Source: a virus. Taken from it: DNA of 31,200 nt. Shown here in pieces: positions 1-31,200 of the stretch. Position 1 is the stretch's first letter; the number at the start of each line of letters is the position of its first letter. A program made the position numbers and the translations under genes. The notes below the pieces were generated by a model, which made no database searches, had not been told where the DNA came from, and saw only the letters and a list, made by a program, of their open reading frames with translations. The DNA lies in the IMG/VR virus record IMGVR_UViG_3300045988_101844, positions 1 to 31,200 of that record. One strand, written 5' to 3'.

Positions 1-7
1 AAGAATT

Positions 8-793
8 ATGAATTGGAAACCAACAAACATTAAAGGATATTCAGTTAGTGACGAAGGTCAAATAAAGAATGAACTAACTGGAAAAATATTATCTCCATTT
101 AAGAATAATATGGGATATTATTTAGTAAGCATACAAGATAAAAAGTATCTTGTACATAGATTAGTAGCAGAGGCGTTTTTAAATAAACCTAATAAATGTA
201 ATATAGTAGAACATAAAGATGATGATCCCACAAATAATTGTGTAGATAATCTTATGTGAAGTACTCAGAAATTGAATTTAAATAGGCAAGGAAGGCTTGA
301 AAAGTTAAAAAGGTATTATCAGTCCAATGAATGAAAAGAAGCTAGAAAAAAGGCTTTAGAAACAATGAAAGCAAATGGATTTAAAAAGACTAAATCAGAT
401 AAGCAAAAGGCTAAAGAAGCGGCCAGATTAGATAGAATATCTAAAGAAAGAGAGAATATAAGACCTACTCTCGACCAACAATATGATGCGTTTATTAATC
501 CTTTAATTGATTTACTTAAATCTGGATATAGTTTAAAGAGAGCTGCACAATATTTTGGAATAAATGATACTACTGGCATTACTTATTTTTCTAAAAGATA
601 TTATGAAGAAACAGGAATTAAACTTATTACATATAAGATTAAAAAATCGTCGTTTTCAAATGCAGAAAAATTAATGAATAAAATTAAAGAATTATATAAT
701 CAAGGTTTAACTGTAGAGGAAATAAGTGAAGAAGTAAACAGATCAGTAAATATTGTTAATAAATATATAAAACTATGGAAGATTCATATTTAA
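8..793 (+). CDS. HNH homing endonuclease (NUMOD4-like N-terminus, HNH_3-type core, C-terminal HTH region), 261 aa under code 4
   Basis: Track ORFs 8..259 and 365..793 share a frame. They are joined by in-frame TGA at 257-259 and 332-334 with no TAA/TAG between. Reading TGA as Trp gives HKDDDPTNNCVDNLMW-STQ, the canonical HNH_3 NLxW motif. TAA stop at 791-793. Confidence 0.85.
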
Positions 794-957
794 ATAGAAT
801 TGCGGATATTAAAGAAACAATTAAACAAACAGAAGAGTATATTAAAGAATTAGATAAATGAATACTCGAATGTAAAGAAGCTACTAAAAGATTAGGAGAT
901 ATTATAGATAGAGTATTAGCACAAAGAGATTTTACATTTATTTCAAAATTTGATTAA
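775..957 (+). CDS. hypothetical small protein, 60 aa (code 4)
   Basis: ATG at 775, in-frame TGA at 859-861 (ELDKW-ILECK), TAA at 955-957. Overlaps the upstream gene end by 19 nt. No recognisable domain. Confidence 0.4.
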
Positions 958-959
958 TT

Positions 960-1094
960 ATGGATGATTTTTTATTTAAAAAGCTTAAAGAACTAGAATA
1001 TAGAATAGTTCAATTAGAAAACCAAAACAAAGGGTTAGTTTGGGAAGAAGTAGAAGAAAAACCAGAGATTCCTAACGCAACATATATTGACTAA
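960..1094 (+). CDS. hypothetical small protein, 44 aa
   Basis: ATG at 960, TAA at 1092-1094, coiled-coil-like sequence. Packed 2 nt after the previous ORF. Confidence 0.35.
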   Translation: MDDFLFKKLKELEYRIVQLENQNKGLVWEEVEEKPEIPNATYID

Positions 1095-1095
1095 T

Positions 1096-1236
1096 ATGAA
1101 GTACTTTACATATAAATTATGCTTAAATGGAGTAAATTACGTTTATGTAATTCCCGAAAATAGTAAATTCTTAGTAGATTTACAAACTGGAGAATTAATA
1201 CCTAAAGATGAGAAATTATTTGAGATAATGGAATAA
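1096..1236 (+). CDS. hypothetical small protein, 46 aa
   Basis: ATG at 1096, one nt after the previous stop. TAA at 1234-1236, followed by a terminator hairpin. Confidence 0.35.
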   Translation: MKYFTYKLCLNGVNYVYVIPENSKFLVDLQTGELIPKDEKLFEIME

Positions 1237-1241
1237 ACAAA

Positions 1242-1276
1242 AAGGAGGGTTATTTGCCCTCCTTTTCTTTTTTATT
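1242..1276. terminator. bidirectional rho-independent terminator between convergent modules
   Basis: Stem aaggaggg (1242-1249) pairs with ccctcctt (1257-1264) around a 7-nt loop. A T-run (ttcttttttatt) follows on the plus strand and tttgtttatt follows on the minus strand. The stop of the minus-strand HNH gene (1250-1252) lies in the loop. Confidence 0.7.
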
Positions 1277-1588
1277 AAACCTTTGATAATTACTTACTGC
1301 CGAATGTATAGCTTTATGACATACTGAACATAATGTTATCAAATCTTCCAAATGGTCTTGCTCCTCATATAAATTGTCATACCTCTTATGATGTACCGAT
1401 AATGACCTGTTTCCGCCTTCCTCAACGCATCAATTACAAGTTTGGCAGTGGTAGTTATCCCGCAACAAAACTTGCTCTCTAATAGCCTTAAATTCCTTTG
1501 AGCGGATATATCTCTGGTACTTTAAATATTCTTCACTTCTTACTTTCCTCTTAGTCTTATGAAGCAATTTACTTGATTTGGAATCCAT
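1250..1588 (-). CDS. small HNH endonuclease, 112 aa (code 4)
   Basis: Not in the track because TGA at 1430-1432 splits it. The translation contains DNYHCQTCN[W]CVEEGGNRSLSVHHKRYDNLYEEQDHLEDLITLCSVCHKAIH, which fits the C..C / HH / N / C..CH..H pattern of an HNH nuclease. TAA at 1250-1252. Confidence 0.75.
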
Positions 1589-1590
1589 AA

Positions 1591-2043
1591 TTATATAATA
1601 GTAAATTTCTGTCGTCTTTGCATCCCGTCTTTATTCTTTAATCCCAAGTGTATTCAACTAGCTATACCATTCCTAGGCCTTTCATATATCAACTGGTCGA
1701 AATCAAATTCTTCAATAGCTTCAGCAATCCAACTTTGGAATACTTTCATATTACCATTAATTGGAGATATATCTGCTGCATACCCTGTTAAATGAGCAGA
1801 AGTTGAGGATCCTCCTACTGCTTTATTAAGCTCCTTATTCCTAAAACCAGAGGAAATCCTGATGCCTGCATTGCCAAGCTGATTGTCATCACAATACTTT
1901 GCCCATCTCTCTCTTATTGGGTCTAAAAGCTTCTCGACCAACTCTATCAGGTGCTCTGTTATACTCTCATCTGGAGTGTTATTTATATGCTTAATTGAAG
2001 CAGTATCAGATCTTGTTAATTCTTCGAGTGTGAAATACTTCAT
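1591..2043 (-). CDS. endolysin, peptidase M15-type cell-wall peptidase, 150 aa (code 4)
   Basis: Track ORF 1654..2043 (SGFRNKELN, SAHLTGYAADI) ends at TGA 1654-1656. Read-through gives NGIAS-W-IHLGLKNK..., restoring the M15 C-terminal W-x-H motif. TAA at 1591-1593, 2 nt from the next gene start. Confidence 0.85.
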
Positions 2044-2201
2044 TATTTATATGAATTATGCAGTTTATAAAGATAAATAAAATAGCACACTGCTCCAAAT
2101 AACGTTAAACTAATAGTAATCCAAAAAGGAATTACTTTAATTAACAAAAATGCAATCATTAATAGTACAACTACTATTACATATTTTAACCAATATTTCA
2201 T
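2043..2201 (-). CDS. holin-like small membrane protein, 52 aa, two predicted TM helices
   Basis: ATG at 2201; sequence MKYWLKYVIVVVLLMIAFLLIKVIPFWITISLTLFGAVCYFIYLYKLHNSYK. Its TAA shares one base with the endolysin ATG (TAATG). Function is inferred from position and topology only. Confidence 0.55.
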   Translation of the reverse strand: MKYWLKYVIVVVLLMIAFLLIKVIPFWITISLTLFGAVCYFIYLYKLHNSYK

Positions 2202-2202
2202 A

Positions 2203-2859
2203 TTATATTTTATTTAAAATTATACTTATCTGTATTCCAGCTCTTCTTAGATGTACTCAAGTATCATAAGGCATAGGTGTATCACAGAATGACAAACCTA
2301 AAATGCCAATATCTTTATCCTCAGTCTTTAAATAAAATACTGCTATTTCATTCACTCTGTTGGATTTAAATGCATAATATAATCTTGGATCATCTGCTTC
2401 TAAACTGTCTATATTACCAAACCATCCATCATTCTTAGAAAACTCTATAATTGAAGTATAGTCAGATAACAGGAAATCTTTATAATGGCTACTTACAGAT
2501 CGTATTCCTGGTTTAACTTCCTCGGCATTCATTACTCCATAAGTAAATGGAAGTCCTCCTAATCCAGTAGTTCCATTATGATATTCAATAACCCAAGCTC
2601 TATCAGCATTGGTACTTTGAAGCAATTCTTTAAGCTTATATTTAATCTTTAAAGTTGCTTCATTTCTTGCAATAGTTTTAGAATTGTGAGTTTGTTCAAT
2701 ATAGGTTACAACCTTATTATAAACAATAGAGGGATTAAGTGTAATAACCATTACATAGGATATAAATATTAATCCAATCCCTGCTTTAAATATCTTTAGT
2801 AATCCATATTTATCAACCCATTCTAATACTTTGCCAAACCAATTTAATTTATTTTCCAT
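2203..2859 (-). CDS. N-terminally membrane-anchored protein of unknown function, 218 aa (code 4)
   Basis: Track ORF 2257..2859 ends at TGA 2257-2259. Read-through (PYDT-W-VHLRRAGIQISIILNKI) reaches TAA 2203-2205, 1 nt from the holin start. One hydrophobic helix near the N-terminus (GLLKIFKAGIGLIFISYVMVITL). Confidence 0.6.
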
Positions 2860-3284
2860 TACATATCATCAGTGCAAGTACCCAGTGTGTTGTCAACTTG
2901 GAAATCAGCTCTAACAAACACTCCGCAGGTAATATCTTTGAACTTTTGATAGAATGGAGTATAAATTAAAGGATAAGCTATTTCAACTTCTGGATATAGG
3001 TTATTAAAACGATTAATTATATTTTGCAGTGCAAGCATACCTGCTGACTGTTCCTCCAATTGGTTGTTATCAGTTTCATCCCATCTTGATACGAAGTATA
3101 GGTTTAAAGAGTAAGTAATAGTATCTTCATCTACACTAAAAGTATTAGGTGTTATATAGAACACATTATACTCAATAGTTGGTAAGCTATTTAACTCATA
3201 AATGTCTTTACTTCCTACAAAATTGATGTTTGGCTCTTCTAATGCACAAGCTTTTAAATTGCTAATTATCTCAAAATATGTCAT
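2859..3284 (-). CDS. hypothetical virion (neck/tail-completion-like) protein, 141 aa
   Basis: Intact track ORF with TAATG overlap to the downstream gene. Lies in the portal/adaptor neighbourhood. The function is a guess from context. Confidence 0.55.
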   Translation of the reverse strand: MTYFEIISNLKACALEEPNINFVGSKDIYELNSLPTIEYNVFYITPNTFSVDEDTITYSLNLYFVSRWDETDNNQLEEQSAGMLALQNIINRFNNLYPEVEIAYPLIYTPFYQKFKDITCGVFVRADFQVDNTLGTCTDDM

Positions 3285-3286
3285 AG

Positions 3287-3787
3287 TTATATATATTTAA
3301 ATGTTAATCCGCTAGCAGTTTTAGCTCTATGAGTTAATACATTAGATATAGACGTTCTAGTTATATTTAATTGTTTAGCTGCCTCCTTAACTGATTTATA
3401 ATAATTTCCATTACTATCAATAATAGGTCTAAATTTAGCTTCCGATATATGCTTTTTATGCCCTTCAGATAACTTACGACCTTTTACACTACCACCTTCT
3501 CCTCCAGGTTTTAAATTTAAACATCTGGCATCACAACTTCAGCAATCTGAAAGAATATCTTTCTCCCGTATACAATTATTATACTCAGTATCATTAAATT
3601 CTAATATAACCTTATTGTATGTTACTCCCTCTATTTTGCCATATCTTTGATAATATTTTTTAAGTATTATACCTGAACCTGCATAATCATCATTATAAGG
3701 ATCATTAGATGTTTTATGTTTACCTATATAATATTTACCTTTTAGATTACCGACTAGTGGCTGTATTTCATAAATATAGTAGGTCAT
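3287..3787 (-). CDS. GIY-YIG homing endonuclease, 166 aa (code 4)
   Basis: Track ORF 3539..3787 (YYIYEI...GKYYIGKH, GIY-YIG N-terminus) ends at TGA 3539-3541. The same frame continues W-SCDARCLNLKPGGEGG...NGNYYKSVKEAAKQLNITRTSISNVLTHRAKTASGLTFKYI (typical C-terminal DNA-binding module). TAA at 3287-3289. Confidence 0.85.
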
Positions 3788-3789
3788 AA

Positions 3790-4479
3790 TTACTTACTCT
3801 TTTTATTATTACTTGAAGGGAAATCATAAGCTCTTTGAAGAGGTCCCTCTCCAGGTTTAACGCTCCATCCTTTACCTCTTGCTCCACCAAGCCAAATATT
3901 GCAAGATGAGCTAGAGTAAAGATTAGGAAACATATCCTTTAATGGCTTATATGTATAAAGCTCAGGGAATTCGTTATAATATGTAATTATAAAGTCCTGT
4001 AAACGAGTCTTAAAGAAATCCGCCTTATCTCTATAATACTTCTTAATTTGATTTACTTGACTTGCTTCAGCAGCAATATCTTTCTCATCATCAGTTCTCA
4101 TAACTCCAAAATTACCAAGCTTATAAGATATAGGAATTACTATCTCGCTAAGTACTTGATAAAGTAAATAAGGCTGAACATAATAGTCTAATAGCTCTTT
4201 ATATCTGTAGTTATCAGAATCATCAATAGAATCACTTGGAAGTGGCTCAGGAGGTTCTATTGGATGAACTGGAGTATGAGGATCAATCCAATTAATACAT
4301 TTCTTTTGTAATGCTTCTAATAGCTTAGTACCAATAGTTGACTGAAGCTCTACATCTTGGGCACTTGTGATGGCTGCTTGTAAATATTTACCCGATATAT
4401 TGTTATCTAATGTAGAATTTGACTTTATATAGTCTTCTGAAATAAGCAGTACATTTCTATAGTTAAGTTGTTCCATCAT
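3790..4479 (-). CDS. hypothetical structural protein, possible head-tail adaptor, 229 aa
   Basis: Intact track ORF with TAA stop, sitting between two homing endonuclease genes downstream of the portal. The adaptor call rests on position and weak gp6-like N-terminal character only. Confidence 0.5.
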   Translation of the reverse strand: MMEQLNYRNVLLISEDYIKSNSTLDNNISGKYLQAAITSAQDVELQSTIGTKLLEALQKKCINWIDPHTPVHPIEPPEPLPSDSIDDSDNYRYKELLDYYVQPYLLYQVLSEIVIPISYKLGNFGVMRTDDEKDIAAEASQVNQIKKYYRDKADFFKTRLQDFIITYYNEFPELYTYKPLKDMFPNLYSSSSCNIWLGGARGKGWSVKPGEGPLQRAYDFPSSNNKKSK

Positions 4480-5071
4480 AAATAAATTTATTGTTTTTAT
4501 AAGGTCTATTTTCTTTTAAAGCTAAATATAATCCAGAACGTTCTCCATTAACTGATTTAACAGCTTCTTTCATTGAATTATATCTTGCAATAAAATTCCC
4601 ATTCATATCAAATCTTAATATAGGCTTAACTCTAGTAATTCGTCCTTTGGAAGCATTTCCAATTTTAATAAGTGTTTCCAAAGTATAGATTCCTTTCTTT
4701 CCTTTATTCCAGGGTGTTTTACCTTTTTTAGAATTTGACATTTTTGCTCTACTCTCATTAGAAAAAGAATACCCGTATGTACCTTCTCCTCCTGATGTTA
4801 TATTGTAACCATTTTCAGGAGTATTTGTTTTATATTTATGTATCAATATTCTCTCTAACGTCTTAGCGCAAGCTTCTGGTAAATTATCTTTAATTATGAT
4901 ATGTTCAAATCCATCTCAGCTATATTTTTGTATCGCTTTATAAAAGTAAGCTTGAGTAGAGTATCCATATCCATTTTTTCACCTAGCTTGCGCACTTTGT
5001 CCAGTAATGCCAAAATATAGCTTATTGTTATACTTATTTATATGGCAATAAACAGTATAATTATTCAACAT
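4463..5071 (-). CDS. GIY-YIG homing endonuclease with NUMOD3-like repeats, 202 aa (code 4)
   Basis: Track ORF 4463..4846 is only the C-terminal part. The same frame upstream is open to ATG 5071 through TGA at 4979-4981 and 4916-4918. This gives YCHINKYNNKLYFGITGQSAQAR[W]KNGYGYSTQAYFYKAIQKYS[W]DGFEHIII, with both TGA at Trp positions conserved in the family. Overlaps the portal end by 11 nt and the next gene start by 17 nt. Confidence 0.9.
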
Positions 5072-6152
5072 TTTGTTTGCTATCTTCTTGTCCATTTGGA
5101 GTTAAGCTAAAAGGAGTTATAGTTATTGAACCTTTCATTCCAAATATCTTATCAAATGTATCTACTATTTCGACCTGAATTGGTCTAACTACTGTACGAT
5201 TATAAAGTTTAAAAGCTTCATTAAATTCTTGTTCGTTGAATCCACTTGAGTAGTTAAGGCCAAAAAGTACACTATTAGCTCTAAATGCGCAGAATATCTG
5301 TTCTCTTGTTCTATCAGATAAAGCACTATATTTCTCATCAAAATCATCAGAATCTAAACGCTCAATAGTAGTCTTATTTGTTTCATCATCATTATATGAA
5401 ATAAGAACTCTACCAGCATTTTGAAATCCTGAGAATTTCTCATTAATATTCATCTCAATCTCTTCTTTAACTTCATCTGTAGGCTGTCCATTATTAAAGT
5501 TAATGATAAGATTGCCCATAAATCCGTTATGAAGAGAATTTAGATGGAACTCATTAATATTCTTCTCAGTTTCGCAAGATAGGATAGCTGCACCATAAAC
5601 AGGGACTGGATATACTTTTCTTGTTATATAGCCCTTATTATAAACAACACTTGTAGGATTATCATCTGAATAATTAAATTTTGGATATTTGATAGCTTTA
5701 ATAGACCAAGCAGACCAATCATCGGCATAATAGAATACTTCATTCTTTTCATCAGAACGAATCTTCATAAAGTCAAGATGATATATTTCTGAAACTCTAC
5801 CTACCATATCTCTAATTATTTGTAAAGCATATCCTCCAAAAATCATCTTATCTTTAGATACTTTACGCATAATATCCATAATAGTCTCACCTTTCTTATT
5901 TACAGTTACTTCAAATCCTGGTGCATTACATATAACATCATTACCAACAATAAAGTCAGCAGTACCATTAATGATAGATTGAAGAGTAGCTACATTTAAA
6001 TATAAATCCCATAAATATACAGGATAGCGATTATCTTCACCCCAAGAAATATAGTCCTTACCTCTAACTTTACCTTCTACTGGCAATACGATGTTTGATA
6101 CAATTACTGGATCAATTGCACTTAATTGTACTTTTGTTTTATTTTCGCTCAT
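5061..6152 (-). CDS. portal protein (HK97-family-like), 363 aa
   Basis: Track ORF 5061..6209; I prefer the start at ATG 6152 (MSENKTKVQ). Portal-like pattern: FSGFQNAGRVLISYNDDE...IERLDSDDFDEKYSALSDRTREQIFCAFRANSVLFGL. No TGA codons. Confidence 0.7.
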   Translation of the reverse strand: MSENKTKVQLSAIDPVIVSNIVLPVEGKVRGKDYISWGEDNRYPVYLWDLYLNVATLQSIINGTADFIVGNDVICNAPGFEVTVNKKGETIMDIMRKVSKDKMIFGGYALQIIRDMVGRVSEIYHLDFMKIRSDEKNEVFYYADDWSAWSIKAIKYPKFNYSDDNPTSVVYNKGYITRKVYPVPVYGAAILSCETEKNINEFHLNSLHNGFMGNLIINFNNGQPTDEVKEEIEMNINEKFSGFQNAGRVLISYNDDETNKTTIERLDSDDFDEKYSALSDRTREQIFCAFRANSVLFGLNYSSGFNEQEFNEAFKLYNRTVVRPIQVEIVDTFDKIFGMKGSITITPFSLTPNGQEDSKQNVE

Positions 6153-6531
6153 AAGCCGTATATTTGTTTTGTTTATCGTATTGGTATTTATTATTCTGAT
6201 AATCTCCAACTCTTATTAGTCCTGAACTCAATACAGGTATAGGTTTACCAGCAACTAATATCTGTGTTCCTGTAGTAAGAGTATTTTCATAAGTTACCAG
6301 AATAACTGGATTACCATATAGCTCTGACTGCATAGGATTATTTACATCTACAATTACTTCAAGTTTATTTGGATTACTAAACAGAATATACTGATATTCA
6401 CCATCAGACATATCATCAGATAATGTAATATCAAACTTATAGTAGATATTTTCAGCATAATTCTGATTTTCAAGGTCAAATAAATAAACTTCCTTTGTAA
6501 TCGTATTCTGCATTAACAAAGTATAGTTCAT
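6139..6531 (-). CDS. hypothetical protein, 130 aa
   Basis: Track ORF 6139..6540 begins at TTG; the first ATG is at 6531. It is the first gene after the terminator at 6601..6632. No recognisable domain. Confidence 0.55.
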   Translation of the reverse strand: MNYTLLMQNTITKEVYLFDLENQNYAENIYYKFDITLSDDMSDGEYQYILFSNPNKLEVIVDVNNPMQSELYGNPVILVTYENTLTTGTQILVAGKPIPVLSSGLIRVGDYQNNKYQYDKQNKYTAYERK

Positions 6532-6571
6532 ATTTTGCAATGGTTTTACGTTAATTTACATATCTTTTTCT

Positions 6572-6580
6572 TAAAATATA
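6572..6580 (-). promoter_or_regulatory. TATATTTTA motif (candidate phage promoter element)
   Basis: The minus strand reads TATATTTTAA between terminator 6601..6632 and ATG 6531. The same 9-mer recurs after two other terminators (13362..13370, 25056..25064). Confidence 0.3.
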
Positions 6581-6600
6581 AAAGACTATGTATATGTATT

Positions 6601-6632
6601 AACATAAAAATAGGGAGAATAAAATCTCCCTA
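6601..6632 (-). terminator. rho-independent terminator
   Basis: Stem tagggaga (6611-6618) pairs with tctcccta (6625-6632) around a 6-nt loop. On the minus strand it is followed by tttttatgtt. It lies 7 nt after the TAG stop at 6639-6641. Confidence 0.65.
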
Positions 6633-6638
6633 AATTTA

Positions 6639-7625
6639 CTATGCAGAAGCTAATGTCCAGTTCTTAGATGTAGCTAAAGCTTTTTGCTCTTCTGTAAGAG
6701 CTCCATAAACAGTAGAATTAAATGTAATAGTTTGTGTAGAAGTTCCAGTTAAATCATTTGCTTTATTTAAGATATTATCGACTGACTCAGCATTAAGATT
6801 TGGTAATCACTGCAAATTAAGATCTACCTTTAAATTTGTAATCCCTCCAAATGTAGTTATAGAAGTCATTTCTCCACCTGTTATTAATTCGCTAAATGTA
6901 TAGTTATCAACAGCTGTCAAATCTATTTCTGGAATTTTAGTTAGATTTGTACTACCAGTCCAAAAGAATTGTTCTAATGATAATGTACTAGAATTATATC
7001 CATTGAATACTATTTTATCACATATTTCGTTGCCATTATATCCATACATAAAGTAAACTAGTGATGCATTAATTCCATTTTTAATATTTACTGTAATTGT
7101 ACCAGTAGTACTTATGTTTGCATAATATAAAACAAAAGGAATATATAATTCTGTTATATTAAAAACTATATCTTGCAGAGTTGAATTTGGAGATATAGTG
7201 CTTTCAAACATACTTGAAGGGTCATTAAACTGTTGACCTGAATTTATTGCTATTTGGTGAATATTAGCTTGTTTAAAACTCTCTTTTGCTAAATAAGAAA
7301 CAGAAGTATCTAATTTACTACCTAAATCAATATAGCTATCAGGTAAGTTACTATTGTTAAATAAATATGAAATATCTGCAGTACTTGGATTTATAGTTCA
7401 ATTTAGTTTCTCAAATTGACTATGATGCATATTACAATAAGCAAACGTTAATCCTGTTTTAGTAACATCAAACACCTCACCTCCAGAAATCTGTCCTATC
7501 TTATCTGCATAGCTTCTAAAGGTATCTGAATCTGATACAGCAACACCTTTAGCTACAATAGCATCTTTAATGGCACTCTTAGTACCTTCAAGATACGTTA
7601 ATTTATCAGAAATTGTATTTGCCAT
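6639..7625 (-). CDS. tail fibre-associated protein, paralog C (conserved fibre N-terminus; C-terminal module shared with the BspA/DUF285-like paralogs), 328 aa (code 4)
   Basis: Track ORFs 7398..7625 and 6807..7211 share a frame. TGA at 7398-7400 and 6807-6809, and the gaps have no TAA/TAG. The C-terminus NILNKANDLTGTSTQTITFNSTVYGALTEEQKALATSKNWTLASA parallels the C-termini of 12261..13355 and 8507..9424. TAG stop at 6639-6641. Confidence 0.75.
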
Positions 7626-7645
7626 ATTATATATTTAAAATGACT

Positions 7646-8260
7646 TTATTCATTTGGAATTTCACCATTAATTGTATCAAGAGTAGTTGAAATATTACCA
7701 ATCTGAGCTTGAATTGCTGAGATTTCTCCATCTAACTCTGTCATCTTTGTATTATATGCATCTGTAGTTACATAGTTTGATAATTCACTTTTATCTGCTT
7801 TAAGTGCAACTTCATCTTTAGTAGCTAATCCAGATACATCAGGAATCTTATTCTCTACAGCTGTAAGCTCTTCTTTAGTAGCAAAATCACTAGTATCAGG
7901 AATTTCTGCTTTAGTTGCATAATTACTTAAATCTACAGATAGTTGCAAACCTTCTCCATTTCTATGTAAAGATAGAGGTTGATTAGCTTGGAATACTTCC
8001 ATCTTAGATGTTTCTAATTCAGTAATATCATTCTTAATTGGCTCTAACTTAGGTTCAAGTATAACATCCAATTGAGAATTAATTTGCTCATCAATTATTT
8101 CAACAGCCTTATCTTCAGAAATGTAATTACCTTTAGGTTGAAATCTCGCATCTGCTTCAATCTTTGTATAAGAACCAACTGGAAGCTGAGCTGTCTCAAT
8201 ACCACATTTCTTACTAACATAGAAGGTCTGAGTATTCTTAGTATTCTTTAATATAATCAT
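7646..8260 (-). CDS. tail fibre protein B (coiled-coil/repeat), 204 aa
   Basis: Intact track ORF. The motif LQLSVDLSNYATKAEIPDTS and the ATK-E repeats resemble fibre A (9426..12038). Confidence 0.65.
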   Translation of the reverse strand: MIILKNTKNTQTFYVSKKCGIETAQLPVGSYTKIEADARFQPKGNYISEDKAVEIIDEQINSQLDVILEPKLEPIKNDITELETSKMEVFQANQPLSLHRNGEGLQLSVDLSNYATKAEIPDTSDFATKEELTAVENKIPDVSGLATKDEVALKADKSELSNYVTTDAYNTKMTELDGEISAIQAQIGNISTTLDTINGEIPNE

Positions 8261-8262
8261 CG

Positions 8263-8499
8263 TTATTTAACTTTTATTGATTCTTCATACTCTTTTGAAG
8301 CTGTTTTAGCAGTTTCTTTATATTCAGAATCCTGCTCTAATGTTATCTCTCTTAAATGTTCTAAATCACAATTTAATGGACAAATACACTCTTTAAATGA
8401 GTTATACCCTTTAATATCCATTTCGTCTTTATAGTTAGTAAGAAGCATATTATCTTCAGGTTTAACTACTTTATACTTTTCTTTAATTTCAATTTTCAT
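8263..8499 (-). CDS. small protein, paralog of 12040..12261 (possible fibre assembly factor), 78 aa
   Basis: Intact track ORF. Shares the Y-K-D/E-x-x-DIK-x-Y...CPL pattern and the same cassette position with 12040..12261. Confidence 0.55.
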   Translation of the reverse strand: MKIEIKEKYKVVKPEDNMLLTNYKDEMDIKGYNSFKECICPLNCDLEHLREITLEQDSEYKETAKTASKEYEESIKVK

Positions 8500-8506
8500 A
8501 GTGTAT

Positions 8507-9424
8507 TTAATTAGAATATGATATTGTTCATCCTTTAGAAACTATCTGGGCTTTTTGATCTTCAGTTAAAGAGTCAAAGATTACTTTATTAAAAACAATA
8601 GTAGGATTCTTAGATGCGTCTGAATATAGTCCTTCTATTATATTATTTATAGATTGAACAGTAAGTGCAGGTAATCCTCCTAAATGCAATGTATATGTAC
8701 TCATAGTGACTCCCTTCCCAATATTTGTAAAACCTCCAATATCTGTAAGTAGGGTGAAATCTTTAGATTCTTGATCTCTCTCATCATCAGTTCTGAATAA
8801 ATCAGAAAAATTACTCCAGTTACTTGCATCATATTGCGGAACAGATTGAAGCCTATAACAGTACCTAAACATTTGAGAAACACTAACTTTTTTAGTTGAA
8901 GAAAAAGTTATCTGAGGTGCTGTTTTTAATTGTTCTGAATATCTAAATAATCCAGTACAATCTACAGCATTAGATAGATCTAATGGATCTATTTCTGTAG
9001 CTCCAATTCCAGATAAGGCACCATACATCCTCTTTTTACCAATAAAAATATCAGGTAATATATATGTTAAACTACGACATCCAGCAAATAAATAATACAA
9101 ATCAGTATCTGTATTTTCAGTAATATATTTTTGAGCATCTATAGATGTAGTTAACTGATACTGTAATGATGAATCTGCTCTAAATATAGAAGTTTTTGGG
9201 TTAGATGAAGTAGGATTTATATATCAACTAATAACATCTGGATTATTACATTCTGTAATTATTGAATTTACACTTCCTAAATATTGTCTTGCAACTGCTT
9301 TACGAAAAGTATCATCTATAAATGGAATTGGAGGACAAGGCCAGACTTTGGTACTGCCAACATAAATGGCAGTACCTTGTCTGTTACCTACATAAAATGC
9401 TTTTAAATTATCTCGAATATTCAT
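8507..9424 (-). CDS. BspA/DUF285-like leucine-rich-repeat tail protein, paralog B, 305 aa (code 4)
   Basis: Track ORFs 9224..9424 and 8528..9100 share a frame. TGA at 9224-9226 and 8528-8530. LRR-like FAGCRSLTYI and SQMFRYCYRLQSVPQYDASNWSNFSDLF. The C-terminus LTEDQKAQIVSKG[W]TISYSN has TGA where the paralogs have TGG. TAA at 8507-8509. Confidence 0.75.
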
Positions 9425-9425
9425 A

Positions 9426-12038
9426 TTACTCTACAATTAAATATTGAGTATTTGGATCTTTACTTGAAATAGCATCATATTCAGATTGAGTTACCACAAG
9501 AATAGTATGAACTTGTGGTTGAGTTCCACTTCCATAAGTAACTGGATTAGAAACGCTCTCAATATCTATATTTCCACTACCTAACAAGCTTTCTCCATTA
9601 ACTGTCTTGATATTTGTTCCACTAACTAAAGTATCTTGTTTATTTCCTAATCCTGCATTTAATTCAGTTTCCGTAACATATTCATCAGGAATAGAAGTTA
9701 AAAATCCACTATCATTAGTAAGCTCAGATGTCTTAGTTGGTATACCTAAATCTGATAAACTCTTATTGCCAGATAACTCAACAGAATTAATCTGAGGTTT
9801 ATTTGTTAACTGAGTATAATCGGTAGTCCCTCCACTACCAGATATTTCAAGATTACCTTCTCCTAAAATACTTTCACCATTAATAGTCTTTATATTAGTC
9901 CCAGAGACTAATTGCTCCTGATAACTATGATAACTAGTATCTGCTGATACTCCAGTTGGAGTAATAGTAGTTTGAACTACAGTATGATTAGCTGTAGTAC
10001 TTTCAAAATGGAAAGTAGCTTGAATATTTTCTCCTGAAACAAAACATACTTCTGGAGCTGCTATATCACCATAACCTAGAATATTTACATAATAAAGCTC
10101 AAATGGTGTTTTATTAGCTATAGCATTCTTAACAGCAGCGAAATCTCCAGAAAGATGAGTAGTGGAATTTATAAATAGAAATGGAATATTAGAACCACTT
10201 TCAATTTCTATATTACCTTCTCCAAGTAAAGACTGACTATTGATTGTTTTGATATTAGTTCCACTTACAAGTAAATCTTGCTTAGTAGCCATCTCTTTAT
10301 CAAGAGAATCAATCTTATCTCCATCTTCTTCTTGTTTTGTTTTAATAATTGATATATCTGAAGTATTAGTTGCTACTTGAGTAGATAAAGATTCTACCAC
10401 AGAAGAATCAGCTTTACCAGCAAGTTCTGTTTTTGTTGCATAATCTCCTACAGGCTGTTTAGTAGCAAGCTGCTCATCAACATAAGTCTTATCTGCTTTA
10501 CCTGCTAAATCTCCAGAAACCTCTGTTTCAGTTACAAAGTTAGAATCATTAGTAAGCTCACTAACTTTAGTTGGAATATCACTCTTTAAAGCATAATCTC
10601 CTTTATCTTGTTTTGCATCAATCTTACTTTGTAAAGAAGATCTTAGAGTCTCAATTTCCTCATTAACTGAATCGTTAGTTGCATAATCACCAACTGGTTG
10701 GTATCCAGATAAATCTACAGATAACTGAGTCTTATCTTCATTAAAAGCTAATGGAGCTTGAGGAGCAAATACTCCTTGTTTTTCCTCAAGTTTGGCATCT
10801 ACTTCTTCTTTAGTATATCCTTTATTAGTAAGATCAACCTCAGTAACTTTAACAGTCATATTACCATTATTTACTAAGATTGCATTAATAACTACTAATA
10901 CACCATTATCTTGGAAATAATAACCATATAAATCAATAGTTTCGGGATGCTCAATAGTTGCAACAGGAATAACTATAATATCACCTTTATATGTAATCTG
11001 GCAGAATAAATAGAAGTCCAGATTAGTTCTAATAAAGTCATAGATATGTTTCTGTCTTACAGGATCATTCTCATCTAAATTAAGTAAGAAATGATTCTCA
11101 AAAGCAGAGATTACATTATCTATAATAGATATATTCTTTCCTGCTGTAAGCGTTTCCTGTTTTGAAGCTATCTCTTTATTAATAGCTGTATTTAAAGCAT
11201 CAATTTCAGCTTTGGTATATTTATCTGCTAATTGTGCATATAGAGGACCATTAACAATACCAGCTTGGTTAGTCTCTGTATTATATATTGGAAGTTCAAC
11301 TGCTTCTCCAGTTTGATTACCAAATACAGGAGCTAAAGTAACTTTAGATGGGACTGATTGAATATTAATGGCAGGTACGATTGAAGCTGCTCCAGATAAT
11401 TCAGTTCCATTTAAAGATGGTTTGTTACGAATAGTATTATAATCTGCGGAAATAGTATTCTCTTCAATTACTATACCGTCACCTTGGTTTAATTTATTCT
11501 GTTTAGAATTTAATGCACTTTCAGTAGCTTCTTTTGTAAGATAATTATCTTCAACTCATTTTTCAGTAGCATATCCATCTAAGCTACTAATAAACCCACT
11601 ATCATTAGTTAATTGTGAAGTTTTTGTTGGTATCTCAGATTTATCGGCTTTATTGGCAACTGCATCTGAAATTTCAGTTGTAACCTCTTCTTTAGTTGGA
11701 TAATCAGCTAATCGTTCAGTTATCTGATTATCAATATTTTCAGCACTTGGAATAGTACTCTTTATTTGCTCTAACTCAGAATTAATAGTAACAATATCTT
11801 CAGATGACGCTAATCCCAACTCTTCCGAAGTCATATTACCATTTAACTCAATACTATTGATCTCAGGTTTATCCTGAAGATCAAAATAGCTATTAGTAGC
11901 TAACTGAGAACCATCCATAACCTTAACTTCATCATCCTTGTCAATAACAATAACTTTAGTCACATTTGACTTATCTATTGTTTCGACTTCAAGGACATTA
12001 AGATAAGGAAGAATTGTCTTTTCAGTTTCGTTTGCCAT
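9426..12038 (-). CDS. long tail fibre protein A, 870 aa (code 4)
   Basis: Track ORFs 11556..12038 and 9426..10859 share a frame. I translated 10860..11555 codon by codon and found no stop and no Met, which is why the track shows nothing there. Single TGA at 11556-11558 (ATEK-W-VEDNYL). Repeated SELTNDSGF and LVSGTNIKTINGESLLGEGNIEI motifs. Confidence 0.8.
9558..10271 (-). repeat. three intragenic copies of a 24-aa fibre repeat (LVSGTNIKT[IV]N[GS][EQ]S[LI]LG[ES]GN[IL][ED]I)
   Basis: Copies at 10200..10271, 9840..9911 and 9558..9629 within fibre A. Conserved at the protein level and partly at the DNA level. Confidence 0.8.
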
Positions 12039-12039
12039 A

Positions 12040-12261
12040 TTATTTATTTTTATAAGATTCCTCTTGTTCTTTTAAATATCTTTCATTTGTTTCTGCATCA
12101 ATAACCCTATAAATAGATATATCAAAGGTTAAAGGGCAATATAAAATAGTTGATGCACTATACTCTTTAATATCATCACCTTCTTTATATGAGGTAATAA
12201 AATATCCTTCATCAGAGTATAACTTTATAAATATGCTAGTTTCAATATGTAAATGTTCCAT
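12040..12261 (-). CDS. small protein, paralog of 8263..8499, 73 aa
   Basis: Intact track ORF. The ATG shares a base with the upstream TAA (TAATG). Confidence 0.55.
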   Translation of the reverse strand: MEHLHIETSIFIKLYSDEGYFITSYKEGDDIKEYSASTILYCPLTFDISIYRVIDAETNERYLKEQEESYKNK

Positions 12262-13355
12262 TATGCTAATATCCAGTTTTTATTAGTAGCTATTGCTTTC
12301 TGTTCATCTGATAATTTTGCCAGATTATTTGCTCCTAAATTTAAAGTCTTACTATCCTCTCCAGTTAAATCAACTAAAGCATTAATTACAGATAATAATG
12401 ATTCTAGGGTTAAATCACTATGTAACCATAATCCCGCTCTTAACTCTCCTTCTATAGTTAGATTAGTTAACATTGAAGCACCTGCAAATATACCACTATA
12501 CTCTTGTTCTTGTTCACTATAACTAGATATATTTATAGTAGCATCAGTTAAAGAAGTGCAGTTAGTAAACATATAACCAGCACTATGAAGTGAGCTTAAA
12601 TTGGATTTAAATGTTCTTAAATTATAACAGCCAGAAAACATCTCTGTTGCATCACCAACATTTGGAAGATCAATCTCAAAAGATGTTAGATTAGAATTTG
12701 TGCATTTATGAGATGCATCAACTAAATTTTCCCAACCTACAACATTTGCAGGAACTTCTGCAGCAGTAAAATAAGCTAAGTTAACTACAGCTTGTGTAAT
12801 ATCATAAGTTGAAGAAGTTGGCACATTAACAATTACATCAATAAACTCCATATAATCATATCCATCTGCAGGATGAATCATTGTAGTTCCATTCTCTGTA
12901 ATAGTAACTTCTCTATGCTCCTCAACTGGAATCTCTACATCTACTTCAATACTTGATAAACCTTGATAGCCAGCATCAGGTTTAACTTCAGTCATTGATA
13001 GGTTTTTATCTATTGTTATATGTTTCTCTTGTAAAGTAGGAGTTGGTACTGGAACATTTATTTGTGCAGAAACCTTCTCCATAACATCATAATCTGGATC
13101 AGGTAAAATATCTATTAATCCGTTAGATGTAATTGTAATCTCTTTAGTAGCTTGTACTGTAGGAACAACAACATCAACAGATACATTTACTTTCGACATA
13201 CCATCATAACCCTCATCTGGAGTTACAACGAACTCAGCATTCTGAGTATATTCTACAGACTTCTCCTGTAATTTACATTCTTGAGCAGCTAAAGCTTCAA
13301 TATCTCTTGAAGTTGTATTCTTTGCTACTTCTGGTGTTGTATATTTAATAGCCAT
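12261..13355 (-). CDS. BspA/DUF285-like leucine-rich-repeat tail protein, paralog A, with N-terminal Ig-like repeats, 364 aa
   Basis: Intact track ORF. About four repeats of the pattern P..GYDG.S.V.V.V.VP, then ATEMFSGCYNLRTFKSNLSSLHSAGYMFTNCTSLTD (DUF285/BspA-like LRR). C-terminus LSDEQKAIATNKNWILA. No TGA codons. Confidence 0.75.
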   Translation of the reverse strand: MAIKYTTPEVAKNTTSRDIEALAAQECKLQEKSVEYTQNAEFVVTPDEGYDGMSKVNVSVDVVVPTVQATKEITITSNGLIDILPDPDYDVMEKVSAQINVPVPTPTLQEKHITIDKNLSMTEVKPDAGYQGLSSIEVDVEIPVEEHREVTITENGTTMIHPADGYDYMEFIDVIVNVPTSSTYDITQAVVNLAYFTAAEVPANVVGWENLVDASHKCTNSNLTSFEIDLPNVGDATEMFSGCYNLRTFKSNLSSLHSAGYMFTNCTSLTDATINISSYSEQEQEYSGIFAGASMLTNLTIEGELRAGLWLHSDLTLESLLSVINALVDLTGEDSKTLNLGANNLAKLSDEQKAIATNKNWILA

Positions 13356-13361
13356 TTTCTA

Positions 13362-13370
13362 TAAAATATA
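13362..13370 (-). promoter_or_regulatory. TATATTTTA motif (candidate phage promoter element)
   Basis: The minus strand reads TATATTTTAT, 6 nt upstream of ATG 13355 and just after terminator 13392..13428. Confidence 0.3.
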
Positions 13371-13391
13371 AATAGTTAATTATCTGTCCAT

Positions 13392-13428
13392 AAACAAAAT
13401 AAGGGGCAAGTAAATTAATACTCGCCCC
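13392..13428 (-). terminator. rho-independent terminator after the capsid module
   Basis: Stem ggggcaagta (13403-13412) pairs with tactcgcccc (13419-13428), with one mismatch and a 6-nt loop. The minus strand continues ttattttgttt. Confidence 0.7.
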
Positions 13429-13438
13429 TCTTCTGTTG

Positions 13439-13963
13439 TTAAGCACCTACAACACTTTGAATAGCTTCAGCACTCAACTCATAAGGATATGATTCAGAGT
13501 CAGTAGCTAAAGTCAGCGTATAAGCGTTCTGATCACCTTTTGCAGTACCAGTAACACCCGTACCAGCGGAAGCGCTTACATAGTCATCTTTTCCTAAGAA
13601 CCAGTATTTGCCATTAGAATCTTCTACAACAACTACAAGTTGTCCAATAGAAAGAGCAGCAATCTCGATTCTTTTCTTAGTCTCCATCTTTGTAAATACA
13701 AGAGCAAGCTCATTACTTACATAGTTGGTTCCTGCAGTTTCGTCAACGTTCAATGTTGAGGTTAGAGAACCAGTACCTTTGCGGAATTGGTAATTATACC
13801 ATTTAGCATCTGATTCAAGAGTAATAGCTGAGATTTGATTAGTCTCATCATCTACAGTTACACTCTTAACATTATCGTACTGAGTAATCCATACCTGTTT
13901 GATACCACCAAGCGAAGATTCGCAATCCAGGGTAATACCAGCGATAGTTATTAAACAAGCCAT
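13439..13963 (-). CDS. beta-rich virion protein, 174 aa (possible tail-tube-like or head decoration protein)
   Basis: Intact track ORF directly downstream of the major capsid gene. Higher GC than its surroundings and no TGA. The tube-like impression (SNGKYWFLGKDD...GTGVTGTAKGDQNAYTLTL) is weak. Confidence 0.6.
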   Translation of the reverse strand: MACLITIAGITLDCESSLGGIKQVWITQYDNVKSVTVDDETNQISAITLESDAKWYNYQFRKGTGSLTSTLNVDETAGTNYVSNELALVFTKMETKKRIEIAALSIGQLVVVVEDSNGKYWFLGKDDYVSASAGTGVTGTAKGDQNAYTLTLATDSESYPYELSAEAIQSVVGA

Positions 13964-14001
13964 ATAATTTCAATCTTATTTAAAGTTAAACTCTATTGAA
14001 A

Positions 14002-14907
14002 TTAGGCTTTGGCACCAAGAACTACCTCATCAGGGAATGCAACCTGTACGCCAGCGTTAAATTCAATAGCTAATCTAAATTCGCGGAAATCTTGTGAATA
14101 CCACAATTCAAACTTCTCTTCATCGTTCATCATATCGCAACCATAGAAGAAGTTCTTATCTAACTGACCAGCAACAATCTTATCAGTTCCATTAAGACCA
14201 TTAACAGCGATTACTTTAACCTGCGAACCAGGAAGCATAATCTCACCATTAAGATTCTCACCACTATAGTGGTAGTAGTTCTTAGCAACTAACTCCTGGA
14301 TAAATTTACGGAAAGTATCACTGCCAACTAAGATAGAAGCACCATCCAGAACCTTCTCAGGAATAGCGTTATAAACAGTCATAATGTCATCATAAGCAGA
14401 TGCTCCAGTAATTACTACATCAACAACCCCATCAGCAGCACCAAGGATCTTTAACAGACCATCAAAATACTTCAGGTTATTTGTTCCAGAAGCAGTATCA
14501 CCCTGCCAAATAGCAGTCTCAATAGCAGCCTTAACATTCTCAACTACTGCATTTACGAAATCCTCTTCAAAAGGAAGCGTCTTCTGACCAGCAGCTACTC
14601 GTACTTGATACTGAGTCCAGTATTTAAGCATCTCTTTATCACAATATGCCATATTGATCTTAATATTACCAGTAGCTAGAATTCTCTGAGAAAGAGTCTG
14701 AGTTCCAGCTTCATCCCAACCACAAGCTAGGCCATCGCCAAACTGAATAGCAGTTGATAACAGGTTAAGAGCAGCACTAGTTTTGATGTCAGTTTGAAGA
14801 TTGAACAACGAAGCACTCTTAGCCTTTAATACAGCCTCTTTAATAAGAGGAAGACGTCTCTGCTCTACATAAGCAGTAAGACTAGTCATTACAGGACTAT
14901 TTGCCAT
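14002..14907 (-). CDS. major capsid protein (HK97-fold family), 301 aa
   Basis: Intact track ORF. Capsid-like features include ETAIWQGDTASGTNNLKYFDGLL and the position after scaffold and protease. All four Trp are TGG. Confidence 0.85.
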   Translation of the reverse strand: MANSPVMTSLTAYVEQRRLPLIKEAVLKAKSASLFNLQTDIKTSAALNLLSTAIQFGDGLACGWDEAGTQTLSQRILATGNIKINMAYCDKEMLKYWTQYQVRVAAGQKTLPFEEDFVNAVVENVKAAIETAIWQGDTASGTNNLKYFDGLLKILGAADGVVDVVITGASAYDDIMTVYNAIPEKVLDGASILVGSDTFRKFIQELVAKNYYHYSGENLNGEIMLPGSQVKVIAVNGLNGTDKIVAGQLDKNFFYGCDMMNDEEKFELWYSQDFREFRLAIEFNAGVQVAFPDEVVLGAKA

Positions 14908-14929
14908 AATTTTATAAATAATTTAATAA

Positions 14930-15532
14930 TTAACCAATAAAGTTTTTAAGCTTTTTATCAATAACAGGATTGCCAGTCATTATTGAAGCTTTACCTTCTA
15001 TCTGTTCCTCAGCTGAAAATGCAGCACTCATTTTGCTCATCTTTTCAACCGTCTTTTCTGTAGCTTCAGATTTACCCTCTAATTCAGCTACTTTCTTAAC
15101 AAGCTTATCAACAATGTCATAAAGCTCATTAATTTCGCGATGAATTGCATCAATTGCATCAGTTACAGTTTCTTTGTCACCATCAGTAGCTACTTCAGGA
15201 TCAACTGACTCTTCAGCAGTTTCTACCTTGCGTTTTCCACAAGCAGCATCAACTTCTGCTTTAGCTGCTTCTTCTGGATCAACCTCAGCTTTAGGATCAG
15301 TTACAGACTCTACTTTACCGTCTTTAACAACAATCGTCTTTCCATCCTCAGTTACATACTCACCATCCTCAGCAGGTTTGTATTCTCCGTTCTCATCCTG
15401 AACATATACATCCATACCAGCGCGTAAGTCTTCATCTGAATCCCAAGTAAGTACTGCCTTATCAGTTTTAATATCACTGAACTTTGCAAGCATTTTAGCC
15501 AATTCAAGCTTGATTCTTGTGAATTTGCTCAT
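14930..15532 (-). CDS. scaffolding-like protein, 200 aa
   Basis: Intact track ORF. Acidic, with a helical/coiled C-terminus (INELYDIVDKLVKKVAELEGK). Lies between the protease-like and capsid genes. Confidence 0.6.
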   Translation of the reverse strand: MSKFTRIKLELAKMLAKFSDIKTDKAVLTWDSDEDLRAGMDVYVQDENGEYKPAEDGEYVTEDGKTIVVKDGKVESVTDPKAEVDPEEAAKAEVDAACGKRKVETAEESVDPEVATDGDKETVTDAIDAIHREINELYDIVDKLVKKVAELEGKSEATEKTVEKMSKMSAAFSAEEQIEGKASIMTGNPVIDKKLKNFIG

Positions 15533-15545
15533 TTAATTAATAATT

Positions 15546-16139
15546 TTAATGTTTAACTCTTTTTATCTTCTTAATCATATTAAGGATCTCTTTTATTTCG
15601 TCATATTCATCAGACTTTCTCTCTAAAGTAAATAAACCTTCAATTGAGAACCCTTTAAACTTACCAGCTTTAATTGCATCTCAAATAACTTGATTATCTA
15701 CTTTATAAGTGGCAAATAAAGAACCATCAGGAACATCCTGGAATTCAACTGGAGATATTCCTCTATTAATATCCTTTACATAGATTTCTTGTAGAGTAAT
15801 TCCATTTAAATCAGAATCTTCTAAATGTTCAATATTTACATCTGTAGTTCTCTTATCATACAGCATCTTCTCTGCCATTTTACGAAGAGTTTCCTTATCA
15901 TACTGTATGTAGTATTCTCCGAGTTTCTCATCTCGTCTGAAAATTGGAGTATCACTTAACATTAAGCAAGATGTTACTAAATGCTTATCTTCATCCATCG
16001 AGAACTTCTGAGAATTACTAAAAGCAACCCAGTTAACTTGTGTAGCTGGTTTACTTGTTAAAGCAACATATTCTATTCCATCACAATCATCAGTAATCAC
16101 TGCCTGAAATAATGGAAGATCATTATAAGTAATTTCCAT
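15546..16139 (-). CDS. XkdF-like (peptidase S78_2-type) putative prohead protease, 197 aa (code 4)
   Basis: Track ORF 15681..16139 ends at TGA 15681-15683. Read-through gives DNQVI-W-DAIKAGKFKGFSIEGLF..., the conserved XkdF C-terminal motif. TAA at 15546-15548. Confidence 0.7.
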
Positions 16140-16192
16140 TTTTATTAATATATAGCACTTTATAAATTTGTAATATTTTTAGAATATCTAAT

Positions 16193-16240
16193 GTAACCTT
16201 TTTACTCATATTTTGTAGTTAATAAGAATAAAAAAGTTAC
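16193..16240. repeat. 48-nt intergenic element, copy B (inverted relative to copy A at 25121..25168)
   Basis: gtaacctttttactcatattttgtagttaataagaataaaaaagttac. Its reverse complement matches copy A at the first 13 and last 21 positions. The ends form a 13-bp imperfect inverted repeat. Confidence 0.8.
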
Positions 16241-16251
16241 ACTAAATATTT

Positions 16252-19020
16252 TTAGAATGAAGCATTAGATTCAGTAACTGCTACCTTAGTTTGAGCTGAA
16301 GTAATGTCAGATTCAACAACATAACACTTAACAGGTTCATTTAAAAGGTCAGTTTCTTTATCTCCAAGTAAGTTTCGAGTATATTCAACAGGAGCTGTAT
16401 TTAAAGCAGCTGGTGCTGCCACTGCTGCAGATGCTCCACTCACTCCACTTGCACCTGATTCATCTACTTCTCAAATCTTTTTAACATTTGCAATACCTGC
16501 AACTACTGCGGCTGCAGCTGCAGCAATACCTAAAGCAGGACCTACAATAGGAATTCCTGCCATAGCAGAGTATGCGCTATTTGCTGCTGAATAAGTGTCA
16601 ATTAATGCTTGAGCAGTAGCAAATCCTTTACCTACTTTACTTTCCTCTCCTCAAATACTTGCCATACTTCCAGCAATACTAGAAGCTACAGATAAAGTAC
16701 TTTGTAAAGCTTGCTGCCTTGCTTTTTGAAGATTTTGATAAGCCTGAGTATTTGCCTGTTCATTAGCTAATTGAGCATCTGATAAGGCCATATTATTCTC
16801 AGTAAGAGTTCTTTGAATTTCCTCTTTTTGTTCAGCAGTTAATTGTTCATTCATTAATTGCTGACTTAATAAGGCATTCTCTTGCTCTATTCTACCTTGA
16901 GTTAATGAGAGTAAGTTGTTATTGTATTCAATTTGAGCATTGTATTGATTCTCTAAGTCCTCTCTACTCTGATATGTAAATTTATAACCAGTCCCTTCAT
17001 AATCTCCAGCCAATCCAAATGCTTTCGATATACCTTGAGTATAAGTAGTCTGAAAGGTCTGCTCTCTTGGCTCTCTCAAATTACTTGTAGAAGATAAATC
17101 TCTAATCCTTTTTAATTCAGACTGTAGATCATTCCAAGCTTTATCTGCATCTGCTTTACGCTTAGCTTCTTCATCAGCTCTAGCTTTATCTCTAATCTTT
17201 TTAAGTTCTTCCTGATGCCAAGCTTCTACCTCTTCAATTCCCCTATTATACTTAATAGCTAATGCTAATAGTCTAATATATTCATCTTCAAGTTCATCTA
17301 CTGGGTCTTTATCCTCTAATCTCTTTTGAAGCCATTCATCAAATTCATTTATTACCTTCTTAGCTTCAGTAGTGTTCTTTGTAATAGTTGGAATATTAAA
17401 GAACCCACCATACTTTTTATTAGTATCTGCTACATCCTCAAATAGCTTTTTAAGCCTTTTCTCAATGTCTTTATTTAAATCATCCAACTGTTTATAAGTA
17501 TTCTCTTTATTTTGCTTTGTGTACTCATAAATTGTATTTGAATAATCTTTTCAGAACATTGCTGTAGCTTTAAAAGCCTGCCAAGCAGATGCCTCTCCAA
17601 AACTTGTATCAGAAATTTGATTCTCCAGTTCAGTACGTTTATTTAAATACTCCTCATAAAGCTTAATTGCAGCCTGTTCAATAGCCTGAGCTTTTGCTCT
17701 TGCAGTTAATGCTTCTACATAATTACCAGTATTATTTACAAACGCATCTTCTGCAGTCTTTACATCAGTGATATTTAAACCAGTCTCTTTAATCTTATCT
17801 GAATATTGCTCTATAAACTTACGCTTAGCATCTGCAGAATCTCCAACCCTTTCGTAAGCTATTTGTAACTCTCTAAAGATAGCTATAGATTTAGAAGCAA
17901 TCTGATTAGTAGTATCTGTAATAGACTTTCTAAATTCAGCAGCCTCCTTTTCAGCTGATTTTATTGAGGATATATACTCTATTATCTTATTAATAGCTAA
18001 TCCAATAGCTGTAGCTAATGCAATTCATACAGTTACATTACCAATAGTTTTAAGTGCAGTTTTAACTTTACCTACTCCAGAAGCAGCTTGTTCTGAAGCT
18101 TCAGCCATTGCTTTCTGAGCCTCTGCCCCTTTTCGCAAAGTTGGAATGCCTTTTTCTACATTTTCCTTTAATTCAGCAAGATCTACACCTAAACGTTTAG
18201 CAGCTTTCTGCATTCTCTCTGCTGGAGTTCCAGTCTCTTTTGCTGCTTCCTTTAAAAATTCAGCAACTGTAGTAAATGTAGGTTTTACTTCTTCAAAGGA
18301 CTTTTTTGCAGTTTCTCCTAATTTACCTATAATCGGAATCGTATTAGATACACTCTTATTAGTAGCAGATATTTCAGCAGGAGTGCCCATTACTCCTTGA
18401 ATCATACCTCCTTTAAAATTAATATTGGTGCCTTCTAAATCCTTGACTACTTTAGAGATATTACCTAATTCAGTTCCAACATTACCAACAGATGTGCCAA
18501 TGCCATTAAGCTTAGATGCATCAATCTGATTAAGATTTTTGGCAGCATTATTCAACCCTGTATTAAATGGAGAGATAAAATCAGTTAATTTCTTAAACCA
18601 ATTACCTAAAGTAGGCAATTCTTCTAATAAATCTTTTATACCTCCCACACCTTGTACTAATGCAATAGATGACTGTAACTTAACCATTACTTTAGTTAAA
18701 TCTTCAGATTCTTTCCCAAATAAAGTAATGGCAGCTGTTGCAGCTCCATATCCACTGGCCAAACCAGTGGATATTTTAGCTACACTTTCAAACCTTTGAG
18801 CAGTAGTTCTTGAAGATCTTGCTATCTGCTCATTAATTTTATTGAATTCTGATTGTCTCTTACCAAGTAATGAAAGAGTTTCATTATATTCCTTAGTACC
18901 AATCTCTAAATCATTCAGCGAATTAGTTAATGCATCAATATCTTTCTTTAAAGAGTTTATTGACTTATTACTTGACTTAGTATCAATACTAATAACCTTT
19001 TTAATTTCTGTTTGTGCCAT
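16252..19020 (-). CDS. tape-measure-like protein, 922 aa (code 4)
   Basis: Track ORFs 18025..19020, 16651..17487 and 16252..16443 share one frame. In-frame TGA at 18025, 17551, 16651 and 16471. I translated all gaps and found no TAA/TAG. Long helical regions and an Ala/Gly-rich hydrophobic segment (GIPIVGPALGIAAAAAAVVAGIANVKKI). Confidence 0.8.
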
Positions 19021-22000
19021 TATATTGTAATATTTTTAACAGTATCTTCTGTTAGTGTTAAATTCTCTGTATATTTAACTGTTCCTGTAGGTCCATCAGT
19101 CACTTCAAATTTAAACTGAACACCTTTTTGAGCATATATTCTATAATTTCCATTATCCTGCATATAAGCCACATTCAAGAAGTTATCGTTTTCTGTAAGT
19201 ATCTGATTTACCCCAGTTGGTATAGTGCCACTTGGAGTTTCTAATTTGCCTGTAATAAGAACAGCTTTATTTGGGTCTGGAGTTTGAGTAAACATACATT
19301 TAGGACCATCTACGCCTCCTTGTTTATAAAGACTAAAGTAGAAACTCCTTTGATTATATTTAGTATTCTCATTATAAGTAACTGTTAATTCTGTTTCTCC
19401 AGGTTGCCCAGATTCAGGTGTAATGCTTACAATTTCATTTGGACTATATCATCCTAATTCTCAAGGAATATTAGAAGTAACTGTAATCTTTTTAGTCCCA
19501 GCTTTATAATCTACAACTGGATCTGAATCATCAAATGATATATATTCACCTAGATTTTGAACTCCAGCTAAATAACTATTAATATCTTGAACTTTAATAA
19601 ATTCACATCTAACTGTAGAATCTGAATTAATATCATAAGCATCAATCTTATTAAGTATCCAGTAAGAATCTTCAAAATAATAGAACTGTCTAAGTAAATC
19701 ATACTTAACATCTAAATCATCTAATCTTACAAAGCAGGTAACTTTTTTAGTATTTACATCAAATTGATCATTATAAAATTCACTTCAGAATCTACTATAA
19801 ATAGTACTTCCGATATTATAAGTTATATCATCAATATAAATCTCTTGTGGTAATCCAAAATCTCAAGAAGCAGTAACATTAGAGGACGAAACGGTATACC
19901 TTGTAAATTGAGGTAATACAGTTCTCTTTATAGCAATTTTATTCCCACTAATATCTTTCTCACTTTTAGTAGATATATAACACATTTCCTGATCATTTAA
20001 TATGTTCATTTCTGTAAGATCATCTGTAATTCAATATGTTACTTCATTTCCTTTTACATCAGTTAAAGGAACATTACCGTTAAAGAATACTAGGGATTGA
20101 GAGATATCCTCTAAAGATTCCTCATTACCATCAATTGAGAAAAATACATTTTTGGCAAATATATCATTACCTGCGATTTTATATCATTCTGTGGTTTTAG
20201 AGGGATCTATAAAATTAGCTCCGTATAACTCTTGATCTATAGTCTTAAGTTCAGTAGTGCTATTATTAAATAATGTATAGGTAATATTATCATTCATAAA
20301 TGCAGGAACTACAAGGGAAGAAGAATTGTAAAAATTTCTAAAATATTTATTTCTCCATCTTGCAGAAACTATATTTTCATATATATTATCACTATACAGT
20401 TCAGTTGTTTCAGAATTAAAATTATAACCAGTATTTAATCTTTGTTGACCATATAATATAGAATATTCCTTATTGTATTTTTTATAAAAATAAGTTTCTG
20501 GACCTTCAGAACTCATTCTATATCACTTCTTATCAAATAATATTGGATTTACATTGAAATCTTTAGAATAATCTATTCTCTTACTCCAATCAGAGATTAT
20601 ATTCTTAAAGAAATTATTTCTAGTATATATTCTGATTGTTTTACTATCAATATCTTTTGTAAAATATAACCCAAATAGTTTTGCATAACTCAATAAGTAA
20701 TCAGCAGGAGATTGTTCTGTTTTTAATAATAATTTTTTAGTTAATAATGCATTACTTTGAAGTACCTCTGTAGAAGTAGTAATTTCAATGGGAGAAGTAA
20801 GATCTACTATAAGATCTCCTTTTGGAATAGCTTGGTAATCCTCTCCTCTTTCTATTACTTCACTTAATAATCCAGTAGGTCTAACACTATTTCCAGTAGA
20901 TCATACAACATTAAGTTTAATTTTAATTTTATTAATTGGAATTTTAAAATTTGTAATATTAATAACAAAATCATTAGTTAATGAAGAAGTATCATAAAAT
21001 ACATTATTTTGAAAATACCCAAAATGATTAACCCCATTAGCTATAGGATGTGAGTAGGTTCCTGAATTTGTAAATCTATGTATTTCAGAAGTATAAATAG
21101 TATCATCTACTTCATTAGTAATTGTTAGCCAAACATCAGCGTATCCTCTATATGCTGAATAAAAAGGAGGAGCAGAGGAGCTAAAATACCTTCTAAATCC
21201 AAAAAAATATCTATCCCCAACATTTCCTGCAGTTCGATTAAACTTTAACTTAAAATAAAAAGTTGTAGAAAGGCTTTTTCTAAATCCAGCCTCACTTAAA
21301 TCAATTATTCCAGAATCGTAAACAATATCAGGTGATGCAATGGATAATTTTAAAGGACTTGATGTAGATTCTCCTTTATTTATACCTACCTGATAATTAT
21401 ATTTACTATCTTCTACTAAAAAGCCAGATTCTGTTACATCTGCTTCGTCACTTACTAGATTAGATAATAAAGGTAAAGCTACAAAGGATTTACTTCAATA
21501 CGGATTATTTCAATTAAAAAATGAAGGATCAAATACTACATCATATCCAGAATTCTCTTTTCTACAGATAGTTTCAATTAACTTACTCAATTTTAAAGCT
21601 GGCCTCTGCATATAACTTCTAAGATCTCTCATCTCCCATTCTGTATATGCTCTATTTAATTTAGCTAATCCATACCCATTATAAGGTGTATATGTAACTC
21701 CTGAATCTGTCTTACTAGTAGGAAATATACTATTTTCATTAGTATTTATTAAACAACTTTCATTATCAAAATCTTCATATAAACCATTATATGCTGGAAT
21801 AAATGTCAAATAATCATATATTTGACTTCCTTCATTCGTTTTACTTCAGTCAAAACAAGTATTTACAAAATCTTTGTTAATATAAAAATTAAGTTCAGTA
21901 TCAGCAGGAAGTGTATTTCCATCTTCATCAGTTACAAAGTATTGTAAATCAGCAAGAGTCCTAATAGTACCATCTTCTTTATATTTAAGTCCATAGAAGA

Positions 22001-22376
22001 AATCTCCTAATCCTCCATATAAAGTAATATTATAAGTAATGACAGCTTGTTTTATAGATATACTATTTAATTGCATATATCCAGATTCAACTAAATAGCC
22101 ATTATTATAGATTCCAAAATCAACTCGTTTTGAAGGATCAAAATATACTCCAGAGAAATTACCTTCTTTTATATGGAGAAATCTATCTAACTTATAAATC
22201 TCTCCAAAAATCTTATTATTATTCTTTGTGCCAGGTATAGAAATCGTTTTACTAAACGAGTTCTTGACTATAGTGGGGTTTTGGAAATCCTCAACTGTAT
22301 AAGTTATAGGAAGACTAATTCCCTCACTACAGTCAACCTCTTTATTTGCAATAAATAATTTAATATTCTTTCTCAT
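19020..22376 (-). CDS. large tail/tail-tip (host-specificity-like) protein with C-terminal BACON-like domain, 1118 aa (code 4)
   Basis: Track ORFs 21846..22376, 21510..21809, 20184..20516 and 19020..19295 share one frame. Eleven in-frame TGA at 21846, 21510, 21495, 20901, 20523, 20184, 20031, 19863, 19785, 19461 and 19449. I translated all gaps and found no TAA/TAG. TAA at 19020-19022 overlaps the next ATG (TAATG). Confidence 0.8.
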
Positions 22377-22377
22377 T

Positions 22378-24558
22378 TTATTTTCTATATTTATCTTGAG
22401 AAGCTTCTACATTAATTGTATAATAGAACTTGTTTTTACCTTGATTAGTATAAGTTTTATATTCGCAATTTGTATCAGTAATCAATACTGGAGTGATAGT
22501 ATTATCTTTAAGATTATGCAAATATACTTTAGTACTCTCAATTAGATTAAACATCTTAGAAGCTTGAATATCATTTAAATAACCAGTATAAAGAACCCAG
22601 CTTGAAGTTATAGTATTCAAATACTTATTTCTTGCAAACTCTTGTGATGTATTTAATACCTTACGAGTATATGTTTCAGATTTAATCTCATCATTCTTTT
22701 TAACATTACCCTCAACAAGTAATGAATCCCATCCACCTGCTGAATTAGTATAATATAATACATAATCTTTACCTGTAGTATCTATATCATATCTAATCTG
22801 TCTATCACTAATATTTCCGTCTTCTACAAATCCTACTATTAAATAGCTCCCACAAGGCCATAGTTTATTGCTTAAATCTTCTGTATATGTATACCCATTA
22901 ATTCCAGAATTTAAACTAATATCCATAGCAGATTGTACTCCATCCATATAAAAGAATCTATTAATAACTCCAGTTCCAGTTGGTAGAATTCAACTTGATA
23001 CTAAATACTGCCTGGGATCAACTAAACCAGTAATAGGATCACTTAACATAGCGCCTTTAGTTAGATCTCTATCTTTATAACTCCAGTCATTGAAGAAAGT
23101 AATTGGTTTTTCATTTCCACTAGATGTCATCAAAGTAAATGGTTTCAAATATTCTGGAGATATTATAGTTTTAGAAGTATTAAATATAATACCGTTAGAT
23201 AGATAATTTTCAGCAACATTATTTAATAAAAACTCTACTCTATCAGTTTCAGGATATTTATAAGCTTTTCCAGCATAGACCGTATCCCCTGCATAATCTA
23301 AATGATATTCAATAAAATCTGAACTAATAATCTCTTCCCAAACATAATCTTTCCAAATAGGAGATATATCAGATTTAACAGATTGTGTAATATTAATAGA
23401 TAAATTAATAATACTTGAACTATTCTTTATAACAGATACTCCAATAGTTGCTTGTCTAGAAGATAAACCTGAATTTTCTGCAATGTTCAAACTAATAGTT
23501 GCTACACCTTGAGGATTCACAGTTATCTTCTGTCCACTAATCCAACCTACAGGAATGCTAAATACAACATCATCTAAGTTGTTTGAGCCTGTACCAGTTA
23601 TATTTAATGTAGATGCAGTTCAACTTACTTCATAATTAGTATTAGGAATCATTAAAGATGTTGCAGCTTGTTTAATTGGAACTGTAGCTTCAAGATTATA
23701 ACCTCCAGAAGTTGTTGCAGTAACCATTGCACTAAACTCCAAATTATTAGTAGTTTTATTCTCTGGAACAGTTAATACAAAATAGTTATCAACACTATCC
23801 TTTTTAATATTACTAGCTTGTGGACAGGTAACATTAAATGAAGTAATAGTTTCTTCTGTTTTAGTTGTACTTAAATGAAATTCTTCAGTAACAAAAGCAG
23901 CTGCTCCATAAGTTCCAGAAGAAGGAGTTACTACTAACTTTAAATCTTCAGGAGTATTACTCTTTTCAATCTTAAAGCCATAACTATAACTAATAAATTT
24001 ATTAGTATCATAATAAGCCCCTAATTGGATAGTTGCAGTTAAATCAGTATTTCATTGAGTATTAGCTCTTACTGTAACTTTAAACTTAATAGAGCAAGAA
24101 TCTCAATCCAGAACTTCCATATTAACTAAAGCTGTAGCATTAACAACTGCTGCATCTCATTTAATAATATCTGATCTATTTAATATATACTCTACTGTAT
24201 ATTCTCCACCAGTATTTGGTACTTTAATGGTGCCATTAGCAGGATAATATCCAGGAGCTTTACTATGTAAATTAATTGGTAAATCTTCCTCTAATAAAGC
24301 AGTAGTAATGCCTCTAGGATAAAAATGAAATACAGTAGAAGAATCAGTAGTTATTGTTGTAGGAGATAAAAATTGTATTGTACATCCTTCTTTACTTGGA
24401 TCCTGTATAGTTACATTTAAAGGCCCTTCTTCAGTATAATCATCTCCCCAAGTCCAATAATCATATTCTCCAGTAATTCCCCATCCAGGATTATTCCATT
24501 TAACAGGAAAACTCCTTGATGCATTATATATTCCTAATTTACTTGGTATAAATGCCAT
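22378..24558 (-). CDS. tail/virion surface protein with BACON-like/Ig-like repeats, 726 aa (code 4)
   Basis: Track ORFs 24157..24558, 22990..23520 and 22378..22947 share one frame. TGA at 24157, 24103, 24052, 23620 and 22990. I translated the 636-nt gap 23521..24156 and found it open. BACON-like segment VGWISGQKITVNPQGVATISLNIAENSGLSSRQATIGV. Confidence 0.8.
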
Positions 24559-24560
24559 TT

Positions 24561-25049
24561 TTAAAAGTTTTTAAATAAATAATAATCTACTTGTCCTTGT
24601 AAGTCTTTAGTTATAGCATCATCAAGAAGTTCCATATAGTTGTTCTCTATATATTCTAGAGTATTAGCAAGTGGATGTTTTCCTTGAGTTCCTTGAAGAT
24701 GTATCTTTCTTCCAATTAAATATGCAAGTTGATCTACAGTAGGTAACTTGCCATTATAAGGTCTTGGAATTACTGGCTTAGTTTTAATCCAACTCTTTAT
24801 ATCAGATAATGGAGGAAATTTACCAGCAGCTCTGCCTTCTTCAACATATTCTCAATAATCTAATAAGCTAAAATTAACCTCATAGTCTCCATCCTGAGTC
24901 TCAACTATATAGTTTAAACTATTACCTAATGCTCCAGTGTCATCAGATCTGGTTTTAACTAATTCCTGTCTATAAAGAGAAATTATAAGATCTCCTCACT
25001 TCCTTAATAGCTCACTTAAATTTGAGAACTTTAATTCTTGAATATTCAT
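24561..25049 (-). CDS. hypothetical virion protein, possibly HK97 gp10-like tail-completion protein, 162 aa (code 4)
   Basis: Absent from the track because TGA at 24996-24998 and 24852-24854 split it. ATG 25049, TAA 24561-24563. Contains LLDY[W]EYVEEGRAAGKFPPLSDIKSWIKTK. The functional call is weak. Confidence 0.6.
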
Positions 25050-25055
25050 TTTTGT

Positions 25056-25064
25056 TAAAATATA
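25056..25064 (-). promoter_or_regulatory. TATATTTTA motif (candidate phage promoter element)
   Basis: The minus strand reads TATATTTTAA, 6 nt upstream of ATG 25049 and after hairpin 25091..25115. Confidence 0.3.
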
Positions 25065-25090
25065 TTATTTTATATATTAGTAGCTAATGA

Positions 25091-25115
25091 AAATAGGGAG
25101 GTTTACTCCCTATTT
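25091..25115 (-). terminator. hairpin, probable terminator
   Basis: Perfect 10-bp stem: aaatagggag (25091-25100) pairs with ctccctattt (25106-25115) around a 5-nt loop. The minus strand continues tcattagc, with part of the U-run inside the stem. Shares the aaatagggag arm with the hairpin at 6611..6632. Confidence 0.5.
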
Positions 25116-25120
25116 TATAT

Positions 25121-25168
25121 GTAACTTTTTTATATTATATTAGTACCAAATATGAGTAAAAAGGTTAC
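25121..25168. repeat. 48-nt intergenic element, copy A
   Basis: gtaacttttttatattatattagtaccaaatatgagtaaaaaggttac. See copy B at 16193..16240. Confidence 0.8.
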
Positions 25169-25313
25169 AGTTAATGTTTTCTTTTTCATTCTTCAATCTG
25201 TCTATTTTCTTCATTAGCTTTATCTATAACATAGCATATAAGATTCAGGAACTCTTTAATCTGCATATCATATATCTGATGCCAATTAAATCTGGTAACT
25301 TCACTTACCTTAT

Positions 25314-25955
25314 CTATTCAGATAATTCAGCTTCATTTTTGAGTAAAAGGATTAATCGTCTCGTCTGTATTAAGCTCTCCAGAAGTTTCCTCCTTTCCAG
25401 TTTGTCCTTGGTTTTCCTTAGTCTCTTCTTCATCTCCCTTTCCGAAGAGTGTAGGGTACTCAGCGTTGATACTTGCAATAAGTTTACAAAAAAAAACATT
25501 ATGTCTGAAAATATATCTATTGTTAGATGGGTATTTAAGAATTCTGCCTCATCAATAGGGTCATAATCTTCTCCATACTTCTTTCCATTAGGTAGCAAGA
25601 AACAAGCTGCTAGATTAGGCATAAAATCATCATACTGCTTATAAAAATTCTGAAAGTCAATATATTGACTGGCCGTCATCTTATTAACATTAAAAAAGAC
25701 TTTATATTCTTTATTACCAATATTATAAGTAGTTTCTGGAGTTTTTGGCTTATATGGAGTCTCTATAAATTTAAGATTATTTATAAATTCTTGCAGCTTG
25801 TTTACTTCCATATTAGTTATATCTTCTATAGGTATATCACTAAGTACGGATACCATAGCTAAATTCATATCTAATTCATTTTCCCAGTCTTTTCGTATTA
25901 TCTCAAACAGTCTTTTATAATGAGATAAATCCATTTCATTCCAATTCTTTATCAT
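25314..25955 (-). CDS. hypothetical protein, 213 aa
   Basis: Intact track ORF. Its ATG shares a base with the TerL TAA (TAATG). TAG stop at 25314-25316. Basic, helical C-terminus. No confident family assignment. Confidence 0.6.
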   Translation of the reverse strand: MIKNWNEMDLSHYKRLFEIIRKDWENELDMNLAMVSVLSDIPIEDITNMEVNKLQEFINNLKFIETPYKPKTPETTYNIGNKEYKVFFNVNKMTASQYIDFQNFYKQYDDFMPNLAACFLLPNGKKYGEDYDPIDEAEFLNTHLTIDIFSDIMFFFVNLLQVSTLSTLHSSEREMKKRLRKTKDKLERRKLLESLIQTRRLILLLKNEAELSE

Positions 25956-27238
25956 TATTTAATTGCAATATTATAAGTTCCTTTATTTGTATTTAAAGCA
26001 TCATAAGCTAACATTAAAGATATACAAGTATCATCATTAAATCCAGATGGAGCATTATATGATACATTTCCAGTCTTTGGATTATAACTGGCTTCATATA
26101 GTCTTAATTCATTTAATAGTTTATCATCCTTTAAAATACCAATCTTTTCGTTTTCTAATGCCGCTTGTAGCTTATTTACAATAGCTGCCTTAGACTTATT
26201 AGTAGTTAAAAACTTAACTATCCGTAATTTAGGATTCCTTTTTACAAGAATATCATAAAACACTGAACCTATTGAGTTTTGTTCGACTTGAACTATCTTT
26301 ATAAATCCCTGATACTCAGTAAATATATTTGTCAGTAAATCAACTTGTTCTGTTGGAGTTTTGTCGTTAAAATACTTTATAAAGACCATCTGCCCATTTT
26401 CATTTAAAGCTGTAATACAAGTATAGTCTTTACCAGAACCAGTAGCCCAGTCAACTCCAATATAGAGATTATGATATTCAGGTTTTTTATCAATTATACA
26501 GTTAGCTATATTATTAAATAGGCAACCATCATCATCTGCAAACTCTCCAAGATATTCAGTTCTAAATTTATTTTTGGAGGTTGTAAGGCGATACATTTCA
26601 AGTTTATCCTCACTTAACAGCATAGAAGTATCTTCTAATGCTCAATCAAAGGATTGATAATATTTACTAAAATTACCATCAAAGCCCTTTTTAAAGCATT
26701 CATAAAAGAATCCTTCTCTAAACCTTGGAGTACTAATTATAAGTATTGGAGCATTCCATACATCAGCGATAGGTGTTAAAATTTCGTATACTTCATCTGA
26801 TATATAAGCTGCTTCGTCAATTACTAATATTCCACTAACTGTAAATCCTCGTAATGAATCTTTTTGCTCAGCAGATTTAAATAGTATTTCACTCCCATTA
26901 GTAAATTCAATCTCAAGCAAAGATTCATTCTTTTTCTTAATAATATCTGTGCCATCTAATGCCTTTACTAACTCTTTAAATATCTTTCTGGAGTTAGTAA
27001 GAGTTGGTTCAACAATACAGCTAATACTTCCAGGATAGTTAATTGAAAATCGTAATAGTTCATTTTCTGCCATAAAGGATTTACCACATTGTCTCTTTGC
27101 TTTTACAGTAAATATTTTTCCAGACCTATAAGAGTGCTCTAAAGCAGTATGTACCTTTAATTGATAGATAAATGGGCTATATCCTTTATATATTTTTGTC
27201 ATTGTTAATTGGATCTCCAAATTTAAACTGGACTTCAT
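25955..27238 (-). CDS. terL: terminase large subunit, 427 aa (code 4)
   Basis: Track ORFs 26642..27238 (ATPase; Walker A KAKRQCGKSF, Walker B ILVIDEAAY) and 25955..26623 (nuclease half; IGVDWATGSGKDYT, GFNDDTCISL) share a frame. They are joined by one TGA at 26642-26644 (YQSFD-W-ALEDTS). An alternative start at ATG 27202 would cut the overlap with terS to 17 nt. Confidence 0.9.
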
Positions 27239-27629
27239 TATTCTGAATAGCTACAATAGTCTCAGGTTGATTTAATCCAAACATACTATTTATAGTCTTA
27301 ATAATCTCATTTGCAGCTCTAATATCTCCCTTACTAATAGCAGTATCCAGTAATGATTCCAATCTTGATAATTGTATATGTCTAAGATTTTTTATAAGGT
27401 TATCATTCTTTTCAGCAATTATCTTATAAGCTTCTCCAATATATCTTGCAGCCGTTGATTGGCTTACATTATATTTACTTTGAAGTTCTTCACTTACTTT
27501 ATTCCTTGACCATCCTTTATTAAATAACCTTGCAGCATAAAGATATTTAGTCTTTACTTCGTCTATTTGTTCCTTTTCTACCTCTGCCTTTTTCGGTCTC
27601 CCTACTTTCTTCTTTATTTGCTCCTTCAT
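27186..27629 (-). CDS. terS: terminase small subunit-like DNA-binding protein, 147 aa
   Basis: Track ORF 27186..27635 starts at TTG; ATG is at 27629 (MKEQIKKKVGRPKK). N-terminal HTH-like segment, position immediately upstream of TerL. Confidence 0.6.
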   Translation of the reverse strand: MKEQIKKKVGRPKKAEVEKEQIDEVKTKYLYAARLFNKGWSRNKVSEELQSKYNVSQSTAARYIGEAYKIIAEKNDNLIKNLRHIQLSRLESLLDTAISKGDIRAANEIIKTINSMFGLNQPETIVAIQNNEVQFKFGDPINNDKNI

Positions 27630-27879
27630 CCTCAATAGTTTTTAGTTTTTCAACATATTCAAAGTAGTAAACTCCAAGTCTCTTTATAAGGTTAAGAACA
27701 CAAGTTCCGCAGTTTATATTCATTTTATATGGCTGCTCTATTAGTTCCTCATAAATAGCTCTCATCCTTTCAGTATCTTCTTTTTGGATGTTACGACAAT
27801 AGTTAGCTCTAACAGCACATTTAAACCTATTATCGAATTTACTTAAATATTCATACTGTTCTTTTGTTAATTCTTTCAT
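27547..27879 (-). CDS. hypothetical Cys-containing protein, 110 aa
   Basis: Intact track ORF with CAVRANYC and CGTC pairs (possible zinc binding). The last 83 nt overlap terS in another frame. Confidence 0.45.
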   Translation of the reverse strand: MKELTKEQYEYLSKFDNRFKCAVRANYCRNIQKEDTERMRAIYEELIEQPYKMNINCGTCVLNLIKRLGVYYFEYVEKLKTIEDEGANKEESRETEKGRGRKGTNRRSKD

Positions 27880-27901
27880 TTTTATTTAAAATATATTATT
27901 T

Positions 27902-28228
27902 TTAATCCAAGTATTTATAAACTATATCTATTAGTTTGGTAATCATATCTTTAATTAGAATCATACAATCCTTTATAACTGGAGTCATAAATGCGATTAA
28001 AGCAATATATGCAATCATTAAGAAGCTTAATTGTCCAGTTACTAAGATATATAGTAAACTTGCCCACCAAGTACAGCATAGAGAACATCCAAATAAAGGT
28101 ATAGACCAATCAGTATATTTAACTCCAGGATATAGTTTACTTCATACCCATCTATTTGCCTTGTCCATAGCTCCAGATAAATCAATACAGAAGACAAGAA
28201 TAATAGCTATAAAAAGTATGCTTAACAT
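27902..28228 (-). CDS. small multi-pass membrane protein, 108 aa (code 4)
   Basis: Absent from the track because TGA at 28142-28144 splits it. ATG 28228, TAA 27902-27904. Sequence MLSILFIAIILVFC...ANRWV[W]SKLYPGVKYTDWSIPLFGCSLCCTWWASLLYILVTG. The plus-strand track ORF 27936..28250 is its shadow. Confidence 0.6.
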
Positions 28229-28467
28229 AATCTCTCTCTTATTTGTTTAATAAATCTCTGAATAGTCGTATGACTAATTCCCAGAATCTTCCCAACTTCT
28301 CTATAACTTCGATATTCAGCATATAAGATAATTATGGTCTTATCTGCTCTATTTAATGCCTCTCATTTCGGATAAATTGCAAGTAATCTATCATCCATCT
28401 CTGTAAAGGTATCTATTTCAAAGTTATACTCAATTAATAAATCATCAATATTAATCTTCTGCTTCAT
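28222..28467 (-). CDS. small HTH protein (sigma-70 region 4 / LuxR-like), 81 aa (code 4)
   Basis: Absent from the track because of TGA at 28363-28365. ATG 28467, TAA 28222-28224. C-terminal HTH: RADKTIIILYAEYRSYREVGKILGISHTTIQRFIKQIRERL. Confidence 0.55.
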
Positions 28468-28966
28468 AATACTTTCATTTAAATCCTTTTGAAGTTAATT
28501 GTCTTCCTTTTAAACAGGCAATAATGTTTGATATAATAAATCCATTTCTCTTTAATTCATTTATTGAAGGTCATACTTTAATAATATTGTTATCTATATC
28601 TAACTGCACAACTCGCTTGGAACTTTTATTATTCTGGCAGTTTTTAACAAAATTATTAATTCTATTGCCGTAAGTAAGATTATAAGACCTTGTACATCAT
28701 TCTAAGTTTTCTATAACATTATTGCATTTATTTTCATCAATATGATTTATTTCACAATAACTGTTAGGATTTGGAATAAACGCTTCTGCTACTAGCCGAT
28801 GTATATAAAAATTTTTTCTACCTTGTTTATTATATAAACAAACAAAAGAATATCCACTATTGGATCGCATAGGTTTAATAACTCCTCTAACACTTTTAAC
28901 TCTGCCTAAAGTGCTAATCTGGTAGTTCGGGTAATTCGTTATATTCTTCCAGGTCTCCATCATCAT
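28451..28966 (-). CDS. HNH homing endonuclease (NUMOD4-like N-terminus, HNH_3 core), 171 aa (code 4)
   Basis: Track ORF 28697..28966 ends ...NHIDENKCNNVIENLE at TGA 28697-28699, completing NLEW-CTRSYN. Further TGA at 28571-28573 and 28475-28477 (KGFK[W]KYYEAED). TAA at 28451-28453. Confidence 0.85.
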
Positions 28967-29228
28967 TAATTTTATCTGTTATAAAAATATCATAATATCG
29001 TTTATATGCATAATAGTATCTGCTATTCTTACTGAACCAGTTGTTTTTAAACACTCTTACAATTCAGTATTTTAATTCATTTTTGGCCAATAAACTATTT
29101 AATTTGGCATTATCTGTTTCTAGTAAAGCTAGAAGGCAAATTTGAAAACAATCATCATCCATCCTAAATTTAACCTTTAGCTCTAAGCAGAATTCATAAT
29201 ATTTGGTAAGTATTTCATTATTCGTCAT
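28914..29228 (-). CDS. hypothetical protein, 104 aa (code 4)
   Basis: Absent from the track because of TGA at 29064-29066. ATG 29228, TAG 28914-28916. Overlaps the start of the HNH gene by 53 nt. Confidence 0.45.
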
Positions 29229-29652
29229 TTCTTATATAATTACTAAATTCCGTATCTACATCTATTTTAATTGCTTTCTTTAAAGATAACTCTGTTTTTA
29301 AAGAGTATTTATATTCTCCTCCAAAATCAGTTGTACTTCTTCCATATTTCATTGAATCTTTAATAAAAGCTCTTTTTACATCTTTATAAATATAAACTCC
29401 ATCATCAAATATAATGACTAATATAGAGTTACATTTACTAAGTATATCAAACTTATCCCTGTTTATAATTGTAGTTGGATATTTATCGGATTTAAATCTT
29501 CTCCTTTTAACTTCAATTATATAATCTATATTATTCCAAGTAAATGTTCCATCATATCTGGAATAGTCGTCTTTACATCATTCTATTTCTATATTATATT
29601 TATCTTTAAATAGATTCTTTATAAAGACTAGGCTTCTTATATCTGTTTTCAT
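29218..29652 (-). CDS. putative PD-(D/E)XK-fold nuclease, 144 aa (code 4)
   Basis: Absent from the track because of TGA at 29578-29580. ATG 29652 (TAATG overlap with the upstream stop), TAA 29218-29220. Motif YDGTFTWNNIDYIIEVKRR fits D...(D/E)xK. The assignment is tentative. Confidence 0.5.
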
Positions 29653-29891
29653 TATCTTACATTATGAATTTTTAAGGTTACATCACAATACTGTTCATAT
29701 AATTCAGATACTTCTGAACTTCCAGGATTATGCCACATTACAGAGTCTAATTTATGCTGGAGTTCTGCCTGTTCTAATCTAAGCTCAAATGTTTTAGTTT
29801 GGTAGTCTCCATAAGCATTATATACTCTAATACCAGCTATAATAAAGCTAAGTACTAATAATCCAGCTAATATTTTATTTATCTTTTTCAT
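29652..29891 (-). CDS. small membrane-anchored protein, 79 aa
   Basis: Track ORF 29652..29933. I prefer the start at ATG 29891 (MKKINKILAGLLVLSFIIAGI) because the upstream gene ends at 29903. Confidence 0.5.
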   Translation of the reverse strand: MKKINKILAGLLVLSFIIAGIRVYNAYGDYQTKTFELRLEQAELQHKLDSVMWHNPGSSEVSELYEQYCDVTLKIHNVR

Positions 29892-29902
29892 AATTAAATA
29901 TA

Positions 29903-30082
29903 TTAGAAAGAAATACCTAAACCAAAAAACCAAGAGGATTTCTTTACCTTTTCATTGGTTTCAATCTCCTTTAATGCCTCATTACATAATTCTTGAGCTT
30001 TCTCAATAGAACCATCTTCAGTAATCTTACCATCTAATATATCAAGAAAATATTCAAGTGCTTCAATTTGTTTAGTTTTCAT
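29903..30082 (-). CDS. hypothetical small protein, 59 aa
   Basis: ATG 30082, TAA 29903-29905. It is the first ORF downstream of promoter 30128..30158. Confidence 0.4.
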   Translation of the reverse strand: MKTKQIEALEYFLDILDGKITEDGSIEKAQELCNEALKEIETNEKVKKSSWFFGLGISF

Positions 30083-30127
30083 AATTTATAAAGTTTAATT
30101 GTTAATATTATGTCTTTTATTGTAATA

Positions 30128-30158
30128 CAAAAGTAATAAAATATTTTTAATTCTCAAA
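30128..30158 (-). promoter_or_regulatory. Bacteroidota-type promoter (-33 TTTG, 19-nt spacer, -7 TAnnTTTG)
   Basis: The minus strand reads TTTG (30158-30155), 19 nt, then TACTTTTG (30135-30128). This lies 45 nt upstream of ATG 30082. Confidence 0.55.
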
Positions 30159-30179
30159 ATATTTTGACAATCATTTTTA

Positions 30180-30926
30180 TTAAAAATCAAAAATATCTTT
30201 ATTATCATATTCAATATCCTGCTTTCTATCTAATCCAAATAAACCAGCAAGTATATCATTGTAGATATTATTAGCCTTTGGACTTAAATAAAGCTTATTC
30301 TTTACAAAATAAACTGTCTGCTTATATAATTTATTATCTGAAGGAGTTGAAAGAACATTCTTAATAGTTCTAATATTTTGCTCATTTAAATGTACTACTT
30401 CATTCTTAATAAATTCTTCATATCTTATCTGGTAACCATCTTCTACTTTATCTAAGTAAAATCCATATTCTTTCAGCTTATTAAGCTTATTATTTAACAA
30501 ATTATATGTAATACCTAATTCTGAGGCTATATCTTTCTTATTTAATCTAATTTTTAAAGTATCATCAAATGCTAAACTTCTAATTCTTAAGGCAAGTCCT
30601 AATAAATTGAGATCCTTATCAATATTATTTATTACAAAATCCAATTTAACCATAAAAAATGTATTTATTATTGATTTATAGGTATTAGTCTTTATAACAT
30701 TACCATTATCTTTAATTATAACTTTAGTAGAACAGTCTAATAACTCTGATTTATAAAGATGACTATTCATCTTCTTAATATAATCTACAGAGCATTTTAA
30801 ACACTTTGCAAAGTAATCTCTTGTGTATACTTTATTCTGAAGCTGTATATAAGACTGTAATGCCATATAATATGCTTCTTTATCATTCAAATCTTTTACT
30901 CGTTTGTCAATTTTTAAATAAATCAT
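30180..30926 (-). CDS. putative DNA-binding (winged-helix-like) protein; possible replication initiator or regulator, 248 aa
   Basis: Intact track ORF. HTH-like segment LNKKDIASELGITYNLLNNKLNKLKEYGF. Sits directly downstream of the repeat-rich region 30927..31161. Function is inferred from context only. Confidence 0.5.
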   Translation of the reverse strand: MIYLKIDKRVKDLNDKEAYYMALQSYIQLQNKVYTRDYFAKCLKCSVDYIKKMNSHLYKSELLDCSTKVIIKDNGNVIKTNTYKSIINTFFMVKLDFVINNIDKDLNLLGLALRIRSLAFDDTLKIRLNKKDIASELGITYNLLNNKLNKLKEYGFYLDKVEDGYQIRYEEFIKNEVVHLNEQNIRTIKNVLSTPSDNKLYKQTVYFVKNKLYLSPKANNIYNDILAGLFGLDRKQDIEYDNKDIFDF

Positions 30927-30937
30927 AGTGCTAAAAT
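30927..30937. repeat. 11-nt arm of a long-range inverted repeat (partner at 31088..31098)
   Basis: agtgctaaaat abuts the ATG at 30926. Its exact reverse complement attttagcact lies at 31088-31098. Confidence 0.85.
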
Positions 30938-30970
30938 TTTTCTGGAACGAAAGCTCGAAGAGCTGAGTCC

Positions 30971-31004
30971 TATAGTATTACTTTTATTATAGTATTACTT
31001 TTAT
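30971..31004. repeat. perfect tandem direct repeat, 2 x 17 nt (tatagtattacttttat)
   Basis: Units at 30971-30987 and 30988-31004 are identical. Iteron- or operator-like. Confidence 0.9.
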
Positions 31005-31008
31005 TAAT

Positions 31009-31046
31009 GGGTACTGAATCGACAGGTCGGTCGGGTACTGAATCGA
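31009..31046. repeat. direct repeat, 2 x 14 nt (gggtactgaatcga), with starts 24 nt apart
   Basis: Copies at 31009-31022 and 31033-31046, separated by caggtcggtc. Locally GC-rich in an AT-rich context. Confidence 0.9.
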
Positions 31047-31052
31047 TATATG

Positions 31053-31087
31053 TCTAAAAATAGGGTTTGGGTAGCTAATCCAAACCC
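31053..31087 (-). terminator. rho-independent terminator/attenuator
   Basis: Stem gggtttgg (31063-31070) pairs with ccaaaccc (31080-31087) around a 9-nt loop. The minus strand continues tatttttag. Confidence 0.6.
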
Positions 31088-31098
31088 ATTTTAGCACT
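31088..31098. repeat. 11-nt arm of a long-range inverted repeat (partner at 30927..30937)
   Basis: attttagcact, the exact reverse complement of 30927-30937. Confidence 0.85.
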
Positions 31099-31108
31099 AA
31101 TAAAAGTA

Positions 31109-31126
31109 GTGATTACTTCTAATCAC
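31109..31126. promoter_or_regulatory. palindromic operator-like site GTGATTA-N4-TAATCAC
   Basis: Perfect 7-bp half-sites at 31109-31115 and 31120-31126, 4 nt downstream of the -7 box of promoter 31131..31161. Confidence 0.5.
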
Positions 31127-31130
31127 AATG

Positions 31131-31161
31131 CAAAGATAACATTATTTTTTTAATCTACAAA
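31131..31161 (-). promoter_or_regulatory. Bacteroidota-type promoter (-33 TTTG, 19-nt spacer, -7 TAnnTTTG)
   Basis: The minus strand reads TTTG (31161-31158), 19 nt, then TATCTTTG (31138-31131). Confidence 0.55.
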
Positions 31162-31200
31162 ACATTTACAAGAAAAAATTAACTTTTTATTAAAAATATT

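What the first reader, a model, noticed from the sequence alone, without database searches (positions are those of the whole stretch)
8..29652. TGA is a sense codon (Trp) throughout the window: code-4-type stop-codon reassignment in a tailed phage
I located 45 in-frame TGA codons inside 21 of the 41 CDS called here.

Joining fragments: joining same-frame track fragments across TGA turns roughly 35 short pieces into long, tightly packed genes. Examples are 16252..19020 (922 aa, 4 TGA), 19020..22376 (1118 aa, 11 TGA), 22378..24558 (726 aa, 5 TGA), 9426..12038 (870 aa) and TerL 25955..27238. I translated every joined gap by hand, and none contains TAA or TAG.

Conserved Trp positions: TGA coincides with family-conserved Trp in several domains:
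- HNH NLMW/NLEW (257, 28697)
- GIY-YIG ARWKNGYGY and KYSWDGFEH (4979, 4916)
- peptidase M15 SWIHLG (1654)
- XkdF VIWDAIKAGKFKGFSIEG (15681)
- BACON-like NIPWELGWYS (19461, 19449)

Internal control: three paralogous tail proteins end in KNW-ILA (TGG, gene 12261..13355), KNW-TLA (TGG, gene 6639..7625) and KG-[TGA]-TIS (TGA at 8528-8530).

Stops: all 41 CDS end in TAA (38) or TAG (3), never TGA. The code-4 gene ends also recreate the 0-2 nt spacing and TAATG stop/start overlaps seen elsewhere in the operon.
Basis: partly seen in the sequence, partly recalled or inferred. Interest (0 to 1): 0.95.

Follow-up and report, generated by a model that had tools for sequence, protein, structure and literature searches.

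The report
Gut phage reads TGA as tryptophan
This is an essentially complete 31 kb genome of an uncultured human-gut phage that uses the stop codon TGA as a tryptophan codon. That kind of recoding is already well documented in gut phages, so it is a solid but ordinary example, with one open point: the phage carries no tRNA of its own to read TGA.

Summary

**Coding gain**
- Reading TGA as sense raises coding density from 74% (54 fragments) to 94% (36 genes).
- The longest TAA/TAG-free frame is 1128 codons, against 194 or fewer in shuffles.

**TGA means Trp, not Gly**
- In about 100 related loci, window TGA codons align to TGA (460), TGG (256), Tyr/Phe codons (124) and Gly codons (6).
- In 20 relatives with no in-frame TGA, they align to Trp in 58 of 129 cases, against a 1.2% Trp background.

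**Machinery and host**
- The window is the whole contig, about 57 bp short of a circle.
- It encodes no tRNA, release factor or Trp-tRNA synthetase, and neither do its relatives.
- Expression signals point to a Bacteroidota host that uses the standard code: no Shine-Dalgarno sites, and conserved TTTG...TAnnTTTG promoters. An M15 peptidase whose nearest cellular homologue lies in a Bacteroidales-like contig argues against a wall-less code-4 host.

TGA-to-Trp recoding in small gut phages, mostly without a detectable suppressor tRNA, is already published (Borges et al.; Cook et al.). This is a new member of a known kind, and what actually decodes TGA remains unknown.

The parts
8..793 (+). Homing-endonuclease-like gene (NUMOD4 + HNH_3 + C-terminal HTH). 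In-frame TGA at 257-259 and 332-334.
   Evidence: Pfam domains. TGA positions. A relative has TGG at codon 84.
775..957 (+). Small ORF (60 aa). In-frame TGA at 859-861.
   Evidence: Under code 11 it stops at 861.
1250..1588 (-). HNH endonuclease. TGA at 1430-1432.
1591..2043 (-). Peptidase M15_3, the putative endolysin. TGA at 1654-1656 corresponds to a nearly invariant Trp (S-W-x-H).
   Evidence: Code-11 calls of relatives are cut to 127-129 aa exactly at this codon.
2203..2859 (-). Membrane-anchored protein of unknown function. TGA at 2257-2259. The two TGA at 2866-2871 lie upstream of the true start, which is the ATG in a TAATG overlap.
3287..3787 (-). Endonuclease-like gene with an I-HmuI NUMOD-like C-terminus. 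TGA at 3539-3541.
4463..5095 (-). GIY-YIG (weak match) + NUMOD3 endonuclease. TGA at 4979-4981 aligns to the Trp of the R-W-x-x-H motif of I-TevI. TGA at 4916-4918 is an aromatic position in relatives.
6639..7625 (-). Tail or receptor-binding paralogue ending ...KNWTLASA. TGA at 7398-7400 and 6807-6809.
8507..9424 (-). Tail or receptor-binding paralogue. TGA at 9224-9226 and 8528-8530. The second matches the paralogous W of ...KNW-ILA and ...KNW-TLA.
9426..12038 (-). Tail fibre protein, 870 aa (Phage_tail_C). TGA at 11556-11558.
15546..16139 (-). XkdF-type prohead protease. TGA at 15681-15683. W in 19 of 19 standard-code relatives.
16252..19020 (-). Tape-measure-like protein, 922 aa. TGA at 18025, 17551, 16651 and 16471.
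19020..22376 (-). Tail protein, 1118 aa, with 11 in-frame TGA from 21846 to 19449. The C-terminus gives a sub-threshold BACON_2/BACON match.
22378..24558 (-). Tail protein, 726 aa, with 5 in-frame TGA at 24157, 24103, 24052, 23620 and 22990.
24561..25049 (-). Neck or tail-completion-like protein. TGA at 24996 and 24852. The second is W in 8 of 8 standard-code relatives.
25955..27238 (-). Large terminase. TGA at 26642-26644, inside the Terminase_6N match.
27902..29652 (-). Early-region genes that carry in-frame TGA: 27902..28228 (TGA 28142), 28222..28467 (28363), HNH 28451..28966 (28697, 28571, 28475), 28914..29228 (29064) and 29218..29652 (29578).
   Evidence: Family-wide TGA shares.
29652..30926 (-). 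The first ORFs after the two early promoters, all TGA-free: 30180..30926, 29903..30082 and 29652..29933. The last has 0 TGA against 36 TGG across the family.
30128..30158 (-). Promoter-like site of Bacteroidetes type (TTTG-N-TAnnTTTG), upstream of the early operon.
   Evidence: The same element occurs 3-4 times in the homologous control region of relatives.
31131..31161 (-). Promoter-like site of Bacteroidetes type, upstream of 30180..30926.
13439..15532 (-). Abundant virion genes that avoid TGA: major capsid 14002..14907, scaffold 14930..15532 and 13439..13963.
   Evidence: Family counts are 1/182, 0/28 and 1/124 TGA among Trp codons. Window Fisher test p = 0.008.

Best explanation
**What it is.** The window is the whole 31,200 bp contig of an uncultured tailed phage from the human gut. 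It is a circular or circularly permuted genome about 57 bp short of closure. The phage writes part of its tryptophan codons as TGA.

**Shown**
- TGA is read through in 21 of about 41 genes.
- The amino acid is Trp.
- TGA and TGG interchange freely between close relatives.
- The trait is fixed in a clade of more than 35 sequenced genomes of about 29-33 kb.
- The closest relative with no in-frame TGA (L038) contains no TGA at all, neither in frame nor as a stop. This fits the published route in which low GC content first removes TGA stops and TGA then reappears as a sense codon.

**Inferred**
- The host is a walled Bacteroidota (probably Bacteroidales) bacterium that uses the standard code. The phage therefore belongs to the known class of alternatively coded gut phages, not to phages that simply share a code-4 host.
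- The decoding agent is not a canonical phage tRNA. None is present in the complete genome or in any relative, and no release factor or TrpRS is encoded.
- Decoding must therefore come from the host, from a co-resident element, or from an unrecognised phage factor.
- TGA is under-used overall: 39% of Trp codons, against 63-88% A-ending for other NNR pairs. It is almost absent from the most abundant virion genes and from the first ORFs after the early promoters. This suggests decoding is costly, limiting or delayed.
For: **Coding gain and chance control:**

**Trp identity:**

**Independent assemblies (JGI, ENA, Logan, NCBI TPA) carry the same genes:**

**Genome completeness**
- The contig length is 31,200.
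- The window end and start lie about 57 bp apart in L079 and L081.

**No tRNA**
- ARAGORN found none in the window or in the family loci. The only two tRNAs detected (tRNA-Leu in L050 and L063) are in distant, non-recoded relatives.
- Rfam at E <= 1 found none.
- Relaxed ARAGORN gave only artefacts.
- No UCA anticodon-arm hairpin lies in any intergenic gap.
- No translation-related family appeared in the Pfam or PHROGs scans; a few small and tail ORFs were not scanned.

**Host signals**
- 0 of 36 genes has a Shine-Dalgarno motif.
- The only two TTTG-N17-21-TAnnTTTG matches both sit at the heads of the early operons.
- That promoter element is conserved across the family.
- Sigma-70-type sites are not enriched.
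- The M15 peptidase has a 53% identical homologue in contigs with Mfa-like fimbrillin and HU-HIG genes.
- There is a sub-threshold BACON match.
- The IMG sample is a human faecal co-assembly.

**Codon-use pattern:**

**TGA-free relative L038:**

**Literature**
- Small code-4 gut phages exist, and only 35% carry a TGA suppressor tRNA (bioRxiv 10.1101/2021.08.26.457843).
- A second survey found 15% (PMC11210395).
- 51% of genes here carry in-frame TGA. That lies inside the published 26-71% range for recoded phages of standard-code hosts and well below the roughly 90% seen when phage and host share a code.
Against: - The host is not identified. MAG bins holding distant relatives are contradictory (Clostridia, Lachnospiraceae, Bacteroidaceae) and consist of phage-sized contigs.
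- The published late-gene switch model does not fit cleanly. TGA also occurs in five genes of the early region, and no switch machinery is encoded, so how 11 TGA in one gene are read in a standard-code cell is unexplained.
- The two promoter matches in the window are not by themselves more than chance (2 observed, 1.46 expected). The argument rests on their position and their conservation.
- No protein-level data exist for this phage. To my knowledge, experimental validation of phage recoding so far covers TAG-to-Gln only (PMC9523058).
Confidence: 0.85

Rival explanations
1. The phage simply shares the code of a code-4 host (Mycoplasmatales or an unrecognised UGA=Trp gut bacterium), so no switch is needed.
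For: - No suppressor tRNA, release factor or TrpRS is present in a complete genome.
- TGA occurs in early as well as late genes.
- TGA and TGG exchange freely between close relatives.
- Most cultured code-4 phages are Mycoplasma or Spiroplasma phages (PMC11210395).
- Low GC content of 30%.
Against: - The phage encodes a peptidoglycan peptidase (M15_3) with a conserved active-site region, which has no use against a wall-less host.
- Its nearest cellular homologue lies in a Bacteroidales-like contig.
- Bacteroidetes-type promoters are present and Shine-Dalgarno sites are absent.
- TGA makes up only 39% of Trp codons and occurs in 51% of genes, unlike host-matched recoding.
- The family is abundant in human faecal assemblies, where no common code-4 lineage is known. 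The 2026 survey lists only Mycoplasmatales, a few endosymbionts and one Patescibacteriota family.
Confidence: 0.08
2. TGA encodes glycine (code 25), and the host is an Absconditabacteria or Gracilibacteria bacterium.
For: - Low GC content.
- Such hosts occur in human microbiomes and have code-25 phages (PMC10746230).
- No suppressor tRNA would be needed.
Against: - Window TGA aligns to Gly codons only 6 times among roughly 960 aligned codons across the family.
- In standard-code relatives it aligns to Gly in 5 of 129 cases, below the 6.7% Gly background, while Trp is enriched about 38-fold.
- Invariant Trp columns of the M15 peptidase, HNH and XkdF are written as TGA.
Confidence: 0.01
3. TGA is a true stop, and the fragments are separate genes, pseudogenes of a decaying element, or assembly errors.
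For: Under code 11 the fragments are individually open.
Against: - Fragments stay in one frame with no TAA or TAG for up to 1128 codons, against at most 194 in shuffles.
- Profile matches run across the TGA positions.
- The same architecture is conserved in more than 35 independently assembled genomes, with TGA/TGG exchange at the same columns.
- Essential genes would be broken, including the terminase, protease, tape measure and endolysin.
Confidence: 0.005
4. The TGA codons are sites of selenocysteine insertion or of occasional programmed readthrough, not a codon reassignment.
For: UGA is the Sec codon and is the leakiest stop in bacteria (general knowledge).
Against: - There are 45 sites in 21 genes, with up to 11 in a single gene.
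- No Cys codon ever aligns to a TGA site.
- The sites align to Trp, Tyr and Phe.
- Percent-level readthrough compounded over 11 sites would yield no full-length protein (inference).
Confidence: 0.005

Closest known systems
Alternatively coded (TGA-to-Trp, 'code 4') gut phages of standard-code hosts, as surveyed by Borges et al. (bioRxiv 10.1101/2021.08.26.457843; small clades Garnet, Amethyst and Topaz of 22-34 kb) and Cook et al. 2024 (PMC11210395)
   Same: - Human-gut origin, low GC content and small genome.
- In-frame TGA aligning to Trp, and TAA-dominated stops.
- Close relatives that lack TGA stops.
- No detectable suppressor tRNA, as in 65-85% of published code-4 genomes.
- 51% of genes recoded, inside the published 26-71% range.
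- Homing endonuclease, tail and lysis genes rich in TGA.
   Different: - Membership in a named clade could not be tested, because no reference sequences were held here.
- No integrase is present, unlike the Garnet and Topaz prophages.
- TGA is not confined to the late module: five early-region genes carry it.
- The most abundant virion genes (capsid, scaffold and 13439..13963) avoid it almost completely.
crAss-like phages (Crassvirales) with TGA-to-Trp or TAG-to-Gln reassignment
   Same: - Bacteroidales hosts, low GC content, no Shine-Dalgarno sites and Bacteroidetes-type promoters.
- BACON-like domain in a tail protein.
- Recoded structural and lysis genes.
   Different: - Those genomes are 90-190 kb podovirus-like phages with their own polymerases.
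- They often carry suppressor tRNAs.
- There is no sequence relationship here: the best terminase identity to any cultured phage is 28%.
Mycoplasma and Spiroplasma phages (the code 4 of the host)
   Same: TGA read as Trp with no phage suppressor tRNA.
   Different: This phage has a peptidoglycan peptidase, Bacteroidetes-type expression signals and only partial TGA use.
Code-25 phages of Absconditabacteria and Gracilibacteria (PMC10746230)
   Same: Dense in-frame TGA, human-associated, no suppressor tRNA needed.
   Different: In those phages TGA means Gly and about 90% of genes are recoded. Here TGA aligns to Trp.

Membership tests
Alternatively coded TGA-to-Trp phage of a standard-code host | Coding density and gene length rise when TGA is read as sense, and only for that codon | tested here: met
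   Density 74.2% to 94.1%, and median length 131 to 198 aa. TAG as sense gives no gain.
Alternatively coded TGA-to-Trp phage of a standard-code host | In-frame TGA aligns to tryptophan in homologues | tested here: met
Alternatively coded TGA-to-Trp phage of a standard-code host | TGA is not used as a terminator | tested here: inconclusive
   All code-4 ORFs end in TAA or TAG with tight spacing. The test is circular, because ORFs were extended through TGA. The two TGA nearest a C-terminus are sense by homology.
Alternatively coded TGA-to-Trp phage of a standard-code host | The host uses the standard code | tested here: inconclusive
   The host was not identified. Indirect signals point to Bacteroidota. 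MAG bins are contradictory.
Alternatively coded TGA-to-Trp phage of a standard-code host | Phage-encoded code-switch machinery: suppressor tRNA-UCA, RF1 or TrpRS. This is frequent but not universal (15-35% of published genomes). | tested here: not met
   The Pfam and PHROGs scans show no such protein.
Alternatively coded TGA-to-Trp phage of a standard-code host | Recoding is concentrated in late structural and lysis genes, with early genes left in standard code | tested here: inconclusive
   Tail, lysis and endonuclease genes are TGA-rich, and the first three early ORFs are TGA-free. But five early-region genes carry TGA, and the capsid and scaffold genes avoid it.
Phage of a code-4 host (Mycoplasma/Spiroplasma type) | The host lacks peptidoglycan, so the phage needs no peptidoglycan hydrolase | tested here: not met
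   A Peptidase_M15_3 with conserved motifs is present.
Phage of a code-4 host (Mycoplasma/Spiroplasma type) | TGA is used as an ordinary, compositionally favoured Trp codon in nearly all genes | tested here: not met
   TGA makes up 39% of Trp codons, against 63-88% A-ending in other NNR pairs. 51% of genes carry it.
Code-25 phage (TGA = Gly) | In-frame TGA aligns to glycine | tested here: not met
   Gly in 5 of 129 cases, against Trp in 58 of 129.
Selenoprotein or programmed readthrough | A few sites, aligned to Cys or to gene ends | tested here: not met
   45 sites, none aligned to Cys codons.

The most novel reading that the evidence does not exclude
A complete 31 kb phage of a standard-code Bacteroidales host reads 45 UGA codons as Trp, some of them in early genes, with no tRNA, release factor or synthetase of its own. 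Decoding would then rest on something not yet described. Candidates are a small phage protein that retargets host tRNA-Trp or disables RF2, dependence on a suppressor supplied by the host strain or by a co-infecting recoded phage, or a widespread gut host lineage whose UGA=Trp code has gone unnoticed.
Probability: 0.2. Interest if true: 0.75.

Novelty: new member of a known kind. Interest (0 to 1): 0.3.

Why it matters
**Practical value.** Gene callers using table 11 cut this family's endolysin, terminase and tail genes into pieces. Truncated 127-129 aa endolysin calls are visible in public data. Flagging the family as code 4 fixes its annotation.

**Scientific value.** It adds a compact, complete and abundant example to the majority of code-4 gut phages that lack any recognisable suppressor tRNA. 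With only about 41 genes and many sequenced variants, it is a tractable system for asking what actually decodes UGA in such infections. [quoted passage not shown]

Tried and rejected
1. **The 148 kb IMG/VR contig as a prophage in a host chromosome.** Walking upstream (L074) showed another diverged copy of the same phage genome, so the contig is a chain of related genomes and holds no host DNA.
2. **Species-representative genome scan for prophages.** It returned only distant relatives (39-61% capsid identity), mostly on phage-sized contigs. One is a probable prophage on a 113 kb Agriterribacter contig. The rest sit in bins of conflicting taxonomy, so the scan was not usable for host assignment.
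3. **Relaxed ARAGORN hit 'tRNA-Ser(tga)' at 1190-1270.** Its reverse complement would carry a UCA anticodon, but its 'T arm' is the terminator hairpin after the HNH gene, and the minus strand gives nothing.
4. **Search for a UCA anticodon-arm hairpin in intergenic gaps.** None was found.
5. **Cytidine-deaminase motif search** for a possible CCA-to-UCA editing enzyme. None was found.
6. **Cultured-phage comparison.**
   - No nucleotide match.
   - No capsid match.
   - Best terminase identity 28%, to Thermus phages.
7. **PDB search for the GIY-YIG gene** returned no hit.
8. **Crude SD-motif density per locus** was too noisy to compare hosts. The per-gene upstream inspection is what counts.
9. 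**The nucleotide after TGA.** C is rare there across the family, but the counts are not independent and the window alone is not significant.

Full report
**What the window is**

The window has 30.4% GC, and almost all genes lie on the minus strand. Exact look-ups of its proteins give a longest contig of 31,200 bp, so the window is the whole contig. In relatives L079 and L081, the window's last base and its fourth base lie about 57 bp apart, so the genome is circular or circularly permuted and essentially complete.

A capsid-based scan of IMG/VR returned 54 loci. About 35 come from contigs of 24-34 kb with 88-99% capsid identity, mostly from sample 3300045988. One preprint describes that sample as a co-assembly of human faecal samples. 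The same proteins occur in ENA, Logan and JGI assemblies and in NCBI third-party virome records labelled Siphoviridae, Caudoviricetes or Bacteriophage sp..

There is no nucleotide or capsid match to any cultured phage record. The best terminase identity is 28%.

With TAA and TAG as the only stops, I obtain 36 large ORFs plus a few small ones. Two apparent TGA at 2866-2871 are removed because they lie before the real ATG of gene 2203..2859. That ATG sits in a TAATG overlap, and relatives carry TAA at the position. One TGA is added for the small ORF 775..957. The total is then 45 TGA in 21 genes, as reported.

| Measure | Code 11 | Code 4 |
|---|---|---|
| Genes or fragments | 54 fragments | 36 genes |
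| Coding density | 74.2% | 94.1% |
| Median length | 131 aa | 198 aa |

The longest TAA/TAG-free frame is 1128 codons, against at most 194 in 20 shuffles. Making TAG sense gives no gain. Pfam matches to terminase, XkdF protease and HNH_3 run across the TGA positions.

**Which amino acid**

I aligned all code-4 products to about 100 related loci by tblastn and read the subject codon opposite each window TGA.

| Codon in relatives opposite window TGA | Count |
|---|---|
| TGA | 460 |
| TGG | 256 |
| TAT/TAC | 85 |
| TTT/TTC | 39 |
| GGN | 6 |
| Cys codons | 0 |

In the 20 loci that have no in-frame TGA in the aligned regions, window TGA aligns to Trp in 58 of 129 cases. The background Trp frequency is 1.2%. 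Tyr appears 18 times and Gly 5 times. The window's own TGG codons give Trp in 208 of 405 cases, so the two codons behave alike.

Individual sites agree:
- HNH codon 90 pairs with the Trp of I-HmuI. Codons 132 and 164 pair with Tyr and Phe.
- Endolysin codon 130 is in a column that is at least 90% Trp, and code-11 calls of relatives end exactly there.
- XkdF codon 153 is Trp in 19 of 19 standard-code relatives.
- GIY-YIG codon 39 pairs with the Trp of the R-W-x-x-H motif of I-TevI.

- The second GIY-YIG site is only aromatic in relatives.
- BACON is sub-threshold. Nothing is found on the whole protein. On the C-terminal fragment, BACON_2 and BACON are the top hits at E 0.0016 and 0.0061, both below the cut-off.

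Glycine (code 25), selenocysteine and 'true stop' readings are therefore excluded at the sequence level.

**No decoding machinery in the phage**

- ARAGORN finds no tRNA in the window or in any locus of the recoded family. The only two tRNAs detected (tRNA-Leu in L050 and L063) belong to distant, non-recoded relatives. Together the family loci cover the whole genome in differently permuted contigs.
- Rfam at E <= 1 finds none.
- Lowering ARAGORN thresholds yields only artefacts. One has a 'T arm' that is in fact the terminator hairpin at 1240-1262.
- No hairpin with a UCA anticodon loop lies in any intergenic gap.
- The Pfam and PHROGs scans show no release factor, synthetase or tRNA-modifying enzyme, and no deaminase motif is present in any of the 36 proteins. 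Seven ORFs were not scanned (five of the 36 large ORFs: 8263..8499, 9426..12038, 12040..12261, 14930..15532, 16252..19020; and two small ORFs).

**Host**

The 148 kb IMG/VR contig looked like a possible prophage. It is in fact a chain of diverged genomes of this family. Bins from the species-representative genome scan are contradictory, and most hits sit on phage-sized contigs.

Indirect evidence is consistent:
- None of 36 genes has a Shine-Dalgarno motif.
- The only two matches to TTTG-N17-21-TAnnTTTG sit at the heads of the two early transcription units. From general knowledge, this is the Bacteroides primary-sigma promoter form.
- The same element recurs 3-4 times in the homologous control region of nearly all relatives that include that region.
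- Sigma-70-type sites are not enriched.
- The phage encodes an M15 peptidoglycan peptidase. Its nearest cellular homologue (53% identity) lies in contigs of about 100 kb beside Mfa-like fimbrillin and HU-HIG genes, which are typical of Bacteroidales.

A wall-less Mycoplasma-type host is therefore unlikely. The known UGA=Trp bacterial lineages are not common gut organisms (PMC13092985).

**Pattern of use**

TGA makes up 39% of Trp codons, while other NNA/NNG pairs are 63-88% A-ending.

| Gene (family-wide counts) | TGA among Trp codons |
|---|---|
| Major capsid 14002..14907 | 1 of 182 |
| 13439..13963 | 1 of 124 |
| Scaffold 14930..15532 | 0 of 28 |
| Portal 5061..6209 | 12 of 154 |
| Early membrane ORF 29652..29933 | 0 of 36 |
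| Tail protein 19020..22376 | 52% |
| Tail fibre 9426..12038 | 95% |
| Early gene 28222..28467 | 78% |
| Early gene 29218..29652 | 52% |

These family counts include related and partly overlapping loci, so they are not independent. In the window alone, abundant virion genes have 1 TGA among 14 Trp codons and the remaining genes have 43 among 99 (Fisher p = 0.008).

The closest relative without in-frame TGA is L038 (67% capsid identity, 28% GC). It has no TGA at all: none in frame across 5262 aligned codons, and none among 19 stop codons. This fits the published path in which low GC content removes TGA stops before TGA returns as a sense codon.

**Comparison with what is known**

Borges et al. 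surveyed 9322 gut phage genomes and found 473 alternatively coded ones, ranging down to 14.7 kb. A quarter were TGA-recoded, mostly to Trp. Their small clades measure 22-34 kb, their predicted hosts are Firmicutes and Bacteroidetes, and only 35% of code-4 genomes carry a TGA suppressor tRNA. Cook et al. found a suppressor in 15% of predicted code-4 phages, and 46 code-4 vOTUs in a human gut virome catalogue.

At least part of the public gene calls for this family already give the full-length 726, 1118 and 922 aa proteins. To my knowledge, experimental proof of phage recoding so far covers TAG-to-Gln only.

This genome is therefore a new member of a known kind. It departs from the published late-gene switch picture in two ways:
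- TGA occurs in early-region genes.
- The most abundant virion genes avoid TGA.

**Verdict**

Novelty is low and interest modest. The one real unknown is what reads UGA, a question this phage shares with most published code-4 gut phages.

Noticed in passing
window 8-793, 1250-1588, 3287-3787, 4463-5095, 28451-28966: Five homing-endonuclease-like genes (HNH_3/NUMOD4, HNH, I-HmuI-like, GIY-YIG/NUMOD3) sit in a 31 kb genome. Their positions differ between close relatives. L065 has an HNH gene between the two large tail genes and a GIY-YIG gene beside the scaffold gene. L074 lacks the HNH gene that in the window lies between 28914..29228 and 28222..28467.
   Followed up: partly
window 28914-29228 and 28222-28467: Two small adjacent early ORFs. 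From its sequence, the second looks like sigma-70 region 4 (HTH ...SYREVGKILGISHTTIQRF...), and the first may be region-2-like. They are separate ORFs in different frames in L074 too, so this may be a two-piece sigma-like factor.
   Followed up: partly
window 30960-31100 (minus strand): Two pairs of direct repeats (tcgattcagtaccc x2 and ataataaaagtaatactata x2) and a GC-rich hairpin (gggtttgg...ccaaaccc) lie between the divergent early promoters. This is probably an origin or operator region.
   Followed up: no
L017 / L074 (IMGVR_UViG_3300045988_175865, 148,631 bp): This contig is a head-to-tail chain of diverged genomes of the family. Adjacent copies are 70% and 84-97% identical to the window. 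It is an assembly chimera or concatemer, not a prophage in host DNA.
   Followed up: yes
L038 (IMGVR_UViG_3300029905_000019): This is the closest relative without in-frame TGA (67% capsid identity, 28% GC). It has no TGA at all: 0 in 5262 aligned codons and 0 of 19 stop codons. Its genome would read the same under code 11 and code 4.
   Followed up: partly
family-wide, all in-frame TGA: C is rare as the base after TGA (41 of 1170) compared with after TGG (285 of 2231). The counts are not phylogenetically independent, and in the window alone the figures are 2 of 52 against 9 of 71.
   Followed up: partly
window 6639-7625, 8507-9424, 12261-13355: Three paralogous tail proteins share a conserved C-terminal module (...L(S/T)(D/E)EQKA...K(N/G)W...). 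One has a weak BspA-type leucine-rich-repeat match. They may be alternative receptor-binding proteins.
   Followed up: no
window 1240-1262: A GC-rich hairpin (GGAGGG...CCCTCC flanked by A and T runs) lies between the converging plus-strand module (8-1236) and the minus-strand HNH gene. It is a likely bidirectional terminator. Relaxed ARAGORN mistook it for a tRNA arm, and Rfam gave a weak sraA match there.
   Followed up: yes

What the first reader, a model, noticed from the sequence alone, without database searches (positions are those of the whole stretch)
1591..2859. A peptidoglycan lysis cassette in a TGA=Trp genome argues against a wall-less code-4 host
Bacteria known to read TGA as Trp are wall-less Mollicutes and a few obligate endosymbionts.

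This genome carries a classical muralytic exit module. A 52-aa two-TM holin-like gene (2043..2201) is coupled by TAATG to a peptidase M15-type endolysin (1591..2043; SAHLTGYAADI, SWIHLG). The endolysin itself needs TGA read as Trp to complete its C-terminal motif.

A cell-wall peptidase is not expected for a wall-less host. The host is therefore probably walled and uses the standard code, which would make the reassignment a phage-specific trait. That in turn predicts a phage-encoded suppressor tRNA or other decoding factor outside this window.
Basis: inference. Interest (0 to 1): 0.8.

Follow-up and report, generated by a model that had tools for sequence, protein, structure and literature searches.

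The report
Lysis cassette of TGA-recoded gut phage
This is the cell-bursting gene set of an essentially complete 31-kb human-gut phage that reads the stop codon TGA as tryptophan, a kind of phage already described, but one whose whole lineage carries no suppressor tRNA and always keeps a TGA just before a catalytic residue of its wall-cutting enzyme.

Summary
Window 1591-2043(-) encodes a 150-aa Peptidase_M15_3 (LAS-fold) endolysin. Its codon 130 is an in-frame TGA, two codons before the third zinc ligand, His132. A 52-aa two-TM holin-like gene overlaps its start through TAATG. TGA means Trp, not Gly: it aligns with a near-invariant Trp and swaps with TGG, never GGN, in relatives.

The host is probably a walled, standard-code Bacteroidota. 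Four things point there: portal and integrase relatives occur almost only in Bacteroidota phages; the genes lack Shine-Dalgarno sites; Bacteroidetes-type promoters sit in the early intergenic regions; and the nearest cellular endolysin homologue lies in a Bacteroidales contig.

Phage-specific TGA recoding with recoded lysis genes is already published (Borges et al.). The premise that native TGA=Trp bacteria are all wall-less or endosymbionts is outdated, because recoded gut Eggerthellaceae are now known.

The predicted suppressor tRNA outside the window is refuted. The window is the whole genome minus about 55 nt, and neither it nor 38 recoded relatives carry any tRNA.

New detail: endolysin codon 130 and a C-terminal codon of the neighbouring 218-aa membrane protein are TGA in all 23 recoded relatives. 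The holin's Trp codons are always TGG. How UGA is decoded remains unknown.

The parts
1591..2043 (-). Endolysin, 150 aa. LAS-fold zinc metallopeptidase (Peptidase_M15_3) with no signal peptide or TM segment.
   Evidence: Pfam PF08291 E 1.1e-13; phrog_894 E 1.7e-29. H84, D91 and H132 conserved. AlphaFold2 model of the 95%-identical P0001 has pLDDT 96.5, and its best PDB match is 1lbu, a Zn DD-peptidase (E 2.8e-5), followed by hedgehog, LdcB, VanY and MepA. No hydrophobic segment.
1654..1656 (-). In-frame TGA, codon 130 of the endolysin, read as Trp. It lies two codons before zinc ligand His132.
   Evidence: Aligns with a near-invariant Trp. The same Trp is TGG in standard-code Bacteroides fragilis phage BF10P2. 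It is TGA in 23/23 recoded relatives and TGG in the 5 loci of standard-code cousins.
2043..2201 (-). 52-aa holin-like membrane protein with a predicted two-TM topology. Its stop overlaps the endolysin start.
   Evidence: Hydropathy scan gives one hydrophobic stretch, residues 1-44, which I read as two TM segments. The gene is present in 23/23 recoded relatives with the same TAATG junction, and all 45 of its Trp codons are TGG. No Pfam, PHROG or NCBIfam hit.
2041..2045 (-). TAATG stop/start overlap that couples the holin-like gene to the endolysin.
   Evidence: Read directly from the sequence. Conserved in all 23 recoded relatives that hold the cassette.
2203..2859 (-). 218-aa protein with one N-terminal TM anchor (about residues 23-46). 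A conserved partner of the endolysin; function unknown.
   Evidence: Hydropathy. Homologous (29% identity, E 2e-26) to the 227-aa protein directly upstream of the endolysin in the standard-code prophage L015. No family hit except a weak phrog_30125 match. The single-sequence structure model is unusable (pLDDT 39).
2257..2259 (-). In-frame TGA, codon 201 of the 218-aa protein, 18 codons before its end.
   Evidence: TGA in 23/23 recoded relatives. It is one of only three Trp-conserved sites in the genome that are fixed as TGA.
1..31200 (.). Essentially complete phage genome: 38 genes of at least 50 aa, about 30% GC, TGA=Trp, with no tRNA, integrase, release factor or aminoacyl-tRNA synthetase.
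   Evidence: Relative L029 joins window position 4 to position 31200 with a 57-nt spacer. Relatives' contigs are 29-33.6 kb. No tRNA. Family scans of the proteins.
30128..30158 (-). Bacteroidetes-type promoter match (TTTG-N19-TAnnTTTG) upstream of the 59-aa early gene.
   Evidence: One of only 3 matches in the window. It lies in an intergenic region on the coding strand, and the equivalent position matches in L001, L003 and L008.
31131..31161 (-). Second Bacteroidetes-type promoter match, upstream of the iterons and the 248-aa HTH gene.

Best explanation
Region 1591-2859 is the lysis module of an essentially complete ~31.2-kb, integrase-less tailed phage from the human gut whose whole lineage reads TGA as tryptophan.

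The module has three genes in transcription order. First is a 218-aa membrane-anchored protein of unknown role. Second is a 52-aa holin-like protein. Third, coupled through TAATG, is a cytoplasmic LAS-fold zinc peptidase that cuts peptidoglycan peptide stems once the holin opens the inner membrane.

The endolysin carries one TGA at codon 130. Termination there would give a 129-aa product that lacks zinc ligand His132 and the last two beta-strands, so active enzyme is made only while UGA is decoded as Trp (inferred). This TGA, and one near the end of the 218-aa protein, are fixed across the recoded clade. The holin is always readable in the standard code. That pattern fits the published idea that recoded stops gate lysis.

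The host is most likely a diderm, walled, standard-code Bacteroidota (inferred). UGA decoding is not provided by a phage tRNA. It must come from the host, for example a UGA-reading tRNA-Trp variant, or from an unrecognised phage factor, for example one that blocks RF2. That step is unknown.
For: Enzyme identity and ligands.

Holin-like gene: conservation and TAATG coupling.

TGA = Trp: window TGA codons align in relatives with TGA 37, TGG 30, AAT 5, TAT 4, ATA 1 and GGN 0. In the standard-code cousin L006, 6 of 7 aligned window TGA sites are TGG.

Fixed states: endolysin W130 is TGA in 23/23, p218 W201 is TGA in 23/23, the holin is TGG at 45/45 codons, and most other Trp sites flip between TGA and TGG.

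Completeness and absence of tRNA.

Bacteroidota host:
- Among 50,697 phage records the portal hits only Nonlabens phages, one Bacteroides phage and one unnamed faecal phage.
- The integrase of the standard-code cousin L006 is nearest to those of Bacteroides, Phocaeicola, Porphyromonas and Cellulophaga phages.
- Only 1 of 38 genes has a Shine-Dalgarno-like motif.
- Two of the three TTTG-N-TAnnTTTG matches lie in early intergenic regions in the coding orientation, and relatives match in similar places.
- The closest cellular endolysin homologue (53% identity) lies in a contig with Mfa-like fimbrial and HU-HIG genes.
- A cousin fragment is binned in a Bacteroidales MAG.

TGA is under-used: 38% of Trp codons, against 63-88% A-ending in the other NNR codon pairs. 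That does not look like an old native code-4 system.
Against: - No direct host link (CRISPR spacer, prophage junction or Hi-C) was obtained for the recoded clade. The MAG hit is a 5.9-kb contig in a bin.
- With no tRNA, and with 11 TGA codons in one 1118-aa tail gene, decoding must be efficient. A host that natively reads UGA would explain that most simply.
- TGA is not confined to late genes: there is no heterogeneity among genes (permutation p = 0.19), and early-region genes also carry it.
- Overall counts of the promoter motif are not above chance, and one conserved match sits only about 4 nt from a start codon.
- The gating role of the fixed TGA is inferred. The 2/2 against 1/35 contrast (Fisher p about 0.005) is not corrected for phylogeny.
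- Neither enzyme activity nor holin function was tested.
Confidence: 0.7

Rival explanations
1. The host natively reads UGA as Trp and is walled. It could be a recoded gut lineage such as the Eggerthellaceae genera Equivita and Gorillivita, or an undescribed code-4 Bacteroidota. The phage would then simply share its host's code and need no decoding factor.
For: - No tRNA, release factor or tRNA synthetase anywhere in a complete genome or in 38 relatives.
- TGA is spread evenly over genes and along their length, with 11 in one essential gene, and is never used as a stop.
- Code-4 bacteria from a walled phylum exist in mammalian guts (PMC13462651).
Against: - The Shine-Dalgarno-less leaders and the -33/-7 Bacteroidetes promoter matches do not fit Actinomycetota or Bacillota.
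- Portal and integrase relatives are in Bacteroidota phages, and no code-4 Bacteroidota is reported in the papers read.
- TGA makes up only 38% of Trp codons although other NNR pairs are 63-88% A-ending. The capsid, portal and tail-tube-region genes use TGG only.
- Close cousins use the standard code with TGA as a stop.
- The phage is very common in human stool assemblies (4311 MCP homologues), whereas the recoded Eggerthellaceae were recovered mainly from equids and non-human primates.
Confidence: 0.12
2. A suppressor tRNA or tRNA-like RNA is encoded by the phage but was missed, either because it is non-canonical or because it lies in the unsequenced junction.
For: - Borges et al. suggest that undetected non-canonical tRNAs may explain why only 35% of code-4 phages show one.
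- ARAGORN in mitochondrial mode reports a 64-nt 'tRNA-Trp(tca)' at 2425-2488(-).
Against: - That candidate lies inside the p218 coding sequence. Its anticodon loop and acceptor stem are not kept in the ~70%-identical recoded relatives.
- The junction missing from the window is about 55 nt of AT-rich spacer.
- Rfam at E<=1 finds no tRNA, and relaxed ARAGORN finds no UCA anticodon.
- The only long intergenic gap is a small ORF, a terminator and a promoter-like element.
Confidence: 0.05
3. The host is a wall-less Mollicute (native code 4), and the M15 protein does something other than lyse a wall.
For: - Low GC (30%).
- TGA=Trp with no phage tRNA.
- 22 of the 27 GenBank phages predicted to use table 4 infect Mycoplasma or Spiroplasma (PMC11210395).
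Against: - The cassette is a classical holin-endolysin pair with intact zinc ligands under purifying selection.
- All host signals point to Bacteroidota.
- TGA is the minority Trp codon.
- The phage is abundant in human stool.
Confidence: 0.02
4. TGA encodes glycine (code 25), and the host is a Gracilibacteria or Absconditabacteria cell.
For: These CPR bacteria are walled and recode TGA, and phages that share their code are known (10.1101/2021.08.26.457843; PMC10746230).
Against: - None of the 77 codons aligned with window TGA sites in relatives is GGN; 67 are TGA or TGG.
- The endolysin TGA aligns with an invariant Trp that is TGG in a cultured standard-code phage.
Confidence: 0.01
5. TGA is still a stop. 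The interrupted genes would be pseudogenes, or rare read-through products of a defective or standard-code phage.
For: Under code 11 the endolysin ORF ends at 129 aa, and some pipelines annotated 127-129-aa versions.
Against: - Sequence downstream of each TGA stays in frame and conserved, for example the invariant H132.
- Gene packing becomes tight only with TGA as sense.
- TGA and TGG interchange at conserved Trp sites.
- The lineage has thousands of members.
Confidence: 0.01

Closest known systems
TGA->Trp (code 4) recoded gut phages that infect standard-code hosts (Ivanova et al. 2014; Yutin et al. 2021 crAss-like groups; Borges et al. 2021/2022 clades Agate and Jade, plus the small 22-34-kb clades Garnet, Amethyst and Topaz)
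   Same: - In-frame TGA at conserved Trp sites.
- Low GC, with TAA as the dominant stop.
- Close standard-code relatives, here temperate and carrying integrases.
- Recoded stops in lysis genes.
- A predicted Bacteroidota host.
- No detectable suppressor tRNA, as in 65-85% of code-4 phages (10.1101/2021.08.26.457843; PMC11210395).
   Different: - The genome is complete and only ~31 kb, so every gene can be inspected. None is a tRNA, release factor or tRNA synthetase.
- TGA also occurs in early-region genes, with no significant enrichment in late genes.
- Membership of a named clade such as Garnet could not be tested, because no reference sequences were available.
Peptidase_M15_3 endolysins of Bacteroides phages (B124-14, BF10P2, vB_BfrS_UZM3) and crAss-like phages (cr114_1, cr4_1)
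   Same: 40-47% identity over 89-99% of the length, the same H..D..H ligands and the same 'W-x-H' C-terminal motif.
   Different: Those genes encode the motif Trp with TGG and are read in the standard code. Here the codon is a fixed TGA.
Streptomyces albus G zinc D-Ala-D-Ala peptidase (PDB 1lbu) and other LAS enzymes (LdcB, VanY, MepA)
   Same: It is the best sequence match (E 5e-4) and the best fold match (E 2.8e-5) among solved structures. Query H84 and D91 align with chain residues 154 and 161; from memory, those are the zinc ligands.
   Different: Only about 20% identity. The phage enzyme has a single domain and no signal peptide. Its bond specificity is unknown.
Phages of Mycoplasma and Spiroplasma (native code 4)
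   Same: TGA read as Trp without a phage suppressor tRNA.
   Different: Their hosts have no wall. The window has a holin-endolysin cassette, Bacteroidota-type expression signals, and TGA as the minority Trp codon.
Class II (two-TM) holins such as S21 of lambdoid phage 21
   Same: Small size, two predicted TM segments, a charged C-terminus, and a position immediately upstream of the endolysin with a stop/start overlap.
   Different: No detectable sequence homology to any holin family. Topology and function are untested.

Membership tests
Peptidase_M15_3 / LAS zinc metallopeptidase endolysin | Profile match above the curated threshold | tested here: met
   PF08291 at 51.7 bits against a 23.2-bit cut-off; phrog_894 E 1.7e-29.
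Peptidase_M15_3 / LAS zinc metallopeptidase endolysin | Zinc ligands H-x6-D plus a C-terminal H | tested here: met
   H84 and H132 are invariant and D91 is at least 90% conserved in 16 and 35 sequences. H84 and D91 align with 1lbu residues 154 and 161.
Peptidase_M15_3 / LAS zinc metallopeptidase endolysin | LAS (hedgehog / DD-peptidase) fold | tested here: met
   The AlphaFold2 model of the 95%-identical P0001 (pLDDT 96.5) matches 1lbu, hedgehog N-domains, LdcB, VanY and MepA.
Peptidase_M15_3 / LAS zinc metallopeptidase endolysin | Muralytic activity | not testable with these tools
   Needs expression of the TGA->TGG construct on purified sacculi.
Holin (class II type) | Small membrane protein with two TM segments and a charged C-terminus, next to the endolysin | tested here: met
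   The two-TM split is my reading of one continuous hydrophobic stretch (residues 1-44). The gene is conserved with the TAATG overlap in 23/23 relatives.
Holin (class II type) | Homology to a described holin family | tested here: not met
   No Pfam, PHROG or NCBIfam hit.
Holin (class II type) | Membrane-permeabilising function | not testable with these tools
   Needs an experiment.
Code-4 recoded phage of a standard-code host (Borges-type) | In-frame TGA at conserved Trp positions, with TGA not used as a stop | tested here: met
   None of 38 genes ends in TGA.
Code-4 recoded phage of a standard-code host (Borges-type) | Host uses the standard code | tested here: inconclusive
   Indirect evidence for Bacteroidota. 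No spacer match or prophage junction for the recoded clade.
Code-4 recoded phage of a standard-code host (Borges-type) | Phage-encoded Sup-tRNA(UCA) or other code-change genes (RF1, TrpRS) | tested here: not met
   None in the window or in 38 recoded relatives. This feature is absent from most published code-4 phages too, so it is not strictly defining.
Code-4 recoded phage of a standard-code host (Borges-type) | Recoded stops concentrated in late and lysis genes, with early genes in the standard code | tested here: inconclusive
   No heterogeneity among genes (p = 0.19), and early-region genes carry TGA. Against that, the first three transcribed genes have none, and two of the three fixed TGA sites are in the lysis cassette.
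Close standard-code relatives (a feature reported for recoded clades) | Related phages that use TGA as a stop | tested here: met
   L006, L012 and L015: same gene order, no in-frame TGA; L006 and L015 also carry integrases, and 4 of 23 L006 genes end in TGA.
Native code-4 Mollicutes phage | Wall-less host, no muralytic cassette, and TGA as the main Trp codon | tested here: not met
   A cassette is present. TGA is 38% of Trp codons against 63-88% A-ending in other NNR pairs.
Code-25 phage (Absconditabacteria / Gracilibacteria) | TGA aligns with Gly or GGN | tested here: not met
   No GGN among 77 aligned codons.

The most novel reading that the evidence does not exclude
A whole, very common lineage of ~31-kb gut phages decodes UGA as Trp efficiently in a standard-code Bacteroidota host without any phage tRNA.

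There are two possible routes. The phage could exploit a host tRNA-Trp(CCA) variant that reads UGA (4-bp anticodon stem, or A9C/G24A type, as in PMC13092985). Or one of its few unassigned small proteins could disable RF2 or reprogram tRNA-Trp.

The TGA fixed two codons before the endolysin's third zinc ligand, next to an always standard-code holin, would then be a selected translational gate on lysis.
Probability: 0.35. Interest if true: 0.75.

Novelty: new member of a known kind. Interest (0 to 1): 0.4.

Why it matters
Phage-specific stop-codon recoding is established, but how TGA is decoded in the majority of code-4 phages that lack a suppressor tRNA is an open question.

This lineage offers a compact case for that question:
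- It is a complete 31-kb genome with 38 genes, none of them a translation component.
- It is abundant in human stool assemblies.
- It has standard-code temperate cousins for comparison.
- Its lysis cassette shows a clean contrast. The holin is always TGG. The endolysin and the 218-aa protein are always TGA near the C-terminus.

If a host can be cultured, both the decoding mechanism and the lysis-gate idea become directly testable.

There is also a practical point. Standard-code annotation truncates this endolysin to an inactive 129 aa.

Tried and rejected
- Code 15 (TAG as sense) gives no gain in ORF length.
- Code 25 is rejected by the codon alignments.
- ARAGORN in mitochondrial mode proposed a 64-nt tRNA-Trp(tca) at 2425-2488(-). 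It lies inside the p218 coding sequence and is not conserved in the ~70%-identical recoded relatives, so I rejected it.
- The 264-nt gap at 25050-25313 was checked as a possible structured RNA. It holds a possible 31-aa ORF, an intrinsic terminator and a conserved pre-ATG element.
- A 148.6-kb IMG/VR contig (L024) looked like a possible prophage-in-host. Its fetched 21 kb is phage throughout, in circular order, so it gives no host information.
- The capsid protein has no hit in 50,697 phage records, and megablast of 19 kb finds nothing. The nearest large terminase subunits are below 30% identity.
- The host flank of prophage L015 could not be reached. The 10-kb flank limit and the rule on which proteins may be looked up prevented it.
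I used the 95%-identical P0001 for the endolysin. The 200-aa code-11 part of p218 gave an unusable model (pLDDT 39).
- Counts of the Bacteroidetes promoter motifs are not above chance overall; only the positions of the matches are suggestive.
Full report
**1. What is at the coordinates**

Nearly all genes of the window lie on the minus strand, and GC is about 30%.

- Under code 11 the ORF at 1654..2043(-) ends after 129 aa at a TGA. Reading on gives 150 aa ending at 1591.
- The 150-aa protein matches Pfam Peptidase_M15_3 (E 1.1e-13) and PHROG 894 'endolysin' (E 1.7e-29).
- The 52-aa ORF at 2043..2201(-) shows one continuous hydrophobic stretch (residues 1-44), which I read as two TM segments, and it has a basic tail. 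Its TAA overlaps the endolysin ATG as TAATG.
- The interval also contains a 218-aa protein at 2203..2859(-) with one N-terminal TM anchor and its own TGA at codon 201.

**2. TGA is a sense codon across the genome, and it means Trp**

- With TGA as sense, the longest ORFs grow from 710 aa to 1129, 928, 882 and 731 aa, and the genes become tightly packed.
- Of 38 genes, 20 carry 44 in-frame TGA codons against 71 TGG. No gene ends in TGA (35 TAA, 3 TAG). TGA positions are spread evenly along genes.
- Endolysin codon 130 aligns with a near-invariant Trp. H84, D91 and H132 are conserved. In the cultured, standard-code Bacteroides fragilis phage BF10P2 that Trp is TGG.
- In codon-level alignments with five related contigs, window TGA codons face TGA 37 times, TGG 30, AAT 5, TAT 4, ATA 1 and GGN 0.
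- This excludes code 25 (TGA=Gly) and the idea that these are pseudogenes.

**3. The enzyme**

- The best sequence match among solved structures is the Streptomyces albus zinc DD-peptidase 1lbu. H84 and D91 align with chain residues 154 and 161. That those are the zinc ligands is from my memory of the family, not from a tool result.
The model has pLDDT 96.5. It matches 1lbu (E 2.8e-5), then hedgehog N-domains, LdcB, VanY and MepA, which is the LAS fold.
- There is no signal peptide or TM segment, so export must depend on a holin. This is an inference from established lysis biology.

**4. The window is the whole genome, and there is no tRNA**

- Homologues of the endolysin, capsid and terminase sit on contigs of 29-33.6 kb.
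- L001 (contig of 31,151 bp) is a circular permutation of the window.
- Relative L029, 93-94% identical across the two window-end segments, joins window position 4 to position 31200 across 57 nt of AT-rich spacer.
- Two independent assemblies start at exactly the base where the window ends.
- ARAGORN at default and relaxed settings, and Rfam at E<=1, find no tRNA in the window.
- Forty related loci have none either: 38 recoded and 2 from the standard-code cousin L006.
- All 34 IMG/VR relatives, with large-terminase identity of 50-100%, use TGA as sense.
- No protein resembles a release factor, tRNA synthetase, deaminase or integrase.
- The predicted suppressor tRNA outside the window is therefore refuted.

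**5. Host**

All evidence is indirect but points the same way.

- Among 50,697 phage records the portal hits only Nonlabens (Flavobacteriaceae) phages, Bacteroides phage BS-TP3 and one unnamed faecal phage.
- Endolysin relatives are most numerous in Bacteroides (58 records) and also occur in Prevotella (15) and crAss-like phages.
- The closest cellular endolysin homologue (53% identity) lies in a contig with Mfa-like fimbrial genes, HU-HIG and a contractile-injection locus, which is typical of Bacteroidales.
- Standard-code cousins share the order portal, DUF6712, endolysin. These are L006, the prophage L015 in an 82.5-kb contig, and L012.
  - L006 and L015 carry integrases.
  - The L006 integrase is nearest to those of Bacteroides, Phocaeicola, Porphyromonas and Cellulophaga phages.
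  - The L015 integrase carries a weak Pfam Arm-DNA-bind_5 hit.
  - L012 is binned in a Bacteroidales MAG.
- Only 1 of 38 genes has a Shine-Dalgarno-like motif. Leaders are A/T-rich with A at position -3. From general knowledge, this is the known Bacteroidota pattern.
- Two of the three TTTG-N17-23-TAnnTTTG matches lie in the two early intergenic regions on the coding strand. Relatives match in similar places. Overall counts are not above chance.
- TGA is only 38% of Trp codons, while other NNR pairs are 63-88% A-ending. The capsid and portal genes use TGG only.

Together this argues against an old native code-4 system. I put a walled, standard-code Bacteroidota host at about 0.7-0.75.

**6. 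What is already known**

- Borges et al. (bioRxiv 10.1101/2021.08.26.457843) described TGA->Trp and TAG->Gln recoding in gut phages of standard-code Firmicutes and Bacteroidetes.
  - They reported small clades of 22-34 kb, very close standard-code relatives, and lysis genes biased to recoded stops.
  - They found suppressor tRNAs in only 35% of code-4 genomes.
- Cook et al. found suppressor tRNAs in 15% of table-4 phages (PMC11210395).
- Its premise is also outdated.
  - Native UGA=Trp is now reported in gut Eggerthellaceae (PMC13462651).
  - It is also reported in Verrucomicrobiota and Patescibacteriota.
  - UGA-reading tRNA-Trp(CCA) variants also occur in standard-code bacteria. A 4-bp-stem and a normal tRNA-Trp gene co-occur in Bacteroides oleiciplenus (PMC13092985).

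**7. What this case adds**

- Across the 23 recoded relatives that hold the cassette, endolysin identity ranges from 99% down to 51%. Codon 130 is TGA in 23/23 and W47 is TGG in 23/23. The five standard-code cousin loci have TGG at codon 130.
- p218 codon 201 is TGA in 23/23, and other p218 Trp sites are mostly TGA in relatives.
- Only one other Trp-conserved site in the genome is fixed as TGA. Most sites flip between TGA and TGG.
- The holin-like gene is present in 23/23 with the same TAATG junction, and all 45 of its Trp codons are TGG.
- The holin can therefore be read in any code, while the endolysin loses its third zinc ligand unless UGA is decoded.
- This fits the published lysis-gate hypothesis. 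The 2/2 against 1/35 contrast gives Fisher p of about 0.005, not corrected for phylogeny.
- p218 is homologous to the 227-aa protein directly upstream of the endolysin in prophage L015 (E 2e-26). Its role is unknown.

**8. Mechanism, with shown and inferred steps**

- Shown: the gene content, the codon meaning, conservation of the zinc ligands, the absence of tRNA genes, and the fixed codon states.
- Inferred: holin function, muralytic activity, the Bacteroidota host, and the gating role.
- Unknown: the UGA decoder. Eleven TGA codons in the 1118-aa tail gene require efficient decoding, so weak leaky read-through is implausible.
- The candidates are a host tRNA-Trp variant or host suppressor, a phage protein that acts on RF2 or tRNA-Trp, or a natively recoded host (rival, about 0.12).

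**9. Verdict**

A walled host is likely. The recoding is phage-lineage-specific in the sense that close cousins use the standard code. The tRNA prediction is wrong, and the concept is already published.
- This is a new member of a known kind, of moderate interest as a minimal, abundant, tRNA-less model.

Noticed in passing
window 30960-31075 (- strand): Two pairs of direct repeats ('cgattcagtaccc' twice and 'aataaaagtaatactata' twice) lie between a promoter-like site and the 248-aa HTH gene (30180-30926). They look like iterons of a replication origin.
   Followed up: no
window 8-793(+), 1250-1588(-), 3287-3787(-), 4463-5095(-), 28451-28966(-): Five homing-endonuclease-type genes (HNH/NUMOD4, HNH, I-HmuI-like, GIY-YIG/NUMOD3, HNH) sit in a 31-kb genome. 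All five contain in-frame TGA, so the mobile genes share the phage's code. Their positions differ between relatives.
   Followed up: partly
window 28222-28467 and 28914-29228 (-): An 81-aa protein with a Sigma70 region 4 / HTH match and a 104-aa protein lie close together, separated in the window by an HNH gene. In relatives (L001) the two are adjacent. From the sequence alone, the 104-aa protein looks like sigma region 2, but no family scan supports that. They might be a two-piece phage sigma factor.
   Followed up: no
window 16139-16172, 25049-25082, 27880-27913: A conserved ~34-nt AT-rich element ('...AATATATTTTAA..AAAA' directly before the ATG) precedes the genes that start at 16139, 25049 and 27879. 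It may be a phage-specific middle or late promoter, or a translation signal. An intrinsic terminator lies just upstream at about 25095-25125.
   Followed up: partly
window 1-805 and 30193-31200, against L001 11498-14148: The replication and early module has been swapped. Relatives carry a 573-aa protein plus a GIY-YIG/T5orf172 gene where the window has the 248-aa HTH protein and an HNH-HTH gene.
   Followed up: partly
L006 (logan SRR15399167_6008), L015 (ENA ERZ27227513 k141_170349), L012 (JAGBVS010000031.1): These are standard-code cousins with the same portal, DUF6712, endolysin order; L006 and L015 also carry integrases. L015 is a prophage inside an 82.5-kb contig. They could give the host and the ancestral state of the recoded clade.
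   Followed up: partly
L024 (IMGVR_UViG_3300045988_175865, 148,631 bp): A 148.6-kb IMG/VR contig contains this 31-kb phage in circular order over the 21 kb fetched. It is probably a concatemer or a chimera of related strains rather than a prophage.
   Followed up: partly
window 6639-7625, 8507-9424, 12261-13355 (-): Three tail-fibre-region proteins share a BspA/DUF285-like leucine-rich region and a common C-terminal motif ('...LT.EQKA......W.'). They look like a family of alternative receptor-binding proteins.
   Followed up: no
window 25167-25262 (-): A possible 31-aa ORF (MQIKEFLNLICYVIDKANEENRQIEEWKRKH, with one TGA) lies in the only long intergenic gap.
   Followed up: no
L009-L011 (Bacteroidales-type contigs): A Peptidase_M15_3 homologue (53% identity to the phage endolysin) sits directly after gp25-like, PAAR and VgrG-like genes of a contractile injection system. 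It may be an effector or a wall-remodelling enzyme of that system.
   Followed up: no

What the first reader, a model, noticed from the sequence alone, without database searches (positions are those of the whole stretch)
11559..15680. A 4.1-kb interval free of TGA codons, with elevated GC, covers the capsid module while tail-tip genes are TGA-dense
There is no in-frame TGA between 11559 and 15680. This interval holds the fibre A N-terminus, a small protein, LRR paralog A, the 174-aa virion protein, the major capsid protein and the scaffold.

By my hand count, all 11 Trp in this interval are TGG. In the adjacent 1118-aa tail gene, 11 of 16 Trp are TGA. The 726-aa protein has 5 of 16, and the tape-measure-like protein has 4 of 9.

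The 13.4-15.5 kb part is also visibly richer in GC. Single 60-nt lines that I spot-counted gave about 45% there, against about 22-33% in tail, fibre and early-region lines.

Possible explanations:
- Selection against a weakly decoded codon in the most highly expressed genes.
- A timing device, with TGA-rich genes translated only once a suppressor accumulates.
- Recent acquisition of the capsid module from a standard-code relative.

The three genes nearest the promoters at 29.65-30.93 kb are also TGA-free, but they contain only two Trp, so this is uninformative.
Basis: seen in the sequence. Interest (0 to 1): 0.65.

Follow-up and report, generated by a model that had tools for sequence, protein, structure and literature searches.

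The report
Capsid genes avoid recoded TGA codon
In this 31-kb gut phage that reads TGA as tryptophan, the genes for the most abundant virion proteins (major capsid and a tail-tube-like protein, probably also the scaffold) keep the standard TGG codon, which looks like ordinary expression-linked codon selection plus ancestry rather than a timing switch or a borrowed module.

Summary
No in-frame TGA lies between 11559 and 15680, all 11 Trp there are TGG, and the 1118-, 726- and 922-aa genes have 11/16, 5/16 and 4/9 TGA. GC is raised at 13.4-15.5 kb, but to 38% rather than 45%.

Within this one genome the run is not beyond chance (P=0.16 for the run, 0.29 for the gap, 0.19 for gene heterogeneity).

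Eighty code-4 relatives show a narrower signal that is real:
- The major capsid protein (MCP) gene has 2 TGA against 232 TGG in 59 distinct sequences.
- The downstream 174-aa tail-tube-like gene has 1 against 123.
- Their Trp columns switch codon far less often than Lys/Glu/Gln A/G sites in the same genes (2 observed, 14.5 expected; permutation P about 0.001).
- Tail and portal Trp columns switch at the neutral-like rate.

The MCP gene avoids A-ending codons generally, and it is GC-rich relative to its genome in standard-code relatives too. Its four Trp predate the code change.

The TGA richness of the 1118-aa tail gene is allele-specific (10-69%). Early genes use TGA as often as late ones.

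Verdict: expression-linked selection plus ancestral TGG. It is not a timing device and not a recent import. This is an ordinary mechanism seen in a modestly new setting.

The parts
14002..14907 (-). Major capsid protein gene (301 aa): 0 TGA/4 TGG. It has the strongest G/C-ending and anti-A3 codon bias in the genome.
   Evidence: PHROG major head/virion protein hits. Lys/Glu/Gln G-ending fraction 0.69 against 0.25-0.40 elsewhere. ATA, CCA and AGG absent. 2 TGA/232 TGG in 59 distinct code-4 sequences.
13439..13963 (-). 174-aa protein, probably the major tail (tube) protein: 0 TGA/3 TGG.
   Evidence: AlphaFold model pLDDT 69, pTM 0.71. The best Foldseek matches are the tail tubes of phage 7-7-1, SPP1, lambda and Milano (E about 2e-3, weak). 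1 TGA/123 TGG in 44 distinct sequences.
14930..15532 (-). Scaffold-like acidic coiled-coil protein (200 aa): 0 TGA/1 TGG.
   Evidence: Lies between the protease-like gene and the MCP. Weak PHROG hit shared with the protease family. 1 TGA/37 TGG across relatives, but the Trp is not conserved.
15546..16139 (-). Prohead protease-like gene (197 aa). It holds the upstream boundary TGA at 15683-15681.
   Evidence: PHROG head maturation protease hits. Precomputed Pfam Peptidase_S78_2 (weak) on orthologues. This TGA sits on a Trp that all standard-code relatives share.
12261..13355 (-). BspA-type LRR protein (364 aa): 0 TGA/3 TGG here, but not TGA-free in relatives.
   Evidence: Weak Pfam LRR_5 hit. 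Orthologues carry 1/1, 1/5 and 2/2 TGA/TGG.
12040..12261 (-). 73-aa gene with no Trp codon. It is uninformative filler within the interval.
9426..12038 (-). Tail fibre gene (870 aa). Its only Trp is TGA at 11558-11556, the downstream boundary of the interval.
   Evidence: In the 20 relatives that have this column the codon is always TGA.
19020..22376 (-). 1118-aa tail gene, 11 TGA/5 TGG in this allele.
   Evidence: TGA fraction is 0.62-0.69 in this allele, 0.32-0.42 in a 66-70% identical allele and 0.10-0.20 in a 56% identical allele, with about the same Lys/Glu/Gln A-ending fraction.
22378..24558 (-). 726-aa tail gene, 5 TGA/11 TGG.
   Evidence: TGA/TGG alternate at the same columns in relatives.
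16252..19020 (-). Tape-measure-like gene (922 aa), 4 TGA/5 TGG.
   Evidence: DNA match to a tape measure gene. Its Trp columns switch codon at the neutral-like rate.
5061..6152 (-). Portal gene (363 aa), 0 TGA/4 TGG here. It serves as a low-copy head-protein control.
   Evidence: PHROG portal hits. 25 TGA/144 TGG across relatives. Its Trp columns switch as often as expected (12 observed, 9.75 expected).

Best explanation
The window is a complete or near-complete ~31-kb tailed gut phage that reads TGA as tryptophan in early and late genes alike. Its lineage descends from standard-code ancestors, so old, conserved Trp positions started as TGG.

In most genes TGG and TGA now interchange roughly like other synonymous A/G pairs. 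In the genes whose products are needed in the largest numbers, purifying selection keeps TGG. These are the major capsid protein and the tail-tube-like 174-aa protein; for the scaffold this is assumed from its role. This belongs to a wider expression-linked codon bias in the capsid gene against A-ending codons.

TGA probably carries an extra cost, such as slower or less accurate decoding, or residual termination.

The raised GC of 13.4-15.5 kb has two sources of roughly equal size: the Ala/Gly/Val-rich composition of these proteins, and their G/C-ending codon choice.

The rest of the 4.1-kb interval (LRR gene, 73-aa gene, fibre N-terminus) is TGA-free by chance.

Shown here: the code, the counts, the codon bias, the conservation and the reduced switching. 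Inferred: high expression of these genes, and the decoding cost of TGA.
For: TGA means Trp:
- TGA and TGG alternate at the same alignment columns among near-identical relatives.
- TGA falls on Trp positions that standard-code relatives share.

Comparative counts in 80 code-4 loci:
- MCP has 2 TGA/232 TGG and the 174-aa gene 1/123.
- The scaffold has 1/37.
- The protease has a TGA fraction of 0.10 and the portal 0.15.
- The tape measure has 0.40, the 1118-aa gene 0.40, the 726-aa gene 0.33 and the neck gene 0.32.

Codon switching (parsimony on each gene's own tree):
- The 7 conserved Trp columns of MCP plus the 174-aa gene changed twice. The G-majority Lys/Glu/Gln columns of the same genes predict 14.5 changes (Poisson P=6e-5; column-permutation P=0.0014).
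- Tail genes show 66 observed against 77 expected, and the portal 12 against 9.75. Neither differs from expectation.

General codon bias in the MCP:
- The G-ending fraction of Lys/Glu/Gln is 0.69, against 0.34 in the other genes.
- ATA 0% against 38%, CCA 0% against 45%, GGA 17% against 52%, TTA 25% against 58%, ATC 33% against 6%.

GC content:
- The same excess of GC and G/C-ending codons in the MCP over the rest of the locus is seen in most standard-code relatives, whose loci range from 28% to 56% GC.
- The GC excess splits into +0.042 from amino-acid composition and +0.054 from codon choice for the MCP. For the scaffold the split is +0.058/+0.024, and for the 174-aa gene +0.046/+0.043.

Ancestry and protein identity:
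- The four MCP Trp are shared with most or all standard-code relatives compared.
- In the MCP tree the code-4 loci form one branch inside a standard-code family.
- The 174-aa protein models as a tail-tube-like fold.
Against: - Within the window alone nothing is significant beyond pre-chosen contrasts.
- The comparative test rests on only 7 Trp columns. It treats Lys/Glu/Gln third positions as the neutral yardstick, uses NJ trees and ignores recombination.
- 10 of the 31 G-majority control columns in the MCP are also unchanged, so the Poisson P is too optimistic.
- The protease and the portal are TGA-poor without any sign of constraint. History therefore explains part of the head-versus-tail contrast.
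- Expression was not measured. The host and its Trp-tRNA and release-factor set are unknown.
- The tube assignment of the 174-aa protein is weak (pLDDT 69, TM 0.3-0.45).
- In crAss-like phages a tail-tube family is reported to prefer the recoded stop (preprint 10.1101/2021.08.26.457843, read). High-copy genes do not avoid recoded stops everywhere.
Confidence: 0.6

Rival explanations
1. Pure history without selection on TGA. All Trp codons were TGG when the lineage changed code. Conserved head genes keep old Trp positions that have not yet drifted. Tail genes are fast-evolving and mosaic, drawn from a wider code-4 gene pool, and so have gained new TGA Trp codons or had longer to drift.
For: - Overall TGA is 38% of Trp codons, against 66% A-ending for Lys/Glu/Gln. 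Trp codon usage is therefore far from compositional equilibrium.
- Trp positions shared with standard-code relatives are TGA in 4 of 18 cases, against 12 of 27 for lineage-specific Trp (my tally of the positions listed).
- The portal and protease are TGA-poor yet switch codon at the expected rate.
- The TGA fraction of the 1118-aa gene depends on which allele a phage carries (0.10 to 0.69).
- Tail genes are visibly mosaic, at 56-99% identity among phages whose MCPs are 89-99% identical.
Against: - Synonymous A/G sites in MCP and the 174-aa gene changed often over the same tree (1.9-2.3 changes per G-majority column). Their Trp columns changed only twice in 7 columns (permutation P=0.0014).
- Four deep code-4 lineages with about 31-33% MCP divergence still have almost no TGA.
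- The difference between old and new Trp is not significant.
Confidence: 0.25
2. A regulatory device. TGA acts as a translation brake, either as a timer that waits for a suppressor or as an attenuator that sets virion stoichiometry. Many TGA would hold down low-copy tail-tip proteins, and none would be placed in high-copy capsid and tube proteins.
For: - TGA load falls as presumed copy number rises: MCP, tube and scaffold about 0-3%, portal and protease 10-15%, tail proteins 32-40%.
- Published work proposes that recoded stops regulate late and lysis genes in gut phages (10.1101/2021.08.26.457843).
- 59% of genes here carry TGA, within the 26-71% range reported for phages of standard-code hosts.
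Against: - No suppressor tRNA or other code-change gene was found.
- Early-region genes carry TGA as often as the other genes.
- The 1118-aa gene carries 2-4 TGA in some sibling phages and 9-11 in others.
- TGA/TGG switches in tail genes occur at the neutral-like rate.
- An essential protein with 11 TGA implies efficient decoding.
Confidence: 0.08
3. The capsid module was recently imported from a standard-code, higher-GC relative and has not yet adapted to the new genome.
For: - The module is the GC maximum of the genome and is TGA-free.
- Standard-code relatives of this phage family exist.
Against: - The nearest standard-code MCPs are only 65-67% identical.
- All code-4 loci sampled in the MCP tree group together on one branch.
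- The close relatives keep the capsid-gene order, with MCPs 88-100% identical.
- About half of the GC excess is amino-acid composition.
- The MCP shows a comparable GC excess over its own genome in most standard-code relatives.
Confidence: 0.03
4. Chance: the 4.1-kb TGA-free run has no cause at all.
For: Window-only permutation tests give P=0.16 (run), 0.29 (gap) and 0.19 (heterogeneity). The left 1.9 kb of the interval is TGA-free only in this genome, or lacks Trp.
Against: The MCP and 174-aa core is almost TGA-free in 59 and 44 distinct sequences from 80 loci, with reduced switching.
Confidence: 0.04

Closest known systems
Translational selection on codon usage in highly expressed phage structural genes (a classic finding in phage genome-landscape studies; stated from my own knowledge, no paper read here)
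   Same: The capsid gene shows a genome-atypical preference across many amino acids (GCT, GGT, ACT, CCT, CTT, ATC, TTC, AAC, AAG, GAG, CAG). It avoids ATA, AGG and most A-ending codons. The pattern is conserved in relatives.
   Different: The avoided codon includes a reassigned stop, and the avoidance of TGA exceeds that of other A-ending two-fold codons. The match to host tRNA pools could not be tested because the host is unknown.
Gene-family preference or avoidance of recoded stop codons in alternatively coded gut phages (Borges et al., preprint 10.1101/2021.08.26.457843)
   Same: The same kind of statistic (TGA against TGG per gene family) shows non-uniform use within one phage. Homing endonuclease genes are TGA-rich here too (9/13 against 36/104, P=0.03). 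This lineage has standard-code relatives at short distance and a low GC content.
   Different: - In that study the avoided families were integrases and the preferred ones lysis, tail and endonuclease genes.
- Structural genes were described as the recoded unit, and early genes as standard code.
- Here early genes carry TGA, no suppressor tRNA is present, and the avoiders are the capsid and tube genes.
Native code 4 of Mollicutes (UGA=Trp, a tRNA-Trp with anticodon UCA alongside one with CCA, RF2 lost; as summarised in PMC10568206)
   Same: TGA and TGG are both Trp, and TGA is never needed as a stop (38 TAA and 3 TAG stops).
   Different: - From my own knowledge, AT-rich mollicutes use UGA for most Trp. 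Here TGA is only 38% despite GC3 of about 0.18.
- There are no Shine-Dalgarno motifs.
- No mollicute or other code-4 host could be linked to the phage.

Membership tests
Phage using genetic code 4 (TGA = Trp) | Long conserved genes are broken by in-frame TGA under the standard code and become intact when TGA is read as sense | tested here: met
   For example, the 1129-codon frame 19020-22406 splits into 7 pieces under code 11. Coverage of the + strand by ORFs of 100 codons or more rises from about 0.8-0.9 to about 0.96 in relatives.
Phage using genetic code 4 (TGA = Trp) | TGA aligns with Trp (not Gly) in homologues | tested here: met
   TGA and TGG alternate at the same columns in near-identical relatives. 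TGA falls on Trp conserved in standard-code relatives, for example protease W153 and neck W66.
Phage using genetic code 4 (TGA = Trp) | Phage-encoded TGA suppressor tRNA or other code-change machinery (often but not always present) | tested here: not met
   ARAGORN found 0 tRNAs. Rfam at E<=1 gave no tRNA. PHROG and Pfam scans of about 20 proteins found no release factor or Trp-tRNA synthetase. The paper itself reports suppressors in only 35% of code-4 phages.
Late-gene recoding as a timing switch (Borges model) | Early genes in standard code, recoded stops confined to late structural and lysis genes | tested here: not met
   The early region and the + strand module carry 10 TGA/13 TGG, against 35/59 elsewhere (P=0.64). 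Only the first three genes lack TGA, and they have just 2 Trp.
Late-gene recoding as a timing switch (Borges model) | Host uses the standard code | not testable with these tools
   The genome scan gave only two distant MAG hits, at 48-49% MCP identity. The long contigs turned out to be chimeras with another phage.
Translationally selected codon bias of highly expressed genes | Bias spans many synonymous families, not only Trp | tested here: met
   Relative codon usage of the MCP against the other genes. G-ending and C-ending fractions per gene.
Translationally selected codon bias of highly expressed genes | Bias is conserved in orthologues, including across different genome GC contents | tested here: met
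   The MCP against the rest of the locus in 13 distant relatives with loci of 28-56% GC: GC is higher in the MCP in all 13, and the G-ending fraction of Lys/Glu/Gln is higher in all 13.
Translationally selected codon bias of highly expressed genes | Reduced synonymous change at the favoured codon relative to neutral sites | tested here: met
   Trp columns of MCP plus the 174-aa gene: 2 changes against 14.5 expected, permutation P=0.0014.
Translationally selected codon bias of highly expressed genes | Favoured codons match the host's abundant tRNAs, and the gene is measurably highly expressed | not testable with these tools
   The host is unknown and there are no expression data. High expression is inferred from the known stoichiometry of capsid, scaffold and tube proteins.

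The most novel reading that the evidence does not exclude
The phage infects a standard-code host. Pointers in that direction are the lack of Shine-Dalgarno motifs and two Bacteroidota-type promoter matches in the early region. It carries no suppressor tRNA of its own, so TGA would be read by an unknown mechanism with imperfect efficiency: a host mechanism, a co-infecting phage (for example the ~168-kb code-4 phage that shares a fibre repeat), or a protein-based mechanism. The number of TGA codons per gene would then act as a built-in attenuator that helps set virion protein ratios. The capsid and tube genes would be kept TGA-free because they must be made in hundreds of copies.
Probability: 0.07. 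Interest if true: 0.75.

Novelty: new member of a known kind. Interest (0 to 1): 0.3.

Why it matters
The result gives indirect, sequence-only evidence that a reassigned stop codon is still somewhat costlier than the standard codon in a phage that uses it freely elsewhere. That bears on how recently and how completely such phages changed code, and on how they decode TGA without a suppressor tRNA of their own.

It also sounds a caution. Patchy use of a recoded stop along a phage genome need not be a regulatory switch. Ancestry, mosaic tail genes and ordinary expression-linked codon selection can produce the same picture.

In practice, TGA-free capsid genes are called correctly under the standard code even though the phage is recoded, which could mislead code prediction from marker genes.

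Tried and rejected
Host identification:
- A scan of 185,579 species genomes with the MCP gave only two distant hits at 48-49% identity: an 'Azospirillum sp. CAG:239' MAG and a Bacteroidaceae MAG.
- Cluster look-ups gave only 'Bacteriophage sp.' names.

Long contigs that might have been prophage-host junctions (193, 176 and 149 kb):
- For the 193-kb scaffold, the non-matching part belongs to a ~168-kb phage that also has in-frame TGA.
- The join lies in a 78-bp shared fibre repeat, so this is an assembly chimera and not an integration site.
- The 149- and 176-kb contigs were not aligned.

Search for a suppressor: ARAGORN and a permissive Rfam scan found no tRNA. The 264-nt gap at 25050-25313 looks like a terminator followed by a promoter.

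Codon context: the base after TGA against the base after TGG (chi-square P=0.26) and position within the gene (P=0.33) show nothing.

Bacteroidota promoter motif TTTG-N17-21-TAnnTTTG: 2 matches against 1.46 expected, so not evidence on its own.

DNA similarity to deposited phages: only a 132-bp tape-measure match.

The fibre TGA at 11558 as a real stop or read-through site: rejected. There is no restart codon downstream, and other fibre repeats have an aromatic residue at the matching position. The 726-aa gene has a similar column fixed for TGA.

Direct terminal repeats: none in the window.


Full report
WHAT THE WINDOW IS

The 31,200-bp window is 30.4% GC. Nearly all genes lie on the minus strand.

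Under the standard code the long frames are chopped up. For example, 19020-22406 falls into seven pieces. With TGA read as sense they become 726-, 1118-, 922- and 870-aa proteins.

Running from 31 kb down to 1 kb, the gene order is:
- early and regulatory genes;
- large terminase (27238-25955);
- a neck protein;
- two large tail proteins;
- the tape measure (19020-16252);
- a protease-like gene (16139-15546);
- the scaffold (15532-14930);
- the major capsid protein, MCP (14907-14002);
- a 174-aa protein (13963-13439);
- LRR and fibre cassettes;
- the portal (6152-5061);
- homing endonucleases;
- an M15 endolysin (2043-1591).

A small plus-strand module sits at 8-1236.

Related contigs are 29-32 kb long, so the window is about one genome.

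No tRNA is found by ARAGORN or by a permissive Rfam scan. Start codons lack Shine-Dalgarno motifs. All 41 genes end in TAA (38) or TAG (3).

THE CODE

TGA is tryptophan, not glycine.
- Among relatives with near-identical proteins, TGA and TGG alternate at the same alignment columns.
- TGA falls on Trp that standard-code relatives conserve.
- TGA falls on the Trp position of the 'NL.W' stretch of the plus-strand HNH endonuclease, where the other HNH gene in the window also has Trp.

CHECKING THE OBSERVATION

- The flanking in-frame TGAs are at 15683-15681 and 11558-11556.
- The 11 Trp codons between them are all TGG.
- The three tail genes have 11/16, 5/16 and 4/9 TGA.

GC is raised over 13.4-15.5 kb. 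The 60-nt lines average 0.381 against 0.298 elsewhere (P=2e-12).

- With 45 TGA and 72 TGG in the genome, a TGG run of 11 or more occurs in 16% of label shuffles.
- A gap of 4125 bp or more occurs in 29% of shuffles.
- Gene-wise heterogeneity has permutation P=0.19.
- Only pre-chosen contrasts are nominally significant: scaffold+MCP+174-aa 0/8 against 45/64 (P=0.023), and the 1118-aa gene against the rest (P=0.012).

RELATIVES CHANGE THE PICTURE

Searches with the MCP returned 54 viral and 56 metagenomic loci. Eighty of the loci held, including a few reached by other look-ups, are code 4 by the gain in ORF coverage.

Counts in distinct sequences are as follows.

| Gene | TGA | TGG | TGA fraction |
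|---|---|---|---|
| MCP (59 sequences) | 2 | 232 | 0.009 |
| 174-aa gene (44 sequences) | 1 | 123 | 0.008 |
| Scaffold | 1 | 37 | 0.026 |
| Protease-like | 8 | 74 | 0.10 |
| Portal | 25 | 144 | 0.15 |
| Neck | 7 | 15 | 0.32 |
| 726-aa tail gene | 130 | 261 | 0.33 |
| Tape measure | 105 | 159 | 0.40 |
| 1118-aa tail gene | 264 | 395 | 0.40 |

Shared ancestry inflates such counts. I therefore counted parsimony changes on each gene's own tree. The yardstick was conserved Lys/Glu/Gln columns in which G is the majority third base.
- The seven conserved Trp columns of MCP plus the 174-aa gene changed twice, against 14.5 expected. The Poisson P is 6e-5. A more honest column-permutation test gives P=0.0014, because the control columns are over-dispersed.
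- Tail genes changed 66 times against 77 expected, and the portal 12 times against 9.75. Trp codons there behave like ordinary synonymous sites.

The conserved signal is therefore 15532-13439, and strictly the MCP and 174-aa genes. The LRR gene has TGA in its orthologues. The 73-aa gene and the fibre N-terminus simply contain no Trp.

WHY THESE GENES

The MCP has a broad, genome-atypical codon preference.

| Codon or class | MCP | Other genes |
|---|---|---|
| G-ending Lys/Glu/Gln | 0.69 | 0.34 |
| ATA (of Ile) | 0% | 38% |
| CCA (of Pro) | 0% | 45% |
| GGA (of Gly) | 17% | 52% |
| TTA (of Leu) | 25% | 58% |
| ATC (of Ile) | 33% | 6% |
| GCT (of Ala) | 79% | 51% |
| ACT (of Thr) | 88% | 59% |

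This is the usual signature of selection on a very highly expressed gene, and TGG over TGA fits its general avoidance of A-ending codons.

The 174-aa protein models as a beta-sandwich with a helix. Its best structural matches are tail-tube proteins of SPP1, lambda, 7-7-1 and Milano. The scores are weak (pLDDT 69, E about 2e-3). If it is the tube, the TGA-free genes are the three proteins made in the largest numbers.

THE GC RISE

For the MCP, +0.042 of the GC excess comes from amino-acid composition (Ala 11%, Gly 7.6%, Val 8.3%) and +0.054 from codon choice. For the scaffold the split is +0.058/+0.024, and for the 174-aa gene +0.046/+0.043.

The MCP is 2-9 points (usually 4-9) richer in GC than its own locus, with more G-ending Lys/Glu/Gln codons, in the standard-code relatives compared, whose loci range from 28% to 56% GC. 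The rise is a property of the gene family, not a sign of foreign origin.

ANCESTRY

In an MCP tree the code-4 lineages form one group. That group is sister to standard-code phages (L038, L100; 65-67% identity) and lies inside a standard-code family.

Old Trp positions therefore began as TGG. All four MCP Trp are shared with most or all standard-code relatives compared.

Genome-wide, TGA is 38% of Trp codons, while A-ending codons make up 66% of Lys/Glu/Gln. Trp codon usage has not reached compositional equilibrium.

History therefore contributes to the head-versus-tail contrast. It may fully explain the low TGA of the portal and protease, which show no excess constraint.

AGAINST A TIMING DEVICE
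- Early genes use TGA as often as the other genes (10/13 against 35/59, P=0.64).
- No suppressor is encoded.
- The TGA richness of the 1118-aa gene belongs to the allele and not to the function. The fraction is 0.62-0.69 in this allele, 0.32-0.42 in a 66-70% identical allele and 0.10-0.20 in a 56% identical allele. The Lys/Glu/Gln A-ending fraction is nearly the same in all three.

AGAINST RECENT IMPORT
- No standard-code MCP closer than 67% identity was found.
- The close code-4 relatives keep the capsid-gene order, with MCPs 88-100% identical.

COMPARISON WITH WHAT IS KNOWN

Borges et al. (10.1101/2021.08.26.457843) ran the same kind of per-family test of TGA against TGG.
- They reported integrases that avoid recoded stops.
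- They reported lysis, tail and intron-endonuclease families that prefer them.
- They proposed timing control in phages of standard-code hosts.

This phage shares with that study the low GC, the close standard-code relatives and the TGA-rich homing endonucleases (9/13 against 36/104, P=0.03). It does not fit the pattern of early genes in standard code and late genes recoded. Its avoiders are the capsid and tube genes, a case not mentioned in the preprint text I read and searched.

The mechanism I favour is ordinary codon selection. I therefore file this as a new member of a known kind.

OPEN POINTS

The host and the decoder of TGA remain unknown.
- The species-genome scan gave only distant hits.
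- Of the contigs of 149-193 kb that carry this phage type, the 193-kb one is a chimera with a ~168-kb phage that also has in-frame TGA. The join lies in a 78-bp fibre repeat. The other two were not aligned.
- Efficient decoding is implied by an essential protein with 11 TGA and by the neutral-like switching in tail genes.

Noticed in passing
window about 10210-10290 (fibre gene); L057 12082-12159; L117 3141 onward: One 193-kb scaffold joins this 31-kb phage type to a ~168-kb phage that also has in-frame TGA. The join lies in a 78-bp stretch shared by both fibre genes. This looks like an assembly chimera, and it suggests a common gene pool and perhaps a common host. Two other long contigs with this MCP variant (149 and 176 kb, L017 and L072) may be the same but were not aligned.
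   Followed up: partly
window 28451-28966, 4463-5095, 3287-3787, 1250-1588 (minus); 8-793 (plus): Five homing-endonuclease genes (HNH and GIY-YIG) are TGA-rich: 9 TGA/4 TGG against 36/68 elsewhere (Fisher P=0.03). This echoes the recoded intron endonuclease reported in Agate phages. In relatives a GIY-YIG gene sits between the MCP and the 174-aa gene (L057, L059).
   Followed up: partly
whole window; early region 27186-31200 and 1-1236: This code-4 genome of 31 kb has no detectable tRNA, release factor or Trp-tRNA synthetase, yet it has TGA in early-region genes. How TGA is decoded, and in what host, is unknown.
   Followed up: partly
window 31131-31161 and 30128-30158 (minus): Two matches to the Bacteroidota promoter pattern TTTG-N19-TAnnTTTG lie just upstream of the first early genes. 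Together with the absence of Shine-Dalgarno motifs this hints at a Bacteroidota host. The motif count is not above chance (2 against 1.46 expected).
   Followed up: partly
window 11556-11558 (fibre codon 161); 726-aa gene alignment column 134 (window Trp 134): Some Trp columns are fixed for TGA in every relative that has them (20/20 and 25/25), the mirror image of the TGG-fixed capsid columns. No cause was found.
   Followed up: no
window 19020-22376 and orthologues in L001-L046: The 1118-aa tail gene exists as at least three main allele classes (about 98%, 68% and 56% identity to the window's protein). They occur in phages with nearly identical capsid genes and have very different TGA loads. 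Tail modules are exchanged as cassettes.
   Followed up: partly
window 6639-13355: There is a repeated cassette architecture: three LRR-type proteins (13355-12261, 9424-8507, 7625-6639), each next to a small 73-78-aa protein or a fibre-like protein (12261-12040, 8499-8263, 8260-7646). The cassettes separate the capsid genes from the portal gene, an unusual order for a head module.
   Followed up: no
window 1237-1275 and 25095-25125: Strong GC-rich hairpin terminators: a bidirectional one between the converging plus-strand module and the minus-strand genes, and one just upstream of the neck gene, followed by an AT-rich promoter-like stretch.
   Followed up: no

What the first reader, a model, noticed from the sequence alone, without database searches (positions are those of the whole stretch)
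30128..31161. Two exact matches to the Bacteroidota promoter architecture TTTG-N19-TAnnTTTG, and no Shine-Dalgarno sequences anywhere
Two sites on the minus (coding) strand match the Bacteroides-type primary-sigma consensus, a -33 TTTG and a -7 TAnnTTTG, and both have the same 19-nt spacer. They are TTTG-19 nt-TACTTTTG (30158..30128) and TTTG-19 nt-TATCTTTG (31161..31131). Both lie in intergenic DNA facing downstream genes.

None of the 20-nt regions upstream of start codons that I inspected contains a GGAGG-like Shine-Dalgarno sequence; they are A/T-only leaders. Examples are tataaaattATG at 14907 and ttaacaaaaATG at 25049. This fits Bacteroidota translation initiation.

Together these features point to a standard-code Bacteroidota host for a TGA-recoded phage.
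Basis: partly seen in the sequence, partly recalled or inferred. Interest (0 to 1): 0.7.

Follow-up and report, generated by a model that had tools for sequence, protein, structure and literature searches.

The report
Bacteroidota-type promoters in a TGA-recoded phage
The two sites are very probably real host-type promoters at the head of a small, complete gut-phage genome that reads TGA as tryptophan; they point to a Bacteroidota host, which is a useful but ordinary result, and how TGA is decoded without any suppressor tRNA remains unexplained.

Summary
TTTG-N19-TATCTTTG (31161..31131) and TTTG-N19-TACTTTTG (30158..30128) are the only exact matches on either strand. Both are intergenic and sense-oriented. 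The sense-intergenic null expects 0.004-0.018 matches, with P(>=2) <= 2e-4.

In about 95 related loci, intergenic matches occur almost only at spacers of 19 (13) and 20 (31). Coding DNA shows no such peak. Every intergenic match faces a gene. The -7 box is invariant where surrounding DNA has diverged or been replaced.

Shine-Dalgarno pairing is depleted (5% of genes against about 16% background). Adenine is enriched at -3 and at -12 to -14, the published Bacteroidota signature. Control phages separate cleanly: Bacteroides and Flavobacterium phages 3-14% SD; Staphylococcus, Clostridioides and Mycoplasma phages 50-77%.

TGA encodes Trp: it aligns with TGG at 25 of 41 sites in relatives and is never a stop. 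The window is a complete, circular-mapping genome of about 31.2 kb with no tRNA.

So this is a code-4 siphovirus-like phage using host sigma-A(Bfr)-type promoters and SD-less initiation. It is a new member of a known kind. The host phylum and its standard code are inferred, not shown. The open puzzle is tRNA-less TGA decoding.

The parts
31131..31161 (-). Promoter P1: -33 TTTG (31161..31158), 19-nt A/T-rich spacer, -7 TATCTTTG (31138..31131). The predicted start of transcription is about 31126.
   Evidence: The sequence was read directly and is an exact, unique match. Both boxes are invariant in 4 copies while the first spacer bases vary. A 34%-identical homolog of the downstream gene is also preceded by an exact TTTG-N19-TATATTTG (L110 2026-2056). 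The start site is inferred from G = -5 in Flavobacterium johnsoniae (PMC6847099).
31109..31126 (-). 5'-terminal hairpin of the P1 transcript: GUGAUUA-GAAG-UAAUCAC.
   Evidence: It appears in the minimum-free-energy fold. One stem pair changes G:C (window) to G.U (L108) to A:U (L006, L007), which keeps RNA pairing.
31056..31087 (-). Intrinsic-terminator-like hairpin in the P1 leader: GGGUUUGG, a 9-nt loop, CCAAACCC, then UAUUUUU. If efficient, it would end a transcript of about 70 nt.
   Evidence: The 89-nt leader folds at -24.5 kcal/mol, z = -4.5, with 0 of 200 shuffles as stable. It is invariant in 4 copies. The simple terminator scan missed it because the loop exceeds 8 nt.
31079..31099 (-). 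Leader segment complementary to the translation-initiation region of the 248-aa gene. The core UAGUGCUAAAAU (31099..31088) is a perfect 12-nt match.
   Evidence: Inverted repeat I1 is 21 nt and 81% complementary. The pairing appears in the minimum-free-energy fold of the whole 5' UTR (-50.2 kcal/mol, z = -4.7).
31009..31046 (.). Two exact 14-nt direct repeats (TCGATTCAGTACCC on the minus strand), 24 nt start to start.
   Evidence: Family D2; identical in 4 copies.
30971..31004 (.). Two exact tandem 17-nt direct repeats (ATAAAAGTAATACTATA on the minus strand). They look like iterons or operators.
   Evidence: Family D1. AATACTA-type repeats occupy the same position upstream of the distant homolog in L110.
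30926..30946 (-). Translation-initiation region of the 248-aa gene (-20 to +1), which can pair with the leader segment 31099..31079.
30180..30926 (-). First gene behind P1: 248 aa, two tandem winged-helix domains, no Trp codon of either kind.
   Evidence: HTH_Crp_2 is weak in the window protein and found in 13 of 20 family members. The AlphaFold model has pLDDT 90.2. The only PDB fold matches are weak ones to proteins with multiple winged helices. The family has 28 representatives in 1.8 billion proteins.
30128..30158 (-). Promoter P2: -33 TTTG (30158..30155), 19-nt spacer, -7 TACTTTTG (30135..30128). The predicted start is about 30123, giving an unstructured 41-nt 5' UTR.
   Evidence: In the footprint, the -7 box is invariant and the -33 TTG is kept in 7 diverged versions with a 19- or 20-nt spacer and unrelated upstream DNA. 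The 5' UTR folds at 0 kcal/mol.
29903..30082 (-). First gene behind P2 (59 aa, TGA-free). It heads a co-oriented array of 36 genes that runs to 1250.
   Evidence: ORF map. The same gene follows the P2-type promoter in relatives at 45-46 nt.

Best explanation
The two sites are promoters for the host's primary RNA polymerase holoenzyme of the Bacteroidota type (sigma-A(Bfr), -33 TTTG / -7 TAnnTTTG). They sit at the head of the single long minus-strand gene array of a complete, roughly 31.2-kb siphovirus-like phage genome that reads TGA as tryptophan.

P1 lies in the control region next to the genome junction. Its transcript is predicted to start near 31126 with a 5' hairpin. It then meets an intrinsic-terminator-like hairpin, two pairs of direct repeats and a 248-aa tandem winged-helix gene. 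The start codon of that gene can be sequestered by pairing with the leader.

P2, 1 kb downstream, starts an unstructured 41-nt leader and the 36-gene array of small early genes, packaging, head, tail and lysis genes. Ribosomes start on these mRNAs without Shine-Dalgarno pairing, using A-rich leaders with A at -3 and at -12 to -14, as in Bacteroidota.

Shown here: the motif's non-randomness, its spacing rule, its orientation rule, its conservation, the SD depletion and adenine pattern, and TGA = Trp. Inferred: that host sigma-A(Bfr) is the factor that binds, the start sites, the function of the terminator and leader pairing, the host phylum, and that the host uses the standard code.
For: Uniqueness and statistics.

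Family-wide spacer test on unique contexts: intergenic hits number 13 at N19, 31 at N20 and 2 at N21, with 0-2 at every other spacing from 10 to 30. Coding DNA is flat at 1-11.

Orientation: every intergenic N19-21 hit has a same-strand gene downstream, usually 20-46 nt away. This includes exact matches on the opposite strand ahead of the divergent 572-aa gene that replaces the window's plus-strand cluster in many relatives.

Footprints: plus an exact N19 promoter ahead of a 34%-identical homolog.

Consensus detail: the NN positions of the -7 box never contain G in 46 sites, matching the refined TAHHTTTG consensus (PMC6847099). The spacer is 84% A+T.

Translation initiation: 5% of genes show SD pairing. 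A is 78% at -3, 71% at -13 and 66% at -14, matching PMC6847099.

Controls: Bacteroides phage B40-8 has 4 intergenic N19 hits and 14% SD. Flavobacterium phage 11b has 3% SD. Phages phi11 and phiC2 have 77% SD and no N19-20 hits. Mycoplasma phages have 50% and 77% SD.

Rival promoter type: sigma-70-type sites are depleted relative to shuffles (98 against 114.5; 48 against 68.2).

Cell wall: the endolysin is a Peptidase_M15_3, so the host has peptidoglycan.

Relatives: distant capsid relatives lie in Bacteroidaceae, Bacteroidales and Agriterribacter MAGs, the last on a 113-kb contig. The SD-poor signature extends across the lineage, including standard-code relatives.

Genetic code: TGA aligns with TGG at 25 of 41 sites and with GGN at one. 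All 41 stops are TAA or TAG.
Against: There is no direct host link. No cultured relative was found. No contig longer than about 33.6 kb carries the capsid gene. The one 148-kb contig is a concatemer of phage genomes. One distant relative is binned with a Faecalimonas (Bacillota) MAG.

No transcription start-site data exist.

Only two consensus promoters serve about 30 kb although strong terminators lie inside the array (13430-13401 and 6632-6611). Other, unrecognised promoters or antitermination must therefore exist.

The plus-strand cluster at 8-1236 has no consensus promoter.

A standard-code host sits uneasily with TGA in 22 of 41 genes and with no suppressor tRNA in the window, in 39 related loci, or at Rfam E <= 5.
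Confidence: 0.8

Rival explanations
1. The two matches are chance occurrences in A/T-rich intergenic DNA and have no function.
For: The genome is 30% G+C. One-mismatch matches are at chance level (9 against 7.5 expected). Whole-window shuffles reach 2 exact matches in 3 of 100 trials.
Against: The null for sense-strand intergenic DNA gives P(>=2) <= 2e-4. The family-wide spacer distribution peaks sharply at 19-20 nt only in intergenic DNA. Every hit faces a gene. The boxes are invariant where flanking DNA is unrelated.
Confidence: 0.01
2. The host natively uses code 4, for example Mycoplasmatales, so no recoding conflict exists and the motif says nothing about the host.
For: TGA = Trp occurs in most genes, with no suppressor tRNA and no special TGA context. 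The low G+C content resembles Mollicutes.
Against: The phage encodes a peptidoglycan peptidase. Cultured Mycoplasma phages use SD at 50-77% of genes and TGA for 78-87% of Trp codons, against about 5% and 38% here. Sigma-70-type promoters are depleted. TGA is avoided in the capsid and portal genes and in the first three genes. Close relatives use the standard code (L045, L050).
Confidence: 0.03
3. The host is a Bacteroidota lineage or strain that itself reads UGA as Trp, through an undescribed code-4 lineage or a natural suppressor. The promoters would then be host-type, but the 'standard-code host' would be wrong.
For: No phage tRNA and no read-through context were found. TGA occurs in genes only four positions behind P2. 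Code 4 does occur in reduced insect-endosymbiont Bacteroidota (title and term hits).
Against: Surveys of more than 470,000 genomes list no free-living code-4 Bacteroidota. TGA makes up only 38% of Trp codons while other A-ending codons reach 63-95%, which suggests TGA is costly. Standard-code relatives exist in the same lineage.
Confidence: 0.08
4. The motif is recognised by a phage-encoded factor rather than by the host primary sigma factor.
For: An 81-aa protein (28222-28467) matches Sigma70_r4 and HTH_50. In relatives it lies next to a 104-aa ORF.
Against: P1 and P2 precede the first genes of the array, upstream of that gene, so they must fire before any phage protein is made. The motif equals the host consensus to the base, including the no-G rule. 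A cultured Bacteroides phage shows the same N19 sites.
Confidence: 0.04
5. The host belongs to another phylum whose primary sigma factor recognises a similar -33/-7 motif, for example another member of the FCB group.
For: A preprint on Chlorobaculum tepidum (green sulfur bacteria) appears among papers containing TAnnTTTG; I did not read it. Host assignment here rests on signals only.
Against: NCBI holds family members as Caudoviricetes MAGs, and related contigs carry human-gut metagenome labels. From general knowledge, Bacteroidota are the only abundant members of that group in the human gut. The distant relatives that carry a taxon label are mostly Bacteroidota.
Confidence: 0.03

Closest known systems
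Bacteroides/Flavobacterium primary promoters recognised by sigma-A(Bfr) (-33 TTTG / -7 TAnnTTTG; refined to TAHHTTTG)
   Same: Both boxes match exactly. The spacer is A/T-rich and 19-20 nt long. The NN positions contain no G. The sites lie 20-46 nt upstream of start codons, with a 5' UTR comparable to the 32-nt median in B. thetaiotaomicron. The cultured Bacteroides phage B40-8 carries the same N19 sites in its intergenic DNA.
   Different: These sites are phage-borne and fall into two sequence classes: an N19 class (TTTG..a.atTaAAAAattatTaTTATaTTTG) and an N20 class (TTTGGAaATT...TGTtgTATaTTTG). The -33 box is as well conserved as the -7 box, unlike in F. johnsoniae, where the -33 element is weak. 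Binding and start sites are untested.
[quoted passage not shown]
   Same: The genome has low G+C. TGA is read as Trp. TGA is heavy in tail genes and absent from the first genes. Standard-code relatives exist in the same lineage. No suppressor tRNA is detectable, as in 65% of their code-4 genomes.
   Different: This is a small genome of about 31 kb with no tRNA, release factor or tRNA synthetase anywhere. TGA also occurs in small genes close behind the promoter, in the large terminase and in the endolysin, while the major capsid and portal genes avoid it. I could not place it in any named clade, and the capsid and terminase have no close match in the GenBank phage collection.
Shine-Dalgarno-less, adenine-tuned translation initiation of Bacteroidota (Baez et al. 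2019, PMC6847099)
   Same: SD pairing is depleted below background, with A enriched at -3, -6 and -12 to -14. The values match the Bacteroides and Flavobacterium phage controls.
   Different: The peak is at -13/-14 rather than -12/-13, and A at -3 is higher (78%) than in the two control phages (56-60%). Only 41 genes were counted.
Promoter-proximal terminator leaders (attenuators; short terminated leader transcripts such as lambda pR'-tR' 6S RNA)
   Same: A strong promoter is followed within about 70 nt by a stable hairpin and a U-run, ahead of the gene it would otherwise express.
   Different: No antiterminator protein or alternative antiterminator helix was identified. The complementary partner of the leader lies downstream, at the start codon, which suggests translational occlusion rather than classical attenuation. 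The comparison comes from general knowledge and was not tested.

Membership tests
Sigma-A(Bfr)-type (Bacteroidota primary) promoter | -7 element TAnnTTTG, with no G at the NN positions (TAHHTTTG) | tested here: met
   The boxes are TATCTTTG and TACTTTTG. None of 46 family sites has G at NN. The consensus is from PMC6847099.
Sigma-A(Bfr)-type (Bacteroidota primary) promoter | -33 element TTTG separated from the -7 box by an A/T-rich spacer of about 19-21 nt | tested here: met
   Both window sites have a 19-nt spacer. The family peaks at 19 (13) and 20 (31) with 0-2 elsewhere. The spacer is 84% A+T.
Sigma-A(Bfr)-type (Bacteroidota primary) promoter | Located upstream of genes in the sense orientation, and more often than chance | tested here: met
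   The motif switches strand together with the gene in the divergent region of relatives.
Sigma-A(Bfr)-type (Bacteroidota primary) promoter | Transcription starts about 5 nt downstream of the G, and depends on sigma-A(Bfr) holoenzyme | not testable with these tools
   This needs dRNA-seq or 5'-RACE and in vitro transcription. The predicted starts at 31126 and 30123 are inferences.
Bacteroidota-type SD-less translation initiation | Shine-Dalgarno pairing absent or depleted upstream of start codons | tested here: met
   2 of 41 genes reach -4.5 kcal/mol or lower, against 16-17% of controls. Control phages: 3-14% for Bacteroidota hosts, 50-77% for Bacillota and Mollicutes hosts.
Bacteroidota-type SD-less translation initiation | Adenine enriched at -3, -6, -12 and -13 | tested here: met
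   A is 78% at -3, 51% at -6, 56% at -12, 71% at -13 and 66% at -14, against a mean of about 47% over -25 to -1. The -6 signal is weak.
Code-4 (TGA to Trp) recoded phage | In-frame TGA in conserved genes, corresponding to Trp in homologs | tested here: met
   There are 45 in-frame TGA codons in 22 of 41 genes. They align with TGG at 25 of 41 sites, otherwise mostly with Tyr or Phe codons, and with GGN once.
Code-4 (TGA to Trp) recoded phage | TGA not used as a stop codon | tested here: met
   Stops are 38 TAA and 3 TAG.
Code-4 (TGA to Trp) recoded phage | Phage-encoded TGA suppressor tRNA or other code-change genes (common, but not universal: 35% of code-4 genomes in the Borges et al. preprint) | tested here: not met
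   ARAGORN finds none in the window or in 39 related loci, apart from one tRNA-Leu(CAG) at the end of the distant, high-G+C relative L057. No tRNA match appears at Rfam E <= 5. No release factor or tRNA synthetase appeared among the proteins scanned.
Code-4 (TGA to Trp) recoded phage | The host uses the standard code | not testable with these tools
   This is inferred from the Bacteroidota signals together with surveys that list no free-living code-4 Bacteroidota.
Phage of a native code-4 host (Mollicutes) | Host-like expression signals and codon use: frequent SD, TGA far more common than TGG, no need for a cell-wall hydrolase | tested here: not met
   SD is about 5% here against 50-77% in Mycoplasma phages. 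TGA is 38% of Trp codons against 78-87%. A Peptidase_M15_3 endolysin is present.
Sigma-70-type -35/-10 promoter | TTGACA-N16-18-TATAAT sites enriched, especially in intergenic DNA | tested here: not met
   98 sites found against 114.5 +/- 11.5 expected, and 48 against 68.2 +/- 8.4. No site matches 12 of 12 positions.

The most novel reading that the evidence does not exclude
This abundant, uncultured family of gut phages decodes UGA as tryptophan in most of its genes inside a standard-code Bacteroidota cell without any suppressor tRNA, release factor or tRNA synthetase of its own. If so, it must either rely on a host component (for example tRNA-Trp(CCA) read-through, or a resident suppressor) or encode a small protein that disables RF2 or retargets a host tRNA. 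The natural candidates are the TGA-free genes transcribed first from P1 and P2: the 248-aa, 59-aa and 79-aa genes.
Probability: 0.2. Interest if true: 0.8.

Novelty: new member of a known kind. Interest (0 to 1): 0.35.

Why it matters
Three practical gains follow.

1. The family is abundant: 4,311 capsid homologs, mostly on contigs of about 30 kb. It has no cultured relative and no host. Its expression signals narrow the host to Bacteroidota, which tells people which strains to use for isolation.

2. The spacer-peak test and the SD/adenine profile form a simple, alignment-free host indicator that is independent of the genetic code. On seven genomes it cleanly separated Bacteroidota phages from Bacillota and Mollicutes phages.

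3. The genome is a compact 31-kb system for studying stop-codon recoding. It has two defined early promoters, TGA-free first genes, standard-code relatives, and none of the usual code-change genes.

The promoters themselves are what one would expect of a phage of this phylum.

Tried and rejected
- **Host context from the 148-kb IMG/VR contig (L024, L069):** rejected. The flank is another copy of the phage, so the contig is a concatemer of related genomes.
- **Cultured relatives:** megablast and capsid tblastn against GenBank phages found nothing. The terminase matched only at 28% identity or less, to Thermus and other phages.
- **Reference-genome scan with a capsid alignment:** 5 distant hits at 39-51% identity. 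Three are Bacteroidota, one Faecalimonas and one unclassified. This is suggestive only, and four of the five are phage-sized contigs whose binning may be wrong.
- **Large protein database search with the capsid:** no organism names beyond 'Caudoviricetes sp.'.
- **Code 25 (TGA = Gly):** rejected by codon substitutions.
- **Hidden tRNA:** none at permissive thresholds. The P1 leader is not tRNA-like: it has no acceptor pairing and no UCA in a loop (my reading).
- **Read-through context at TGA:** none. The base after TGA does not differ from that after TGG (p = 0.2).
- **Leader peptide in the P1 leader:** the 4-codon ATG ORF is not conserved, because the ATG is AGG in relatives.
- **Identity of the 248-aa protein:** Pfam, PHROGs, a PDB profile search and Foldseek give only generic winged-helix similarity. 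Replication initiator or regulator remains undecided.
- **More copies of the P1 module:** the metagenome scan found only 2, so covariation evidence for the leader is thin.
- **Further sigma-A promoters inside the array:** none, not even a -7 box alone, in sense-strand intergenic DNA.
- **The B. thetaiotaomicron PM2 motif:** it could not be compared with the TGTAAC element because its sequence is given only in a figure.
Full report
**1. What is at the coordinates**

Read on the minus strand, the window has TTTG (31161..31158), 19 nt, then TATCTTTG (31138..31131). It also has TTTG (30158..30155), 19 nt, then TACTTTTG (30135..30128). These are the only exact matches to TTTG-N19-TAnnTTTG on either strand, and this stays true with spacers of 17-21 nt.

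Whole-window dinucleotide shuffles expect 0.25 matches, and 3 of 100 shuffles reach two. That alone would be weak evidence. But both sites lie on the coding strand within the 1,107 nt that are not coding. A first-order Markov null for exactly that DNA expects 0.004 matches at N19 and 0.018 at N18-21. P(>=2) was 0 of 20,000 simulations for N19 and 2e-4 for N18-21. One-mismatch matches are at chance level.

**2. What the window is**

Under code 4, minus-strand ORF coverage rises from 6,041 to 9,430 aa, and the longest ORF grows from 477 to 1,118 aa. The genes form a tailed-phage module:

- large terminase, 25955-27238;
- portal, 5061-6152;
- capsid-like protein, 14002-14907;
- a 922-aa ORF at 16252-19020 that reads like a tape-measure protein (my reading of its sequence; no family scan was run on it), followed by large tail genes;
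- Peptidase_M15_3 endolysin, 1591-2043.

In relatives L006 and L007, window position 4 is followed after about 57 nt by window position 31200. Dozens of related contigs are 29-32 kb long. The window is therefore essentially a complete genome with a circular map.

P1 (31161) lies in the control region at the junction, opposite a short plus-strand cluster (an HNH_3/NUMOD4 gene at 8-793 plus three small ORFs). P2 (30158) lies 1 kb further on. Behind P2 run 36 co-oriented genes down to a bidirectional terminator at 1239-1267.

**3. Is the motif functional?**

Four independent lines say yes.

(a) *Spacing.* Across about 95 related loci, counting each sequence context once, intergenic matches to TTTG-Nx-TAnnTTTG number 13 at x = 19, 31 at x = 20 and 2 at x = 21. 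Every other spacing from 10 to 30 has 0-2. In nine-fold more coding DNA the distribution is flat at 1-11.

(b) *Orientation.* Every intergenic N19-21 hit has a gene downstream on its own strand, typically 20-46 nt from the -7 box. Many relatives replace the window's plus-strand cluster with a divergent 572-aa gene. In those relatives, exact matches appear on the opposite strand upstream of that gene.

(c) *Footprint.* Seven diverged versions of the region upstream of the 59-aa gene keep TA..TTTG invariant and keep the -33 TTG. The spacer is 19 or 20 nt, and the upstream DNA is unrelated. P1's boxes are invariant in four copies. A 34%-identical homolog of the 248-aa gene on another TGA-recoded contig is again preceded by an exact TTTG-N19-TATATTTG.

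(d) *Consensus detail.* The NN positions never contain G in 46 sites, and the spacer is 84% A+T. This matches the refined consensus TAHHTTTG and the A/T-rich spacer described for Flavobacterium johnsoniae and B. thetaiotaomicron.

Sigma-70-type sites are depleted relative to shuffles.

**4. Translation signals**

Of 41 start regions, 2 (5%) reach -4.5 kcal/mol or lower with the anti-SD sequence, against 16-17% of random or internal-ATG controls. SD-like sequence is therefore avoided, not merely absent. Adenine is 78% at -3, 71% at -13 and 66% at -14. This is the signature reported for Bacteroidota: no SD, with A at -3, -6, -12 and -13 (PMC6847099).

**5. Calibration on phages with known hosts**

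| Phage | Host | Genes with SD pairing | A at -12 | Intergenic hits at N19-20 | TGA share of Trp codons |
|---|---|---|---|---|---|
| Window | unknown | 5-6% | 0.56-0.58 | 2 | 38% |
| B40-8 | Bacteroides | 14% | 0.68 | 4 (plus 1 at N18) | not applicable |
| 11b | Flavobacterium | 3% | 0.69 | 0 (2.45 -7 boxes per kb of intergenic DNA) | not applicable |
| phi11 | Staphylococcus | 77% | 0.29 | 0 | not applicable |
| phiC2 | Clostridioides | 77% | 0.25 | 0 | not applicable |
| MAV1 | Mycoplasma | 50% | 0.57 | not separated by region | 78% |
| phiMFV1 | Mycoplasma | 77% | 0.54 | not separated by region | 87% |

The window groups with the Bacteroidota phages. The window ranges in the table reflect two gene sets: the curated 41 genes and the automatic gene calls used for the controls. 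The SD-poor signature also holds in standard-code relatives (L045 at 0%) and in relatives binned with Bacteroidales MAGs.

**6. Genetic code**

In relatives, in-frame TGA aligns with TGG at 25 of 41 sites, otherwise mostly with Tyr or Phe codons, and with GGN once. So TGA is Trp, not Gly. TGA is never a stop; the stops are 38 TAA and 3 TAG.

TGA makes up 38% of Trp codons, whereas other A-ending codons make up 63-95% of their pairs. It is absent from the first three genes behind P1 and P2 and from the capsid, portal and neighbouring head genes. It is common in the tail genes, with 11 in the 1,118-aa protein.

The lineage contains standard-code members (L045, L050) and other code-4 members (L043/L095, L044). 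This fits recent recoding, as Borges et al. describe.

**7. The unresolved point**

No tRNA is found in the window. None is found in 39 related loci that together span the genome; the single exception is a tRNA-Leu(CAG) at the end of the distant, high-G+C relative L057. None appears at Rfam E <= 5. TGA has no special downstream context. No release factor or tRNA synthetase appeared in the family scans.

Borges et al. found suppressor tRNAs in only 35% of code-4 phage genomes, so this is not unusual for the class. It is nevertheless unexplained. Published surveys list code 4 only in Mycoplasmatales, reduced endosymbionts, two Eggerthellaceae genera and some Patescibacteria. A Bacteroidota host therefore implies a standard-code host by inference only.

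**8. The P1 region in detail**

With G of the -7 box at -5, transcription should start near 31126. That is the first base of a hairpin, GUGAUUA-GAAG-UAAUCAC (31126..31109). One of its pairs changes G:C to G.U to A:U among four copies.

A hairpin GGGUUUGG/CCAAACCC followed by UAUUUUU lies at 31087..31056. The 89-nt leader folds at -24.5 kcal/mol with z = -4.5.

Next come two exact 14-nt repeats (31009-31046) and two tandem 17-nt repeats (30971-31004). The leader segment 31099..31079 is complementary to positions -20 to +1 of the 248-aa gene, with a perfect 12-nt core. This pairing appears in the minimum-free-energy fold of the full 5' UTR (-50.2 kcal/mol, z = -4.7).

The 248-aa protein models confidently (pLDDT 90.2) as two tandem winged-helix domains. 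It has only weak structural neighbours, all of them proteins with multiple winged helices, and it belongs to a small family.

My reading is that this is a self-limiting early control or replication module. P1 mostly makes a short terminated RNA. Read-through transcripts have their start codon occluded. The protein binds the repeats. This reading is an inference. The terminator's efficiency, the pairing and the protein's role are all untested.

P2, by contrast, has an unstructured 41-nt leader.

**9. What does not fit**

Two consensus promoters are unlikely to account for all expression. Strong terminators lie inside the array (13430-13401 and 6632-6611), and no further -7 box occurs in sense-strand intergenic DNA.

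A second recurrent element may be involved in processing or regulation. It is a 50-bp inverted repeat with arms TGTAACYTTTTT, present at 16192-16241 and 25120-25169 and also in the 5' UTR of the 572-aa gene in relatives. Its inner part is in opposite orientations at the two window sites. That suits a symmetric hairpin or operator better than a directional promoter.

**10. Verdict**

The sites are host-type sigma-A(Bfr) promoters in a TGA-recoded, SD-less phage, so the host is very probably a Bacteroidota bacterium. This is a new member of known kinds: Bacteroidota promoters, and code-4 gut phages. It is not a new mechanism.

I could not identify the host directly, map transcription starts, or explain how TGA is decoded.

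Noticed in passing
window 31056-31126 and 30926-30946: The transcript predicted from the 31161 promoter starts with a 7-bp hairpin and runs into a terminator-like hairpin with a U-run after about 70 nt. A 21-nt leader segment is complementary to the start-codon region of the next gene, 132 nt downstream. One hairpin pair changes G:C to G.U to A:U among four copies.
   Followed up: partly
window 30971-31004 and 31009-31046: Two exact tandem 17-nt repeats and two exact 14-nt repeats lie between the leader terminator and the 248-aa gene. AATACTA-type repeats occupy the same position upstream of a 34%-identical homolog (L110, about 2215-2245). They could be iterons or operators.
   Followed up: partly
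window 30180-30926 (-): The 248-aa protein contains no tryptophan codon of either kind. It models at pLDDT 90 as two tandem winged-helix domains, has no convincing PDB neighbour, and belongs to a family of only 28 representatives in 1.8 billion proteins.
   Followed up: partly
whole window; related loci L006-L096: There is no tRNA anywhere in a genome that uses TGA as Trp in 22 of 41 genes. TGA is only 38% of Trp codons. It is avoided in the capsid and portal genes and in the first three genes, and is common in tail genes. No special base follows TGA.
   Followed up: yes
window 16192-16241 and 25120-25169; L065 7264-7313: A 50-bp inverted repeat with arms TGTAACYTTTTT occurs as four exact arms, where shuffles predict essentially none. 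It lies in two intergenic gaps and, in relatives, in the 5' UTR of the 572-aa gene. The inner sequence is in opposite orientations at the two window sites.
   Followed up: partly
window 1 and 31200; L001, L002, L006, L007, L108: The window is a whole genome with a circular map. Three independent assemblies end at exactly window position 31200. Relatives carry about 54 extra nt there, including a tandem 14-nt repeat (TATTTTTAATAAAA twice), which may cause the assembly break.
   Followed up: partly
window 1-1250; L065 5511-7229, L077 4718-6436: A module swap occurs next to the promoters. The window has a plus-strand cluster (an HNH_3/NUMOD4 gene at 8-793 plus three small ORFs) with no consensus promoter. 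Many relatives instead have a divergent 572-aa gene with no Pfam or PHROG match, preceded by tandem exact promoters on the other strand.
   Followed up: partly
window 28222-28467, 28451-28966, 28914-29228: An 81-aa protein with Sigma70_r4 and HTH_50 matches and a 104-aa ORF are adjacent in relatives (L077 7869-8418). In the window they are separated by an HNH_3/NUMOD4-type homing-endonuclease gene. They may form a small split sigma-like factor. Other endonuclease-type genes are at 1250-1588 (HNH) and 4463-5095 (NUMOD3).
   Followed up: no
window 1239-1267, 6611-6632, 13401-13430: There is a bidirectional terminator between the convergent gene sets, and two strong minus-strand terminators inside the long gene array. 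No recognisable promoter lies downstream of these two; both are followed by the sequence TTTATATTTTA.
   Followed up: no
L024, L069 (IMGVR_UViG_3300045988_175865, 148,631 nt): This contig is not a prophage in host DNA. Upstream of one phage copy lies the end of another, diverged copy, so it is a concatemer of related genomes.
   Followed up: yes
L045, L050 compared with L043/L095, L044: Relatives with 56-69% capsid identity include both standard-code and code-4 genomes. All have SD-poor, A-rich start regions, so recoding seems to have arisen within one host-associated lineage.
   Followed up: partly
L098 (JAZQSP010000200.1, Faecalimonas sp. MAG): A 33-kb contig that encodes a 48%-identical capsid is binned with a Bacillota MAG. 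It shows only 31% SD use and carries an intergenic N20 match, so it may be a mis-binned Bacteroidota phage.
   Followed up: no

What the first reader, a model, noticed from the sequence alone, without database searches (positions are those of the whole stretch)
30927..31161. Compound control region: promoter, operator palindrome, terminator, two repeat families, and an 11-nt long-range complement to the start-codon region of the downstream gene
Reading the minus strand from 31161 downward, the elements are:
- a Bacteroidota-type promoter (31161..31131)
- a perfect palindrome GTGATTA-N4-TAATCAC (31126..31109), 4 nt after the -7 box
- the 11-mer AGUGCUAAAAU (31098..31088)
- a terminator hairpin with a U-run (31087..31053)
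- 2 x 14-nt direct repeats (31046..31009)
- 2 x 17-nt perfect tandem repeats (31004..30971)
- the exact complement AUUUUAGCACU (30937..30927), immediately 5' of the ATG of the 248-aa DNA-binding protein (30926)

This layout allows two readings that are not mutually exclusive.

First, the promoter and terminator could produce a roughly 70-nt leader or small RNA. Its 11-mer could pair with and occlude the translation initiation region of the downstream gene, either in cis after read-through or in trans.

Second, the direct repeats could be iterons or operators for the adjacent winged-helix-like protein, marking a replication origin or an autoregulated switch.
Basis: partly seen in the sequence, partly recalled or inferred. 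Interest (0 to 1): 0.65.

Follow-up and report, generated by a model that had tools for sequence, protein, structure and literature searches.

The report
Phage early leader and origin-like cassette
The stretch is the control region in front of a gut phage's probable replication-initiator gene: an early promoter, a short hairpin-capped RNA ending in a terminator, and paired plus tandem DNA repeats arranged like a replication origin, a layout kept in at least nine related phage lineages but not yet tested in the laboratory.

Summary
The repeats exceed chance: a 12-nt inverted repeat occurs in 1 of 300 shuffles and a 17-nt direct repeat in 0 of 300.

The window is a nearly complete ~31 kb phage genome from human-gut metagenomes. 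It reads TGA as Trp, has no Shine-Dalgarno sites and no tRNA genes. The 248-aa protein belongs to a small unnamed family with two tandem winged-helix domains (model pLDDT 92). Some of its relatives match phage families annotated as replication initiators or DnaD-like helicase loaders.

Nine lineages keep the same cassette directly upstream of this gene:
- a terminator-like hairpin (HP2);
- two direct repeats 23-24 bp apart in seven lineages, with lineage-specific sequence;
- two AT-rich tandem 17-20-mers;
- a GC-rich hairpin with heavy covariation (HP3);
- the ATG.

Bacteroidota-type promoters (TTTG-N19-TAnnTTTG) bracket the gene in six lineages.

The palindrome behaves like an RNA 5' stem (G-C, G.U, A-U variants) rather than an operator.

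The 11/12-mer pairing with the start region is replaced by a different 20-bp pairing in an 85%-identical relative. It shrinks to 9-10 bp in the commonest variants and is absent in distant lineages.

Best reading: an origin and autoregulation cassette with an attenuated leader. This is a new variant of a known kind, of moderate interest.

The parts
31131..31161 (-). Early promoter P1 of Bacteroidota type: TTTG, 19 nt, TATCTTTG.
   Evidence: It is one of only two matches to TTTG-N17-21-TAnnTTTG in the window. Both lie on the gene strand in intergenic DNA. The same motif sits at the equivalent position in L014, L146/147, L158, L159 and L161. The transcription start has not been mapped.
31109..31126 (-). 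HP1: a 7-bp stem with a 4-nt loop at the predicted 5' end of the P1 transcript.
   Evidence: The third pair is G-C in the window, G.U in L134 and A-U in L001-type genomes. In L152 a 3-nt insertion extends the stem to 9 bp. Unrelated short hairpins occupy the same place in L014, L135, L158 and L162.
31088..31099 (-). 5' arm of the long-range helix (TAGTGCTAAAAT), directly abutting HP2.
   Evidence: It is a perfect 12-nt complement of 30926-30937. In L013 a different 20-nt arm at the same place pairs with that phage's own start region.
31095..31108 (-). Leader segment TACTTTTATTAGTG, complementary to CATTAATAAAAGTA at the start of the first 17-mer (30996-31009). It overlaps the 5' arm by 5 nt.
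   Evidence: (I15) and 52 give 8 of 2000 shuffles at or below the observed energy. Two uncompensated changes occur in L150, L153 and L155, so it is probably not functional.
31056..31087 (-). HP2: an intrinsic-terminator-like hairpin (8-bp stem, 9-nt loop, then TATTTTT), preceded by an A-tract.
   Evidence: Fold energy is -12.8 kcal/mol with z = -4.4. L013 has a U-A to C-G compensation plus a G.U pair. A hairpin at this position is present in all nine lineages, and a U-run follows it in eight.
31009..31046 (-). Two exact 14-nt direct repeats (TCGATTCAGTACCC), 24 bp start to start. They are candidate binding sites (iterons) for the winged-helix protein.
   Evidence: D10. The 14-mer is unique in the genome. 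Repeat pairs with different sequence but 24-bp spacing (23 bp in L162) occur at this position in L146, L158, L159, L161 and L162, and as imperfect copies in L013.
30971..31004 (-). Two perfect tandem 17-mers (ATAAAAGTAATACTATA), 88% A+T. They are a candidate DNA-unwinding element or a second set of binding sites.
   Evidence: D8. Tandem AT-rich repeats with a 17-20 nt period and a core like AATAC or GATATAC occur in all nine lineages.
30944..30970 (-). HP3: a GC-rich two-part hairpin (GGAC-UC-AGCUC-UUC-GAGCU-UUC-GUUC).
   Evidence: It is present in all nine lineages. Every pair is canonical, with 2-4 pair types per position. G.U changes to A-U in L013 and L153.
30926..30937 (-). 3' arm of the long-range helix (ATTTTAGCACTA). 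It ends on the A of the start codon.
   Evidence: (I6). In the predicted ensemble, the unpaired fraction of positions -15 to +6 is 0.60 without the 5' leader and 0.30 with it in the window variant.
30180..30926 (-). Gene for a 248-aa protein with two tandem winged-helix domains and a C-terminal helical domain. It is the probable replication initiator or helicase loader and probably binds the repeats.
   Evidence: The AlphaFold model has pLDDT 92. The window protein has only a weak HTH_Crp_2 match, below Pfam's cut-off. 11 PHROG matches among the 27 members, none by the window protein itself, fall on families annotated as DnaD-like helicase loader or replication initiation protein. Predicted viral structures named 'Replication initiator protein' match at E = 3e-6.
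30128..30158 (-). Second promoter P2 (TTTG, 19 nt, TACTTTTG), directly after the gene's stop codon. It presumably drives the remaining genes on this strand.
   Evidence: It is 73% identical to P1 over 41 nt (D2). P2-like promoters follow the gene in L146/147, L158, L159 and L161. An inverted 14/17 copy of the 17-mer overlaps its -7 box.

Best explanation
This is the control region of the first gene on the long transcription strand of a ~31 kb phage. It doubles as an origin-like cassette.

1. The early promoter P1 fires. Its transcript starts with a protective stem-loop (HP1).
2. After about 70 nt most transcripts stop at the intrinsic terminator HP2. This gives a short RNA and limits or insulates expression of the downstream gene.
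3. Downstream of HP2 lie DNA sites for the gene's own product, a tandem winged-helix protein of a family related to phage replication initiators and helicase loaders. These sites are two 14-bp repeats 24 bp apart, followed by an 88% A+T block of two tandem 17-mers and then a GC-rich hairpin (HP3). The arrangement matches the minimal lambda-type origin of two iterons plus an adjacent AT-rich tract.
4. Protein bound at these sites would start replication. Because the sites lie between P1 and the gene, bound protein would also hinder read-through and so autoregulate the gene.
5. In read-through transcripts, or in trans from the short RNA, the 12 nt just 5' of HP2 can pair with the 12 nt ending on the start codon and damp translation. 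This extra layer is specific to the window's own clade.

What is shown: all elements are present, their order is conserved, the hairpins covary, and the protein has a tandem winged-helix fold.

What is inferred: promoter and terminator activity, protein binding to the repeats, origin function, and translational repression.
For: - Element coordinates and excess over chance.
- The window is a near-complete phage genome with no polymerase, primase or helicase gene recognised, so a host-dependent initiator is needed.
- The protein model (pLDDT 92) shows two winged-helix domains. 15 of 27 family members match wHTH Pfam models. 11 PHROG matches among the 27 members fall on families annotated as 'DnaD-like helicase loader' or 'replication initiation protein'. 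Predicted viral structures named replication initiator or replisome organiser match the model.
- The cassette HP2, paired repeats, tandem AT-rich repeats, HP3, ATG is kept in nine lineages with 25-85% protein identity.
- The paired repeats change sequence in both copies together and keep 23-24 bp spacing in seven lineages. This is the behaviour of a protein site on duplex DNA.
- The hairpins change by compensation. Wobbles in the stems were read by eye from the sequences: 5 G.U and no A.C on the sense strand. This is the behaviour of RNA on this strand.
- P1-like and P2-like promoters bracket the gene in six lineages.
- In lambda, two iterons plus the adjacent AT-rich region are the minimal unit competent for unwinding (PMC7466680, read).
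- Long-range pairing: 12 bp in the window (2 of 2000 shuffles) and a different 20 bp in L013 (0 of 2000). It lowers predicted start-site accessibility in both.
- The cumulative GC skew has its minimum at this intergenic region, although this is confounded with the switch in gene direction.
Against: - The window protein itself matches no replication family in Pfam, PHROGs or NCBIfam. Its structure matches only generic tandem winged-helix proteins among solved structures, not RepE, pi or RepA.
- There are only two paired repeats, and no DnaA box was seen.
- L014 and L135 lack the 24-bp repeat pair, and L014 has no U-run after HP2.
- No promoter is recognisable between HP2 and the gene, so how the gene is transcribed depends on unmeasured read-through.
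- The long-range helix is 10 or 9 bp in the commonest genotypes, with little predicted effect, and is not above chance in L014, L135, L159 and L161.
- The host is unknown. Two scans of GTDB genomes found nothing, so calling the promoter 'Bacteroidota-type' rests on the motif and on the absence of Shine-Dalgarno sites.
Confidence: 0.55

Rival explanations
1. The region is a transcriptional switch only. The winged-helix protein is a regulator, such as an early repressor or activator, that binds the repeats as operators between P1 and its own gene. The region has no origin function.
For: - The window protein's only direct sequence matches are to regulator-type HTH models (Crp, MarR, Lrs14).
- One database source names a cluster member a 'DtxR family transcriptional regulator'.
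- The sites lie between a promoter and the gene, and an inverted partial 17-mer overlaps the -7 box of P2.
Against: - Family members match phage replication-initiator and helicase-loader families and predicted viral initiator structures.
- The phage otherwise has no recognisable replication gene.
- The order iterons, AT-rich block, hairpin is origin-like.
- The 14-mer occurs nowhere else in the genome.
Confidence: 0.2
2. The 11/12-mer complementarity has no function. HP2 is simply a terminator or insulator, and the arm sequences match by chance or by local duplication history.
For: - The pairing shrinks to 10 bp in 17 of 26 close relatives and to 9 bp in L154, without compensation.
- Predicted accessibility of the start site hardly changes in those variants.
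- Other start regions in the genome reach -15.1 and -14.7 kcal/mol with the same leader.
- Four distant lineages show nothing above chance.
Against: - In L013 both arms are replaced by unrelated sequence, yet they form a 20-bp duplex covering the start codon (0 of 2000 shuffles).
- The window 12-mer is reached in 1 of 300 regional shuffles.
- In both, the 5' arm sits at the same place, just 5' of HP2.
- L146, L158 and L162 give marginal signals (20-51 of 1000 shuffles).
Confidence: 0.25
3. The whole ~200-nt leader is one structured regulatory RNA. The repeats act as RNA, for example as binding sites for the protein on its own mRNA, and not as DNA sites.
For: - The full leader folds with z = -4.1, and the long-range helix closes a multi-branch domain.
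- All three hairpins covary in the RNA sense.
Against: - The paired repeats keep a 24-bp spacing while their sequence changes completely. Such fixed spacing points to a site on duplex DNA and is not explained by RNA pairing.
- Winged-helix proteins are typically DNA binders.
- In three lineages an upstream small gene replaces P1 and HP1, and HP2 terminates that gene.
- No Rfam family matches.
Confidence: 0.1
4. The 12-bp inverted repeats are recombination sites of an invertible DNA switch, as in Bacteroides invertons, that flips the ~150-bp cassette.
For: Inverted repeats flank a ~150-bp segment next to a Bacteroidota-type promoter.
Against: - All 26 close-relative loci, and L013, have the same orientation.
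- No recombinase gene was recognised in the window.
- After inversion HP2 would sit directly in front of the ATG.
- The repeats are only 9-10 bp in most genomes.
Confidence: 0.04

Closest known systems
Bacteriophage lambda origin (ori-lambda) with O initiator
   Same: - Direct repeats that would bind the initiator lie next to an AT-rich tract.
- In lambda, two iterons plus the AT-rich tract are the minimal unwinding unit (PMC7466680).
- The initiator gene is at the same locus.
- The phage depends on the host replisome.
- Nearby transcription may influence initiation.
   Different: - The cassette lies upstream of the gene, not inside it.
- There are two repeats rather than four to six.
- The protein gives no match to the lambda O family or to any named replication family.
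- A terminator and a GC-rich hairpin bracket the cassette.
Iteron-controlled theta plasmids (RepA of pPS10, RepE of F, pi of R6K)
   Same: - The initiator is about 250 aa with two winged-helix domains (known for these plasmid proteins from the literature; not checked here).
- Direct repeats lie roughly two helical turns apart next to the rep gene.
- The initiator could repress its own gene by binding near its promoter.
   Different: - No sequence or structure match to these proteins appears among the top solved-structure hits.
- The palindrome at the promoter behaves as an RNA stem rather than as an inverted-repeat operator.
- The element is in a phage, not a plasmid.
Antisense-RNA and leader control of rep genes (CopA/CopT of R1, pT181 attenuation) and self-inhibitory 5' leaders (rpoS)
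   Same: - A short, hairpin-bounded RNA or leader segment is complementary to the translation start region of an initiator gene.
- A terminator lies in the leader.
   Different: - The complementary segment is encoded on the same strand, upstream of the target, so complementarity is not automatic and must co-evolve, as seen in L013.
- The pairing segment is a linear linker, not a kissing loop.
- The effect is weak in most variants.
Lambda oop RNA
   Same: A short RNA of about 70-80 nt, made from its own promoter and ended by an intrinsic terminator, lies next to the phage origin and initiator region. This comparison rests on my own knowledge and was not checked here.
   Different: - oop is antisense to cII.
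- Here the short RNA is on the sense strand, upstream of the initiator gene.

Membership tests
Bacteroidota sigma-A promoter (-33 TTTG / -7 TAnnTTTG) | A -7 element TAnnTTTG with a -33 TTTG about 19-21 nt upstream. | tested here: met
   TTTG-N19-TATCTTTG at 31161-31131. A second copy lies at 30158-30128. These are the only two in the window.
Bacteroidota sigma-A promoter (-33 TTTG / -7 TAnnTTTG) | The motif is located upstream of genes and conserved at the equivalent position in relatives. | tested here: met
   Both copies are intergenic and on the gene strand. The same motif lies before and after the homologous gene in L014, L146/147, L158, L159 and L161.
Bacteroidota sigma-A promoter (-33 TTTG / -7 TAnnTTTG) | The host is a member of Bacteroidota. 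| tested here: inconclusive
   No relative was found in 185,579 GTDB species genomes. Absence of Shine-Dalgarno sites (2 of 33 genes) fits Bacteroidota. TGA = Trp without a suppressor tRNA is unexplained, although only 35% of TGA-recoded gut phages had a detectable one (bioRxiv 10.1101/2021.08.26.457843).
Bacteroidota sigma-A promoter (-33 TTTG / -7 TAnnTTTG) | A mapped transcription start. | not testable with these tools
   No RNA data are available.
Intrinsic (Rho-independent) terminator | A GC-rich stem-loop immediately followed by a U-run. | tested here: met
   An 8-bp stem with 5 G-C pairs is followed by UAUUUUU. Fold energy is -12.8 kcal/mol with z = -4.4.
Intrinsic (Rho-independent) terminator | The structure is conserved through compensatory change. 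| tested here: met
   L013 has GGGTCTGG/CCAGATCC. Hairpins occupy the same place in all nine lineages, and a U-run follows in eight.
Intrinsic (Rho-independent) terminator | Termination activity. | not testable with these tools
   This needs mapping of RNA 3' ends.
Iteron-type replication origin | Direct repeats at about two-helical-turn spacing next to an AT-rich tract. | tested here: met
   The 14-mers are 24 bp apart and lie next to 34 bp of 88% A+T. The spacing is kept in seven lineages.
Iteron-type replication origin | An adjacent gene for an initiator of a recognised replication family. | tested here: inconclusive
   The window protein matches no such family. Among the 27 family members there are 11 matches to PHROG families annotated as replication initiators or helicase loaders, and predicted viral initiator structures match the model.
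Iteron-type replication origin | The initiator binds the repeats and the region supports replication. | not testable with these tools
   This needs binding and replication assays.
Rep_3-type plasmid initiators (RepE, RepA, pi) | Sequence or fold similarity to the family. | tested here: not met
   There is no Pfam Rep_3 match. The top 50 solved-structure matches are generic tandem winged-helix proteins, with E no better than 3e-3 and TM-scores normalised to the query of 0.16-0.30.
Antisense-RNA control of rep translation (CopA/CopT type) | The regulator RNA is transcribed from the strand opposite to its target. | tested here: not met
   Both arms are on the same strand, 150 nt apart. The region may work like this system but is not a member.
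Described RNA families (Rfam 15) | A match to any covariance model. | tested here: not met
   There is no credible match in the window region (best E = 0.22, with bit scores far below the gathering thresholds) or in six related loci.
Invertible promoter switch (inverton) | Both orientations occur in populations and a recombinase is nearby. | tested here: not met
   All 26 close-relative loci have one orientation. No recombinase was recognised.

The most novel reading that the evidence does not exclude
A same-strand leader or short RNA co-evolves its pairing segment with the start-codon region of the phage's own initiator gene. It would be a 'sense-encoded' counterpart of plasmid copy-control antisense RNAs, sitting on a previously undescribed family of phage origins served by a new tandem winged-helix initiator family in TGA-recoded gut phages.
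Probability: 0.25. Interest if true: 0.6.

Novelty: new variant of a known kind. Interest (0 to 1): 0.45.

Why it matters
Small uncultivated gut phages that read TGA as tryptophan have no mapped origins or early control circuits.

This locus gives a concrete cassette that is conserved by comparison: promoter, attenuated leader, paired repeats, AT-rich repeats, hairpin, initiator gene. The cassette could be used to locate origins and early promoters in this phage group. It also assigns a function to an unnamed protein family of about 39 clusters. If the initiator and origin work in a Bacteroidota host, they could become parts for a replicon.

The co-evolving leader/start-codon pairing would be an unusual way to control an initiator gene if it proves functional.

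Tried and rejected
- A scan of viral contigs with the 15-mer TGGATTAGCTACCCA returned at least 119 stretches, in line with my rough estimate of the number expected by chance. Only the two contigs already known were relevant.
- Scans based on the protein added few loci. In viral, metagenome and genome collections they found only L134 and L135. The deeper alignment was too divergent to scan with.
- A terminase scan of GTDB genomes for a prophage or host found nothing.
- No phage record resembles the region at the DNA level.
- Rfam gave nothing credible.
- The first structure model, from four sequences, was poor (pLDDT 49). The model from 27 sequences was used instead.
- The second pairing, between the leader and the first 17-mer (14 bp), looked like a switch partner for the start-site pairing. 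It is broken by two uncompensated changes in L150, L153 and L155 and is absent in L014 and L135, so it was dropped.
- Reading the 17-mers as -7 boxes on the opposite strand, or their TATAAT junction as a sigma-70 -10 box, was considered. The final G of the -7 motif is missing and the motif is not conserved, and no -35 element is present. This question stays open only as 'internal promoter unknown'.
- An automatic alignment of HP3 failed. Pairs were counted on a manual structural alignment instead.
- The 600-nt insert of L013, flanked by a duplicated leader and terminator, is not unusually structured (z = 0.18). The seed of the duplicate has no clear target.
- The small-terminase reading of the protein was rejected, because a separate 149-aa gene sits directly before the large terminase gene.
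Full report
**Observation.** Reading the minus strand from 31200 to 30100 confirms every element at the coordinates given:
- TTTG-N19-TATCTTTG at 31161-31131;
- the palindrome GTGATTA-GAAG-TAATCAC at 31126-31109;
- AGTGCTAAAAT at 31098-31088;
- a hairpin, GGGTTTGG, 9-nt loop, CCAAACCC, followed by TATTTTT, at 31087-31056;
- two exact 14-mers 24 nt apart, at 31046-31033 and 31022-31009;
- two exact tandem 17-mers at 31004-30971;
- ATTTTAGCACT at 30937-30927, directly before the ATG at 30926.

The complementarity is in fact 12 nt (31099-31088 with 30937-30926).

In 300 dinucleotide-preserving shuffles of 30900-31200, a 12-nt perfect inverted repeat occurred once, a 17-nt direct repeat never, and a 14-nt direct repeat once. 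The leader/start-region duplex (-16.6 kcal/mol) is the best of the start regions of 32 genes. It is matched by 0.4% of sliding windows of the genome and by 2 of 2000 shuffles. The promoter-to-terminator RNA folds with z = -4.4 and the full leader with z = -4.1. In the full-leader fold the 12-bp helix stacks on the terminator stem.

**Context.** The window is a nearly complete phage genome: large terminase, portal, tail genes, an M15 endolysin and several homing endonucleases. Related contigs are 30-32 kb, and their sample names suggest human-gut metagenomes.

TGA is a sense codon. The terminase has one in frame, and treating TGA as sense raises long-ORF coverage from 6348 to 8562 codons. At conserved motifs it stands where Trp is expected: 'NLEW' in HNH nucleases and 'SWIHL' in the M15 peptidase. 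There is no tRNA gene and essentially no Shine-Dalgarno use (2 of 33 genes).

Nearly all genes lie on the minus strand. A short divergent block (8-957, plus strand) starts on the other side of the intergenic region, so the finding sits in the divergent early region. The motif TTTG-N17-21-TAnnTTTG occurs only twice in 31.2 kb. Both copies are on the minus strand, one before the 248-aa gene and one just after its stop codon.

**The protein.** The 248-aa protein has only a sub-threshold HTH_Crp_2 match and no PHROG or NCBIfam family. An exhaustive profile search found a small family of 39 clusters at 50% identity.

With 27 of these sequences, AlphaFold gives a confident model (pLDDT 92) of two winged-helix domains plus a helical C-terminal part. 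Solved structures give only generic tandem winged-helix matches (RPC62, TFIIIC, MarR-like). None of the iteron-plasmid initiators appears among the top hits. Predicted viral structures named 'Helix-turn-helix domain protein' and 'Replication initiator protein' match at E = 1.7e-6 to 1.6e-5 with TM 0.42-0.53.

Among the 27 family members there are 11 matches to PHROG families annotated as 'DnaD-like helicase loader' or 'replication initiation protein'. No polymerase, primase or helicase gene was recognised in the genome. The most economical reading is that this protein is the phage's initiator or loader. That is an inference from weak homology.

**Comparative anatomy.** I retrieved 26 loci that are 96-100% identical in the protein, one at 85% (L013), and eight further lineages at 20-41% identity to the window protein in the family alignment. 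L138 and L142 are the most distant; their upstream regions are also rich in repeats and hairpins but have a different layout.

Nine lineages share one cassette directly upstream of the gene: the window, L013, L014, L135, L146, L158, L159, L161 and L162. The cassette runs in this order:
1. A stable hairpin (HP2, -9 to -19 kcal/mol), followed by a U-run in eight lineages.
2. Two direct repeats of 10-14 nt. Their sequence is lineage-specific (TCGATTCAGTACCC, ATTTTACCCCC, GAAAAAAGTGCGG, TTACCCGAAG, GTAATTTACCCGTA, AAAAAAACTAAG), but their spacing is 24 bp in five lineages, 23 bp in one, and 24 bp with imperfect copies in L013. L014 and L135 instead have GTAC-centred elements 18 nt apart.
3. Two tandem AT-rich repeats with a 17-20 nt period and a shared core.
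4. A GC-rich hairpin (HP3). Every pair is canonical in all nine lineages, with 2-4 pair types per position.
5. 9-20 nt, then the ATG.

Upstream of HP2 there is either P1 plus a short non-coding leader with a small 5' hairpin (window, L014, L135, L158, L162), or P1 plus a 62-68-aa gene that HP2 terminates (L146, L159, L161). P1-like and P2-like promoters bracket the gene in six lineages.

**RNA or DNA.** The two classes of element evolve differently.

The hairpins change by compensation:
- The third pair of HP1 is G-C (window), G.U (L134) or A-U (L001 type). A 3-nt insertion in L152 lengthens the stem.
- HP2 in L013 has a U-A to C-G change plus a G.U pair.
- The outer stem of HP3 alternates between G.U and A-U.
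- Reading the stems by eye, I count five G.U appositions and no A.C on the sense strand. This is expected for RNA of this strand and not for a duplex-DNA palindrome.

The paired repeats behave differently. Both copies change together and the spacing stays fixed, which is the behaviour of a protein site on duplex DNA.

So HP1 is better read as a 5'-terminal RNA stem than as an operator, and HP2 as a real terminator. The repeats are better read as DNA sites.

**The long-range pairing.**
- In L013 the cassette from HP2 to HP3 is about 90% identical to the window, but the sequence 5' of HP2 and the sequence before the ATG are both different. They still form a 20-bp duplex covering the start codon (-17.9 kcal/mol, 0 of 2000 shuffles).
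- Against this, in the commonest genotype (17 of 26 close-relative loci) the helix is 10 bp, and in L154 it is 9 bp, with no compensation.
- In the predicted ensemble, the unpaired fraction of positions -15 to +6 is 0.60 without the 5' leader and 0.30 with it in the window, and 0.65 versus 0.45 in L013. In the L001 type it changes only from 0.46 to 0.42.
- In more distant lineages the signal is marginal (L146, L158, L162: 20-51 of 1000 shuffles) or absent (L014, L135, L159, L161).

I therefore treat it as a real but clade-specific and probably modest layer of control. Whether it acts in cis after read-through or in trans from the short RNA cannot be decided here.

A second candidate pairing, between the leader and the first 17-mer (14 bp), is broken by two uncompensated changes in three genomes and was dropped.

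**Mechanism proposed.**
1. P1 starts a transcript capped by HP1.
2. Most transcripts end at HP2, giving an RNA of about 70 nt.
3. Read-through yields the mRNA of the winged-helix protein.
4. The protein binds the 14-mers, and possibly the 17-mers. It opens the adjacent AT-rich block to start replication and, as a roadblock between P1 and its own gene, limits its own synthesis.
5. The 12-mer pairing further damps translation in this clade.

The architecture parallels lambda, where two iterons plus the adjacent AT-rich tract are the minimal unit competent for unwinding (PMC7466680). It also parallels iteron plasmids with two-winged-helix initiators. Membership in either protein family was tested and not met.

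The cumulative GC skew has its minimum at this region, but that is confounded with the switch in gene direction.

**Rivals.**
- A pure transcription-factor switch (0.2).
- A functionless 12-mer (0.25; this rival concerns one step of the main explanation only).
- An all-RNA element (0.1).
- An invertible switch (0.04; all 26 loci have one orientation and no recombinase was recognised).

**Verdict.** The kind of system is known (initiator gene with an iteron-type origin and an attenuated leader). The protein family, the cassette and the same-strand co-evolving leader/start-site pairing are new variants. Interest is moderate, at 0.45.

Noticed in passing
whole window, e.g. 25955-27238 (-), 8-793 (+), 1591-2043 (-): TGA is read as Trp throughout, including in early genes. 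There is no tRNA gene in the window and no Shine-Dalgarno use, yet the promoters look Bacteroidota-type. How a host with the standard code would decode TGA, or which TGA=Trp host has such promoters, is unexplained. The 248-aa gene itself has no TGA and no Trp codon.
   Followed up: partly
window 31200 / 1; L144 and L145 position 1: Two other contigs, from two further samples (ERZ28625566 and ERZ1031291), start at exactly the base where the window ends, 274 nt upstream of the ATG. Circularly permuted relatives carry about 56 more nt of AT-rich sequence there. It could be a physical genome end. More likely it is an assembly break at the junction with the variable divergent gene, which is an HNH gene in most genomes and a MUG113/T5orf172 gene in L005 and L150.
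   Followed up: partly
window 3287-3787, 4463-5095, 28451-28966, 8-793; loci L003-L012: Homing-endonuclease genes (HNH_3, NUMOD, GIY-YIG) come and go between genomes that are otherwise about 97% identical in the 248-aa protein.
   Followed up: no
window 30127-30143 (+): An inverted 14/17 copy of the tandem 17-mer overlaps the -7 box of the second promoter, P2. By count alone it is within chance, but its position suggests that the same protein might also act at P2.
   Followed up: partly
L013 100-800: L013 carries a second copy of the leader-plus-terminator unit about 660 nt upstream of the first. About 600 nt of non-coding sequence with somewhat higher G+C lies between them. There is no Rfam match, no unusual fold (z = 0.18) and no clear target for the duplicate's seed.
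   Followed up: yes
L146 1147-1353, L159 1152-1349, L161 1170-1358: In three lineages the short non-coding leader between P1 and HP2 is replaced by a 62-68-aa gene. The product looks by eye like a small helix-turn-helix protein, and HP2 serves as the gene's terminator.
   Followed up: no
window 31077-31091 (-): In the window variant only, the 3' end of the 12-mer together with the start of HP2 creates a 4-codon ORF (ATG GGT TTG GAT TAG). It is absent in the L001-type genomes, so it is probably meaningless.
   Followed up: yes
window 27186-27635 (-): The 149-aa protein encoded just before the large terminase gene matches PHROG 645, annotated 'Rnase E' (E = 2e-6). By its position it is more likely the small terminase subunit.
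   Followed up: no
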